Assembly: GCA_001599295.1 (NCBI GenBank)
Contig: BCGN01000004.1
Location: 1,737,676 to 1,801,675 of the forward strand
Origin: Sporopachydermia quercuum
Taxonomy: Eukaryota
Direction: 5' to 3'
Length of the DNA stretch: 64,000 nucleotides
Position 1 is the first letter of the stretch. Every line of letters begins with the position of its first letter. Both the position numbers and the translations under genes were made by a program. The notes below the pieces were generated by a model that worked only from the letters and a program-made list of their open reading frames with translations, was not told the origin of the DNA and searched no databases. Of this stretch, positions 1 through 64,000 are shown one piece after another.

Positions 1-504
1 AGACCACAACTCCCCTCTTGTCCCAGTCACATGAACATCTACATAGTTCAACAGACGTCATTATGCGTATATCCTTTCAAAGTTTTACATGTCTTATCGC
101 TTACCTGATCAAAATTGGTCCTCTATCATAATTTTTTTTATTCATACAATCATCAAAAGGTTTTTGTAACATCGGAACTTTTTCATATCTTTGTTACCTT
201 CTTTGGAGTGAACAATCAAAGGTTTTATTAAATAATGTGGCTGATAGTGTATAATTCAAAACATTTGCTATAAATTGCTATTAACAATTCAGAGGAAGAA
301 GCATAAGTTAAGAAAAGAAGTGATTAACTAGGTATTGCCTGACTGTTCAGTGATTGTAGTCAGCACAATCCACGGCTTTTGCAGTCAGCAATTCTGTATA
401 GAATCTGAGTGATATCAAGTATCAATCACTATCATAAACAGCTAGTGTGTTTGTTGAGCTCTTTCCTAAGAGTTATCAAGAAGTAGACAGCCAATCATCT
501 TAAT

Positions 505-1401
505 ATGGCTGTTCTGAGTATATCAAGGCAAACTAATGAAAACAGAGATGTGATCGTTCCCGGAATCTCTGGGAATATGTTTTGCAGAGATGAGATGAGA
601 GGTAAACAAAGCATCGGAACATTCAGCAAAGATTTGCCATCAACGAGTACAACCAAAACAATGGCGTATTCGAAATTTGATGAACTGGTAGAAAACATTG
701 GAGAAATATTCGAACAAACAGATAAAGAAGGACCATTGACATTTGATGATGTTGATTTGGAGTCTTTGAAAAGGTTATTGGATGCGTATAAGTCCAATGA
801 AGAAGAATGGGGTAAATATGCTCTTTCAGATCCAACAAGACACTACACCAGAAATGGTGTTGAAAAATACGCTGATAAAGCTGATTTGCTTATATTGGTA
901 TGGAATCCAGGCAGATCTTCGTTAATTCATGACCACTCAGGTGCTCATTGTATAATGAAGATTCTGAAAGGAAACTTGCTTGAAACACAGTACGATTATC
1001 CATTAAATGATGATAGTGAGAAAATTGACATCAAGGTTAAAAAGCGAACCATATTACATGAAGGAGCACTTGCATATATAAGTGATCATATTGGATTGCA
1101 TAAAATGAGTAACTTATCCACAGGAAATAAAACACTAAACAAGGAATTATTGTCATGCATATCGTCAAATGAGATAGGCATCTTAGATCAAGAAGGTATG
1201 ACAGATCAGTTTTTAACTAAACATTTTGTCAATGTTTCTGATGAACCTGCAGTTTCTTTGCATTTGTATACCCCACCTTATGCTTCAAAATATGGGTGTC
1301 ATACTTTTGAAAATGACGGAACAAAGCGTAAAGTATTAATGTCCAACTTGTATAGTTTCAAGGGAGTACATGAAAATACTGCTGCTCACAATACTTGTTA
1401 A
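505..1401 (+). CDS. CDO1: Cysteine dioxygenase (cupin)
   Basis: Motifs YTRN, LILVWNPG.SS.IHDH..AHC.MK, YISD.IGLHKM and AVSLHLYTPP supply the metal-binding His residues, the Cys-Tyr crosslink residues and the substrate Arg. ~40-aa insertion before PAVSLH. Confidence 0.93.
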   Translation: MAVLSISRQTNENRDVIVPGISGNMFCRDEMRGKQSIGTFSKDLPSTSTTKTMAYSKFDELVENIGEIFEQTDKEGPLTFDDVDLESLKRLLDAYKSNEEEWGKYALSDPTRHYTRNGVEKYADKADLLILVWNPGRSSLIHDHSGAHCIMKILKGNLLETQYDYPLNDDSEKIDIKVKKRTILHEGALAYISDHIGLHKMSNLSTGNKTLNKELLSCISSNEIGILDQEGMTDQFLTKHFVNVSDEPAVSLHLYTPPYASKYGCHTFENDGTKRKVLMSNLYSFKGVHENTAAHNTC

Positions 1402-2606
1402 GCTGTTTGTTCTAAGTCATAAAGGAGAGCTCCTTCTCTTCTTTATTGTATCTCTAATTTTGAATATATTGGGTTGGTTGAGTTCTATGTCTTTTGCTAT
1501 TGGTATTGTTTTCTCATTGATGGCTATTCATAATGTCTCAGGAATTTTAAGTGATTTAGACCATGAGTTTTCCTTACTCAGCTACGGAGGTTTCATCCCA
1601 AAATCAGTTATTAGTTCCTGGTGTTTTTACTTCGCTCTCTCTCTCTCTATTTTCTCATCTTATAATGAATTATCTAAATAGCATTGGAATTATCTTTTTT
1701 TTATGGCGTTGGTTGGTTTTCATATTCATATTGCATTGTCCTAGGATAACTGGAGTCTTTCTTTACAAATGTTTCAAACAGAGCAAAAAAATAAAAAATA
1801 AAAATTGATGAAATAAACAAAAATATTTAATATAACATATTTGATGTTCACTTGTAGAATTATTATTTATTATACGGTGAAAATCAATCAAGCAAACGAT
1901 TAGACAATGAAATCAGCAAGTATTTTATCAGCTGATTAACATTCCATCGGTTACTGATAACTGATTCAAATAATCCTGAACCTTTCTACATTTTCATCCA
2001 TTGTATATTCCAACTATACCAGGAGTTTTTCGTTAATTATCACAATCTTTTTCTCGAAACTAATCTCTGTAATCAATGTCTTGCCATGTCTTCTCTTACA
2101 TAAATTATTCTTAGTGTGTTTTTTATTTGCATATGAAAAACAAAAAAAGTTATTGAAGCCTTAATTGCTCAAATTCACGTTTAAAGATTCAATCTTACCT
2201 AACATTTATAAGAGATACCCTTTTTCTGGTTGAAATACTAGAGATAACATATAATTAAATCATATATTTGATAAGCTACATAAGCAATACATATATAATT
2301 ATCAACTGACCGTAAATAGGCTCGATTGAGTTAATCAATGATATTCCATTTGATAACCTGCAACATCTACTAGTAGTGTTCTCCTTTTGAGGCTACTATG
2401 AATATTGTTTGAACGAGTTGACTAGCAGAGAGCAAGAATGAATACATAACAACTGTCAAAAACGTTTTCCAAATAGCTACTAATAATTATTTGAGATTGC
2501 TGAAGATCAGTTAATAGATCGCTATCAATTGTTAAGTCTCTCGAGCTGTTTGACTAGCTTGTGGAAACAGTTAATCATAAACATAATCAAAAGGTGCTCA
2601 TCAATC

Positions 2607-4553
2607 ATGTCAACTACTAACCTACCTCATGATTTAGGAGAACCTAGCAAAGGATCTACTCTTAATACGCGACTACAGCCAGAGACAGCAGAATCAATGT
2701 CTGAAGAGAAATCACAGAAAAAAGTGGTCCAGGATTTATCTGAAAGCCCATTACCAACTGGACTCCTTGTTTCATACCTTATTCAGCTAAGACTTCTCAA
2801 TGCAGTTACCATTCAAACATTCTTTCAACCAGATGAATACTGGCAGGCACTAGAACCAGCTCATAAACTAATCTTTGGTACAGGATATCTAACATGGGAG
2901 TGGAAACATCAGTTACGATCTTATCTTCATCCAGGTATATTTGCTGTCATTTACGCCATCAGCAATTTCTTTGATTTAGGCTCCATTGGTGTAATATATG
3001 GGCCTTTAGTATTATGTGCCTTGCTAGCCGCCTCATCAGAAGTTGTATTTTACAGATTTGCTGGTAGTTCCACTGGGAATGAAACAATTGCCAGGTGGTG
3101 TCTTCTTATCAGTGTAACCTCAGCATTCAACTGGTACTGTATCACTAGATCTTTCTCCAATACACTTGAGATGCAATTGACATGCTTTGCCTTATATTTC
3201 TGGCCATGGGGTAAAAGGCAGCAGACTCATCTTGATAGTGAAAACTTATATATTGCATTGATAATAGCAGCTTTTGGATGCTTACTTAGACCGACAAATG
3301 CTATTATATGGTTAGTGTTAGGTATAAATTTACTGTTTAATACTCCTAGGAAGATCAAATTACTATCTTTAGTGGTCTTTAGTGGATCGCACGCTATATT
3401 TATTACATGGTGTATTGACTATTGGTATTATGGTGTTAGTACATTTCCTGCTTGGAATTTTATTCATTTCAACGTGATTGAATCAATTGCGTCCTTCTAT
3501 GGTACATCTCCATGGCATTTTTATCTTTTCCAGGGAATTCCTGTGCTTTTGATAGGATACCTTCCTTTCTTTGTCTACGGATTAATAGTATCCAAACATT
3601 CAGTAATAACAGCTGTGATAGTAACTGTTACTGTTATATTCTCTTTGATTCCTCATAAAGAGTTCAGGTTTCTCTACCCAATTCTACCTTTCATGCATCT
3701 AGTTACGGCAAATGGTATACACCAATTCAATAAGGGTTCTTATAAGAAATGGACAATGAAGCTTGTGATAGTAATAGTTTTGCTTAACACTGGTATTGCA
3801 ATATTCTTCTCTCAAGTCCATGAGAAAGGAGTAATTGATGTCGTGAATTATATTAGAGATGATTATGATGATGGATATAGAGAAATTCGATCAGTAGGCT
3901 TTCTAATGCCTTGCCATTCAACACCATTTATGTCTCACATCAATAGAGATGATTTAGAAGATGTTTGGTTTTTAACCTGTGAACCACCAATCAAGTAAGT
4001 AATAGCATAAGGCTTATGATACTACTCATTTGTTGCAGCTAAATAAATCTGCAGGAGCAGTAGTTGTTGATATATATATCATGGTTTATTATATTATTTA
4101 CCATTAACTTTATTAACAATATTTTTTCTACTTAGTGTTCTTGAGAGCGAGCGAGATAAATATTTAGATGAAGCAGATCTTTTCTATAAAGACCCAGAGG
4201 ATTACTTGAACAACAAACTACCACCTTTAGAGAATTATCTACGCGATGATAAATCAGTTTATTTACATGAATGGCCAACTCATTTAGTTTTCTACGAAGA
4301 ATTAGAGCCGGTCATGAAGTCATTTTTATTAGGAACCAAATACGAAGAGGTAAGTATCAGCTACTATTAATATGTTGATTCATTATGACTATGTAAAGTT
4401 ATGCATATATCATATTTGGACGGATTCCATTGACAGATGAGAACAGAGAATACTAACTGTAAATAAAATTAGTGCACCCGCTTTTTCAACAGTTACTTCC
4501 ATTACGATTCACGAAGATCTGGCGATGTTATTGTTTATTGTAAATGGCCATAG
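2607..4553 (+). CDS. GPI10: GPI mannosyltransferase 3 (PIG-B); exons 2607-3994, 4136-4349, 4473-4553
   Basis: Motifs TFFQPDEYWQALEPAH, LTWEW, HKEFRF, FLMPCHSTP, FLTCEPP. Introns GTAAGT..TATTAAC..TAG and GTAAGT..TACTAAC..TAG restore YLDEAD.FY and FFNSYFHYDSRRSGDVIVY. Confidence 0.95.
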
Positions 4554-4647
4554 ACACAACTACCACAATATAACTAATGCCTTACCAATAGTGAGCTAAT
4601 TCATTCTTTGGTACAAATGGTAAAAGCAAAGAAAAACTTTCAGTATT

Positions 4648-6028
4648 CTAGTTCCACATGCTTGATTGACCAGGAGTACTTCTAATATAATGTTTCTTCT
4701 TTACAGGATCATCATTTTTCTTGTTTAAGTCGGTTTTGGCCTTCTTGATTTCCTCGCCTTTGATTACAGCACTCTCAATATTACCTTTCCGTAACTGATA
4801 GTATTCATTCCACGTCTGTATCCTTGTACCGTTTTCACTTCCATTCAGTGATTCTAATCTACCTTTGATAGCACCTACTAATTCAGAAGCTTCATACCAC
4901 TTTTTGTCTTTGATATATGCATCAAATAGTGCCAGCATACAATTGGTATCACCTAAATACAAACCTAGCTTCAACCATTCAATTGCTTTTACTAAATCTT
5001 CAAATAAATGCATTTCAAGCAGTCCTAGCTCATAAAAAGAATCACTAAATCCTTTAGAAGCAGCTTGTTCTAAATGATACCTACACTTCAAAGGATCAGA
5101 GTATTCTTTAGCCAGAAATGGTGATTTTGTTTGCGCTAGATAATAATGCGCTTCTGCTACATGCGGGGTATTGGAATATGCTAATGATAATGACATTTGT
5201 AGATGTTTTGATGCCTTCTGAAAATCTGGTGGTATTGAGTGCAGAAAATATAACAATGCCAAGTTTTTATGAGATTCTGAAGCTGCGGCTGAGTTCGGAT
5301 CTCCTTCTAGATGCTGTATGTATAGATTCTTGCTGATGTTGTATAGTTGCTTATCAGTGGTCACTTCAGTGCTAAGAGTAGAGAATGCTATGTCAGCTAA
5401 TAATTTATAAGTCAAAGGATGATTGAGGTCTATCAGCTGTTTTAACAAAGATTTGGCATATACTTTATCGTCTCTTGTTGAGTTATTTGCGTTCAACGTT
5501 TCAATTGCTAGTAGCGCTATAGCGTCAGAATTACCCATCTCTGCACAAGCCTCTACTATGACGGATTCAATTTTCAGTAATGGTTTGCTGATAGTTTTCG
5601 TAAGTTTCCGATACGTTTCCAGTGCTTGCTTTAAAATCATCAAAGTGTCTTTATCAGCATATTTCGGCAATTGATCAATCGTTCCTGTTTCCAAGGCTGA
5701 TTGAAATATAGGTACTGCTTGTTTGTAGGAGATAGGAGAGTTAAGATCAAAGAGCAACCGTTTCATCACTGATTTAGTTGGTAAGATGGATTCAATGCTT
5801 ATAGAAGATTTGCCCGAGCTCGCCAGTCTATTTGAAGTAAAATTGGGGCCATGTTAGAATCTGAAAGAATAACTGAGTCATCCTAGGCAATTCTGCCTAA
5901 TAACAGTTGATTATGGTCACCAGATCGTATACTTACATTGGAGATGTAGATGAGAAGTGTCTGCAAGGACCATGAAGCCTTAAAGCTTCTGGTTGCACTT
6001 TTGACCATATCTTTGCTCTCTGAAACAT
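4648..6028 (-). CDS. MSS2: Mitochondrial SEL1/TPR protein, Mss2-like; exons 6028-5937, 5827-4648
   Basis: SEL1-like repeats. Intron 5936-5828 (GTAAGT..TTCTAAC..TAG) adds a presequence-like MFQRAKIW..RHFSSTSPIL in frame. P.K..MKRLLFD resembles Mss2. Confidence 0.7.
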
Positions 6029-7081
6029 TATTTGTCCTACAGCTTTCAGCCTTCAGGTACTGGATTTCAAATCCTCATTTTACAATCATACTAATCAATT
6101 AATATTATATAAAGAATGAAAAGTCAAATAGAACCACTTTCATTAAGTACCTATCTAATCACTCTTTCGAGGTATTGATACCATAAATTTCATAACCTGT
6201 AATGAGACAAGAGAGAAGAGATATTATAGATGATTATGTGAACGGTTAATAAGAATCTAGTGAAGGATTATTGTCTAAGAGATACTTTGGATTTTACATA
6301 GCTGCTAAACTAGAACTAATCACAAATAACCTAGTTGAGATGCTCTTTTTCTTTATTACCAGATTATCTTATTTTTTATTTTACTCATTATCACATTTGA
6401 ATAATCTTCCACTCTGCTATTTGTACCTCCTATAGCAACCTAACAATTGAAAACGGAAACAATGCAGGGTACAACCGGAAATCATTCTTTTCAATATGTA
6501 TGATAAACGCGGGCTAATTTTCATACACAAACTTTTTAGAATTTGATCCACAGAAAAAGTGAAAGAAAAAGTAAGAAGAAAAGTCTCACACAAAATCATT
6601 TCTTCATTTCTTTTGTTAACAACAAACATGGGAAAGCTTTATCGGAAGTTTCATTCTTTCTTCTGTTCTACGCTTTATTTCATTATCAGTTGTCTTACCA
6701 ATAAAAAATTTGCATTCCAATAGATTCATAGTAAATTTAGATCTAAGAAACTTTTGCCTCTTTCATTCAAGTATACATACTCTTTTCTTTCTTCTATATT
6801 GTTTTTAGCTTTATTCTTCCTGCCGTTGGCAAGATCTTTTTGGTAAACCAGAAGAGACAGCAGAGAATATTGATACAACCAGAAAAGCACACTGCCTATA
6901 GCAGGCTCATCAAGAAGTTATAATCAATTCATTTGGGCACGTTTGAACATCTCATTTACAACACTAAATCACTCGATTTTGTTCCTCCATATCTTTACGA
7001 CTGCATTTATAGTTTACACTGGTAGAAACACTGGTAGCATTTTTGTTATCAGACATCGATCAAAAAAAAACAAAACACAGC

Positions 7082-7775
7082 ATGAGTTACGAATCTCTTC
7101 CACCGTATTGTAAGTATTAATGTTTGATAATATTTGAATTCAGTTTGTGCTCGAACGACTTAAAAACTAACAATCAAATTTAGTAACTAAAAGCATCAAA
7201 GCCAAGTTTGAAGCTAGAAAATCATTTGACTTTGATGATGACTTGGAGTTCTGTCCAGTAATCTCAGACGAAGATGTAAGTAAACTATTGCTTTTATCTT
7301 TATCATTTTCCTTGTAATTTTTTCTTTTGTATATATCGAGTCAACTCACTAACAAATCATATTGTAGTATATGAGGCACCAAAGCCGTTTATCAACACCG
7401 GTTAAATGCAATAACATGGGAAATCTTTATAATAATAGCAGTCCAATAGTTTATGGCAATGGAAACAATTATCTCAACAACATAAATGATCCTTATACGT
7501 CCCCTTTAATTTCAAAGCAATACGGTAGATCAAACCAAGGAAACCCCGTTTATGGATCACCATCAGGCCATAATATACTATTGAACGACTCTAATCAATA
7601 CTATGGAATGAATGCTCCTAAGCATTCTAATATGGCCAATAGAAGCTCTCCCCCACGTTCTAATTTAGGACTCTATCAATCATCCGTTAGTCAAGGGTAT
7701 TATAACAATCGTTTGGCTTCAAGAGCTAGGGCAGGTTCCCCTGGTGTCGTAAATATGAGCCAAAGACGATATTAA
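7082..7775 (+). CDS. Uncharacterised ~175-aa protein; exons 7082-7109, 7184-7275, 7368-7775
   Basis: Two canonical GTAAGT..ACTAAC..TAG introns join in frame to give MSYESLPPYLTKSIKAKFEARKSFDFDDDLEFCPVISDED followed by an N/S/P-rich tail. Confidence 0.8.
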
Positions 7776-8414
7776 ATGATTTAGTTCTAGACGATCGAAC
7801 TATAAGTTGTGCATGGATATGGTATTATGACTCAGTTTCTGCATAACAAGAATGTTTCACGACTTTTGCATTGGTTATTTTTTGTCTTTACGACTATGAA
7901 AAGAATTTACTGACCTTGTTTTTATTTGTTTTTTTATTTGTTGATGAATTCACGTTTCGGCATTACTGTTTGACACATTAAGGACGGCATTGAAGTAATG
8001 ACACTATCATGATACGTTTGGGTTTTCGTACAGGTTTTCATTCACCGTAATACATACGGTTTGTAGTTGTTATGATTCATTTTGTTTTTCTTCACTTATT
8101 ACAATAGTTTAATTTTCTGTTTGTTTTTGCTTTTTGCTTTTTGGTCTTTATGGAATTGGTTTTGAACATTTTGAATATACAGGGTAGATAAAAAGTTTGG
8201 TAATTACTACAAAAGTCCTATTTATAGATAATATTAATTTGAATAAATTTTTTTTTATGGGGAATGGATGCATGGCAGCCGTGAGAGCGGTACTTTGAAG
8301 AATGGGAGACTATATACTGTAAAATATAAGCACCTTACTCCTTAAAAGCTTTTCTTAATGCTTGAGAAGAATATAACTAAGCCATTAAGTTTATTTATTC
8401 ATCGCCCTACACTA

Positions 8415-9405
8415 TCACTTCAGCACAACAATCAGTATTATCAATGCAACTATCAAAATGATTATAGTTACCCAATCACCATGTTCTTTTGCTTTCTGAG
8501 AAAACTTCTCCAGTCTATGTTTAGCTTTACTCATTCTTGATTCGCTCCGGTCTAATAGATTCTCCACGTCGTCCAGAAGTTCCAAGTGTGAGTCCAGTTC
8601 TTCCGATATGGTGAATCCCAAGTCTCTTTGTCGATGGACTGAGGAAGCAAGGCTATTCAAATGCTCATCCTGTTGTAACATTACTTGCTGCTGCTGTTGA
8701 TGTATTTGTCTGTTTGATATATCGCTATACGCTGGTGTACTAACAGTTCGTGGGTCATCAGAGTATGTCACTGATTTTATATTTGGTAGGCCACCAGCTA
8801 TACTTGAAGAAGCGTTCCCATTCCTTGTTAAACTTTCCCCTGGATCATCTTTATAAGGTCGAAATTCTGCCTCTGGTGGTTCTTCTATCAGATTTTCTTT
8901 GAATCTAACGGATTTCACCTGGAAATCACCATTGGATTCTGGTGGATTACTCTCATCTACCTCTTCATTACTACTTATCCTGTGAACATACTTGTAATCT
9001 TCAATGTAAATCTTTGGATCATCTTTCAGTTCATCTAACACTTCNTCATATTGTTTACTTGCTGCTTCTAATCCTGCTTCTCTATATTGATAAGAAAACA
9101 TGTTAGCACCGAGTGTTTATACACACCTGTATGTCCTGCCCCTACTTGTCTCAGTCTTTATCCACCTAACCTCCGACAACTACAATAACTGGTACTTACA
9201 TTTTCTGTCGATTCCGCACATTCAACTGTTTCAATTCATCTTCAACATCTTTAAAACCATCAAGAACTCTGCTCAAAGAGTCTTTCACATCAGAGTTATC
9301 AGTTGACGATGGCTTGAGCTTTAGTCTATACAGCCTTTGCCTCTCATCCACCACTACCCTGGCTTGGTCTATCAGAAGCAGTAGTTTCGAGACATTTGAT
9401 GACAT
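8415..9405 (-). CDS. SYN8: Endosomal Qc-SNARE (syntaxin-8-like); exons 9405-9200, 9081-8415
   Basis: KSVRF and FRPYKD motifs, SNARE motif QQDEHL..L..SV.RQ..LG..I..EL, C-terminal TM. Intron GTAAGT..TGCTAAC..TAG is phase-consistent. Confidence 0.88.
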
Positions 9406-10254
9406 TGTAATCCTTGTTATTTGACATCACACAACATACATATCAACCAGGGATATGTCAGAAAGATGTTGATTACACTATCAAAGTAAAAAATACACAC
9501 ATCCAAGACATATGGAATATTCAGTTATCTGCTAATCAATTCTATTATGCTGATTGAGAGAGGTTGTTTTTCCGGTTTTTGTTAGGCTGTTTTTTTTTTT
9601 TGGATAAAGGGGTAGTCTGGAGATATATGTATTTCGGTTGAATAATGGAGCTGAGTAAAAGTAACATCATGTAGCAATATATAACAATGGATTGAAGTTT
9701 TCTCCCAGAGAATATAATTTATTGTCAGTTAGCACTAATAATGAAAGCAGAGTTATATTACATTTCCATTAACTCTCATTTGTTGTATTATATTAATCAT
9801 ATCAATTGGCCTCAACTCGTCTCATTCTTATCAGAAAATCAAACAAATCAGACAGAGGATTTTGTTAGGATAAAGAACGGAAAAAATAATCCAAATTCAA
9901 AGCGGAAATCGTACCTTAAGAAAGGAAAGGATTCCCCGCATAATTCCTATCTTTCTTTTCCACTATTAGAGGCAGTGAGTTACTTCCATCGCACCTTTGT
10001 ACCTGCCTATCAATGATGGTTTCCTACTCATTGTTCTTCATGGATTAAATATATGCTACCATTAAACGGGCAGTATATTTGAATTAGATGCGTAGTGCAC
10101 ACTGTAGTGTACATTATATATGTTACTTGGAACTAGGAGCATCTATAAGTTAATTATCTGACAAGTGTTATTCGTTACGAAGATATTATAAGAACTGATA
10201 CCTTTCTTGTGAGCCTTAATTCCATTCTTCTTCATTGCAGTCCTAACTCCAAAC

Positions 10255-12028
10255 ATGGCACCCGATGAACTACCAGTACGAGCCGAGACTCCATTGAACG
10301 AACCACAGAATTCTGCAACTTCAACACTAGAAATGTTTTATCAAACAGAAGATGACATCCAATCAGAACCCGAAGGTTATGACCTATTTAATGCTGAAGC
10401 GTGTGACAGTCTTCTTGAAAACATATCATTATCATTTATATCAAATCACGAGCATGTAATATGTCCTATATGTCGTTCTCCTTTTACAAATCCTTATATC
10501 ACACTCTGTGGTCATACATTTTGCAAGGAGTGTATATTCGCAGTGCTAAACAACGATATAACTACCAGTCTTTCATCACAGGTTATTTCACGTTGCCCTA
10601 TTGATAGAACTCCTCTCAGAGTATTATCTGACGATATAATGCCGGCACCAATAATAATCACCAATATAATAGACGAATTGATTGTTGAATGTCCTAACAA
10701 AGCAAGAGGATGCGATTTCAAGTGCAAAAGATGGGATATAGCAAGGCATGTTAAGAATGATTGCGGATACACCAGAGTTCTCTGTGGAGGAACCCGTGTC
10801 ATTGAAATCAAGGATACTGATAATTCAGTTCCAGAATTGACAACCATAGAGAAGTCAGGATCAACCGAAACAAGCAACCGAGAAGTACCTACTGAAGAGA
10901 TTGCGAATAGAGAACAACAAACGACAGTATCACATATGAATGAAGATGCGCAGCGGTTGCAGATTGGACAGATTGGACGAACGAACGTAATAGATACTAT
11001 CAACAAAAACAGAAAAGAAGTATGTAAATTACCAATACAACGAAGATACGTCGAAGGTGTTCATACAAATAAGGAATACCAGTGTCAACATCGTCTGCTC
11101 CAATGTTCCCACTGCCATGAAGCAATTCCCCTTTATCTTTATCAACAACATTTAACTAAACTATGCCAGGCGATTACAGTTCCATGCCCTGCATGTCTAT
11201 TAGAAGTGTCCCTACAGCAATACAAACAGCATATTGATTCTGAATGTCCGGAATGTGTTGTAATATGTGACGCCGTAAGATTTGGTTGTGACTGGAGAGG
11301 CCGTAGAGAAGAAATGAAGAATAGACATTCAAATACTTGTATATATAAAAAACTAGGAGGATACTTAAGCGGAGTGGAGACTCAAATGGACGATTTGCGG
11401 TCTGAGAATGAAAGCTTGAAAAACAGATTAAATGTTATGCTTGACGCTATTACTAAGAGTAAAACAAGCGATAGAGGCCGCGGCTGGTCTGAGGCTTANA
11501 GTAATGAGTCGTCAGAGGACTCTGATATCAGAGACGAACTGAATAAGTTCCAAGTTGAATTAAACAATCTTGGAATGCTGGTGAGAGAACTAGACAGAGC
11601 ACAACATGTGATGTTCATTCAAGAGAATACAAGAACTCAAGAAGAACTAATATCAATGCGGGCTTTATTGGGTAATTTAAGACAAAATGTTATGTTCCTA
11701 ATGGCAGAAAGAAGAGTGGCTTCCTTGCAAGGCTCTTCAATAAATGGAACAATAAACAACAATGAAGATAGATCATTTGGATATAGATCGGGGTATAATC
11801 CTCTCGAGTTTGATCTCAACAGTATGTTCAGTTCTATGGGCATTTCAAGAGAAAATGGGTTCTATTCTAGACCACAAGGTAAGTAAACGAATCCTCTGGA
11901 ATATTGCTTTTGTTTTCCTTCTTCTGGTCTCCAAATACCTTAGTAACCTTGATTTATTCAATCGATGTTTAATGCTAACAGCTGAATCTTTTAATCTAGA
12001 TGGATCCAGACAAGATGTCAAACTATAA
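10255..12028 (+). CDS. RING (C3HC4) + TRAF-type zinc finger + coiled-coil protein, putative E3 ligase; exons 10255-11878, 12000-12028
   Basis: CPIC..PF..P..T.CGHTFC.EC...CPIDR RING and repeated TRAF-type Cys/His fingers. Terminal intron GTAAGT..TGCTAAC..TAG gives ...DGSRQDVKL*. Confidence 0.85.
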
Positions 12029-12575
12029 ACCTGAAGCACCTTTTCAGATACAGCATCATTATTCTGTATATAATCTTTCACTCAGTTACAACATACCCAT
12101 ACCAACATAGTGTAAGAAATCAAAGGATCTAAACACTTCCGGATCTAAACATATCATCATAATAACACTCTACATGTGGAATAAAACAGCTACCACATTT
12201 TGATAAAAAAGTACCGATAAAGAGGTATAAATAGTACCTCAGCATTCAATTTTACTCCTATTTACCAGGCACTATGTATCGTTTACACTAATCAATGCTC
12301 CGTTCTCACTGTTTTTTAAGCGAAGACTCAAACCTCAATTCAGTTATACATTTTCTCTTTATCAGTTCGATCTCGTGATTCGCTATTTTATCATATAACT
12401 ATTGTTTCATCTTCTCCACATTTTTCATCTTTTTTTCAGTTTCACTATCAATTACATTATACTCACAACTTAACCTCTGAATCACAATTAATAGAGAGAC
12501 CTAAGTTATTAGTCTCCGGCAGTCTAATTACTCTTAGTATACAAGCATGTATCAATACCGCTCCTCATAGTTTTC

Positions 12576-12723
12576 CCCCACTATTATCTTGTTTCTATGA
12601 TATAATCCTTACCTATCATTTCCACCGTTTCATTTACCACGCAATTATCATGTTTGTATGTTTCACTTGTGGTTTGTACGGGACACATCTGATACTGAAA
12701 CAAGAAACACCCCCCACGAAAAA
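12576..12723. promoter_or_regulatory. Candidate Mig1/CreA glucose-repression sites
   Basis: CCCCAC-T-ATTAT (12576) and CCCCAC-G-AAAAA (12712) match the GC box plus AT flank, upstream of the hydroxy-acid oxidase gene. Confidence 0.4.
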
Positions 12724-13213
12724 ACATTTGTTGTTCACCTAATCATTTAATCACACACGAAAAGTCCATTATTAGTAACACACAGCGAAACAGGCGAAAT
12801 AGGCGAAATAAATGACATGTGAAATAAGGAAGGGAAAAGACAAAAAGGGCATACGAAACAATCGGGAAGACAAATTAGATCAGAGGAGAGATTGCCAGAA
12901 ATAGGAAAAGACTGAGAAAATTATCCCCGAATTGAGTTCTAAATAGTGCAATTTATTACAGGAATAGTGAGGTGAAAAGTTTGGAGGTAAAGTAACCTCC
13001 GCGGGGTGAAAGAGTATATATACTAAGATGAATGCTGTTTGGTCGAAAGATTGCCCAGGATAAGCTATGATATGTTGATAGAAGGGTATCATGTGAATTT
13101 GACAGGTTATTAGTAGATTTGTTAGTTTTCAAAGTAAGACTGCGAAATTGAATAAAAAGACAATTGAAGGTAAGGTTGAAGCTTAGGATCAGGCACAGTA
13201 AATGTAAATCAAG

Positions 13214-14386
13214 ATGGCCAAGTTAAAAGAAATTATAGTATCACTAGAAGAGTTAGAAGCCAAGGCTATGCCTGGCACGGAACCGAGAGCTAGAGACTAT
13301 TGGCAAGGAGGGGCCAACGATCTGTTCACACTTAAGGAAAATGCTACAGCGTTCGATCGATACAGAGTGAGAGCCCGTGTTATGAGAAATGTTTCCACTA
13401 TTGATGTTAGGCCTAAGAAGTTATTTGGCCATCAATATTCAGCTCCAATTGGAATTGCTCCATCAGCTTTCCATCAATTGGCACACCCTGAAGGTGAATG
13501 TGCTACTGCTGCTGCTTGCAAATCTAAAAACTGGCCTATGGGTTTATCTTCCTACGCCAACAGATCACTCGAAGAAGTTAAGACTGCTGGTGGTGAATCT
13601 CCAGTTTTCCTCCAACTCTACGTTTTCAAAAATAAGAAAACCTCTGAAAAGTTAGTCAGATGGGCTGAAGCAGCAGGTTATAAGGCTATTTTGCTCACTG
13701 TAGATACCCCATACTTAGGAAGAAGATACCTTGAAATGAAGAATGGCATTCAATTGCCATCTCATTTAAAATTAGGAAACTTCCCTGAAAACACATCTGA
13801 ATCACCTATTGATATTTCATCTGAATCTACCTCTGCTTCTAAGAAATCATTACAAGAATCGGAGCCAACACGAAAAGAAACAGAAGAAGAAAAGGAGGCG
13901 AATGTTATTGACCCTAGTATCAGCTGGGAAGAAACTATCCCATGGTTGAGATCTATTACTAACCTGGAAATTTGGGTCAAAGGTGTTGTTACTGGTGAAG
14001 ACACAGAAGCTGCTATTGCTGCTGGTGTCGATGGTATTTGGGTATCCAACCACGGTGGTAGACAACTTGATCGCGGTTTAGCTACTATTGATGCATTACC
14101 TGAAGTTGTGGAGGCTTCTAGAGGCAGAATTCCTATCCATATCGATGGTGGTATCCGAAGAGGAACTGATGTGTTCAAAGCTCTGGCTTTAGGTGCTGAT
14201 TTTGTTTGGCTCGGAAGACCAGCTATCTATGGTTTGAGATATGATGGTCAAGAGGGTGTTGAGTTAATGCAAAGTATAATTCTTGATGATTTCAAGCATG
14301 TGATGGCTTTTGCTGGTTGCCGCAATATTGGTGAGATTGGCAGAAGCTCATTAGCTAGGGTTGGACCTGCTGTCACCAAGCTCTGA
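13214..14386 (+). CDS. FMN-dependent alpha-hydroxy acid oxidase (glycolate/hydroxyacid oxidase family), probably peroxisomal
   Basis: Motifs PIGIAP, FLQLY, LTVDTP.LG.R, VSNHGGRQLD, DGGIRRGTDVFKALALGA. No cytochrome b5 domain. Ends in PTS1-like TKL. Confidence 0.92.
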   Translation: MAKLKEIIVSLEELEAKAMPGTEPRARDYWQGGANDLFTLKENATAFDRYRVRARVMRNVSTIDVRPKKLFGHQYSAPIGIAPSAFHQLAHPEGECATAAACKSKNWPMGLSSYANRSLEEVKTAGGESPVFLQLYVFKNKKTSEKLVRWAEAAGYKAILLTVDTPYLGRRYLEMKNGIQLPSHLKLGNFPENTSESPIDISSESTSASKKSLQESEPTRKETEEEKEANVIDPSISWEETIPWLRSITNLEIWVKGVVTGEDTEAAIAAGVDGIWVSNHGGRQLDRGLATIDALPEVVEASRGRIPIHIDGGIRRGTDVFKALALGADFVWLGRPAIYGLRYDGQEGVELMQSIILDDFKHVMAFAGCRNIGEIGRSSLARVGPAVTKL

Positions 14387-14891
14387 TTTCTGTAATCACA
14401 CGAACGATAAAATGGCAGACCCATTAATTTACACAAGGAAATCAGTCAGACGCGATGTAACGTGTATTTGATATGAATGTAAATAATATAGAGATACATA
14501 TAGTGATATAAAGATATAAAGATATCAATATACAATTACATAAATCCCAACCTTCCATGTCACACAACACAACAGATAAGACACAAACATTAAGAAGTCG
14601 CACTTTCATTGGAACTTCAAGTTTTCTTTCATTTGTATCGTTTTAGACATTAATTGATTACATAATATAAATTATAGACTCATCTCTTTCTGTCCTCAGC
14701 ATGTTTCCAAAAAAACATAGTTGATTGCACAATTTCTTTACATACGACATTTCTGAGAACATGCCCTTTTATGTAATAGAATAGCAGGGTTTTTTATTGT
14801 ACCAGGTATCACTTACTAGCTACTAGTTATCCGTTACACATAATATGGCTCTCGAAATGAGAACTACTGATCGTTCATAGAATCTCAAAAA

Positions 14892-16267
14892 ATGAGAGGG
14901 AAACAGCAAGTTTTGACATTACCATCATTACTATCATCGTCATTCATTACAAGTCATGTGAGACACCAGTCTTCAAAGGCGACACCTGCTCCCATTTACG
15001 CCTGGCTTAGAAGTCGTAGGGAACTTTCACCTGAAGAGTATGGAAATTTATTCAGATCATACTATCGGTCGATTTACAGAGCCATACTGTATCTTCCACT
15101 TGACAAAGATGTTATTCATACGTTCCAAAAAGAGAGTCGGGCGGTCTTCAAGAGATATGCAGGAGTGTTACAGAAATATAGGGCGCTTTTTAATTCAGGA
15201 TTTGATATTGGTGTTGATGCAACAAAAAACGGAAACTGGGTTATTAGAGGCAAATCTGAATATAGCGAGATATTGACAGATCTGGCTAATCTCACTGAGA
15301 ACTATTTACACACCCTTGAGAAAGCTGCATTTGATGTAGATCGTAGAGCATTGAATGAAGTTCTACGAGTGGGCTATGAAAGATTTGCTCATAAAAAGGC
15401 TTCTCCTGATTGGTTGAAAGTATGCCTGTTTGATATGTTGTTTTAATATTGCATTGAGAATTACTGTAATTGTACTTTATGTCAAGTTTGTTACTAACTG
15501 CTCATCCTATAGGAATTCTTTATTTCAAAGTCTCTGGTATCTGCTTGGCCTGTAGAATCTACTGATAAAAATATAAAAGCTCAGGATGATGCTGAATTAT
15601 GTAAGTTGAAAGACTCTTGTTTTCTACACCGTAAATCTATAGTATCCCTATCAATGACATGTTCTGTTGATACTATTGTATCATTAAAGCTATAACTGTT
15701 CCACTTTCACTATCGAATACTAACATTTGATACCAATTAGCTCGTAAAGTCAATCGAATAGTCAAATACACAAATTTTATTTGCAGAGTTCTACCTCATG
15801 TTCGACATGTGAGAGTGACTTCTGCCTATTTACCTATGAAGCTGTTTGGCCAAGAAATACCAAAGAAAGTAGTAGAACATGTACGATCAAAGCAAGGAAA
15901 TAAGATCAAAACCGTTCTGATAGAAACAAGACCTTGGAATATGGAATCCTTGCTCAAGGTTGAGAGTATAAGCCAGGGAAAAATACCTGTGTATGGGCTT
16001 GAAAATCCTATCAGAAATAGTAGACGTTTGCATAAGTTCTGCGCTCGCAATAATGCAGCCAATTCGCGTGGTGTTGATGCCAGTGAGCTAAATAAACAGT
16101 GGGAAAGAATTGTAAGAAGACGCTATTTGTTTCTCCTGAGATGGAATTATGGTTTCTCTCAATCTCAGCAAAAGATTAATGATAATGGAAAGATCAGTAT
16201 TGAATATAGAAGGTCGAATACCAGAGTTCAGAATACTACAAAAGCAGCCGATTGGATGTTTGCTTAA
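14892..16267 (+). CDS. Mitochondrial protein, Gep5-like; exons 14892-15419, 15513-15600, 15741-16267
   Basis: Presequence-like N-terminus (..HVRHQSS). Two TACTAAC introns join the two track ORFs in frame. LPM..FG..IP motif and position beside APC4/TMA64 suggest GEP5. Confidence 0.55.
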
Positions 16268-16370
16268 TTTATTGAGTATGCCATCATCAATATAATAAGT
16301 GGAAGAGCAGAAATTCATTACCTTAAAAGGTGCTCTTAATTAGTGAGCCATTGTGATTGTCAAATGTATC

Positions 16371-16394
16371 GTCGTTGTCGTTGTCGTTGTCGTT
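16371..16394. repeat. (GTCGTT)4 microsatellite
   Basis: Read directly between the convergent 3' ends. Confidence 0.9.
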
Positions 16395-16406
16395 GCTATT
16401 GTATAT

Positions 16407-19020
16407 TCATTTATCATCAAGAGATATATACTTATAGAACAACATCTCATCATTTATCATACAGCCAAGTCTTCTTTCGGGAGCTCCATTTATAGCTATG
16501 GCATATGGTTTGAAATCAGCATGTTTAAACACTTTTTGTTTAATGATCTTCACTGCTGCTGGACTGAAGCCATCATTATCAATAACATCAGCATCACTAT
16601 TCATACTATACAATAAATCAATTGATATCAACTGGGACTCATCATTACATTCCAACAGTATTATCAGCTCTTTTTCGTCAACAAATTTCATATCTTTTAT
16701 ACAATGAGCTGTTGAACTAAGACTGTCACTAGAAATCACCAGCTTTTTCGTACTCTCATTTATGTTCTCGCTGGATTTCAAAATATCCTTAGAACTATAA
16801 AAAATTTCCTTAAAACTTTTTTGAAACAAATACAACATTTTCTTTGTTGTATCAGGTATCACAGCTATAAAGCAAGTCTATTACCAAAGGTTCGTTAGTT
16901 ATCATAATCATTTAAATCTTTCAAGCTGGTTCGCAATTCATAACATATCAAACAGGAAATAATGAACATACTTGGTCTACCGTTTGCATATCAACACAGT
17001 AATTATCAGCAATGTTAAGATGCAATATATTTTCTTGAAATGATAATTTATTGGCAATTTCTGCTTTCACCTTATCAAACGTATTGTTACAAGCATATTT
17101 CAACGTTTCTAATGACTTTCCAATAGGCCGTGATGTATTTTGCTTTGTCTCCTTAGGATTTATTGATATTTGAATCATCTTTTTCATGGCACTGCTGCTA
17201 CTACTATTATTATCATTCTGCAAGGTCAAATACTTGGAGAACTCAGATTGATGCAAATATTGAGACAAATATTGGGAAATTTCTTTTGTTTTGAATACTG
17301 CTTCCTTTGGGTCGTCCTGTGACGTCAATGTATCAAGTATATGCTGTAACCATTCGATATACGAACTGAACTTCTTACCCTCATAATTAATATCCCAAAC
17401 CATTGAAGAAATCAACCTTAGGAATTTCATAGCTGCCGATAAACAATGGTCAAGGTTTTCCTTTTCATTTGATAATGCTTCATTTGAAGCATTCCATTGA
17501 GACCATCCTAATAGTTTTGACAGTAGGATGATTATTCTTTCAGTTGCTGGGATCAAGTTTTCGAAAGTCAGCTTCCGGGCTACTTCATATGCTCCATTAC
17601 CAAGTTTCGACCATTTTTTAATGCCTCTTTCAGCCAAACTAACTTGAATCCATTCATTAACGGATGGTTGTGATGCTGTTCCTAGAACTAAATATTCCAG
17701 TAGTTCAGTTGCAAGATCTGGAATATCATCTATTGATTCATTATTATTGGGATTCTCACTATTTTCATTTATACCTTGAGTATTATCTTGATTCAATAAG
17801 TTGAATGAATCAGTGACCCTTTTGATATATTCTAAGTACTGTTTTGCTGTTAATGTTAAGTGCTCAATAGAATCCTGTATATATATTAGTAGAGCAATAA
17901 CTTTTGACGCTATAGAAGATATCTCAAACAACGTTTGTTCAGAATCTTTAACGAAATCCATGCAACAAGCAATAAGAGTAAGCTTTCTCGCTTCCTTGTC
18001 CACATATATGAAAGAGTGATAAAAAAGATCTGATGTAGACGTATGGCAAGCCATATAGCCAGTATCCTGGCTTAGAGAGATTGGTCCAACTGTGAAGATG
18101 CCAAATAAATTCAACATGAAAGAACCGTCTTTACAACCCGATACTAATATATTTTCAGCTAATTGACCATCTTTACTGTCAGTAGACTCAATCATTTGTT
18201 TGAGGACTAGTCTTGTTGTGAATGTTCCTTCTCTGTAGATGACAATATCAATTGTGCATATGTTAGTATGAAAGAATTTCTTTTATATATTAATCTTAGA
18301 CAGTATTGAAAATTAATAAAAAAATATATTCCATGCAAATAAAATATACGGCTTTTAAATATTCATGGTCAACATTGTTGAAGGAATGTGTACATACGAG
18401 TTGGCATTTGGTAGAGGTGCCAGCAAAGGCATAGAGGATGTAATTTCATTCTCGAATAACTTTTCAACAAAATTTGCTTCTTCCGAATTCTGTTTCTCTA
18501 ATGTTACCCAATTGATAAATACACCTGAATCCACTGTAGATCCAACGCCTGCTGAGCTGAACACCGGTAATCCTGTTTCCGAATCATGAATTTTGAAGAG
18601 CCCATCTGAATGAAGGACGCATAACATTTTCCCTATAACACTGTTAGTACCAGGAGGCTTCAATGCAATTATAGAATAATGAAAGTGAAGCAATTGTTAA
18701 GTACCCCATGAGCTCATTACCACACCAAATACTAAAAAGCGTTTCTCATGACCTTGCCAACAGTTTACTACTCATAGATCATACATACCATCCGGTCTCC
18801 AACAGATATCTACTATTGCAACGTCTGCTGTACTCTTACCATTACCCAAATTCACGGACCAAACACTTTGATTGCCAAACCTATAAACATACAAGGATTT
18901 GCCATCAGAAGCAATAAATGCCAGTAAATCCATTGTAGGACACCATTTCATTGATTTAGAATTAGCCTTCGTAGCTAAAGGCTGAGTCCCTTCAAATACT
19001 ACTGGGAAGTTATCAGCCAT
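16407..19020 (-). CDS. APC4: Anaphase-promoting complex subunit 4; exons 19020-18789, 18632-18398, 18232-16972, 16877-16407
   Basis: WCPTMDLLA and WRPDG WD40 start, LNLFGIF, ENLIPATERIIILLS.L.G. Three GTATGT introns, all phase-consistent. Confidence 0.92.
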
Positions 19021-19200
19021 TTTGATGACATTATGTGTAACTGATAAATAGAAAGTAATTATATCTTCGGAAACGTTTTGAAAGGTTTTTTAAAGCAGGA
19101 TTAATCTTTTTATGTTGATGGTAATAAAACTCAACGTTTATCAGATCAATGTTATTAGATGTTTCATTGTAATTAAGAAATGTTGAGATGGATCAAACTT

Positions 19201-19210
19201 GTCACGTGAC
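19201..19210. promoter_or_regulatory. Cbf1/bHLH E-box GTCACGTGAC in the divergent APC4/TMA64 promoter
   Basis: Perfect 10-bp palindrome. Similar TCACGTGA at 39695-39702 and ATCACGTGAT at 49657-49666. Confidence 0.5.
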
Positions 19211-19688
19211 TGTAAAACGTTTTGGAAAACTGGAAGTTAAAAAGTGGGAAAGATTTCCAAAGTTTGATAAGACCATATCCGAAATTTAAAAAGTAGAGAT
19301 TGTTATAAAATGTTAGGAGAACTGGGGGAAGATTTTATAAAGAATCCAATAAACCGTAAGTGAAAAGGAAATTTTGATTTCATCTTTTTATTAGACGTCG
19401 ATTATTGAAAAATATTCGATTTTGATTAATTCGCTTGTTGCCTCCATTTGTCTTCTCCATGCGATTCCTTCCTCCTTCCTTACATTGTTCTTACTATCAC
19501 TATTATTTCCGAAATTTTCAATCAGCACCTCAAAAGAGACAAGAAGTCTTCTCACTTCTCTTCCTCTCCTTCACCTAACAGTTTTCAATTCTGATATATC
19601 CCGAAATCAGGTACATCAATAATGTCGTAGAGTATTTTAGGAAATTACCGGTTTTTCGTGCGATATATGTAGACTTTGTTCTATCAAA

Positions 19689-21741
19689 ATGTTCTCTAAA
19701 GAGTTAGGAGTAAGTGCACTGGTTATTCATTCATTGCTTGTGTATTTAGTTATAGTAGCTTAGCTGGTCAACGGCTATGTAGTTAGAAGACATATTTAAG
19801 AAACTATTATGCATTTGCACTATTTCTTGAATTCTATACCTTCAAAACTTTTTATATACTAACAGTTGCATAAACTAGCTCAAACCAATTGCTGGTGTAA
19901 AAAATTCTGAAAGGAGGAAATATCTGGAAGCAGTGTGTAAAATCTATGGCTTTGATAATGAAAGGCTATCTAAAGAGGAGAAAGAACTCTTGATGCCCGT
20001 GAACTTGAAACAAGGCTCATTTGATAATATTCATGGCAAGGGAACTATTCTCACCGATGAAAAGCTTGTTCCTACTTGGTTCAAACAAAGAGACGGCAAT
20101 TTAATTCCAACTGTTTTTACACTATGGATGCATCCTTTCATTCTTCCAGTCATTGAAACCAATGACTACGTGCTAGATAAAAAGATAGCAGGGGGAGCTG
20201 ACTTAATGACCCCGGGATGTTTTCCACCATTCCCAAGTGATGCAAAAATTGGAAGCTGTGTCGGTATAGCCAGTTACAAAAATCCACAGTTTGTTAAAGC
20301 AGTTGGAGTATGTCAGATAGATTTAGCTAGCTATAGCGATACTACTGGAATGCATGGAGTAGCGGTTAAAATTCTTCATTATGTTGGTGACAAGTTATAT
20401 TATAGTATGAAAGGGTCAATTGATATTCAAGCAGCAGAGAGGGAACTCCCAACAGTGATTTCTGAACTCGAACAGTTAAGACTAACTGCTGAGAAACATG
20501 AAGCCACGGGGAATTCTGGTGATCAGTCTTCTAAAACGGATAATAATGAAACTGAACCAAAAGAGACAGACAATGTACTATCCCAGATAAATAAAAATGA
20601 ACAAGAAGCACCCTTCTCGCTCTCTATAGACCTGCCTCCACTGACAAACAATCAAGCTGATAATAACACAACCAATGAACCACCACAGAACCACGCCACC
20701 ACAGAAATCAATGNAAAAACAGAGGAAGCTTATCATTTAACTACAGAAGATATTGACAGGTTCTTTGAGAGATCACTAATGCAAAGTTTAGCTACGAACA
20801 CCATTGAAACACCTATTTCTATGTCAAATCTCATGTCAAACTACATACTGAAGCATTTTCCCATTCAATGTCCCCCAATTCAATTGAAGAAATCAAGCTG
20901 GAAGAAAGCAGCAAAGTTCATGAAAGCCATGGAAAAGAAAGGATACCTGAAAACTAAGGGCAAAGGTGATGATCTTACTATCGTTTCTTTAATCAATGAA
21001 CAAAATCCATTGTTAGCTAACTTTAATCCTTATAAAGTGAAAAAGCCAGCATCCGTAGCTGTCAATGATGGAAGGAGCAACAGCGAAGCGAGCTCAAAGA
21101 CTAAAGCAACTGGCAAGTTATCCGGAGGTTCAAACTCGAAAGCACCTTTGAACTTAGTTTATGTTTATAAGGCTACAAAAAGAACACGCGCCTTATTAGA
21201 GACCGATGGATACTTAACTGGTGAAGAAATTAAACAAGCGTTGTTCGATTATGTCAACAAAAAAGACCTAGTCCATCCAAAGAATCATGCAAATATTTTG
21301 CTTGACGATACACTTTCTTTCGCATTATCAGAAGGTGTCGGTTCATTCCCAAGAGCTAAATTTTTGGATAGATTGAAACACAACTGTACGAAATCTTATG
21401 TACTTGTCGATCCAGTGAAAGGTCAATTGAATCCTAAACCAAAGTCAGGCGAACCAGCTAAAATTCATGTGCAGATCGAGAGACGTGGTGGTAATAAAGT
21501 AGTATCTCTGATTAGGAACTTAGAAGTGTATTTCATTGACCCGGAAGATATTGCAGAGAAGTTGAGAGTTGTATGCGCAAGCTCCACATCAGTTAATCTT
21601 GTCAAAACAGGACAAGCTGATTTGAAGGAAGTTTTAGTTCAAGGTCCTCAAGACAAACAAATAATTGAGTTATTGGTGAAACAAGGTATCAATCCTAACT
21701 GGATTGAAGTAAATAACAAGGCCAAAAGCAAGAAGAAGTGA
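19689..21741 (+). CDS. TMA64: eIF2D/ligatin (PUA, SWIB, SUI1 domains); exons 19689-19709, 19879-21741
   Basis: PTVFTLW, GADLMTPG, KKSSWKKAAKF.K, ERRGGNKVVS, VLVQG. The intron yields the N-terminus MFSKELGLKPIAGVKNSERRK. Confidence 0.93.
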
Positions 21742-22269
21742 GATAGCGACGAAGAGCAGTTTGATAGAAGGCATCTGTGAAATAGTACGATTACTGAATG
21801 GCAGATGATTAAATGGATATAGTAAATGCAAGTAATGATTAGATTTATGTGGATATGTATATATGGATATATAATGTCTTTGATTGACAACATCATGTTC
21901 AAACTTAATCCACATAAGGGAGGTAGTTTCAACGAGTTATGGATATGCTGATGAGAAGCAAAAATATGCAAATGAATATTAGTAGCTGTGCAGATTGTCT
22001 TTATAGGATATAAACTTCTGGGTATGCAAATGAAATGTATAATAAGTAAATTATTACAATGTGAAATTGTATGGCAACTGTTCTTTTTACGGCGCTTACT
22101 TTATTCTCCGCGTTCCTTCCTCCATCCTCGTAACTGTACTACCCCAGCTAGGAGGTTCCTTTACCTCAGAAAACCATGTTTGCCTCATTCTTGGTTCCTT
22201 ATTGTTTCCATCGCCTCATATTTAGAATACTCGTTAGACTGGTTCATGGGTAGTTTATATTGTCATAAA

Positions 22270-24158
22270 TCACCTGCAAAAAACTAATAAAATACCTGTC
22301 AGCAATGAAACCATCACAGGTCCTAAAAAAGGTAGATAAACAGCAACTTTATGCTCGAAAGGAAAATAATTTTGCTGCATCAAATCCTTTGAGTAGAAAG
22401 CTTTATTGGACAATTCTAATCCTCTATTAGCCTCCTTTGCAGCTTTCTTCAACTCAGTACAGACACTAGTAATGTTCCCATTTTGTATATTCTGATGAAT
22501 TGATTCTAAAATCATCAAAGCATTATTGGTGCAATGCAAAGATGAGTCAATCAAATCAACATCTGTTTGTTTTATTGATAATCTCTTATTACCTCCCAGA
22601 AGTTTAAGCAGCGAAAGATACGTTTCGGCTGTCTGTCTCAAATGGGCAATTATCGATAACCTTTCATAATATTTGATTCTCAACACAGGACTTTGCAGCT
22701 GTTCTTTGGGTATGCCTATCAAACGAAATAAATAGCCAGTAAATTTTTCAACATATGATACTAAATAGTCTTTGGGAATATTTAATAATAATGGTCCTTC
22801 ATAAGATGATGATTCCTCACCAAATTCAAAATTCATTATACCAATTGCTCCCCATTTTGGGATTAAGAGAAAGTCAGGTGAATCGCTAGACTGGTTTTCG
22901 CTATCAAAATTAAAATCATCCTTACGGAACCCATCAGAACCATCGCCAACATCGCCAGTGCCTTCTTGAGACTTATCTCTAATCATCAAAGGTGTATGTT
23001 TGGCATCAGGCACAAAAATAATAAACTTCAAACTTGGTTGATTTGAATAAACATAGTCATTTATTAAATCCAACGATTTTATAAACCTACTAAGTTCATT
23101 TACGTCAATCAAATATTCATCAGTTGTTTTCATTAATTCAATATCATCAGGTAATGACACAAAAGAATGAATTTCAGTTTCAATCACAAAATCAACAATT
23201 CCCTCAAATTCTTGCCGCAAAACAGTGAAATGGTCATTCAAGGCATTTGAGATTTCCCATGTAATTACGTCTTGACCTTCGTAAAGAAGGGCAAAGGAAA
23301 TGTGTAGCTTTGATGGATAATACAAACTGATGTAGTTATGTGATGGAAGAGTTGACGGAAGATTTGAATTCGATAGGCTTAATAGCTCATCATCAAGTAC
23401 TTCATGCAGTAAAACTCGCATTATAAAATCAGGTAGTAAATTTCTTGCGATGATCGTTTCTGAAAAGTATAATGGGATTATATTCGAAGCAGGATCGACA
23501 GAGAATGATTCATAACCAGGTTCTGATACTGAAGGAATAATTTTGATTCTATAGCCACAACTCATTGGAGTCTCTTTGATTTTCCCGGAGATTAGCTTGA
23601 CACTCCAGTTTGCTATTAGTCCATTTGATTTGAGTTTATAAGAGTTGATTTCATTGTTTATTAGTTCTTGAGCCTGATCGACTACAAATAGTAGACCTTT
23701 GGGAATGTCGATGAGAACGGGAATGGTTATTGGTGGTAAATCTGATGACTGCTTTGTTTCCTGAGTGTCAAGAACATCGTGAAAACCACTTATGTCAGTA
23801 TACTTGTTGATATTATAGTTATCTCCGAGGATGCTCATCACTGCCGACTTCATCTCAATCAAAGGCATAGCACCTCTTCGAGTGTTGGTGGTTTTGTTCC
23901 ATAATGGAATTCCTGTCAGAAATGTGATGAGCTAATGATAAGAACTAATGTTAGTATATGATATTCAAGGAATCATGTAGATTTAATAAAATTTGGAATA
24001 ACTAAGGTACTTAATCAAAATGAATAGACAGTATATTTGACCGGCTTACTTACTAAGGTGATAAGTACTAGATGCCATCTGGACTGATTGTTGATTTTTC
24101 TACGAACCGATTTAGAATGGTGATTATTGTTATTACAGGATTTGTCATAATCTGTCAT
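22270..24158 (-). CDS. GPI17: GPI transamidase subunit PIG-S; exons 24158-24054, 23931-22270
   Basis: GIPLW.KTT after splicing (GTAAGT..TACTAAC..TAG), LIPKWG, YFP.EHKVAVYLPFLGP. Confidence 0.9.
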
Positions 24159-25187
24159 GTCTTCTTTTCTTATNATAGAGATATTAAATTTGGATTTTCT
24201 TAAGATTTCTGATGACTTCTGCTCAACGAGACGATTTGCTTTTTTATCATTTATTCTACCCTTTCTTCAACCAACAAGTCACTTGACTGCTTCTGTCATG
24301 ATCCCAACAACTTTCTATTGGTATTAATCACCAAAATCTTTCCTTCTGATAACTCCTTCATAAACTGTATAGAATATTGCAATTATTTACGTATAGTATT
24401 TAGCAATCAATCATTGCTTCCCATTCATTCATTGGTTTCCATGCATGTTTTCATCTCTCTCATTTAGCTATCACTATATAATGACTAAGCTTATTCGTAT
24501 CTACTAAAGAAGAAATAGTTGTATCAACTTATACTAAAAAGAGTATCCTCTAATACCATTTAAGTGAACCAACAATCAACAAGACAAACATCTATATATG
24601 AAATTAATAAATCAGCCACGCTATCTATCAACGAGTTAATTTTAGGTATTTTCTCTTACATGCCAACCTCATAAGACAGAGTTGTGCTTTCATGCAGAAT
24701 GTCTGAAATAGATATACATGGAACAAAAAGTGAGAATGAAAATAAACTAGTAAAAAAGCATAGAATAAAACTTCAATAGTATTCTCTAAAGTAGAAGGGA
24801 GCCAGGATAAAAATTATCAAAAATTCGATGGGCTGTTGATTTTGAAATGTTGATTTTATGAAAGATGGATATAGATGGATATGGAAGGTAGTGTCAGAAA
24901 GAGATAAGAGAATCTTATAATGATAGCAAATGAGATTGAAAGAGCGAATTCACGAAATTATAGCGAATTAATTGATATAATGAATATAGAACGATTAACA
25001 TTTGCTTCGTATACAAGACTGTCAGATAAGGGATAACATACCTCATACACCACATAATTAAATACCATAAGTTAGACGCACACACTACAACATACACAAT
25101 ACTTAATGCTTGAATTTATATTGACAGAGGTCTATTTACACGAAGAATAAGGATATTGAATATAATGTAGTAAAAACCAAACCCCAT

Positions 25188-26090
25188 TTATCTTACTCTA
25201 ATACGGATGCCAGGCCCATGGGTTGATCTTAAAACTGTTTTACCAACGATAATAGGATCTTTCGATACAATTGTTGGGATAACTCTAGAAATAGAATTGA
25301 TCAAAGCTGCTATGTTTTCAACGATCTCGCGATCATTGAGATCAGGTCTACCTATAGGTAAAGAAATGAAACTTGCTCTTTGCTTGAAAACAACACTACC
25401 AGATGCTTCTCTAATCTTATCAAGGAACTCCTCTGTTACTGTTCCTTTCTTCGCTGATGGCATCAAACCTCTAGGACCCAAAATTCTTGCAACTGGAGCT
25501 AAAGCTTTGACCATGTCTGGGGATGCATATAAAACATCAACATTCAAAGCTTGCTTATTGGCTGCTATGTTATCGATTAATTCACCTCCACCAACTAGAA
25601 CTGCCCCTAAATCTCTAGCTTCTTGTTGTTTACTCTCATCATTCGTAATTACACCAAATTTTGTTGCTTTCACGGTGTGAGGGAACTTGACAGATCCTGT
25701 TACTGGAGCTACACCTCTACCAGATATGATTCTTATTGCTATAGTAATTGTCGAATCCTCTGGTGCTCTTCCCACTTCTGCAGCTCTTAAGAATCTTAGA
25801 GCTTGAGCAATTTCCATATATAAAGGATCATTTTCAGGGTGCTTGGCATCTTCTTTTATCTTAGCAGCAGCTCTTGATTGCCTTTGTTTGGTCTTTGTCT
25901 TTAGAGCATCACGAGCTTTCTTCTGTGCAATGACCGCTCGATCAGAAGCTTGCGATCGCTGAGATTGACTGAATTGTCTGTTTGTTGTTAATGATGCAAT
26001 ACTGTTTATTGCTTTAAGTGATGATTGGGTCCTTAGTCCCGCAGAGAGACGAAGAGCAGTACTGCTCATCAAACGATATTGAGCAGTCAT
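25188..26090 (-). CDS. MRPL1: Mitochondrial ribosomal protein uL1m
   Basis: ALRFLRAAEVG, ARILGPRGLMPSAKKGTV, STHGPGI. N-terminal presequence. Confidence 0.93.
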   Translation of the reverse strand: MTAQYRLMSSTALRLSAGLRTQSSLKAINSIASLTTNRQFSQSQRSQASDRAVIAQKKARDALKTKTKQRQSRAAAKIKEDAKHPENDPLYMEIAQALRFLRAAEVGRAPEDSTITIAIRIISGRGVAPVTGSVKFPHTVKATKFGVITNDESKQQEARDLGAVLVGGGELIDNIAANKQALNVDVLYASPDMVKALAPVARILGPRGLMPSAKKGTVTEEFLDKIREASGSVVFKQRASFISLPIGRPDLNDREIVENIAALINSISRVIPTIVSKDPIIVGKTVLRSTHGPGIRIRVR

Positions 26091-26580
26091 ATTGAATATA
26101 TTGTCGCTATGAGAGTTTTACGTTCTAGGATCAACGTCCTTAGTCTCAGCGTCAACTTCTTTCTTTGAACTCAATGTATAATATGTCTGATGATCAATTG
26201 CGCACCGTTGATCAACCTATTCGTTGAACATTTCATGCAAAGCGAAAGATTCCAAGGACTTCCTGGTGGAAACATAGTCATTGAGTAAATATGAACACGG
26301 GAGGCTTCTGAAGACTGGAATGAAATTGTTTCGGAGACGGGATGAATTTAATTAGGTAGAATTTTTATTTGGAGTTTGAATAACGGAAAAGATAATAATA
26401 TTGACGATAGGTAATCATTGGACGGGATCCTGGACAGTTAGAGGAAGCAGAGTAGGGAAGAATTACTATGCAACGAAATAAAGGCCAATTTCTCAGTTTA
26501 TTTTATTAATAATGCATATATACTCAGAAAAATATTATTTACATGAGGCTATTGTTGTAGTATTTGATGTTTGTGATAGT

Positions 26581-27043
26581 TTAGTGAGAAAGGTACCATC
26601 TACCTTTAGCTCTTCGACGACTGACGATATTTCTACCAGTCTTTGATTTCATTCGAGCTAAGAAACCAAACTTTCTCTTTCTCTTTAGTGTACTTGGCTG
26701 ATATGTGTTACCTCTTGATTTCCATCTTCTTTGTAAAACTCCGGTAAAAATTGATGTCAAAGGAAGTACTGAGTGTGCTATTGTTGATCCTGTTGTCACA
26801 ACACCCATCAAACTACTTGGTGAACTTGATCCTAATGCTTGCAGAGGTGATGTGCCTCTCATCAATGTGGATAATGATCTATTTTGTGTTTGTACAAAAG
26901 ATGATCCCATTCTATAGTATATTAGTACCTTTTCTTTTATCTATTCCTTGTACATNTCTTCCATTCTCTTCGACCCAATCATTCTCACCATTCACAATAA
27001 ACACTTACAATGAACGGGATGAACCCAAAACCGTTCTCAACAT
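26581..27043 (-). CDS. MRX14: Mitochondrial ribosomal protein bL34m; exons 27043-27009, 26911-26581
   Basis: [26 protein letters not shown]...[12 protein letters not shown]. Intron GTAAGT..TACTAAT..TAG gives the start [12 protein letters not shown]. Confidence 0.92.
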
Positions 27044-27433
27044 TGTGCTGATTTCAAGTGTTATGACTGGATTTCTACAATCTCTAATGAACCTCTAAAT
27101 AATCTCCTCAAAACAATACCGTAATATAAGGAAAGATCAACATAATCAGATGTATATATGCTTCACCTATCTTCCTTCTTTCTGTTTGTTATAGAGGTTG
27201 AACAAATTGATGTGGGAACTTTGGAACCAATCCACTATCTTAATGCTGAAGTTGACTTACCCAGTATGAAATGTACACGCTTAGTAGAAAATATTTGTTA
27301 AGTAGCACAAAGTATTCTTGAGATAATGAACCTATAACAAGTTATATTCATCATTTATGATATCAGCAGATAAGAAGATAATATATTTGTTGTAGTTGAA
27401 CACTGATGTTACTTGTGAATGAATTAAATCAAA

Positions 27434-28021
27434 ATGGCAAACTCATTAGCATCTTACAAATCAAAGAGAGATACATTTTCTCCGGTGACCTATCCAACAG
27501 CAGTGCATGTGGCAAAGCATGAACACATCACCTCAAAAGACACCTTGGAGTTATTAACATCTTTCATTGATAGTACCAATAAAATTGAAGAAATAAGGTC
27601 TCAAAATTTGCTTATGACCGATGAGGCTATTTCCAATGCAAAGCTAAGCCCAATGGTTGTGAATCAACTACGGAGAGTCCAACGAGATCTCAGGGGGCTA
27701 CCACCTCTTTTAACACAAACCAATGGAAATGGTAACGGATCTGTAAGTAGAGGAGATTCCGAAACTCAAGCTGTAGGTCAGGGAAAGAAAATTGTGTTTG
27801 GAGATGATGATGTTGATATGGTTGCTGACGAGGGCGAGGATAATGTCGACAGTGCATCTGCTAGTAATGACAAGAAGAGCAAAGAAGAAAGGAAAAGATT
27901 GAAGAAAGAAAGAATGAAGCAATCTAAGAGGGCAAAGAAAGAGAATCAGCAAAAGAAAGGGGGAAAGGACGAGCATAATGACGATAAATACGAGGATGAT
28001 ACTTCTAGTGAAGATCAATAA
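27434..28021 (+). CDS. RPA14: RNA polymerase I subunit A14-like with K/E-rich tail
   Basis: L.SFI....QLRRVQRDLRGLPP motif. Confidence 0.75.
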   Translation: MANSLASYKSKRDTFSPVTYPTAVHVAKHEHITSKDTLELLTSFIDSTNKIEEIRSQNLLMTDEAISNAKLSPMVVNQLRRVQRDLRGLPPLLTQTNGNGNGSVSRGDSETQAVGQGKKIVFGDDDVDMVADEGEDNVDSASASNDKKSKEERKRLKKERMKQSKRAKKENQQKKGGKDEHNDDKYEDDTSSEDQ

Positions 28022-28404
28022 TCAATAAAAGAGTTGGTATGGTTAGAAAATATTATTCGAAAGATGTACATTATTACATACACACACACACGTATATATA
28101 GAGATATATGCGTCCATTCGTCTGTTATGATAAAGATAGCAAGGGTTGAGGATTAGGTTAATTTCAAATAGAAATCTGCATTATAGTAACTACTTCTTTT
28201 ATTAAAAGTACCATTTACTCTCCTGGTGAAGTCATTTGCATATTTCGTTATAAACTTACAAGTATTGCATAATTCAAACGACTTATATTTAATTCCAGCA
28301 GAAACTATTCTGCATCTGAATACTATTTACATGACTATTTACAAGGTTATTTACAAGGTTATTTTGCATAGTTATATATGTCTAATGGTGATAGATCAAG
28401 TTAT

Positions 28405-30135
28405 TCACTTACTGGATTCTTCTTCAACTATGTTAATATCTTTTTGAAGTTTCATTTCTGTGTCCCCACCATTCATTTCAATAGGATCTTCCTGTATAAT
28501 ATCATCGGACTTCTTTGACCTATATTTCCTTATCAAAGGTGCCAGCTTATTTCCACCTGTTATTGGTAACGAAAGAATGCTCATGATAGCGCATATGATA
28601 CCTAAACTAAGCACAGTCGTATTCCAACCACTATTATCTTTAACTGCTGCTGCTTGGAAAGGGCCTATTAAACTTCCCAATGAATAAGCAACATTGAATA
28701 AGGAAAAAGCTTTGCCATAACCTTTACCGGTACCAAACATTCCGGGTGTTTTCCGTTCTACTTTACTAGTTGCTGCTGATAACTCACTCATCAGAGGTGC
28801 CATTANCATAGTAATAGATGCACCTATTAAAGCTAATACCACTGCCATCATGATCACATTTCGTGTGCCAGTTCCATTAGGTATTCTCAGCATAATAAAA
28901 AATGCAGTACCTGAAAGAAATGCTATAGCGACAAGAAACCTTGGACCAACTCTATCACAGATATATCCAACCACCGGTTCTAATGCTGCGGGCACAGCCA
29001 CGGCTAGAAACATCAAACCGCTATGGAATGAATTGAAATTCATTGTTTCTTTCATATATAGAGGCAGAATAGCATCCAAAGCTGACATTAACCAAGCTAA
29101 TATGACAGCAATGAATAAAGAATTAGCAATTCTTGGTTTGAACAGCAAAAATATNATCGTAGGAATCCTCACCTTATGAGAGCGCAGTTTAATGAATGGC
29201 TTAGTAAATTGAACAGTGGCTTCTTCCACTTCTCCTTCGTTAACTGGTAACGAGCCAGTTTCATCAGGTTGTTGTGCTGCCTCAATATCACCAATAGCTC
29301 TTTGGGAGACGCCATCACGAAATTCACCAGTTTCTGAGTAAAACCTCGCAACATATTGTTTCTGAATATCGGATAGTTCACGGTGAGAATTATGTAAGGC
29401 TATAGCTCTTTTTAGTCTGAATTTCAGTAAATCAACTCTTTCCAATACCAATACCCGCATCAATATATCCAGGCCAAGAATAGCAAATGACACATAGAAT
29501 ACTGAAAAATAGCCTACTTTTTCATAGAGAACTCCACCAACTAAAGGGCCCAGAAACATACCTGTAGATGTAGCCAAACCAGGGAAACTAAGAAGAAAAG
29601 CAAGATTGTCTGATCTACTAGTATCACTTACCATAGCCAAACCTACAGTCCAAATAACACCACCAGATGCACCTTGAAAAACCCTTCCTAGCATATAAAG
29701 CCATAGAATTTTGATCAGCATAATCAATAACGTAGAAGCAGTAGCCAAGATTAAACCTGTTAACATCATAAACCTTCGTTTTGCCATCTTATCCGAAATT
29801 AATCCTGCAGCCACAGAACCAACAATAAGACCAGCAGAGTAACATCCTAATGCTACCGACGTTTGTTTCTGTAAGTCATCTTCTGAAACTCCTAATCTTG
29901 TGACAAATGCATAAGGGATAACAGGAATAATACAAGCATACAAAAATAAATCTGAAAATACACCAATAGATACTGTGAGAATAATGAAAGTAGTCGACCC
30001 TCTAATTTCCCAAAACCATTCTTTAGACCATCTATCTACAGGAAACCGAATTGTTTCCTCTGATCCTGTTATTACCGAGCTAGTAGGATCGTTAGCCTCA
30101 TTCGGGAGGATACTTATATTGGTTCTGTCTGTCAT
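28405..30135 (-). CDS. MFS transporter (SLC18/vesicular amine transporter-like fungal family)
   Basis: About 12 TM segments. F.DLFLY..IIPVIP, GRVFQG.SG..IWTVGLA, AFSLFNVAYSLGSLIGP. Confidence 0.88.
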   Translation of the reverse strand: MTDRTNISILPNEANDPTSSVITGSEETIRFPVDRWSKEWFWEIRGSTTFIILTVSIGVFSDLFLYACIIPVIPYAFVTRLGVSEDDLQKQTSVALGCYSAGLIVGSVAAGLISDKMAKRRFMMLTGLILATASTLLIMLIKILWLYMLGRVFQGASGGVIWTVGLAMVSDTSRSDNLAFLLSFPGLATSTGMFLGPLVGGVLYEKVGYFSVFYVSFAILGLDILMRVLVLERVDLLKFRLKRAIALHNSHRELSDIQKQYVARFYSETGEFRDGVSQRAIGDIEAAQQPDETGSLPVNEGEVEEATVQFTKPFIKLRSHKVRIPTXIFLLFKPRIANSLFIAVILAWLMSALDAILPLYMKETMNFNSFHSGLMFLAVAVPAALEPVVGYICDRVGPRFLVAIAFLSGTAFFIMLRIPNGTGTRNVIMMAVVLALIGASITMXMAPLMSELSAATSKVERKTPGMFGTGKGYGKAFSLFNVAYSLGSLIGPFQAAAVKDNSGWNTTVLSLGIICAIMSILSLPITGGNKLAPLIRKYRSKKSDDIIQEDPIEMNGGDTEMKLQKDINIVEEESSK

Positions 30136-31860
30136 GCTGAAGAAGGAATTTGATTTGTAGAATGTTGTAGACGCGTTGCTTAAATGCTCCTCTTAATGAA
30201 CTCTGTAAATCGAAACTAAACTTTCCACAATTTTGTTTTCGGATACTTCAAAAGTCAATAAATGTCTTTTCTGTAATTTTGAAAATGTCCTTTTCAAGAC
30301 ACAATTGTTAGATCTTTAGTTAAAACCGCACTAGATATATATTCACATCCTCCAAAGGAAGAAATAATTGATCTTGAAGTTGTTGTTCCAGTCATGAAAA
30401 GGATACCTCAGTATTGTATGAATTCAAAACACTTGGTCTAAGGTCTCTTCTTTTATATACGACACAGCCACAATAGAAGCTTCAGTCTTGTTATAGTGCT
30501 GAGTCAATTCCTCACCTAAATGAACTTACTCAATGTCGAGGGCTGGAACTCTGAGAAGGCCAAATCAACAACAGCTTCGGACGCAGTTAATATATAAATA
30601 AAGAATAGTCTCTTCTTATATCTGTAAATGTTTATGTATCTTAAATAGCAGATAGTATCAGTAATTCAATAAAAAGAACTAGGTGTCTCTCTTGCCCCAA
30701 CTCTCTATGTATTCTACATTCAGGAAAAGAAGGGAATAGGCCAGGCCTATCGCAGTAATTGTCCTCGTCAAACCAGCAAAAAAGATTCTACCCTGTAGAG
30801 GCTTCACCTTCCCAAAACAGCTAATAATGAGGAAATGACGACTTAATATCCAGAAATGGTACATTAGGAAGGCATATAGAATTTTGATTGGTAAGGCTTA
30901 AAAGTGCGTGGATTATTAAAGTTTTGAAGTTAGAATGAGATGAAGAAGGAAGGTTTCATTTGCGAGGCAAACAAATGCTGTAGAATCGTACTGTAACTAA
31001 TTAGTTGAGGCTTAGAGGAAAAAGGTAAGGCATAAGCATTAAAGTTCAAGCTATTTGTGAAATGAAGTAAGGTAATCGTCTACTCTAATATAAATAAAAT
31101 TATCTCCTGAAAGAGTAAATAACCATAGTAAACTTTATTCTATTTACATTTAATTCATCTATATTTACTTTTCATCCTACTTCAAACTATAGGCATTTAA
31201 ACCAAAGATCATAAAAATCATTAACCATTTAGTATTATTTATACACATTAATTGTATACTCATCTATAAATAATAAAACTACTATTACGTAGAATTAATA
31301 ATAAGTCGTTATTTGCGGGATATATGTATATGCAAATAGTTTATTACGAAAGAATAGTCATGGAATGAAGTCAGGAAAAAAACCATTTGTCTTCAGTTCT
31401 TTATTTGGGCATATTCCGAAAACTTGAGCAGGAATCAGCAATTGTAGATTGCATTTGTCCATCACTGATGGAGATGAAAATCTTAAAGATTGAACCGAAT
31501 GTGGGATTGGCATTCTCAGGTAACCAAGCAAGTTCTATAGCAAGTCAGTGAGGATATCAAAATCCATGTCCTTTCATTAGTACGAGAAATATCGTGTTGT
31601 TAATGACGAATACTCCAAGTAACTAAAATTTTAACATAGGACTTGCATATTAATAATGATGGTGACTTTTTAGTACTAATAACGATTGTATTGTAACTCA
31701 TGTTGTTTCTGATTAGAATATAGTTGTGATATTTCTGCTGTGGAATTCGATCTATATAAAGGAGATGGAAATTGTGTAACCAGTTTGATAATATCTCATG
31801 ATGAGTTAGCAGCTATAATTAGTGTTATAATTATGCTTAGTTGAGTGAATATCAACTCTC

Positions 31861-33378
31861 CTAACTCCAGATTTCTATAGGATCATTGGAGTTTGCAGCA
31901 CTAATCTTCAATTGGAGCTCCTCGAGCATCTCACTAAGCTCATCGACATCAACTTCATGAATAGAAGGAACTACTTCACAGTTAGAGTATCCGGAAAAGT
32001 TCAAGTTCGAAAGTGATACAGTTAATGTTGATAAACTCCTTATCGGTTTCTTTTGTCTATGTCTCGTTGAACGACCATATTTCCTAGCAACGAAAACAGG
32101 ACCTGTTTTCAAGTTCTTGTTGGAGTTCACTTTTACCAATTCAAGACATTTACTAGAAGAATGTTCAACAGTTCTAGACTTCGTGTGTATAATTGCTGAT
32201 GAACGAATCGTAATAGCTCGAGTTTTGACTGAGTGTCTGCTTAGCCGTTGATCATGTGTCTTGAATGCACTTGAGAGTCTCCTTGTTGGAGGAAGATCGA
32301 TTACATTAGGTATCACTGCTATTTTGTTCTCCATTCGCATCATAGCTCTCATATAGAGAGCTGAAGTCTTCTTTATCAATGAATGTATCCTAAAGTCACT
32401 ATCATCAGGTTTATTACTCAACAGTTGCAGCTTTACCCCTTCTTTTAGTTGCTCAAACAACTGAAATTTTGTACTGAAAAACGCAACAAAGAGTTCATAA
32501 AAAGTGGGGTGAGTATCAATGGCGGAGGCCACAATCAATTTCACTAATCGTAGTAATGTCAAGAATGTACTGAATCCATCACTAAGCGCCATGATATCGT
32601 CTTTCATCTGCTCTGAAGAATCTGTCAGGGTTTTCTGTCCACCTCTTGATAACAACTGTTCTGGTAGTTTCACTATCATTTCAGCATTGAAATGTACTGT
32701 ATCTAAATCAGGCAGACTCTTAGAAACTATTCCTATTATGAGTTCCATTAATAGTACTCTGCTGTCCATATCTAAAGCCACATGATTCTTAAACATTTTC
32801 TCCATGAAGTTCAGATTGTAATTTGAATTACTACGAGTTGTTTTGTCGACCAGATCATTTATGATATTTACAAACATTCGAGGATTCTGGTGTGCTATTC
32901 TTGTCATTTGCTGTATAATTTCTGTTTCATCACATTGGCAGTAGTAGTTATGTAATACTGGCGACTTGCACTTAGAACATCTAACATCAAGCAGAAGATT
33001 CTCCTTCACAGCATCTACTATGTCTGGTTGAAGTCCTATATTACCATATGCTATACCTAGACCATCAACAAATATCAATAACCAGTAGAGTAACCTAGGG
33101 TCCTTACATATATGTAGCACTGATGAATAATAAGGATATCCGACTTCAGTGAATAATTCTTTCAGCCAACTAAATGTATCTCTATCGCCGATATTCCTTG
33201 AAAACATAGGAAGCTCACTGATGAATGCTTTCCCTACAGGAGAGGAATTGCTGTGATAAATTACTTCTGGTTGATCCTCAATTTTGCAATCGTCTATATC
33301 CATTCCTAAGGGAAACTCCTGGATACTTGATGTCAAAGAACCACCATCCATGATCTCTGCTATCAAAACATAGGCCAT
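31861..33378 (-). CDS. Uncharacterised protein (~505 aa from the first ATG)
   Basis: Long uninterrupted ORF with a CSKC..HNYYCQC cluster, helical middle and basic C-terminal region. No family recognised. Confidence 0.7.
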   Translation of the reverse strand: MAYVLIAEIMDGGSLTSSIQEFPLGMDIDDCKIEDQPEVIYHSNSSPVGKAFISELPMFSRNIGDRDTFSWLKELFTEVGYPYYSSVLHICKDPRLLYWLLIFVDGLGIAYGNIGLQPDIVDAVKENLLLDVRCSKCKSPVLHNYYCQCDETEIIQQMTRIAHQNPRMFVNIINDLVDKTTRSNSNYNLNFMEKMFKNHVALDMDSRVLLMELIIGIVSKSLPDLDTVHFNAEMIVKLPEQLLSRGGQKTLTDSSEQMKDDIMALSDGFSTFLTLLRLVKLIVASAIDTHPTFYELFVAFFSTKFQLFEQLKEGVKLQLLSNKPDDSDFRIHSLIKKTSALYMRAMMRMENKIAVIPNVIDLPPTRRLSSAFKTHDQRLSRHSVKTRAITIRSSAIIHTKSRTVEHSSSKCLELVKVNSNKNLKTGPVFVARKYGRSTRHRQKKPIRSLSTLTVSLSNLNFSGYSNCEVVPSIHEVDVDELSEMLEELQLKISAANSNDPIEIWS

Positions 33379-35909
33379 TAAATAGTGATTATTGCAATAT
33401 GATTCACTCAAATAGCGTTCGCTTGATTTGATAGAAAGGGTTGTCAGAATGATTATGATATTCAAGTTGAATCTCAATCAATTTGAGTATGACGGATAGA
33501 ATAGCTGTGTGATAAGTGTATTTTTTTTATACAAGTGTAAGATAATAAATATCAAACAATGCTTTTTGAATTCACTGTGTTTCGTCTTTGGCCAGTTACT
33601 TTCTCAAAAAGCACCTGAAATTCAATACTTCTGATTTATTTCTAGATACTCATTCAATCTGCAGTTTCTCATTTATCTTCAGCACAGGTTCTGTCTAAGT
33701 AATGTAATTGCTATCAAGGTCTCAATACAATCAACGATATTATAACCAAAGTATGAGTTGAACCAAACTAAGTACAGCCTGCCATTCCTACAATTTCTTT
33801 ACTACCTTCAGTAGAAACCTGCAAATACTACATATATCTTTATTAATCAGAGGGTCAAATACTTATAACAAGGTATATAAGAAGCAGTTGATATAGATTG
33901 CATAGCATAGTTTTGCTAAAAAGTACAGAATTATTTCAACTAGTGACCTTCCAGATCTCAGACCCTTTCTGATTAGATATGACCCAAATAAGAAAATGAA
34001 TTGATGTCAGTTCTTAATCCTGTTCTCAAAACGTAAGATAGGCATCAGGTGAATGGAAGACTCAAAAGGGGAGTAAACTTTGCAGAAACTGTTTAGAGTA
34101 TATGGATTGTCGATGGATGATCCAAATANGATCTGAATACTAGATGGTACGAGAATTTCATCTCAAAATATGTTAATTTGATTATAGGTTTAGAAATAAG
34201 TAGTGAAAGTATTTCGTTCGAAGCAAGAGGGCTCCTCAAGCCGCAACTCTGATGGGAGAGTTTCTCAAGGCATATGTAATTGCTCGAATTTATTGATTGT
34301 AGTATATAAATACCGTGCTAGTTTTTCTATAGCTTACTTCACCAAACAGGGATCAATCTATTTTCAATTCATAGCCTATATTATTTCCCCATAGTTCTGA
34401 TGAGATGAGCTATTTCTTGTTGAAACAACTTTTAATTACCGCAGGGAAAGAAATAAAATTTACGTACCAATGAAACCACTTCGATGACATTATGCATGTT
34501 CCTGTGCATGTTGCATAAGAAGACATGTTGAATAAGGGTCTGGGAGCTCAATAGGTTTAAACGGGTTCCAGCTCCATAGAGCTTGTTTATCAGGACTAGA
34601 ATGTTATGAATACGAAGTAAACGAGTAACATGAACTACTACTACTATTACTACTATTATGCTCTTGAGAAAATCTTAAAATGTCGAGTATTAATAATATG
34701 AGTAAAATCTACACTAGTTACGGAAGCTGTGAATCGATGTAGCGTATTTTTATCACNTAATAGCATGGGGACAACTTCATTTCTCTTTGGTCACTAAATT
34801 ATCAATCTCTCCATGAGAGAAACTAGGACTGCTTGAAAGATTGTGCGTTTAAAACCGGCTTTTTTTCTTTAGTTTTCAAATTTCATCTACCATTTGCGGG
34901 CTTTTCGTAACTCAACAACCATTTCACAATATTGAAAAGTGAAGTTGAGAAAAGTAGAGAGCTTTTTCAATTTTCTACATCATATTGATGTATAAGGGTT
35001 AGAACCTAAATAAAGATAATCGGACCATGTGTTTTCTCCTAATAGGAACAAGTACTGAAAGAAAGAAAAAGTAAAACATACATAGCTATTTCAGTTGGAT
35101 CAGCAGACGAAAGTAATCTCCCGGATTCTTGTTCAGCTGGTAAAGGAAAGGAATAATAAATATACAAGATATTATATNCTTTCAATTGAAGATGAATACC
35201 ACACTTCCTAGCAATCAATGATGGAGATGTAAGATTGAGTTTAGGATCATGCATGATCATGCAAGGTGGAAATTAAGCGATCTTTCGTCTCATTCAATGT
35301 TTAAGGGGGAGGTGGTAGATAATTGCAATAGTGCAATAGGAGCATACTGACATGATTGGAAACAAGCACTGAAAGCCAAACTTCCTCCGCAATGACCAAA
35401 TATATAGTAGTTACAAATAGTTTCATTGCGAGATTTACTTAGTTCGTAAATTTCAGATTTCCTTGTTAATAATAAGCTCGATTCAAACTCCTCTTATCGA
35501 ACTCCAGCTAGCAAAGCACTCACTCTGGACAAGGACCGCCTTGAAAAAGTACTCATCATCAAGATAGTAACTTTCCCTCTACGACTGACTAAAAAACATG
35601 CAGGAGCACCAAAATTCCGGAATTGTTCTTCCTTTTTCTGATACTTCCCGCTATTCCCCATTTCCATCTTGTGTTACAAAATTATTTATCCCTTCATGAC
35701 TATATATCCACTACAAACTCCATTCCCGGTAACAATCAGCACACTCAACTTATCCCAATGGGGGCCATCCCAAAGACCAGCTGCTCTCATCTTCGTTCCT
35801 ATATAAGAGAAGCCTGCATAGAGAACTCATCAACATAATACTATTAATCCATCTCATTTCAGATGCCGGCGACCAAACTGGGATTTGAATTAGGTTTCTG
35901 TGACAGAAA

Positions 35910-35916
35910 GAGTCAT
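35910..35916 (-). promoter_or_regulatory. Possible Gcn4 site (ATGACTC) upstream of HOM2
   Basis: GAGTCAT ~220 bp before the HOM2 ATG. Amino-acid biosynthesis genes are typical Gcn4 targets. Confidence 0.35.
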
Positions 35917-36138
35917 TTTTCATTGAAAATTCACTACTAGTGGTTTTATAAACGGCTTGGACAACAACACACTTCGATCACTAAACAATTCAGACAGTGA
36001 TTGATCTACTCATCAGTATACAAACGAACTACTAAACTTCAGAAAAATACGATTGATTTATTAGTGATTGGTATGATACATCTCACTCGATTATAATTGT
36101 ATATATCTACGTCAATTTGTTGTATAACAACATTAAGA

Positions 36139-37227
36139 ATGTGTGCAAAGAAAGCCGGCGTTTTAGGAGCTACAGGCTCGGTTGGCCAGAGATTTATTCT
36201 CTTGTTATCTTCGCATCCTGATTTTGAGATCTCTGCCCTAGGAGCCTCTGGAAGATCAGCGGGTAGGCGTTACGAAGACGCAGTTACCTGGAAACAAACT
36301 GATTTGCTTCCTGATATTGCCAAAGGTATTGAAGTTGTTACGTGTGAGTCCAAATACTTCAAAGACTGTGACATAGTGTTCTCTGGTCTTGATGCTGATG
36401 TTGCAGGTGATATTGAAAAAGAATTTGTTGGAGCTGGTTTAGCTGTTGTTTCCAACGCTAAAAATTATCGCAGAGCCCCCGAAGTTCCTTTGGTTGTTCC
36501 TATCATCAACCCTGAGCATTTAGATGTTATTAGTAATAAAGTAAAGAAAGCTGAAGCTCAAGGAGAGAAAAGACCAGGTTTCATTGTTTGCATTTCCAAC
36601 TGTTCAACTGCTGGTTTGGTCGCTCCCTTGAAGCCTTTGGTAGATAAATTTGGTCCTATTGACGCTTTAACGGCTACTACTTTACAAGCAATTTCTGGCG
36701 CTGGGTTCTCACCTGGTGTTCCTTCAATTGACATCTTAGATAACATCGTTCCCTATATTTCTGGTGAAGAGGATAAGATGGAATGGGAAGCTAAGAAGAT
36801 TCTTGGTAATGTTTCTGCTGATGGATATGGTTTTGATTTGGTTGAAGGTATGAAAGTCAGTGCTCAATGTAATCGTGTTGCTGTTTCTGATGGTCATACC
36901 GAATGTATTTCTTTCAGATTCAAGAACCAACCTCCTCCATCTGTTGATGAAGTCAAGCAAGCGTTAAGAGAGTATGTAAGTGAACCCACCAAGCTGAAAT
37001 GTCATTCTGCCCCAGTTCATGCTATTCATGTATTAGAACAAAATGATAGACCTCAACCAAGATTAGACAGGAATAGAGATCGTGGATATGGTGTTTCTGT
37101 TGGCAGAGTAAGAGAAGATCCCGTTTTAGATTTCAAGATGGTTGTCTTGTCTCATAATACCATTATTGGTGCTGCTGGTTCTGGTATTCTCATTGCTGAA
37201 CTATTACTGGCCAAGAGCTTGATTTGA
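36139..37227 (+). CDS. HOM2: Aspartate-semialdehyde dehydrogenase
   Basis: GVLGATGSVGQRF, SNAKNYR, catalytic ISNCST, QAISGAG, SHNTIIGAAG. Confidence 0.98.
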   Translation: MCAKKAGVLGATGSVGQRFILLLSSHPDFEISALGASGRSAGRRYEDAVTWKQTDLLPDIAKGIEVVTCESKYFKDCDIVFSGLDADVAGDIEKEFVGAGLAVVSNAKNYRRAPEVPLVVPIINPEHLDVISNKVKKAEAQGEKRPGFIVCISNCSTAGLVAPLKPLVDKFGPIDALTATTLQAISGAGFSPGVPSIDILDNIVPYISGEEDKMEWEAKKILGNVSADGYGFDLVEGMKVSAQCNRVAVSDGHTECISFRFKNQPPPSVDEVKQALREYVSEPTKLKCHSAPVHAIHVLEQNDRPQPRLDRNRDRGYGVSVGRVREDPVLDFKMVVLSHNTIIGAAGSGILIAELLLAKSLI

Positions 37228-38217
37228 ATTGCAATAAGGGTGATTGTAGTTCTTGCAATAGGTAGACTAATGAAAAGTTTTGTAAGTAAATGATATATTA
37301 ATGATATTAATGCAGAACGTATGTTTTTGACGTAGATCCATAACTATTCGAAGAATGAAGTGAACTATTATGATTACTATAAATATCAATATGCAGGATT
37401 AAAGCAATAATTGAGAACTTTAAATCCATTCAAAGATAGAATTGGAACAATGGACAATCTGCATTGTCATTAAGTTATACTAATTATACTATAATTCGGT
37501 ATATTATGATCAAGCTATATTTACTATAGTATATATAGTATATAATGTGGTGCTAAATATACTACAGTATTAATACACTATACTATTTAAATACATTAAC
37601 CTTTATAGAAACTCAATGCTAGGCGGGTCATGTAGAGAAATCACAAACTAGTTTTCATCAATTTCCTGCATGTCCATCAAACAACTTTATGCTTATATTC
37701 TATTCTTTGTCCTCTAATTGATCAATATTATACAATGATTCACTAACTTCTTCCATAATTTGTTATCATTCCTAATGATATCTACTGAGTATATCCTCCT
37801 TACTATCATATAAAGATAGAACGTGTTGATATTGATTGGTTAGTTGAGTCCCTGGTAATTCTAGATACTCGGATATCAAACTTAGTAAAGACTTATAAAA
37901 GAATGAACTAGAACAAACTAGAATGACAAGTCATTGACGATTTCATTGCACCCAAAAGTAGTACAAATGGATTAACAAACAAATACTGCCCAGTGAGTAA
38001 TGTTGATCACCATATTTATGTGCTTCAGCAGTAATTCCAAGGATTAAGTCATATTTCGACTCGCTTCAGTAATCAGATGTAACATGATGATGTGACAGGA
38101 AACCAAATTTGTCTTCTTATTGGTAGAATGTTGATTGTTGTTGTTTTAAACGAACCGCTTTTGCTGTCCAATGCTTCCTACTTCACTTGCCTTTCTTTTC
38201 TTTCTTTTTTTTTTCTA

Positions 38218-39537
38218 TCAAACGGCTACCTGTTTCATACAGAAAACAGCAAATCCGTGTTTCAGCTCCTCAGTCAAATTCTCATCGCCAATTTGCCATA
38301 CTTCAAATTTGCTGCTATTATTATTACTATTACTACAACATTCCAGAAGAAATGTCTCGGTTACCATAGGATCTCTTAATTGCATAGCTACTAGTATAAT
38401 AGTGTTTCTCCCGCATAGCTTATGAAGAGAATTAACAAATAATGGTACCAAATGCTCGTTATAAATTGTATCACAAGCAATAATTAAATCAGGTAAGGTT
38501 AAACTATTTTTGGAAAAACCATTAGAATTGTAAGTTGAGTTCTCTGGAGTACCATTAGATTCAATAGTCTCTTTCGACAGTGGAGTAATTATATCTAAAA
38601 CATTACTAACAGTAATATCAACGTTCTCCCAATCATATTCCACAGCGTCAATAATGGGAAAATAAGTACTAGAGTCAGAATGACTCTTTCCTGTGCTCCT
38701 GTTAGTGTTGATGGAAACTTTAGTACCAGCAGGAATGTACCTCACAGATCCTCCATTTTCATTTTCGGTATGAGAAATTTGGTGGAAATCGGACATTATA
38801 CCAGAAGATAACGTCGAAACGGAATTCGCCGGAATATTTTTTACTTCATTGCCTAGTAAACTGTGTGTAAATACTGGTTTATCAACATTTTCGATTATAT
38901 TCCGTCGCAACAGTTTCAGTAAGTGTGTNTGATCTGTTGCCAGATAGTGTTTCACTAAAGGACCAATGGCACAAGCTAGTATTCCGGAGACGCCAGATCC
39001 GAGTTCAACCACATTAAGCCCTGATCCCGCTTTCACCATTAAACCTGAAAACGGATTATTTCGACAATTCAGCAACCAGTCAACAAAAAGTGGAGATACT
39101 TTCCATAATAAATACCCTGTAGTGTTTACTTCTGTTCCCGAACTAATCCCACTGGGAGACTGATGTATATGAAGTTCAATGAACCTTTTGCAGACATTTG
39201 AAGTCGAGGTAGGCTCAATATTCAGGGTTGAACCCGAGTTTGTGGACACACCGGCATCCGTACAAGATCGTTTCTTTACCAAACGTTGTTTCCGCTTTCG
39301 ATTCCGATTCCGATTCCCATTCCGATTCCCATTCCGATTCCCATTCCGACTTCTAGTGGAGTCCTCTGTTAAAACTGACTTTCCTATAGTAACTTCTATG
39401 ATCTCATCAGTTCGGGATAAATATCCGAGATTTTGATTGTAGTCTCCCCGATGGAGAGAGTATAACTCAAAGATATGTTCCGATAGAGTTTCGGGCGAGA
39501 TTTGGTTGAATTTGGTAGTGTCAATATCGAAATCCAT
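38218..39537 (-). CDS. RKM5: Ribosomal lysine N-methyltransferase (seven-beta-strand), Rkm5-like
   Basis: QSPS..SS....TTG..LWK..P.F..WL, VVELGSGVSG, YLATD, IIACDTIYNEHLV, QLRD. Confidence 0.8.
   Translation of the reverse strand: MDFDIDTTKFNQISPETLSEHIFELYSLHRGDYNQNLGYLSRTDEIIEVTIGKSVLTEDSTRSRNGNRNGNRNGNRNRNRKRKQRLVKKRSCTDAGVSTNSGSTLNIEPTSTSNVCKRFIELHIHQSPSGISSGTEVNTTGYLLWKVSPLFVDWLLNCRNNPFSGLMVKAGSGLNVVELGSGVSGILACAIGPLVKHYLATDXTHLLKLLRRNIIENVDKPVFTHSLLGNEVKNIPANSVSTLSSGIMSDFHQISHTENENGGSVRYIPAGTKVSINTNRSTGKSHSDSSTYFPIIDAVEYDWENVDITVSNVLDIITPLSKETIESNGTPENSTYNSNGFSKNSLTLPDLIIACDTIYNEHLVPLFVNSLHKLCGRNTIILVAMQLRDPMVTETFLLECCSNSNNNSSKFEVWQIGDENLTEELKHGFAVFCMKQVAV
39301..39348. repeat. (ATTCCG/ATTCCC)8 coding hexamer repeat encoding RNGN/RN
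   Basis: Read directly inside RKM5. Confidence 0.9.
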
Positions 39538-40940
39538 TCGGAATAAAGTTCGAGATCCAAAATTTCCCAATTAGGATCAATCTTTCTCAAATTGGAAAAA
39601 GAGCCGAGATTTTATTGGTTTTGCTCGATGAGGAAGAAATGAGAAGAATCAAATACGTCGCCAAAAAATTAATTGTCCCGTGATCAAATATATTTCACGT
39701 GATCTGCTTTCAGTAATTTGTTTCAAATCGTCAAACGAGCTGGGTTTTCATTGTTGAGCTTCCAAGCTCAATAAATTTCACCCTATGCTGAGGATTGCCC
39801 TGGGAGAGACAAGACAAAAGTTAGTTGCTGCATTATATCTTAATAGAATATACATATCCTATCATAGATCGTTCGTGTCCTATGGTAAGTTCGGCAGTCA
39901 AATACTGAGAGAGAATAATAGAATTGTTATGAAGTACTCAGAATAGAAAGACTTTGCATATAATTTGAATAGAATTAGGATTAAATGACTGGAAGTTTGT
40001 CTAACAAATGAACACTTCCTGTATGAATGTCATACTAAAGTTCTCTTGAAAAAAAATTTTGTACCCATGATTTGGAGAGTAAGGTTACAGCAATCAATCA
40101 NGCAGAGTTTACGGAAATTATACCAAATTATGATAAAATCTCCGCATCTCAAGATGTTTTCAGACGGATAGATACTGAGTCTTATGGCTAACGTCATTTC
40201 TTTCATTGCATAGTCATCTGACTGTAAATTCAATTATCTTTTCCGATATTTTCTTTCGATTTTATGACTCATGTTACATTGCCCATTTTGGATTTAAACT
40301 TTTTATTTAATGAGCAAAGATCAAACTCAATTGTGTAAACCGGAGATTAGTCAAACTTAATTTCAATGAGAATTTAAGTTTANTAGAGAACTCATAAGCT
40401 TTACCTAACAAAGCCTATTATCATCAATACCTCAATTTTCGCAACATTTAGTTCCATCAATAGAGAGAAGCAAGAAGTATAGTGAGAAAAGGTATAATAT
40501 ATATGCTTGACTGGTTCAAGTTCTATAAGTTCTTTCTCTTATAATTCAGTTGTTTGCTAGAGTTAATCTGAAGCTGTTCAGTAATAATTTAGTTACTCTC
40601 ACCACTCAATTTCTTGTTCCTAGCCAAAAGGAGTTACGTATCGTAGCACAAGTTATTCAAATATTCTCCAATAATGTAGTTCACTTCTTATAGCCATTAA
40701 TAACATACTGGCGAAGTTAGGGTACTGTTCTTGAAAATGTTTCGGGATGGTCAATTGCAGGTCTTGAGCTAAACTCTAAAAAGTGTCAAAAGTAACTTGA
40801 TACGATTATCGAATGTGAGTGAGTAATGATTACAACTACAAAGGGAGTTTTCTTCTTTTTCAGATTGACTATGATAAGCATTATCTCTATTAGGTTGTCG
40901 CTTGATAAACTGTTCTATTATACCTACTAATCTATATTAC

Positions 40941-42782
40941 TTATTCAGACTCATCAAAAGAGTACATCCATGGTTTATCAATCACACTATCATTGCCCTT
41001 ACCGTTACCATTATCGTTACCATTACCACTGCCACTACCATTCCAGTATACTGACCCAGCAGTTACACTGGAACCTCCGTTCCTTGTAGGACTTCTATTC
41101 CTGAAGCTCGATAGTATTTTCTTAGGGGATTCCATTATCTTCTTCAAGGGGGATCCTCCATTACTGAGTCTTCTTGGTGATACAGATACCTCAGACGATG
41201 TAAACCTATAATGGTCCTTATTAATACGTTGTTGCTGATTTAGAGTAAATGTTGAACTAGAAATTGGGAAATTCTGGCTATCGAATGCAATTTGGGGAGG
41301 AGTCGACGTCTCATTGAGGATACCTGGGCTGGCTCCAGAATGAGATGCAAAATGAACGTCATATGACTCTCTAATTTCCATATTCACTGGATCAACTGTT
41401 GGTGGGGTAAATGAATCAAGAGAATCCTGTGAAACTCCTCCGCGTGGGATACTTAATAATGAAGGTTTTGAGCTTGAAGTACTTTTAGGAGTCCTCTGAG
41501 AGCAAGGAGATGCTATGGACATATGTTCTTGTGGTTGCCGTTGACCTTGCCTATTATTGGACGGAGAATATTGAACTGAGATATGGGTGTGGTTTCCGTT
41601 ATTTGTAGTTATCTTTTCTGATGATATTTCTAACTGGCTTTCTGGAAGTGCAGGCAAATGTGGAGCGAATCCNACATCATTAGTGGCTTGAGCGTTAGCA
41701 TATGCCATGTTTTCTTCTTCCTGTTGGATTTTTTGGTAGTATATTATGTCGGAAGGTTCGTTCCTTAAGTGTGGAGGTAGTAAATCGGGATTCATTTTCT
41801 GTAATGCTTCTGATTCCCAGAGTCTTACATGTTTGGTTTCCATTAGGTTATTTGTATTGTGTGATCCTAATTTCCTCACAGATGCTTTTCGGGATATATT
41901 AGAAACTGCAGTTGATCCACCGATGCCTAAGCCAAGGTTTATGCCTAGACCATCTGTTGTTGATTCTGGGCCTGACATAATAGGCATAGATACAGAGGAA
42001 GAGAGCAGAGTGTGTTTATGCTGTGGCTGTGACTGTGACTGTGAGAATGACCTTGACTGTAGTTTAGCCATAGAAAAATCTACAGGGAAATGGACATCAG
42101 GTCCCGTTGAATGAGCCACAAGGGTCGAATTTGATGTTTTCTCGCTTATGAATTTAACACTGTTCTCTCCGAACGTCGAAGGAGTAACATTTGAAGGGTT
42201 GGGTGACTTCCAGCTGAATCCATCTTTATGGGAATATATCAGCGTTGATGTTAGTGTCGATGGTGTCGCAGACGCTGAGTTTGAACCAGATCCGTTCTGT
42301 GAGCCATATCCGGATGATATAAATCGCCGACTTAATACGAATACTAATAAAAATGCAGATTGGAGCATTAAAGATGATATTATCAGAACACTCATCGCAA
42401 TTTCTATTCCAGTTTTACCAGAAAACTGTTGAATTGTAGATGCTCCAGGTTGTAGTATTTTTCCAATTATCAGGAATAATAACCCTAGTGTGCTTCCAGT
42501 AACTGATACTACTAGTAGTAGCAGTATAAGTATGTTGTATAAATGTGGTAGACTGATTTTATTAGATATTATGGCTATCAGAACGATGGCATTGAGAAAT
42601 TGAGTTGACGCGATTAGAGGATATGCTGCGAACGAGTAACTGCAGCTGAGTTGGTTGAATATTGAATATGAATACTGACTTGTGAGTACAGTAGATAATG
42701 ATGCAACAGTAAGGTTGACTAGCACTAGGACAAAAGCCCATAGTGTATTCAGCTTAATCTGAAGTTTTACTTGCACTATCAT
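40941..42782 (-). CDS. Membrane protein with ~4 N-terminal TM helices and a long Ser-rich tail (possibly Irc8-like)
   Basis: Hydrophobic N-terminus, E..AL..MN..LLPP.L motif, many SP/TP sites. Family assignment is tentative. Confidence 0.7.
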   Translation of the reverse strand: MIVQVKLQIKLNTLWAFVLVLVNLTVASLSTVLTSQYSYSIFNQLSCSYSFAAYPLIASTQFLNAIVLIAIISNKISLPHLYNILILLLLVVSVTGSTLGLLFLIIGKILQPGASTIQQFSGKTGIEIAMSVLIISSLMLQSAFLLVFVLSRRFISSGYGSQNGSGSNSASATPSTLTSTLIYSHKDGFSWKSPNPSNVTPSTFGENSVKFISEKTSNSTLVAHSTGPDVHFPVDFSMAKLQSRSFSQSQSQPQHKHTLLSSSVSMPIMSGPESTTDGLGINLGLGIGGSTAVSNISRKASVRKLGSHNTNNLMETKHVRLWESEALQKMNPDLLPPHLRNEPSDIIYYQKIQQEEENMAYANAQATNDXGFAPHLPALPESQLEISSEKITTNNGNHTHISVQYSPSNNRQGQRQPQEHMSIASPCSQRTPKSTSSSKPSLLSIPRGGVSQDSLDSFTPPTVDPVNMEIRESYDVHFASHSGASPGILNETSTPPQIAFDSQNFPISSSTFTLNQQQRINKDHYRFTSSEVSVSPRRLSNGGSPLKKIMESPKKILSSFRNRSPTRNGGSSVTAGSVYWNGSGSGNGNDNGNGKGNDSVIDKPWMYSFDESE

Positions 42783-44275
42783 TGTGTGTGGAGCCTGAGT
42801 GTGTGTTATTTTGTTGAAGATGTTTGCATTGTTCAATAGTTGAGATAAAATGTTCTGGAATTGGTGACGAATGAGTCAGAGGCTGAAAAGATGCTGAGAT
42901 ATGAGATGTTGTTGTGGTATTCCTGTTGATAGAACCAATAGAGGGATTTTAATTGGAAAAACTTATAAAACTATAGTACTTTTCTTGGGAACTATAATAT
43001 CAAATATCTTGGTGATGAATGGATAATTATACAACCAAATGATATTGATGATGGTAGTTGATGCTTGATTTCTCCTATGACCAAGACAATTATCAAGTGA
43101 GCTATCGCCAATCAGCACTATTATTCGCTCCACCTTAATCTTCCTATCCTTTCTCTTCTAAGCTTGCAATTAGCCTACCAATATTTTATCGTTGCGATTA
43201 TTTGATCTCCGTGTAAATAGTTCCTTTCACTATGGCAACTATGTTCTCACACTGTAACTACGAAGTAGCATTACTGTCAAAACAGTAATCTTAGATTGGC
43301 ATCGCTGAGTTTTTCCCAACCTTTTGTTTATGCTACAAAGGTTATTTTCTTGCACTGCTGTTGAATAATTGGAAGCACTGTTCCTTTAAACGAGTACGAT
43401 TTTCCTAATAAGAGGCTGAATTATTTGACGCTTGAGACGATAGCTTCAATCCCGAAATGGAAATACACAAATATGATCTATGGATTAATTGGGAAGTAAG
43501 AAAACAGATATCTGAGATGAGACTTGATGCATGTGATGGGTGTAATGGAGATATACTTGAGGGGAGAGGGGTGAAAAAGAGGAATGATGGTATTTGGGGA
43601 ATCATATTGAAAATATACTGCAAATGAGAGGAAATAAATATGCCCAAACCATTATTCTATCATTTTGAGTTATGGCCAATGATTTCTCTAATATATTTCC
43701 TTGTTTTAATCCGTATATTACCATCCTGAAATATCACCTCCCTCTTCCCGTAGAATATTTCACTTCCATGTAACTCTCTATGCATTATACATGCATGATA
43801 GACGCAGGAACGGCTTTTGAAAACTTCATATAAATCTCCTGTACGTACCCCCGTAATACCTTAACGTTAAGCTTCTAACTTTAATTTTGGTTTCATTTCC
43901 TTTTCCAGAACCTCTCTGTGGCTCATCTGAGTGCTCGTTCGTCGCCTTTTTCATCCATCCGTTGTCCATCTCATTGATTGTCTAACGAGACCCATCAATA
44001 GCTACACTTCAATTCTTCATTGGAATGCTCAAATATATTTTCTAGAATCCAAAATAGTATTAAGGTTTAAAATATTCTGCGAATCTGCAACCTTAGGTAT
44101 AGGAACGATTCCTAAAACAGTGTCTATAGGTGAGAAGTCGTTTGTTCCTTGTTAGAAAACTATACCAATGGTTTACGGAAGTCAGCCTATTTGAAATAGT
44201 AGAGTATCAAGTATTTGTGGCATTGCTACTATTCACCATTGAGGAGAATATTTAAGCTTTGTTGATAATCTCGGA

Positions 44276-46306
44276 ATGTCGGAAAGGGATCGTTCGACGG
44301 ATCTTGCAATCCATCCTGAATCGAAAACACAAAGGGCCAATGATGATCGAAACCGAAATAGCAGTCAGCATCGGATTAGAGATGACTCCGTTCCGAGAAT
44401 TTTGGAGGAAAGAGAATTAGAAACTTCGGATATTACTATCAATTTGGATTACCAAGAAATTAATGTACCGGAACAACATATTGAATTGGGGGGTCATTCC
44501 GAGCTCCATACAATGAATGGTTCACCAGGATATCCCGAGTATGATCCTGCGGTTACACGAGTAATTGTAATTCCATCCCAGTTATCCGAAACTGCTACTT
44601 CGGAAAAAGGATTCCTATTTGGGTCGATGCAAAACTCGAATTTATCTTCTAGTTCCCGAAATTTAGGCCAATCCTTCTCCGTATCCTCGGCTGCTTCGAA
44701 CTCTTCTACAGCCTCGAGACCATCCTCTAGGCCATCTGCAGTCAATCGGTTGTCGTCTAGTTTGTCAATGTTAAATCTACGACGCAAAACTTCTAGTTCG
44801 GCATTAAAGCTGAACCCGGCTTCTGGAACTTCGGAAACTTCTATTTCTGGTTCCGGAAATAGTAATGCACAATCTAATGTTCGTCCAAGCTTAGTGGAAC
44901 GACATTCATCTTCAGCATCTGGCTCGGGTTCTGGTTCTGGTTCTTCCTTATTTTTCCGGAAAAGTTACCGGTTTCGTTCCCAACAAGCAAAAGCTTCTTA
45001 TATATCTGACTCCAGTGTCTCCCAACCGGCTTCATCCGCGAAATCAATTCCTAAAAGACGCTCATTATCATTTTCTCCGTCGTTCTCATCTTTATCAACT
45101 ATCTCTTCCGGTTCTTCTTCCAATAACTATAATAATAGTCTAAAACGAAAACCCATCTTTAGAAGATACCAAAAATCATCTACAAATCTCGGAGAAGGTG
45201 TTGGTGGTACTGTTATTACAGTTACCCGAAAATCAGACCGGAAAATATTCGCCATGAAACATTTCCGGAAAAAAGACTTATTCGAATCAGAAAGAGAATA
45301 CTCTAAAAAGGTAACAGCCGAATATACAATCGGAAGTACTTTATTTCATCCGAATATTATAAAAACCATAGAAATTGCTCATGAAGGTGATTCGGTATAC
45401 CAGATAATGGAGTATGCCGAGTATGATCTTTTTCAATTAGTTATGAGCCGGTTAATGTCGGTGTCGGAAATATACTGCTGTTTTAAGCAGATTTTATCCG
45501 GTTTGCAATATTTGCATCATATGGGGGTAGCTCATAGGGATCTGAAATTGGACAACTGTGTTGTCACCGCAGGAGGCATTGTGAAAATTATAGATTTTGG
45601 AGCAGCTGTTGTATTTAGCTATCCATTTTCATCGGCGATAATCCCTGCTGTTGGAATTGCGGGGTCAGATCCGTATTTAGCTCCTGAGGTTTGTTCGGAA
45701 ATCAAATATGATCCGAGACCTGCCGATATATGGTCCGCAGCAATAGTGTTCTTTTGTATGCTTCGACGGAAATTCCCCTGGAAGAAGCCGATTTTATCCG
45801 ATCCTTCATTTAACAAATTTATACAGCGACCTGGAGAAAGTTTCCGAGAAGCGATTTCTCGGTCTAGAAGGTCGGAGATAATCGGACCGAAAGCTGGTGA
45901 GAAGAAACTGAACCCACCCCCATGGGATCCGATGCTTGCTACGAGGCCTGTGACTTCTAATAGAAGTCTTCAGAATTTACCCNTGCCCGGAAAAGAGGAT
46001 TTCGGAGAGAACCGACTTTTGAATTCTGTTCCCAAAGAAACCCGAGATCTTTTCCGAAGTATGGTAAAAATAGCACCATGTGATCGGATTAGTGTTGATG
46101 GATGTCTGAATTCGGAATTCATGCGCGGGGTAGAAATGTGTGAATGGTCCGAAAGTGCGGGAAAAGTTTTGTCTTCGAATTCCCATTTGCATACGCAATT
46201 GGACAGCTCAAAAGCCCATATCGCTAGTTATTTTAAGGATCGGGATGAGAAACGGAAAGAACGGGAAAAGGAGAAAATGCGGGATGCACGGAATCAAGGA
46301 AAATAA
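44276..46306 (+). CDS. NPR1: Npr1/Prr2-family Ser/Thr kinase
   Basis: Ser-rich N-terminus. VTAEY.IG.TL.HPNII.TIEI, HRDLKLDNCV, IIDFGAAVVFSYPFS, GSDPYLAPEVC, YDPRP.DIWS. Confidence 0.88.
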   Translation: MSERDRSTDLAIHPESKTQRANDDRNRNSSQHRIRDDSVPRILEERELETSDITINLDYQEINVPEQHIELGGHSELHTMNGSPGYPEYDPAVTRVIVIPSQLSETATSEKGFLFGSMQNSNLSSSSRNLGQSFSVSSAASNSSTASRPSSRPSAVNRLSSSLSMLNLRRKTSSSALKLNPASGTSETSISGSGNSNAQSNVRPSLVERHSSSASGSGSGSGSSLFFRKSYRFRSQQAKASYISDSSVSQPASSAKSIPKRRSLSFSPSFSSLSTISSGSSSNNYNNSLKRKPIFRRYQKSSTNLGEGVGGTVITVTRKSDRKIFAMKHFRKKDLFESEREYSKKVTAEYTIGSTLFHPNIIKTIEIAHEGDSVYQIMEYAEYDLFQLVMSRLMSVSEIYCCFKQILSGLQYLHHMGVAHRDLKLDNCVVTAGGIVKIIDFGAAVVFSYPFSSAIIPAVGIAGSDPYLAPEVCSEIKYDPRPADIWSAAIVFFCMLRRKFPWKKPILSDPSFNKFIQRPGESFREAISRSRRSEIIGPKAGEKKLNPPPWDPMLATRPVTSNRSLQNLPXPGKEDFGENRLLNSVPKETRDLFRSMVKIAPCDRISVDGCLNSEFMRGVEMCEWSESAGKVLSSNSHLHTQLDSSKAHIASYFKDRDEKRKEREKEKMRDARNQGK

Positions 46307-46712
46307 AAAGTGGGGTAACTGCTCGAAACTACGAAAACAATGTAGGATATGTTCCGGAATCTGCTAATCATGAAAGCTTTTAATACATAGGAGATTGATA
46401 ATAACAGAAGCGATAGACTCACTATTTCTTTATTTTCAGTTTAAACCGGAAACAATAAGTATTGGCTATACAATGAATCAGTAAAATAAAAACTATGCAT
46501 CATAAATTACAACAACATCGGAAATAACATCGCTTGTACTTATTACCTATTGATTCCGTCTTTGATCTACAGATTAAACCTTTCTGTACCCAGTGGTCTT
46601 GGGTCGTATATACAGTATAGATTTATAACTTAGTCATTTTCTATGTTTTTATTTACAAGTATCAATTATCTTTCCGAAATCAATATCAAAACTTTCCGTT
46701 ATTTTTTCCAGT

Positions 46713-49026
46713 TTAACAAACCTTAATGAAATATTCTCCTAAGTAGGCTTCTGTAACCTTACTAGGACTGCCCATCATAACATCTGATCCAGTGACTGTC
46801 TTTGGGAAAGCAATTACATCCCGAATACTATCCGTTCCATACATCATAGCTACTAAACGATCAAAGCCTAATGCAATTCCTGCATGGGGGGGACATCCTG
46901 TTCCGAAAGCACGGAGTAAATGGCCAAATAGGTCACTAGTTTCAATTACTTCCGAACCAGGTTTATGCACTCGAAGAATCTCGGAAAGAATATACCGCTG
47001 TAAGGTCTCGTCGTGAATTCTGGTCGATCCGCCTCCGACTTCAACTCCATTAATAACTAAATCATAATGTTGGCCTCGGATGCTTAACGGCTTATTAGAT
47101 TTTAACATGTGATAATCATCTGTATTCAGCATAGTAAACGGATGATGGGTTGAAACAAACGCCGAGGTATTATATTTCGGGTATAATGCCCATTTTGAGC
47201 CCCCGTTTTGGTCCCTATTCTCATTCTGTGCTGTCTGGGGAGCTTCTTCTTCTTGTGGGGTAAAAAGTGGGAAGTCGACAACCCAATTTGCTAAGAAATC
47301 CGTCTCAGAAATTCTCCTACCATCAGCAAAGTTTCGATTATACTGAGATTTCGGGAAAAGGTCAGCATTCTCGGAAATCATTTGCCGAAGTCTTCCCATT
47401 GGGGTTGGATTCTCATAGCTGGTTACTTGCCGCGACGACATGCAGACGATATCACCCGGTTGGACCGGGAACTTTCGGTAAATTGCTTCCAATTGTGAGG
47501 AATCGGTTGGGATCTCCGCCAAATCTCGGAAAAACTCTAACCAATTATTAGTGTCTTCTTTTTCCCCAATGGCAATAATTTTGGGAATTCGGAACGGATA
47601 TTTGGCTTTGTTACCTAAATAAGCGAGAATTTTCTTTCGTTCTTTACCGGAATTAAACGCTTGTGGAATAATTAGTAAATCCGTAACAGGAAACTCTTCA
47701 TTGCCGGTTGATTTTATCCCAGTTGTCTCAGTTAAGTTTACTATTTCCAACCCCAATCTCAAATCGGGTTTATCTATTCCATATCGGGAAAGAACATGGG
47801 CATAAGTAAGTTCAGTTAGTCTCCCTGTTTCTTCCGACGTCTCTATAACTTCTCCGGTATCGGGATTTATAGTATATAAGCGTTTGCTAACACCATTAGG
47901 AAAAATCGCCGACATCACGTCCTCTATCACGTTCCGAACATCGGAGCCAGAAGCAAAAGCCATTTCCAAATCCACTTGGGTAAATTCGGGTTGTCTGTCG
48001 GCTCGGAGATCTTCATCTCGGAAGCATCGAGCTAGTTGATAGTACCGGTGAACTCCAGAAGCCATTAACATCTGTTTATACTGTTGGGGACTTTGTGGTA
48101 GAGCATAGAATAAACTTTTCCTCCGACAAGGAACTAAAAACTCTCGAGCCCCTTCCGGGGTCGATTTAAACAAAAGCGGAGTTTCTACTTCCGTGAATCC
48201 GAACTTTTCTGATTCCAATACGGACCGGACGATTGAGGCAATCTTTGCACGGAGCCTTAACGCTTTTTGATAGTAAGCGTCCCGAAGTTGCAAATATCGG
48301 AATTGTTGCGGGAAATCTTTAGGTTTGTGTTGGAAAGAGCTCAATTGGGCACCTTGTGGCCCAGCAAAGTTTAAGATTTGAATATCGAAAACGTTTATTT
48401 CAGCCCGAGGTTTACTTAGTTCTGTATTTCCTCCGGAATTTTTTACCGAAGGATTCCTTTGGTCATTGCTGAAAAGGGAAACTGTTCCAGTGACGCAAAC
48501 AGCTGATTCAATCGACAAGTTCCGAACTGATTGCTTCTCNGATGTATCCGTCAATTGGATCCGATCTCCGTTAGTATCTCTAAGCTGACTAAAGGCTAAG
48601 CTCTTTGACATCTTCCGAGGGTTCACTGTGATCCATCCGTGGAGGATAACTTTCGCCCGAGATTTCTCGAGTTCGGAAGCATTTTCGACTATTTCAGCGA
48701 TTGTATGCGTTGCTTGCGGAAAGGAAACTGTTGAATGGAAGTATCATGTTAATATGCAGATGAAATGCCGAAGTAGCCATGAAAGGAGAAAATGCAGAAC
48801 AGAGATTGGAAAGAAAACACTTACATTTTGCGATAACTTCATCTAAAGGCGGAAGTTCAATTTTTTCCACTTCCGAAGGAGAAGTTCCATTATTTCTTCG
48901 GAATATCCGAACATTGCCTGGGGCTTGTATAAGTCTACTAGTGATCACCCCGCTGAAAACAATTCCCGGTCGGATGAGACGTCGAGTTGACATTCTACCC
49001 GTTCGGGTTGGACATAATTTTAACAT
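46713..49026 (-). CDS. MSD1: Mitochondrial aspartyl-tRNA synthetase; exons 49026-48825, 48727-46713
   Basis: STPEGAREFLVP, YALPQSPQQYKQ.LM, CFRDEDLRADRQPEFTQ, PPHAGIALGFDRL, IRDVIAFPKT. Intron GTAAGT..TATTAAC..CAG joins the presequence exon. Confidence 0.96.
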
Positions 49027-49964
49027 CACAAACNATTGATGCCGATCGAATGAATATCTCGGAGATTTCTGAAGTTATCGGATGAAAACAGCATTTTGGA
49101 ACCACAAAGACATTTTAATCCGTCTATCACAGATGTACAATCACAATTTGTCCAATTTTATCAGTGAACCTGAAGACATTTTATTGATTAGATGAACATA
49201 ACAGCATAGTTCGAGATGAGACTTGAAGTGACTGTAAGGAGGTGGAACTGCGTCATACAAAGAGTATTTTGAATAAAAGCAATGAAGGAGAACTACTTTA
49301 TTTGCATATTGAAGAAAATTTAATTCTGACATGTTTTGTTTCAATAAACAGTCTTGGAATAATGGAATTCCCGTTAATTCTCTCGGTTTGAGTATAAGTG
49401 AATAGGGTTATTATTTCCGTTATGTGAAAATATCGGATATTATGTGAAACTCCCATCATACGGCAACACAACGGAAGGAAAAGAGCAATAAAAATAAGAA
49501 ACTTCAGAGCAAATAGAAGAATTTTTAGTTTATATTATTAAATATAGTATTTCCCTTTTCATTATGAGCTTTCTTACAAATACATCGTGATAAGAAAGAT
49601 ATTAGTTATTGCTATAAAGATTAGGAGGAATTACAGTAAAACATAATTACATAAGCATCACGTGATACTATTATCTCCGTAAATATTGGAGTTACTATTT
49701 TCGCCTGGATTACTTAAACATCCGAGCTTTTCGGACTTTATCGGATCTCTTCAGAGAGTTATAATTGTCAATTCAACCGTTTAATTCACTTTCAATATAT
49801 TCTCCTATTCATTTTGTAGTTACTGAAAGTATTCATGTCTGCATGCCGTTTTCGATATTTACGAGCCCCCAAACACTATCAACTAGCTTCTCGCACTATA
49901 GATCAATCTCCGTAATTTTCTTTCTCTGCCCACTTTGACTCCGCCAATACCTATGTTCTCCATT

Positions 49965-51832
49965 TTACAAACTCTCCTTCAGAACGACCATCAAAGTTTG
50001 CCAGCCAGGCGAATTTAACAACTGATAGGCCAATTCCAGTTTTTCTTCTCCATGGCGGGCAATTTGATATANAAATAACTCTTCTTTAGCACTTAAGATG
50101 TCCAAGGAGTGTAAAAATGTAAGAAAATGAAAATCACGTATGCCTTTGAACACATCAAGTTCGTTTCCGCTGTTTGATTCCGANTTCCGGGTGATTCCTA
50201 ATCGCTGTGCCACATGTTTCAACTCGGCCGAAACTCCTATGTATTGTCTATTCTCAATAGGGAACTTTGCTAAACCTTCAACAGGTGCAAAGAATGGCTC
50301 AGCTTTATCGGGGAATCCATGGGTTAATGTTACCAATAAATAATCTACTGGTAATGCAGGTCTAGCATTCTTTTTAACAGCAATTCCATACTCATTGATT
50401 GTCATATAGAACATATCTGGAACATAAACCTCACCCTTTGATTCCGCTATAATAGCCATCGAAGGATTAGTGGATGGCATAATCAGTTTCGCTTTAACTA
50501 ACGATTCAGCAGAGGCTGAAACCTGATAAGAGGAGATATCAATTTCACCTTTAGGATTACCCGAGATAACACATGTCACAAATTTTGAGGAAAATTTGCC
50601 ATTCGAAGACCATTTAGTAATATTCGGATGTCTTAATTGCATATTAGCCGCCATTACAACTTCTAAGGAAGATAAGAAATATGAATCTTTATGCCTTTTG
50701 CAAATAACTGATCCGTCTCCGAGTCCAGTATCCGTTAAATCGGTGAAAATCATTCCCACAACTGCTAAACCTAATTCTTGGGCAATCCTGATTACGTCAT
50801 GTTCTTGTTCCCAAGGGAGAGACAAAGTTAATCCATCAGATTCATCATGCTGTGGAGGCTCGTATATGGTCTGCACTACGGCTTTTATTCCTAATGGGAC
50901 AGCCGAATATTGTTCGTAGCTCCCAAACAGGTAACCGATCCGCTGACAGCCGCTGGTACGCCACGTTTCAATGAAATCGTTAACTATATCCGACGAAGAG
51001 AATTCCACGTGATCCACAAGTCGGAAGTCCTGTTGTTGTAAGGTAATTGCGCTCGGTTGACATTTAGAGCAGATTCCTGCCGGCCAAGGGGCATGGCCTG
51101 AAGGGCAATGCTGCGCCACAGAGTAATCGGGTTGATTTAGTGGCGCAATGTAACTTGTGGCTGAGGCAGCTTTATTTGTGGATTCATTCACTTGTTTGAC
51201 ATAAGCATGAAAAGACATGTGTTTGATTTTATGTTCATCCCGATACGATTTATCCCATGGTGGCAACGGTGAGCAATACTCGCACATGCCTTTCTCTCCA
51301 TGACGGCACATCCTACTCCGAGATCGGGGGATTAATCCTGTTTGTGCATCCAATTCGTTATCGACGGGTAATTGCTTCACTTGAGCCGGGCCAGTGGTGC
51401 TCGGTGCGGAAGCTGAAGCAGGAAGTGATATCGGAATAGGGATAAAGTTTCCGTTACTTCCCGTTAGAGACTCGGATTTAATCTCAGCTTCAGTGTCGGA
51501 ATCCTCTAAACTTTCATGTGAAAAGAACAGCAGATCACCATGTTTCAACCCGAGTGATGAACCAGTATGGCCGAAGAATTTAGTTGCTGTTTCGGTTGCT
51601 CCGTTCGGAGTTGTGGACACCCGAAGGTCTTCTACCGAGTTTATTCCAGCCTGTTCGGCAAGATTCTGTAGCGNTAGTTTGAAATCGGCTTTGTCATCGA
51701 CGTTAACCCGGAACATGCCGTCTTTTGATCTAAATCTTAAAATCTGAATAGCAGGAGTTACAAAGTTAGTATTGGTAGCAAAAGATGATTCCGAAAGCTT
51801 CTGAGACTTGAGGTTCACAGTATNCTTACCAT
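49965..51832 (-). CDS. NPL4: Cdc48 cofactor Npl4; exons 51832-51830 (ATG only), 51743-49965
   Basis: M|ILRFRSKDGMFR, CRHGEKGMCEYCSPL, GICSKCQPSAITLQQQ.FRLVDHVEF, SSKFVTCVISG. Confidence 0.96.
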
Positions 51833-52708
51833 TTTGAGATAATCAAATAATTTTAGTTATATATGAGCCTCAGATGCGACTCAAATAGCTACTGCTTTTG
51901 TTCTTTTAGTTGAATAAATAAAGCAATGCCAAACAATGTAGGTGAATTTGGTTGGCGGAGGGAGGCAAACAAGGTACAAGTGTCACAATGATATTTTTCT
52001 GAAACAAATAATAATCAACTAAGCCACACTTCTCTTATTAGTATTGGTTACAGAAAATAAGGAAGTAATAAGTTATCAGATCTGTCAATAGATAATAAGC
52101 CCTGGCGGAAGATCCGATAGTTGGAAAGCAATTGCCTTCCGAGAAAAGAAGCACAAAGACTTTAAGATTATTCTTCGGATGATGTAAGCAATTATTCAAA
52201 CGAGAAGAGATATGAGGTTAAATATCCAAAGGGAAATCAGACAGNTACTTAAAGGTATGGATTTGGGTAAACTAGGGGAATAGGAACAGGAAGAGCATTA
52301 TAATAGTCAACGAATCCTATTAGTCTGTATCTTTATACCCCAATAATAGTAATATGAATAAAAAAGAATGTCCAAATATTTCAGTTAAGTGCTGTTGAAA
52401 GAAGATCCTATTAGCTTTCCGGTATATTTCGTTCAGTCTCCAGTATACCATCTTTAAGGTATTACGGAAACTATCAGCCTCATCATGTATCAAATTTCGG
52501 ATATCATAAGCTATACTAATTTCCGGTTTACATTTTCCAAACACGTATTTTAAATCTTCTTTTTGATTCATCTTCCTCCGGCTTTCCATTCAGCGGAACA
52601 TCCAAGATAACTCAGTGGATTTTAAGCAGTTCGCAAAGAAATCACACTAGATGTTTTTATAACTACTGATCGAACTTTAGTCGCTGATCTGTCTCTCAAG
52701 GCATCAAA

Positions 52709-53420
52709 ATGGACGCTGAAACTGAAGTCCCTGTTAAGAAGATCTCGGTATACTTACCATTGGTCTACGTCGCCATTCTCATCTCGGCGTTGATTATTTT
52801 CTCTTCCATTTACAGGAAACGAAAAATAAGTAAGTAATTATTTTATTTTTATTTTTTTGTAGCTACTGTGGCTTAGATGTCCTCATTTCCTTGAGTCTAA
52901 GGAGCTTTCACCAAGTCACATTTAGTTTAAACCTTTTACTAACATATATCCCTCTATAGGCAAATTATCCTCCTTAAGACCATGGTTCACAAGTGAGAAC
53001 AACGCTAGAAACATATTTTTGGAATTGAAAGCCACAGTTCCTGTGCCCCCACCAAAACTATTAAAAGCGGCTTTGATCCAAAGAGGTGCAGAAGCTTTGA
53101 GACGTTCTATGAAACTACGACAAGATCAACCCTCCATGCAACAGTTGTATCAACGCGGCTGTATCGGAGAAGATCTATGGAATAGATTTCAAACAGCACA
53201 AAAGATACAGGAGCTAGAATTAAGAGAAGTGGCTTTCGAAGCTGAAACTTTGGAAAAAGGATGGGGTGGTACTTTTTTCCCTGTAGCGCAGGAGGTTCTT
53301 CTGAATGAAGCTCTTAGAAGGAGAATTGATGAGCTTCCTAATCGAATGAAGACAATAAAGAGTATGTGGGGTGAAGGAGGGGAAACCGAGGAAAATGTGG
53401 AGAAGGAGGGTCGAGATTGA
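52709..53420 (+). CDS. SEC66: Sec63-complex subunit Sec66/Sec71; exons 52709-52829, 52960-53420
   Basis: ISVYLPLVYV TM, FSSIYRKRK, LLKAAL..RGAEA.RR..KL, G.IGEDLW.RF. Canonical intron. Confidence 0.92.
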
Positions 53421-55043
53421 TATTAGTAAAGCTGATTTATTTTGGTTTCTAGTGAGTTCGGAGTATACGTTTTAGAAGTATGAAAATGGGAAGAAATGAG
53501 GAACTATTGTAGATAGGACGGACAGTGAAGAGAGAGAGAAAGAAAATACATGTGATATCACGATATGGAGAGCTTATATAATCTGAAAAACATATCTAAT
53601 ATGCTATATTATATTATTGGATGAATGGTACATTAAGTGATGGCAATGTTTATGGAATTCAGAAGGTAAAAGATGGTGGTGATTTTACCCTAAATAGAAA
53701 AAGATATTTAGAGAGGAAACGAATAGACTATCAACAAGTACTTAGCTCCTGACATACCTATCTATAATAAAAACACTAACTCGACTTGGAATTGAAGATA
53801 ACTTAGTTGTTATTGTTGTTCTTAATATTACGACAATAGGAACAATTATTTAACTGTTATCGCTATCATTTCTCTAGCAGTAAAATAAAGAAAAAAAAGT
53901 GAATCCGAATGAAAAGTAATGTATGATATCAATTAACTAATTAACATAATATTCTTAAGTGCATTAATTGTTATTAATGTTATAAATTCAGTGAAGTTTA
54001 TTGTCAAATATATNTAGACTATACTTATGTCAGTAATAACAGCACGAAAACTGCCTTTTGTTTGGTACTTGTTTGTCGTCTACCAACATAACTACTGCTT
54101 TCTGTTTGTATTTTATGTGCAATTGTTACTTAGGTGCTGATTATGATGTCGTTGATATTGATGTTTAACAATTTGATTTACCAGTCTATTGTATGGACTA
54201 AAGGGAATTCTTTCACCGAAAGAATTCATTGATATTAATTGGCTGTCAGCAAGTTTCACCCATTTCACGTATCATATTAATAATTACTCTTTTNACAGCA
54301 TGCTGTAGATGTATTATCATATTGGAATAACCACTGATAAGCTGGTTGTCTATGAAAATAAAAATTCAATATCACATACTTATTGATATGAGAATCATCA
54401 ACAGAAAGTGAGATTTCTGTTCTGGCACAGACTCCGACATAATCGAGCTAAGATTTTTGTTTAATTCCAGAATATAAGGAATTATGAGCCATAAGCTTAT
54501 GGAATCNATGAATAGCAGCTGCTAAAATTAGTTCATGAGTCAACTAATAGAATGGTAAGTGAGATTTTGCAAAATGAACTAATTTATGCTGGCCTAATCT
54601 AATTATAACTTATGGTAACTATAATATGACAATAATGCAAAAGTTGATACCATTAAGTAGTATATATATGAAATATGAATAATAANAATTACTGAAAATG
54701 AAAAAATGGTAGATATAACTATAATTATGTTCAAACTGAACATTATTAGATCATATGTCTCGAATTCTCCTTTCGATGACGACGACAATTTCTTCCGCCT
54801 TTTTATTCCTTCTTGTCATTTCGGAAAATATTTCAAATTGCNCCACAATTATCTCACATATTGGAATAGAAACATGTATATGAAACTCAGTATTATAGCA
54901 TGTAAAGCCTTCCATTATAGTCAAAGAAACATATATATACAAGTTATGTATAACGGAAAAGGTATCAGAACGGAATGGCAAACGGAAGAAATAGGGAACT
55001 AGAAACTCTATAATGAAATCTAAGGTATTTTNTACCCTCATTT

Positions 55044-58000
55044 TCATTTCTTTCCTTTCTTTTTGTATACAACTTTGAATCCATTCCAGTCGTCGTCTTC
55101 TGCTTGTTTCTTACCGCTTTTGGCAATGATTTCCGACCACGAATCCTTATTTGTTGTACCTGCCTCTCCAGCATTTGCTCCACTTACTCCACTGTAACTA
55201 CTATTAAAAGCATTCACTCCACTATTTCTGTTCACCCCGCTATTGAACATTCCTTGTAAATCAAATTGGGGGCCAGCAAGCTTCCGACGTCGGATGAATT
55301 CGGATGCAAATCTTCTTCCGTCTAGAGTATTAGAGTTAGCGTAAATAGAATCAGCAATAATGTCAAATGTGTCCTGTGAGTTATCTGGTAACGATCCAAA
55401 AATGGCGATTAGTTCCGCTTTGTTAACTGAGGGTTTAAGTTCAGTAAAAGCGGTTTCAAGCCAGTATGTAAATTCCGAGGCAGCGATAGTGGCAGAAGAA
55501 GATTTAACAGCTGCTGAAGAAGCGGGGCTTGAAACGGCCCGGAGCAGTGCAGGATTTGAAACAGAGGTTGCCCCACTTTGTCGGATCGACGGCGGCTTTG
55601 GAGTCTGTTTAGTTGGTTTGTTATTTGATCCGACAGTGATCCAGTCGTCCGATTCCGAAACTGAAATATCATAGTTCGAACCAGTTGAGCCAGCCAGATC
55701 GGTTGAATCAGCGGATGACACGGATGAATTAACGGAAGCAGCTGCAGCAGCTTTCTTACGAGCAGCAGTGGCTTCCATTTCTTCCTTTCGGATCTCTGCA
55801 AATGGTTTTGTATCCTTATCCACGGAAGAAGCTGGCTTGGAAGCCCATGGAGCAATACTACTAATAGGAATCTCGGATGTATTTGGTTTAGATGGCGAGT
55901 TCAGTTTCGAAGCAGACTCGCCTGTGGTTCCCGATTGGGAAGGTGTTCCGAGATGCTCGGATTGGGAATATTCCGGATCAAGATATTCAGCTGGCAGCGG
56001 AACAAAGCTCTTCTTCTTATACTTCTTTTTCAATAAAAGGGCCGGAACAGGAGTTTGAGGTTTGGACTTTTGTTTAAAAGTCACAGAGTCCCAATCATCC
56101 GACTCTTTTCGGTTTGTTGGGTTATGTGAGGTGGTAGTACTTGTGGATTTATGATTGATCGGGGTACTGGCTCTTTCTTTAGCAACATTAGCCCAAGGAG
56201 CAACAGGCGTAGGTTCTTCAGAAGNAGAAGCATAGGCATCAATAATCTCGGTACCGGACGCCAAATTAGGCATTTTTTGCAAGGAATTAGAGATTCCAAC
56301 CGAATTTTCAGTATTTTCAGGTAGGGAATTTCCCTTAAGTTTTGAAGATTCAGAGAAATTAGGTAATTCTGTCTTAACTGCCTGTCGAACAGTCTTTTCC
56401 GTTTTGACGGTAGAAGATTTGGCCACAGTTTCCTGTTTGGTTGCCATTTTTTCTGAGCTTTTCTTTTTAGATAAAGTTTCCGATTTTTCTGCAATTGCAT
56501 TATTTCCTGTTTCTTCATCTACTTTTACTCCATTATTATCATTGTCCCCGGAATTCTTATCTTTATAAATCTCTTCCGGCTGTATTGCCATCTTTACTAT
56601 ATCTTCTGGAATAGTTTGAATAATAGACCCAAACCCATTGTCGGCACTGTTAATACTTCCACTTCTGTTTCCCACGTTTGGAATTAATTGTCCAGTAACA
56701 TTTCCGAAATCCGAACCGGGAACTGGTTGTTGTGTTCCGGTATTGCTCGCTCCAGCATTGAGTTCCGTATCCCAACCGAAACCAGGACCTGGGTTTCTGA
56801 TAATAGGTACGTCAAATTGGCCAAATCCGGAAGTANTAAACCCGCCGGTTACTCCCGGAGTCCCCCACTGTGAAAACATTGGTTGTCGGAGATCTTGAGT
56901 AGGTGTGGATGTACCGGAATTAGATTGTCCCACGATGGGAACATTCGCGGGGTAAAGTTGTGGGCCGAAACGTGGATTCACGTACCCGGCATGTGGTAAA
57001 GGAACCAAGAAGGGTTGATTAGGCTCTCTTAATAGTGACACAAGCTTATCTAATCGGATATAACCGGAATCATGACTCCTTCTTAATTGGAGGTCTGATG
57101 TAAAATAGGACATTGAGTACCATTCTTGCATAAGAGGACCTGCGAAGGGACCTTGTTCATTACCTTGAGGGTCTAGATAGAACCATTGTATGAANGCAGG
57201 GTTCATCGGGCCTGTATTCTGGGTTGAAAGCGGGGTAATTCCAGGTGGGAAGAAAGCGGGAGAAGGAGAAGATGGGTTTGTTTGAGATTCGGAGAAGTTT
57301 GTACTCCAAGGGGAAGGAGAAGAGGGATTTAATGAAGGGTTTAGTGGGGAGTTCAATGAGGTAGTTAAAGATGGGTTTCTCTCTAAAACAGGGTGCGCAC
57401 CTGGAATAGTGGAAACAGACGAGNCGGCAGCTAAAGGAGAAGAATCAAGGTTTAAGAAAGAACCGGAAGAGGACAAATCAAGCATAGAAGCAGAAGATTT
57501 CGGCTTCAGGTTCAAATCCAAATTATCAAAGTCATTTGACCCGGAAGACGATACCTCACCTACACCGCTGTTGCCACTAAATCGGCTGAATCGGCTTGTT
57601 TTCTTGACATAGGCAGGATTTGTACCGATATTCAACCCCAATTTAGACTCTAAACCATCTTTCTCAATAACGGAAAGCTTCTTCCGTAACTCTTCCTTCA
57701 TCTCTTCCGTTCCTTCGGAAAACAATGTCCCGCCATCTCTCATTTGATTATAAATATTAACCATTTCACCGATTGTGTACTTATTACTGGAAGGGTTTGT
57801 GAGACCAAACGAAGAATCAGCAGTGATATCGGCAGAAATTCCGGAAGTTATGTTGGATGTCTTCGGTTTGAATCGATCATCATTTCCAAAAGAACTGTTA
57901 TTACTATTGCTGCTATTCATTCTCCGGGATCGGGGATTGTTTCCCTGGTTGTTATGAGAATTATTCAGGCTTCTGCTAATAAACTTCGATCCCGACTCTC

Positions 58001-58526
58001 GGTTTCCACTTCCGCTTCCGTCCTTATCCTTATGAGTAATCCTAGTTGTACCCGAAGATGGTTTCGAAAACGCTACCTTACCAAAAGAGGAAGAGGTTCC
58101 GTTCTGCCTTCGGGATTGAAATCCCGAGGAACTATTAGAACTATTAATTCCTCTGGATAGTAAGTTACTAGCTGACATTCCGTTCCATGGACCTTTTGTT
58201 GCCGACGCAGAATTAGAAGCACCGAAACCAGAAGACTCGCTTGTATTCCTACCAAACGAACTAGAAGTTGGTGGTAATTGAGAAGGGTTATTCCCGTTTG
58301 CGCTTGATTGAGAAGAATCTGTGGTTTTTGGTCTCATCCTAGATTTGTAAATTGTTAGAACAAAGAATAATGATGTAGTTGTGATACAAATACTATCTGT
58401 TGTTCAGTATTTCATATGCGATGAATCACAAACAATACAGTACAAAGTACAAAGGTAAGGCTCAAAACACAAATTGAAGACTTACCATTCTGGACCAAAT
58501 GCTAAAGAAGATGACGAAGAAGACAT
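55044..58526 (-). CDS. SMY2: GYF-domain protein (Smy2/Syh1/GIGYF); exons 58526-58486, 58338-55044
   Basis: WFYLDPQGNEQGPF....MQEWY...YF GYF domain and IADSIYANS.TLDGRRFASEFIRRR. Splicing creates the N-terminal FGPEWMR motif. Confidence 0.9.
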
Positions 58527-60423
58527 TGTACAAAACGTAAACCAGACACAATTATATAATAAGAATAAGAATTTAATTTTTCGTGCTTTATAATGATTTC
58601 TAGGAGTTTTCGATTGTTTTTCTTCCTTTGTTTTGCCAGCAAATTATGTGACAATAAGTGAAATTGAATGAATGTTGAAGTAATGCAGACCAGAGTTGAC
58701 TTCCAAGGTAAAGAGAATTGGATTGNTTTTTATGACAATTAGTTAAAGTACAAATAACTGAAACTACTTTTATGAGATTTGTGATAATATCCTCTTGAAT
58801 AAAATGTATATTTTGGTTGAATTATATCAATTAAATGTTGCAATTTGGTTGCGGACTTCTTGATCGGTTATACAAATTGATTCTTGTGTGAATTTTCACC
58901 ACACCGTTTATTAGCTTGGTTTGTGCAAGGTACAGTAAAGTTACTTCTGTTTGGGTCACTTTTCTTTGGACGGAATTTTTTCCCGTTGGATTTTTGATTA
59001 TACAAATGAAAATTTTCTTTCTGTGACAAATTCACAGTACTATTTTGTACTGGTTTGTGGAGAAAGCCGGGTAAAGGAGGACAANAAATAATCGGGAGGT
59101 GGTTGGGAGGTAGCCTAAACGGTGGTTTGGTTAGAATTATTTGAGATGCTGTGGTAAAATTATTATTAAAAAGTAAAACTGGTGAGATCTCCTTCTTCAA
59201 TAGTTTACGGAAATTATCTGTCTTAACTAGCATAACTTACTGGAGTTTGATTATTTAATGATCTCTACTATCTGTCTTGTATGAGGATAGCAATCGTAGA
59301 AAGAGCCTCATCTTCTGTGTATGAATGATAAACACGGAACTCTTGGAACTCTCTGTTGAGTCAGGTACTCAGAGTAGAGACAGATTACATTCCGCAGGCT
59401 TTTGTTCATAAATTTATCCATTCAAGTTGGGTGTACTGGAGTTGTGCCTGTATGTTGNTAATTGTCTTTTGACTGTTTAAGCATTGATTAATTGTTCGTC
59501 TTATAAAAAGCATCGAGCATTAGATAACTGGGACGAAGAGTGAAATAAGGGCCAGAAGCTGTTTTAGATTCGACGGAAGAACTCAGTCAATAAGCAAAAC
59601 GGAATCAAACCTTCGCTTAGTATTTGAACGATAGCTTGTTTATGTTAGAACTCGAAAAACTTCAATAGTTATAGGTATCAAACATTTGGACTGAGTTGAA
59701 GATATACGCCATCAATGGTACTAATTGAGAGCTTCAATTGAAGCTCTAGTTTATCTCGGATTAGATATTAAACATGAATATTGACTATAATTTGTTTCAG
59801 TACAATGTAAACTGTACAACAAATGATATATATAAGCATGTCTGGTGCTATTCTCAAGCCACAGAGCTTTTTATTAACAAGTATTCAAGATTCTAAATGA
59901 GCTCGTAGTGAAAGCAGAATAAGCATAAGCAGTAATAATAACGATAAGAATAAACTTAATAACAATAAAATATTTGCTTAAACATTTTATTAACCTACTG
60001 AAAGAATTATTANCAATAGTGAATGAAAAACAATTGGTTTGTACGTAGATAAAGACGAAATACTGGTGTCGAACAATAGACGAGTGAATTACAAAATTTG
60101 TATCACAATACTTTTAAATGGTTCTATGGTCTACTTGTTGTTTCTAAAAATGGTAAAGCTCATCCAACTATCGATCAGAAGAAAAGTTTGAAGTTGGCAT
60201 TAACTCAGTACAATTATCTTTTGCATACTCGTGACATGCACCGTATTCAATCAGTTGAAGATGTTATCTAGATTTCATCAAAAGAACTTTGTCATCTAGC
60301 AGTGTTTGGAACAATAAAACCTTCAAACCGCGTTTCCTACGACAAGCAAATGTATCAAAAGACTTCACCGTTTTCAATTCTCATCTCCTATATCATCCTA
60401 TCATAAACTGACCAACAATACAT

Positions 60424-61087
60424 TTATATTCTATGCTTTCTTTCCATTTCAGAATGAAATCCCTGCGGTTCTCTGCCATTATCGAAATCTAAAACTTGTT
60501 AGCCATTCATTCATTCAAAAATCAAGAACCAATAGAGCAAAAACATACCTGTGTAAATGTCTTCCCACTCGATTTTGGTGTCAGTTCCCATTAAAACTCG
60601 TTTATGAACATTGCTTGGGCCACCAACGATTTCAGGAACAAATTCACTTTGTTTGACCACTTCTAATTCCATGACTCTTCTAATAGGTTCTGCAGGGCCA
60701 AAGATTTTACCGTATTGCATCATCTTTGACTCAAATTGAGTCTCATCCCATTTCTTCAGTCGCTCTTGTAGAGGATGTCTGTCATTTATTTGGGCCGCAA
60801 TAGAGACTGGGCCTGTGAACTCATTGTTACGTAGCGAATCGTGGATAGCTGGTGCACTCGGGGCACCTTCACCAAAGGAAGTAGACGTGACACTGCTTAG
60901 TTTGCCATCATCGGGTATGATTCTAAATGCTTCGCTCTGTTCATGAAGTTAGTATCTCCAGAAAAAAGTCATTTGAGCTGCTGCAGATACAATAATCACT
61001 GTACTACAAACCCCATATATTAATACTATATTGATCTGTAACAAAAGTATTCTACTGTTCGCCTCAATTCAATTGTACACTTACCAT
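60424..61087 (-). CDS. UMP1: Proteasome maturation factor; exons 61087-61085 (ATG only), 60936-60549, 60488-60424
   Basis: FRIIP, HDSLR, HPLQERLKKWDETQ, FG.AEPIRR.MEL, I.WEDIY, FHSEMERK. Two canonical introns. Confidence 0.93.
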
Positions 61088-61286
61088 TGTACACTGTGCC
61101 TTTCATGAGCAATACAATATCCGATACAATCAGTCAGATAAAGAGAAATAGGGAAATATTGTTGTATAATTCTTACTACTGAGAGTGGTAAGCTTTATAT
61201 CGATATTCGATTGGATTCAATGTAGTAATTTGCTCGAAATTATTGGATTAGAGATTATAAACAGGAACCAACATTCAATAGCTATT

Positions 61287-62114
61287 GCTGTGTGGCGTAG
61301 TAGAGTGTGTTGATCTTCATAGTCTTCTGAGTATCCCCCATCGGTGGACGGTTTGAATTCCGGGTATGTTATCTAAAGTAACCTAACAGAATGTAGTGCA
61401 TATTAATGCATAAAGTTCATGTCATTTCGCAATGATGAGAAGGTATAGCTACCTTTGAACATAAGATTATATTTAGAGAAATAAAATGGAGGTAGACCAG
61501 TGAGACTTATATAATGGTATTTGCATGTTTGAAAATTTTGCTGTATAGTTGGATATCTGATCAGTTTGCAGGGCCTCGCACGGTATTGAAGTTATCACAA
61601 AGAATCGCTTAAGATAGTTGGAAAATTATGAGTCTGAGTAGCGATTGGGCTGGTAGTCCCTTAAGGGAAAGAGAAAAGGATTGAATTTATAGATGCCAGA
61701 GTGGCAATCAATCTGGCATCTATAAATGTTCCACTAAATAATCTAGCGATTCTGTCAAACATCTTACAACTGATAAAAGGATTTAATTAACGTTTTCGTA
61801 TTTATTTAAGTTTAATGCATGATTCCCCATTATGAACCTTATTTTCATCAACTAAATTGATGGAAGTAAGGTTCATAGACAGTTAAAGCAGACTTAAACC
61901 ATTATTTTTATCTTCTTCAATTGAATTCTTGTGAGTAAGCCATAATTTGTACGAAAATTGTAAGGTAATATATGTATCTAACTAAGAAATATATACCTTA
62001 AGTCCATTTGATACAGGCTATATGATATTGTCAAATGCATCATACTTCAATGCATATGCATTAAGGAATCAGTTGAAACTCAATCAAAATTAACACATCT
62101 CATTTACCTACAGC
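61287..62114 (+). ncRNA. Large structured non-coding RNA candidate, possibly telomerase RNA
   Basis: Many nested helices, including 16-bp (61685-61727) and 21-bp (61831-61877) hairpins and end-to-end pairing. Wobbles read as G-U on +. No ORF. Identity is inferred. Confidence 0.5.
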
Positions 62115-62440
62115 TGGATGTAAATAACCTTCAAACTGATAACCGCCTATTTATCGAACTAATCCACAATTCAATCACTCCAAAAATCCAACCAAAACGC
62201 CTCCCAAATACCTCCCACGTTCCTCCCTTTGTCACATCACGTCTCTTCGTGTTTACATACATTTATTTCTATTCTATTCACTTATCATGATAACTATATC
62301 TATCATTATCAATTCTTCCTTTTTATTTTCTTATTTTTATTTTTTAATAATCTACTGAAAACACCACATATATGTATATCTACAACCAGATTGAATCTTT
62401 CCTACCATTTCTTAATTCCCAGAAATACAAAACATTTAGA

Positions 62441-63998
62441 ATGTCGAACCTTGTCGATTTCCCAAAGTACGGAGAAGTCAAAGGTGGAGTCAAAGGAGAA
62501 CCATCACCAGGGAAATCATCTTTATTAAACAAAACAAGTAAACCCTCAAGTAAACTATCAGATGCTCAATTGAGATATCTGCCATTTGGGAAAATAGTCC
62601 AGGCGCATAAAATGCCTGTAACCTGTGTGAAATTCTCCCCTGATGGTAAATTGATAGCAACGTGTTGTAAGTATAATTTTACTGGTAGTCACTGTGACCC
62701 ATGATTTTCTACATATTCCAATTATTTACTAACATTTTCCAGCTGCTGACAGATTAATAAAACTGTGGGATGGCAAAACGTTCCAGTTTCACTGCGAACT
62801 AGAAGGACATCAATCAGGCATCTCTGATTTATGCTGGTCCCCGGATTCAAAGTACATTGCATCAGCATCTGATGACACTACTATTCGAGTTTGGTCTGTC
62901 GAAAACTTTAGACAATTACGTGTTCTGAGAGGTCACACCTATCATGTTCTGTGTGTGGAATTCAATTATCGGGGTAACATTCTTGTTTCAGGTTCTGCTG
63001 ACGAATCTATTCGTATCTGGGATGTGTTCCGGGGTGAATGTCTCAAGACACTTTCTGCTCATTCTGATCCTATAAGTACTGTTGATATCTGCTGGGATGG
63101 CACTTTGATTGCATCAGGGTCTTATGATGGATTGATCCGTTTATTTGATACCGATACTGGCCAATGTTTGAAAACTCTGATATGCAATTCTCAAACCGTA
63201 CCCAATATTGGTTCAGTGCCAGTGTCTTATTTGAAATTTTCACCTAATGGCAAATACATCCTAGCATCTACACTTGATAGTTCTATCAAACTATGGGATT
63301 ATATGCAGAACAAGGTAATCAAAACCTATGAAGGATTAAATATAGTGACAGAGTTTCCTTTGAGCCCAGAAGAAAGGAAACGTGAAACAGAGCTGATGAA
63401 ACGCGAATCTGAAATGCTAGCAAGGGAATCAGAACAAGAATTACAACGGGTGAACAAAAGGAAAGAGCTTGAAGAGTCTTTGTTCCGAGCAGCACAACAT
63501 CAATTCAAGTATGTAAAAGAAGGTGCTGTTTCTACCAATTATGACTGGAATGCTCTCCCTGCTGACCCTACTAGTTTCGATAGTACAAACATCACTAATG
63601 AAATGTCAGAAGATAGTATAGGTAGTAGGAAGTATAAAAGAAAGAGGAAAGATGTGAAGAGGAGGGAATTCATGTCAGAAGAGGAAACTCAAGAAGACCA
63701 TGATCATCAAAAAGACGAGATTGGAAGTAAGGATTCAAAGTCTGATAAACTTCCGGCATTTCAACTAGGTAAGCTCTCGTGTGGAACCAAATTTCTAATA
63801 AAAGCAACTGAACCTGCCATTGTTTCTGGGTCAGAGATAGGCATTGTGTATATATGGAATGTTCAGACGAAGAAGCTGGTGTCGTTACTAAGAGGATTTG
63901 AAGGTCCTGTATATAACATAGATTCCAATAGTGATGAGAGCTTTCTAGTTGCATGTGGAGATGATGGAGATATCAGGATATGGAAGAAGGATTTATAG
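62441..63998 (+). CDS. SWD3: COMPASS WD40 subunit (WDR5-like); exons 62441-62666, 62743-63998
   Basis: VKFSPDG..IATCSAD..IKLW, GH..GISD..WSPDS..IASASDD.TIR.W, CLKTL.AHSDP, FSPNGKYILASTLDS.IKLW. Large charged insertion before the last blades. Confidence 0.92.
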
Positions 63999-64000
63999 AA

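Follow-up and report, generated by a model that had tools for sequence, protein, structure and literature searches.

CCG/CGG-packed tracts with abrupt borders in a 64-kb window of Sporopachydermia quercuum DNA

Genes and tracts in the window

The window, i.e., the whole stretch of DNA that was analysed, comprised 64,000 nt of Sporopachydermia quercuum contig BCGN01000004.1. The region of interest begins with an ORF for an RKM5-like lysine methyltransferase (38218-39537, minus strand; Pfam Methyltransf_16, translation). It is followed by the orphan ORF613 (40941-42782, minus strand), the translation of which reads as a membrane protein whose tail is rich in Ser, Pro and Gly; a homologue search found none at E<=1e-3. 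Further on lie an NPR1-like kinase gene (44276-46306, plus strand; Pfam), MSD1 (46713-48611, minus strand) and NPL4 (49965-51716, minus strand), the latter two recognised by Pfam and named homologues. SEC66 (plus strand) was placed by its Sec66 Pfam match and frame reading, with exon 1 from ~52712 and exon 2 at 53109-53420. An SMY2-like GYF-domain gene (55044-58337, minus strand; Pfam) and an unannotated 121-aa ORF (58868-59233, minus strand), for which a Pfam search gave no match, complete the region. Rfam and tRNA searches gave no matches.

The initial annotation had regarded the genes as ordinary, and this was borne out for MSD1 and NPL4. The best 120 matches listed for each included many Saccharomycotina proteins, with identities of 43-53% for MSD1 and 50-65% for NPL4, and no outlying donor was present among these matches, which came from databases without a close relative. 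The amino acid composition of MSD1 was ordinary, and the MSD1-NPL4 linkage, also found in other yeasts, is ancestral. Judging by these matches, MSD1 and NPL4 appear to be ordinary vertical orthologues of an isolated budding-yeast lineage.

The same annotation had reported a high frequency of TCCG and CGGA. Its hand counts were exact (16 in 55261-55860, 10 in 47281-47880 and 0 in 22321-22920), and its regional profile was reproduced, with 10-26 words per kb in 44-53 and 55-58 kb, 11 in 39-40 kb and 0-5 per kb in the first 38 kb. The patchiness among ORFs was also reproduced (RKM5-like 13.6, NPR1-like 22.2, MSD1 20.0, SMY2-like 16.7 and NPL4 11.4 per kb), as were the intergenic sites at 49677-49742 and 52106-52594 and the weak density at 53.4-54.8 kb. 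The proposed single continuous domain at 38780-59600 was not recovered; instead, four step-edged tracts with background-level gaps were found. With the tracts delimited from the list of CCG/CGG sites and the rest of the same single 64-kb window taken as background, there were 226 TCCG/CGGA in the 13,394 nt of tracts (16.9 per kb in 13.4 kb) versus 121 in the remaining 50,606 nt (2.4 per kb in 50.6 kb), a ratio of 7.1 (Fisher P=6.7e-71).

Tract 1 (38766-39604; GC 0.406) covers the 5' part of the RKM5-like ORF and has its left border within the coding sequence: the 839 nt of the tract contain 31 CCG/CGG, versus 4 in the 3'-terminal 548 nt of this ORF. Inside the tract, ten copies of TTCCGA form an array at 39290-39349 that encodes (NG/NR)n and was the sole word-based tandem array detected by TRF; the hexamer repeat of RKM5 is indeed built from the word, as had been stated. 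Tract 2 was placed at 44272-52785 by the site map and covers the NPR1-like gene, MSD1, a 1.35-kb spacer, NPL4 and most of the NPL4/SEC66 spacer. Its left edge is 4 nt upstream of the NPR1-like start codon and its right edge ~75 nt inside SEC66, with 30-42 CCG/CGG per kb in its ORFs and 19-39 per kb in its spacers. Tract 3 (54795-58294) extends from ~250 nt beyond the stop codon of the SMY2-like gene through nearly all of this ORF and stops 43 nt short of its 5' end; the 514 nt upstream (58338-58851) contain 0 CCG/CGG (P=6.8e-8 at the block rate). Tract 4 (58852-59392; GC 0.364) is a small, weaker patch over the 121-aa ORF, with 12 CCG/CGG in 541 nt.

Two holes of background density interrupt this series. 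The first (39605-44271; 5.4-8.7 CCG/CGG per kb) comprises the RKM5 5' flank, ORF613 and the NPR1 5' flank, and the second (52786-54794) comprises SEC66 and a 1.4-kb AT-rich convergent spacer, with densities of 8.5 and 3.6 per kb. The steps at 38766 (inside a coding sequence), 44272, 54795 and 58294 occur within ~100 nt and are unrelated to gene structure. Gene bodies were dense and 3' flanks enriched; of five 5' flanks examined, four were at or near background density. According to Pfam, the genes in the tracts are functionally unrelated.

The borders were spanned in every case, at uniform depth and with no differences, by contigs from runs X1 and X2 of two separate studies, which, as possible sources of this DNA, are not independent of the window. 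Single-base Ns were concentrated in a domain (38900-60050) co-extensive with the tracts and holes, which has 26 of the 36 in the window versus 11.9 expected (Poisson P=2.7e-4) and may hint at high recombination. These Ns are ambiguous, possibly heterozygous bases, and the X2-run contigs break exactly at the N at 48540. No notable repeat families were found in 51.7-55.1 kb. The surroundings of 30 CCGAGA sites were unrelated, with no shared flanks. A dispersed or tandem repeat family was rejected because no sequence was common to the copies beyond the core word.

The enriched word and its independence from codon usage

TCCG/CGGA was enriched as claimed, but the true enriched unit was found to be the trinucleotide CCG/CGG, at 4.9x in tracts versus background, with all NCCGN pentamers raised (3.5-10.6x). 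TCCGA/TCGGA reached ~10x (10.2x), and the commonest form of the word was W-T-CCG-A, e.g., TTCCGA/TCGGAA. At the 63 non-coding sites in the tracts, the flanks sharpened to W-T-CCG-A/T, with T in 71% at -1 and in 56% at -2, and TTCCGAA/TTCGGAA occurred 20 times in tracts and 6 times elsewhere in the window. The one-step neighbours of TCCGA were not clearly depleted (TCAGA/TCTGA 0.74x, TCCAA 1.29x). Dinucleotide counts in the tracts showed a deficit of 312 CA/TG, gains of 274 CG and 438 CC/GG, and no extension of AA/TT runs. After masking of CCG/CGG with 2 nt on either side, the GC content of the tracts decreased from 0.406 to 0.362 (background 0.337-0.349), and the leftover CpG was 14.0 per kb versus 11.4-13.4 in background. 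An excess of CC/GG without CpG persisted after masking (CCC/GGG 144 versus 76, CCA/TGG 311 versus 245).

Sense-strand counts were balanced, with 183 CCG versus 194 CGG and 88 TCCG versus 100 CGGA, and the CCG/CGG excess was present in all three frames. Non-coding DNA in the tracts contained 40 TCCG/CGGA versus 7.0 expected, at a GC content of 35.2 versus 33.5%. Within the tracts, no rule of spacing or orientation was found for CCG and CGG except CCGG itself, and CCG-CGG distances were no shorter than CCG-CCG distances. The periodicity test that had been suggested revealed no non-codon periodicity above the 95% null. The overlay acts at the DNA level, is strand-symmetric and frame-independent, and is not a protein or codon effect.

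The enrichment also survived correction for GC3 and amino acid content, as had been claimed. In simulations that kept each protein and used background codons with matched GC3, 10.8-21.1 TCCG/CGGA were obtained per gene for the NPR1-like gene, MSD1 and the SMY2-like gene versus 38-55 observed, and 9.0 were expected for NPL4 versus 20 observed. Within-gene synonymous shuffles (500 trials) gave 0/500, 1/500 and 0/500 for the same three genes, with higher observed counts, and NPL4 exceeded its shuffles weakly (73/500 for TCCG). ORF613, despite its Ser/Pro/Gly-rich protein and its position inside the domain, had 16 words, fewer than the 20 expected in its simulation.

The codon route described in the initial annotation was confirmed: in tracts versus background, the fractions were 0.22 versus 0.06 for CCG, 0.29 versus 0.09 for CGA, 0.25 versus 0.06 for CGG, 0.17 versus 0.07 for TCG and 0.20 versus 0.09 for TCC. 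The choice at four-fold sites depended on the next base. In TCN before G, the fractions of C and G were 0.32 and 0.32 versus 0.10 and 0.07 in background; in CCN before A, that of G was 0.35 versus 0.07; and ACG was raised solely before G. At two-fold codons before A or T, the fraction ending in C or G was 0.28 versus 0.39, 0.37 versus 0.37, 0.40 versus 0.42 and 0.26 versus 0.36 in tracts versus background. Of 17 word-independent codon measures, 14 were within the range of 17 other ORFs for the four tract genes (P>0.05), and the three that differed (GCA, AGA and TCA) come from codon families in which another codon can form the word. Foreign overall codon usage was therefore not found.

Because GC did not rise at silent sites unable to form CC or CG, the pattern is not that of classical GC-biased gene conversion (gBGC), a GC-rich donor, a CpG island or codon adaptation. 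Ordinary gBGC or a GC3 domain was rejected since two-fold sites next to A or T were flat and the GC dinucleotide was at 1.1x. An unmethylated CpG island was rejected since ACG/CGT and GCG/CGC were raised just 1.2x and 1.5x, in contrast to CCG/CGG, and the leftover CpG was close to background. Translational codon adaptation was rejected since spacers were as dense as genes, the two orientations were equal and the excess went beyond synonymous shuffles.

Possible origins of the tracts

The initial annotation had offered a regional mutational or conversion bias, or dispersed binding sites, as explanations; a DNA-level process independent of strand and frame is retained from this proposal, while ordinary gBGC, a smooth field and a classical site cluster are not. 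As a tentative explanation, we favour a context-specific fixation bias toward CCG/CGG, similar to very short patch (VSP) repair and carried in recombination-delimited tracts. In the tracts, weakly constrained sites of every kind take the base that completes CCG/CGG on duplex DNA, whether they are third positions of synonymous codons, junctions between codons in any frame, first positions of Arg codons (AGR versus CGR), 3' flanks or spacers. Mismatch correction or gene conversion would resolve mismatches toward C:G inside CCG/CGG, with a population-scaled strength of ~ln(4.9), i.e., ~1.6. The tracts would be alleles with a separate history, derived from a haplotype or close lineage where the bias operated.

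CCG and TCG are described in the relevant part of a study of S. cerevisiae mutation-accumulation lines (PMC4704713) as the most mutable contexts. Because CCG is highly mutable and several base changes converge on one word, the bias is more likely to be one of fixation than of mutation. The step borders, one of which lies in a coding sequence, and the background-level holes point to tracts delimited by recombination rather than to a smooth regional field. A closely related lineage may have contributed the tracts by introgression or hybridisation, which fits this geometry well, and a distant donor appears to be excluded by the protein matches of MSD1 and NPL4; the earlier view that horizontal transfer was unlikely therefore holds for distant donors. 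That a fixation bias acted, that it was of the repair or conversion type and that the tracts are of separate ancestry are inferred, as are its direction and mechanism, from the stationary pattern. The residual CC/GG excess is not predicted by purely CCG-directed repair, and the lack of a clear depletion of the one-step neighbours of TCCGA and the weak shuffle result for NPL4 also count against this explanation. A bias operating in situ at a recombination hotspot would predict graded edges and affected promoters, and neither was seen. A donor lineage would be hypothetical, and in codon choices independent of the word the tracts resemble background.

It is rather unlikely that the words are selected arrays of low-affinity half-sites that recruit a putative CGG-reading DNA-binding or chromatin protein. 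A few hundred words over genes and spacers would be under weak selection (4Nes ~1.6 per word) where coding allows. The flanks CGGAA, CGGAT and TCGGA presumably resemble half-sites read by fungal Zn2Cys6 proteins, and the sharpened non-coding flanks, the convergence of different base changes on one word and the strand symmetry, which duplex recognition predicts, are consistent with this explanation. So are the scarcity or absence of words in most of the 5' flanks, where misregulation is possible, and the location of the tracts in a 21-kb domain that is also distinct by N density and has a 1.4-kb AT-rich gene-free spacer. On the other hand, no preferred spacing, orientation (except CCGG) or periodicity was found, the rise of all NCCGN makes flank specificity weak, and the border within the methyltransferase gene and the holes at SEC66 and ORF613 have no functional logic for a set of unrelated genes. 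A classical Zn2Cys6 site cluster, with paired sites at fixed spacing in regulatory DNA, was not found, since gene bodies were dense and 5' flanks mostly at background. It is quite doubtful that the words form a chromosomal "address", in which several hundred low-affinity half-sites mark the ~21-kb domain (38.9-60 kb). In this deep-branching budding yeast, the domain might be similar to a pericentromere or have some other special architectural role, and its code, written in the sequence and read by a protein, would be of a type not known to have been described in fungi.

It is distinctly unlikely that mutation or repair synthesis is locally biased in a context-dependent way, in situ and within limits set by chromatin or replication features. 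Such a bias would turn W to S beside C or G (CA to CC or CG, TG to GG or CG), and the dinucleotide balance fits this. The residual CC/GG excess suggests a run-extending or neighbour-copying process, and coding and non-coding DNA were equally affected. However, several substitution types would be needed, each raised solely where CCG results, and AA/TT runs were not lengthened. Mutation should erode the words, given the hypermutability of CCG in studied yeasts. Moreover, steps of <100 nt, a mid-gene border and holes of 2-4.7 kb would be hard to keep during a long re-equilibration of silent sites with proteins intact.

Selection at the RNA level, in which UCCGA and UCGGA, occurring together in a transcript, would promote RNA-RNA pairing, is very improbable. 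Both complementary words were equally numerous within transcripts, the 3' flanks and not most 5' flanks were enriched, and three of four tract mRNAs were predicted to fold slightly better than their dinucleotide shuffles, with a mean z of -1.0 to -1.4 (six other ORFs, -0.5 to +0.6). However, this folding effect was weak, was absent in NPL4 (z 0.0) and is to be expected as a side effect of complementary words; CCG and CGG were no closer than CCG and CCG, and neither the physical grouping of unrelated genes nor the border within a gene would be explained. An artefact or by-product of local GC3, amino acids, expression-linked codon usage, assembly chimerism or a repeat family is hardly credible and already largely refuted: tract genes, some of which encode Ser/Pro-rich proteins, have more Ser (13.5 versus 8.7%) and slightly higher GC3 (0.35-0.39 versus 0.25-0.35), but simulations that keep protein and GC3 fall short, Ser/Pro/Gly-rich ORF613 is at background, spacers are equally enriched, both orientations are represented, contigs span the borders and there is no repeat family.

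Comparison with known systems

In the literature, no described counterpart was found for CCG/CGG-packed, step-edged tracts. gBGC at recombination hotspots favours all W-to-S changes. The bias proposed for the tracts would be of a strength similar to that of gBGC and would likewise affect both silent and non-coding sites, but the tracts differ in that two-fold sites next to A or T are flat and ACG and GCG are barely altered. Zn2Cys6 CGG half-sites are paired, with fixed spacing, in promoters, and CCG also occurs in CDEIII of point centromeres, where there is a single ~125-bp centromere. The core triplet and the T/A flanks are the same, whereas the words in the tracts are unpaired, number in the hundreds and lie mostly within genes. 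A regular-expression search of the window for CDEI followed by TTCCGAA gave just two matches, with spacers of 67-73% AT.

The "mutational clusters" or GC3 domains of Saccharomycotina, as far as described in the relevant part of Cope & Shah 2022 (PMC9246145), are defined by GC3 and comprise tens to hundreds of genes. As in the tracts, the codon usage of adjacent genes is distorted by a common, non-adaptive nucleotide bias that sets them apart from the rest of the genome; here, by contrast, a single trinucleotide is involved, in tracts of 0.5-8.5 kb with step borders, and silent GC is flat outside CC/CG contexts. The left arm of Lachancea kluyveri chromosome C is presented, in the corresponding parts of PMC4271529 and PMC3590768, as a GC-rich segment of 1 Mb that is read as an introgression. 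It is likewise a contiguous segment of foreign composition with ordinary genes, but with a general GC shift over 1 Mb, whereas the S. quercuum pattern is word-specific, on a kb scale and interrupted by holes, with no donor signal in the protein searches for MSD1 and NPL4. The best analogue is VSP (Vsr/Dcm) repair, to which PMC5337935, citing Bhagwat & McClelland 1992, attributes changes in the abundance of oligonucleotides in E. coli and Salmonella. Like the process proposed here, it is a context-specific mismatch correction by which words are enriched or depleted irrespective of coding; VSP repair is bacterial and genome-wide and depends on a known methylase/endonuclease pair, whereas the bias proposed here would act in a eukaryote, be confined to tracts and be due to a hypothetical enzyme.

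Extent of the enrichment and genes of the tracts

The window is budding-yeast nuclear DNA of 64,000 nt with a GC content of 36.5% and 36 single-base Ns. The initial annotation had placed a domain rich in TCCG/CGGA at 38780-59600, and its hand counts of TCCG+CGGA (16, 10 and 0) were reproduced exactly. TCCG+CGGA numbered 0-5 per kb across the first 38 kb and 10-26 per kb in 44-53 kb and 55-58 kb. The strong enrichment stood, but its unit proved to be CCG/CGG and its layout four step-edged tracts, at 38766-39604, 44272-52785, 54795-58294 and 58852-59392 (tracts 1-4). With these limits, set from the site list, the tracts summed to 13,394 nt and the remainder of the window to 50,606 nt. TCCG/CGGA was found 226 times in the tracts (16.9/kb) and 121 times in the remainder (2.4/kb), so that the density in the tracts was 7.1 times as high (Fisher P=6.7e-71).

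Three sequencing runs were found to contain this DNA, all of them possibly derived from the window's own source. Contigs of two of them (X1 and X2, from two studies) were aligned to positions 39001-59000. They crossed all borders with uniform depth and zero differences; therefore, the pattern is not an assembly chimera. Two other organisms from the same study (runs X4 and X5) gave matches only to conserved pieces of 37-51 nt. These comparisons yielded neither variation between strains nor alleles at the Ns.

Pfam searches identified ordinary genes in the window, including those for cysteine dioxygenase, an ALG9-like mannosyltransferase, APC4, eIF2D, PIG-S/GPI17 and aspartate-semialdehyde dehydrogenase. 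In and around the tracts, Pfam matches were obtained for an RKM5-like Methyltransf_16 protein (38218-39537, minus strand), an NPR1-like kinase (44276-46306, plus), the mitochondrial aspartyl-tRNA synthetase MSD1 (46713-48611, minus), NPL4 (49965-51716, minus) and an SMY2-like protein with a GYF domain (55044-58337, minus). SEC66 (about 52712-53420, plus) was split by an intron, with exon 1 starting near 52712 and exon 2 at 53109-53420. Partial ORFs were also seen for UMP1 near 60.5 kb and for a WD40 gene in 62.4-64 kb. Judging from these three genes, introns seem to be more frequent in this yeast than in Saccharomyces, and split genes may occupy several of the window's ORF-free gaps. No tRNA genes or Rfam families were found in the window. 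Three small unannotated ORFs lay on the minus strand at local peaks of CCG density (48694-49026, 110 aa; 52320-52589, 89 aa; 58868-59233, 121 aa). They had no Pfam match and may be true small genes or merely tract sequence.

The orphan ORF613 (40941-42782, minus, 613 aa) had no homologue at E<=1e-3 in a search of 5.8 billion proteins. N-terminal membrane segments were predicted for it, and its tail was rich in Ser, Pro and Gly, ending in a (GN)n repeat with the codons GGT AAT (TRF unit CATTAC, 40991-41042). The similar NG/NR repeat of the RKM5-like gene, its tract-side neighbour, uses GGG/CGG.

The enriched word and its independence of coding

The core unit was the trinucleotide CCG/CGG, with 430 copies in the tracts against 332 outside (4.9x). 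All NCCGN pentamers were raised in the tracts (3.5-10.6x), TCCGA/TCGGA reaching 10.2x and TTCCG/CGGAA 9.9x relative to the remainder. The GC dinucleotide stood at 1.1x and other CpG words were nearly flat (ACG/CGT 1.2x, GCG/CGC 1.5x, TCGA 1.4x), so a CpG island was ruled out. T was preferred at -1 (53% v 33%) and A at +1 (47% v 28%); in the non-coding DNA of the tracts, the flanks were sharper, W-T-CCG-A/T, with T at -1 in 71% and at -2 in 56% of 63 sites. The TCCG/CGGA of the initial annotation is the commonest form that the CCG/CGG enrichment takes amid AT-rich DNA. When CCG/CGG was masked with 2 nt on either side, the GC content fell from 0.406 to 0.362 (background chunks 0.337-0.349), so that nearly the whole GC excess was gone, and the CpG excess disappeared entirely (14.0/kb v 11.4-13.4 in background). 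A moderate excess of CC/GG was left (CCC/GGG 144 v 76, TCC/GGA 263 v 197, CCA/TGG 311 v 245). By hand calculation, CCG/CGG stood at about 1.8x the base-composition expectation in 44.0-58.4 kb and about 0.6x in background.

Longer motifs of 8-9 nt of the TTCCGAGAT type were also enriched, for example TCCGAGAT (10 v 1), but a longer motif was rejected as the true unit because such motifs were a small minority and no flanks common to the sites were found. A repeat family was ruled out by this lack of common flanks and by the presence of one word-based tandem array only, ten TTCCGA units at 39290-39349 that encode (NG/NR)n. The RKM5 hexamer repeat is thus made of the enriched word, as had been noticed initially. 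Outside the tracts, four of the six TTCCGAA/TTCGGAA heptamers lay at 18481-19507, within 1 kb of the divergent APC4/eIF2D spacer; their flanks were unrelated, and the local CCG density was near background.

The initial annotation had held that the enrichment would be refuted if it disappeared after correction for GC3 and amino-acid content. In simulations that kept the protein and drew codons from ORFs outside 38-60 kb, tilted to each gene's own GC3, TCCG/CGGA was expected 11.7±3.2 times in the NPR1-like gene, 10.8±3.2 in MSD1, 9.0±2.9 in NPL4 and 21.1±4.3 in the SMY2-like gene. The observed counts were 45, 38, 20 and 55, respectively, and the enrichment therefore persisted in all four large tract genes. 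Within-gene synonymous shuffles, which retained each gene's own codon usage, reached the observed count in 0/500, 1/500, 73/500 and 0/500 cases in the same order. Because the observed counts exceeded these shuffles, clearly so in three of the four genes, it may be concluded that the words were built across codon junctions too.

At four-fold sites of the tract genes, the choice depended on the next base. In TCN before G, C and G were used at 0.32 each vs 0.10 and 0.07; in CCN before A, G was used at 0.35 vs 0.07; and ACG was raised only before G (0.18 v 0.06) and lowered before A or T. Two-fold codons followed by A or T, where neither CC nor CG can form, were GC-ending at 0.28 v 0.39, 0.37 v 0.37, 0.40 v 0.42 and 0.26 v 0.36. 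Since silent sites unable to form CC or CG showed no GC rise in the tract genes, a domain of GC3 or GC-biased gene conversion (gBGC) was ruled out. Word-independent codon choices of the four genes were within the range of 17 other ORFs (P>0.05 for 14 of 17 measures), and the exceptions (GCA, AGA and TCA) all belonged to families with word-forming alternatives. The amino-acid composition of MSD1 was ordinary among 120 homologues, with Gly (z=+1.9), Trp (-1.8) and Leu (-2.1) as modest outliers, Arg at +1.5 and Lys at -1.4. ORF613, which lies inside the interval, served as an internal negative control, as it is Ser/Pro/Gly-rich yet contained 16 CCG/CGG against 20 expected.

The sense strands of eight in-tract ORFs carried both orientations in equal measure, with 183 CCG and 194 CGG, 88 TCCG and 100 CGGA, and 39 TCCGA and 48 TCGGA. 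The 2.8 kb of non-coding DNA in the tracts contained 40 TCCG/CGGA, whereas 7.0 were predicted from other intergenic DNA (GC 35.2 v 33.5%), and single in-tract spacers carried 19-39 CCG/CGG per kb vs 6.6/kb in the remainder of the window. The enrichment does not depend on GC3, amino-acid content, codon frame or strand, and the overlay is a property of duplex DNA.

Borders, holes and ancestry

The density stepped from about 1 site/150 nt to about 1/25 nt at 44272, 4 nt before the ATG of the NPR1-like gene. The right border of tract 3, at 58294, fell within the SMY2-like ORF, 43 nt from its 5' end, and the following 514 nt were devoid of any site (P=6.8e-8 at the tract rate). The border at 38766 was within the RKM5-like coding region. 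Two holes of background density interrupted the tracts, one comprising ORF613 and its flanks (39605-44271, 5.4-8.7/kb) and the other SEC66 (8.5/kb) and its AT-rich 3' spacer (3.6/kb; 52786-54794). Four of the five 5' flanks examined were at or near background (RKM5-like, NPR1-like, SMY2-like and the 603 nt next to NPL4); that of MSD1 was dense and harbours the 110-aa ORF. The 3' flanks of tract genes were enriched in 3/3 cases.

Of the 36 Ns, 26 fell in 38.9-60.05 kb (from 38929 to 60013), where 11.9 were expected (P=2.7e-4). This N-rich 21-kb domain was co-extensive with the CCG-rich tracts plus holes. The X2 contigs broke exactly at the N at 48540, which would be compatible with heterozygosity; the Ns may mark heterozygous positions in a diploid genome, and the domain would then be a block of retained heterozygosity. 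Six Ns lay within 54014-55032.

The convergent spacer between SEC66 and the SMY2-like gene (53421-54794) was 1.4 kb long, ORF-free and of GC 0.29, which is long for a yeast terminator-terminator interval. It matched no RNA family and no Pfam entry, and its repeats were short chance-level pairs only. It might be a centromere, an origin or a gene for a non-coding RNA. A point-centromere search with a regular expression (CDEI...TTCCGAA) gave two weak matches with spacers of 67-73% AT, both outside the tracts.

Among the 120 best matches listed for each, MSD1 and NPL4, the tract genes searched, were 43-53% and 50-65% identical, respectively, to Saccharomycotina homologues of many orders, and no close relative, self-match or outlying donor was found. 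In several other yeasts, the listed matches of both genes lay on contigs of identical length, and they carried nearby locus tags in Lachancea nothofagi (LANO_0E07866g/07756g) and Wickerhamomyces mucosus (WICMUC_000051/000042), so that the MSD1-NPL4 linkage appears ancestral across Saccharomycotina. The order NPL4-SEC66-SMY2 matches that of S. cerevisiae YBR170C-172C. Horizontal transfer had initially been considered unlikely; the matches and the linkage exclude a distant donor, but the donor of the tracts may be a close, unsampled lineage. A metagenome scan with the MSD1 alignment kept 80 loci at 31-50% identity, which were judged too distant to be sister DNA.

Possible origin and comparison with known systems

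The initial proposal of a mutational or conversion bias, or of binding sites, was partly supported, while classical gBGC and a smooth regional field were excluded. We tentatively favour a context-specific fixation bias for CCG/CGG in tracts of separate ancestry. A fixation bias is suggested because several base changes converge on one word, only where they complete it; its population-scaled size would be about ln(4.9), roughly 1.6. Mismatches within CCG/CGG might be resolved toward C:G by a context-specific mismatch correction, which would raise exactly CCG/CGG on both strands, spare ACG/GCG and neutral-context GC3, and be blind to coding. The alleles in the tracts would have had a history of their own, in a haplotype or close lineage where the bias operated. 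The step and mid-gene borders and the holes fit single recombination breakpoints better than hotspot conversion, which predicts graded edges and affected promoters. This combined reading is weakened by the unexplained residual CC/GG excess, a hypothetical donor lineage and word-independent codon usage that is the same as in background. It is also weakened by the lack of clear depletion of any source word among the one-step neighbours of TCCGA, so that substitutions could not be polarised. We infer the mechanism from one 64-kb window.

Half-site arrays maintained by selection for a protein that reads CGG are a doubtful alternative. The sharper motif in non-coding DNA and the scarcity of words in 5' flanks would suit them, but flank specificity was weak, and the mid-gene border and holes had no functional logic. 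No preferred CCG-CGG spacing was detected except CCGG itself (49 cases), and the only spectral peak above the 95% permutation null was that of the 3-nt codon period, in tract 3 (9.59 v 9.51). With neither preferred spacing nor non-codon periodicity, and with most 5' flanks near background, the defining feature of a binding-site cluster was absent.

A local context-dependent mutation bias is improbable. It agrees with a loss of CA/TG that matches the gains of CG and CC/GG, but would require numerous kinds of substitution and sharp borders that stay very stable, and the convergence of different changes on one word is awkward for it. In addition, the contexts of highest mutability in mutation-accumulation lines are reported to be CCG and TCG for S. 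cerevisiae and to include CCG for S. pombe (PMC4704713); mutation should therefore erode CCG words, yet CCG/CGG was above expectation. Pairing of complementary words in RNA is very unlikely, since the folding effect (z of -1.0 to -1.4 for three of the four tract mRNAs v -0.5 to +0.6 for six other ORFs) was weak and an expected by-product. A composition or assembly artefact is hardly credible, given the controls and the border-spanning contigs.

Where base composition varies within a yeast genome, the variation is usually described in terms of GC3 and attributed to gBGC or introgression. The two closest known cases are at the GC3 level and involve tens to hundreds of genes, whereas here one trinucleotide is affected, in step-bordered kb-scale tracts with silent-site GC in neutral contexts unchanged. 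Full-text literature searches, which were not exhaustive, turned up no account of a kb-scale, trinucleotide-specific overlay in a yeast, and those on TTCCGA in yeast or on Saccharomycotina heterogeneity and introgression yielded no CCG-specific domain. Whether fixation bias or selected words are responsible, codon usage is distorted, as CGA, CGG and CCG, the least used Arg and Pro codons in the remainder of the window, are common in tract genes; this would mislead methods for codon bias, expression prediction and HGT detection. Selected protein-binding words would amount to a domain code laid over coding sequence. With a context-specific correction or conversion bias, the tracts would visibly record their ancestry or past recombination. 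Such a bias would also be a eukaryotic equivalent of repair that shapes word frequencies, as bacterial very-short-patch (VSP) repair does; to our knowledge, none has been reported. Alleles with separate histories would resemble those described for hybrid or introgressed yeast genomes (PMC5091853, PMC7204223). The best mechanistic analogue of a CCG-specific correction is VSP repair in E. coli, which is credited with removing CTAG and reshaping oligonucleotide abundance (PMC5337935).
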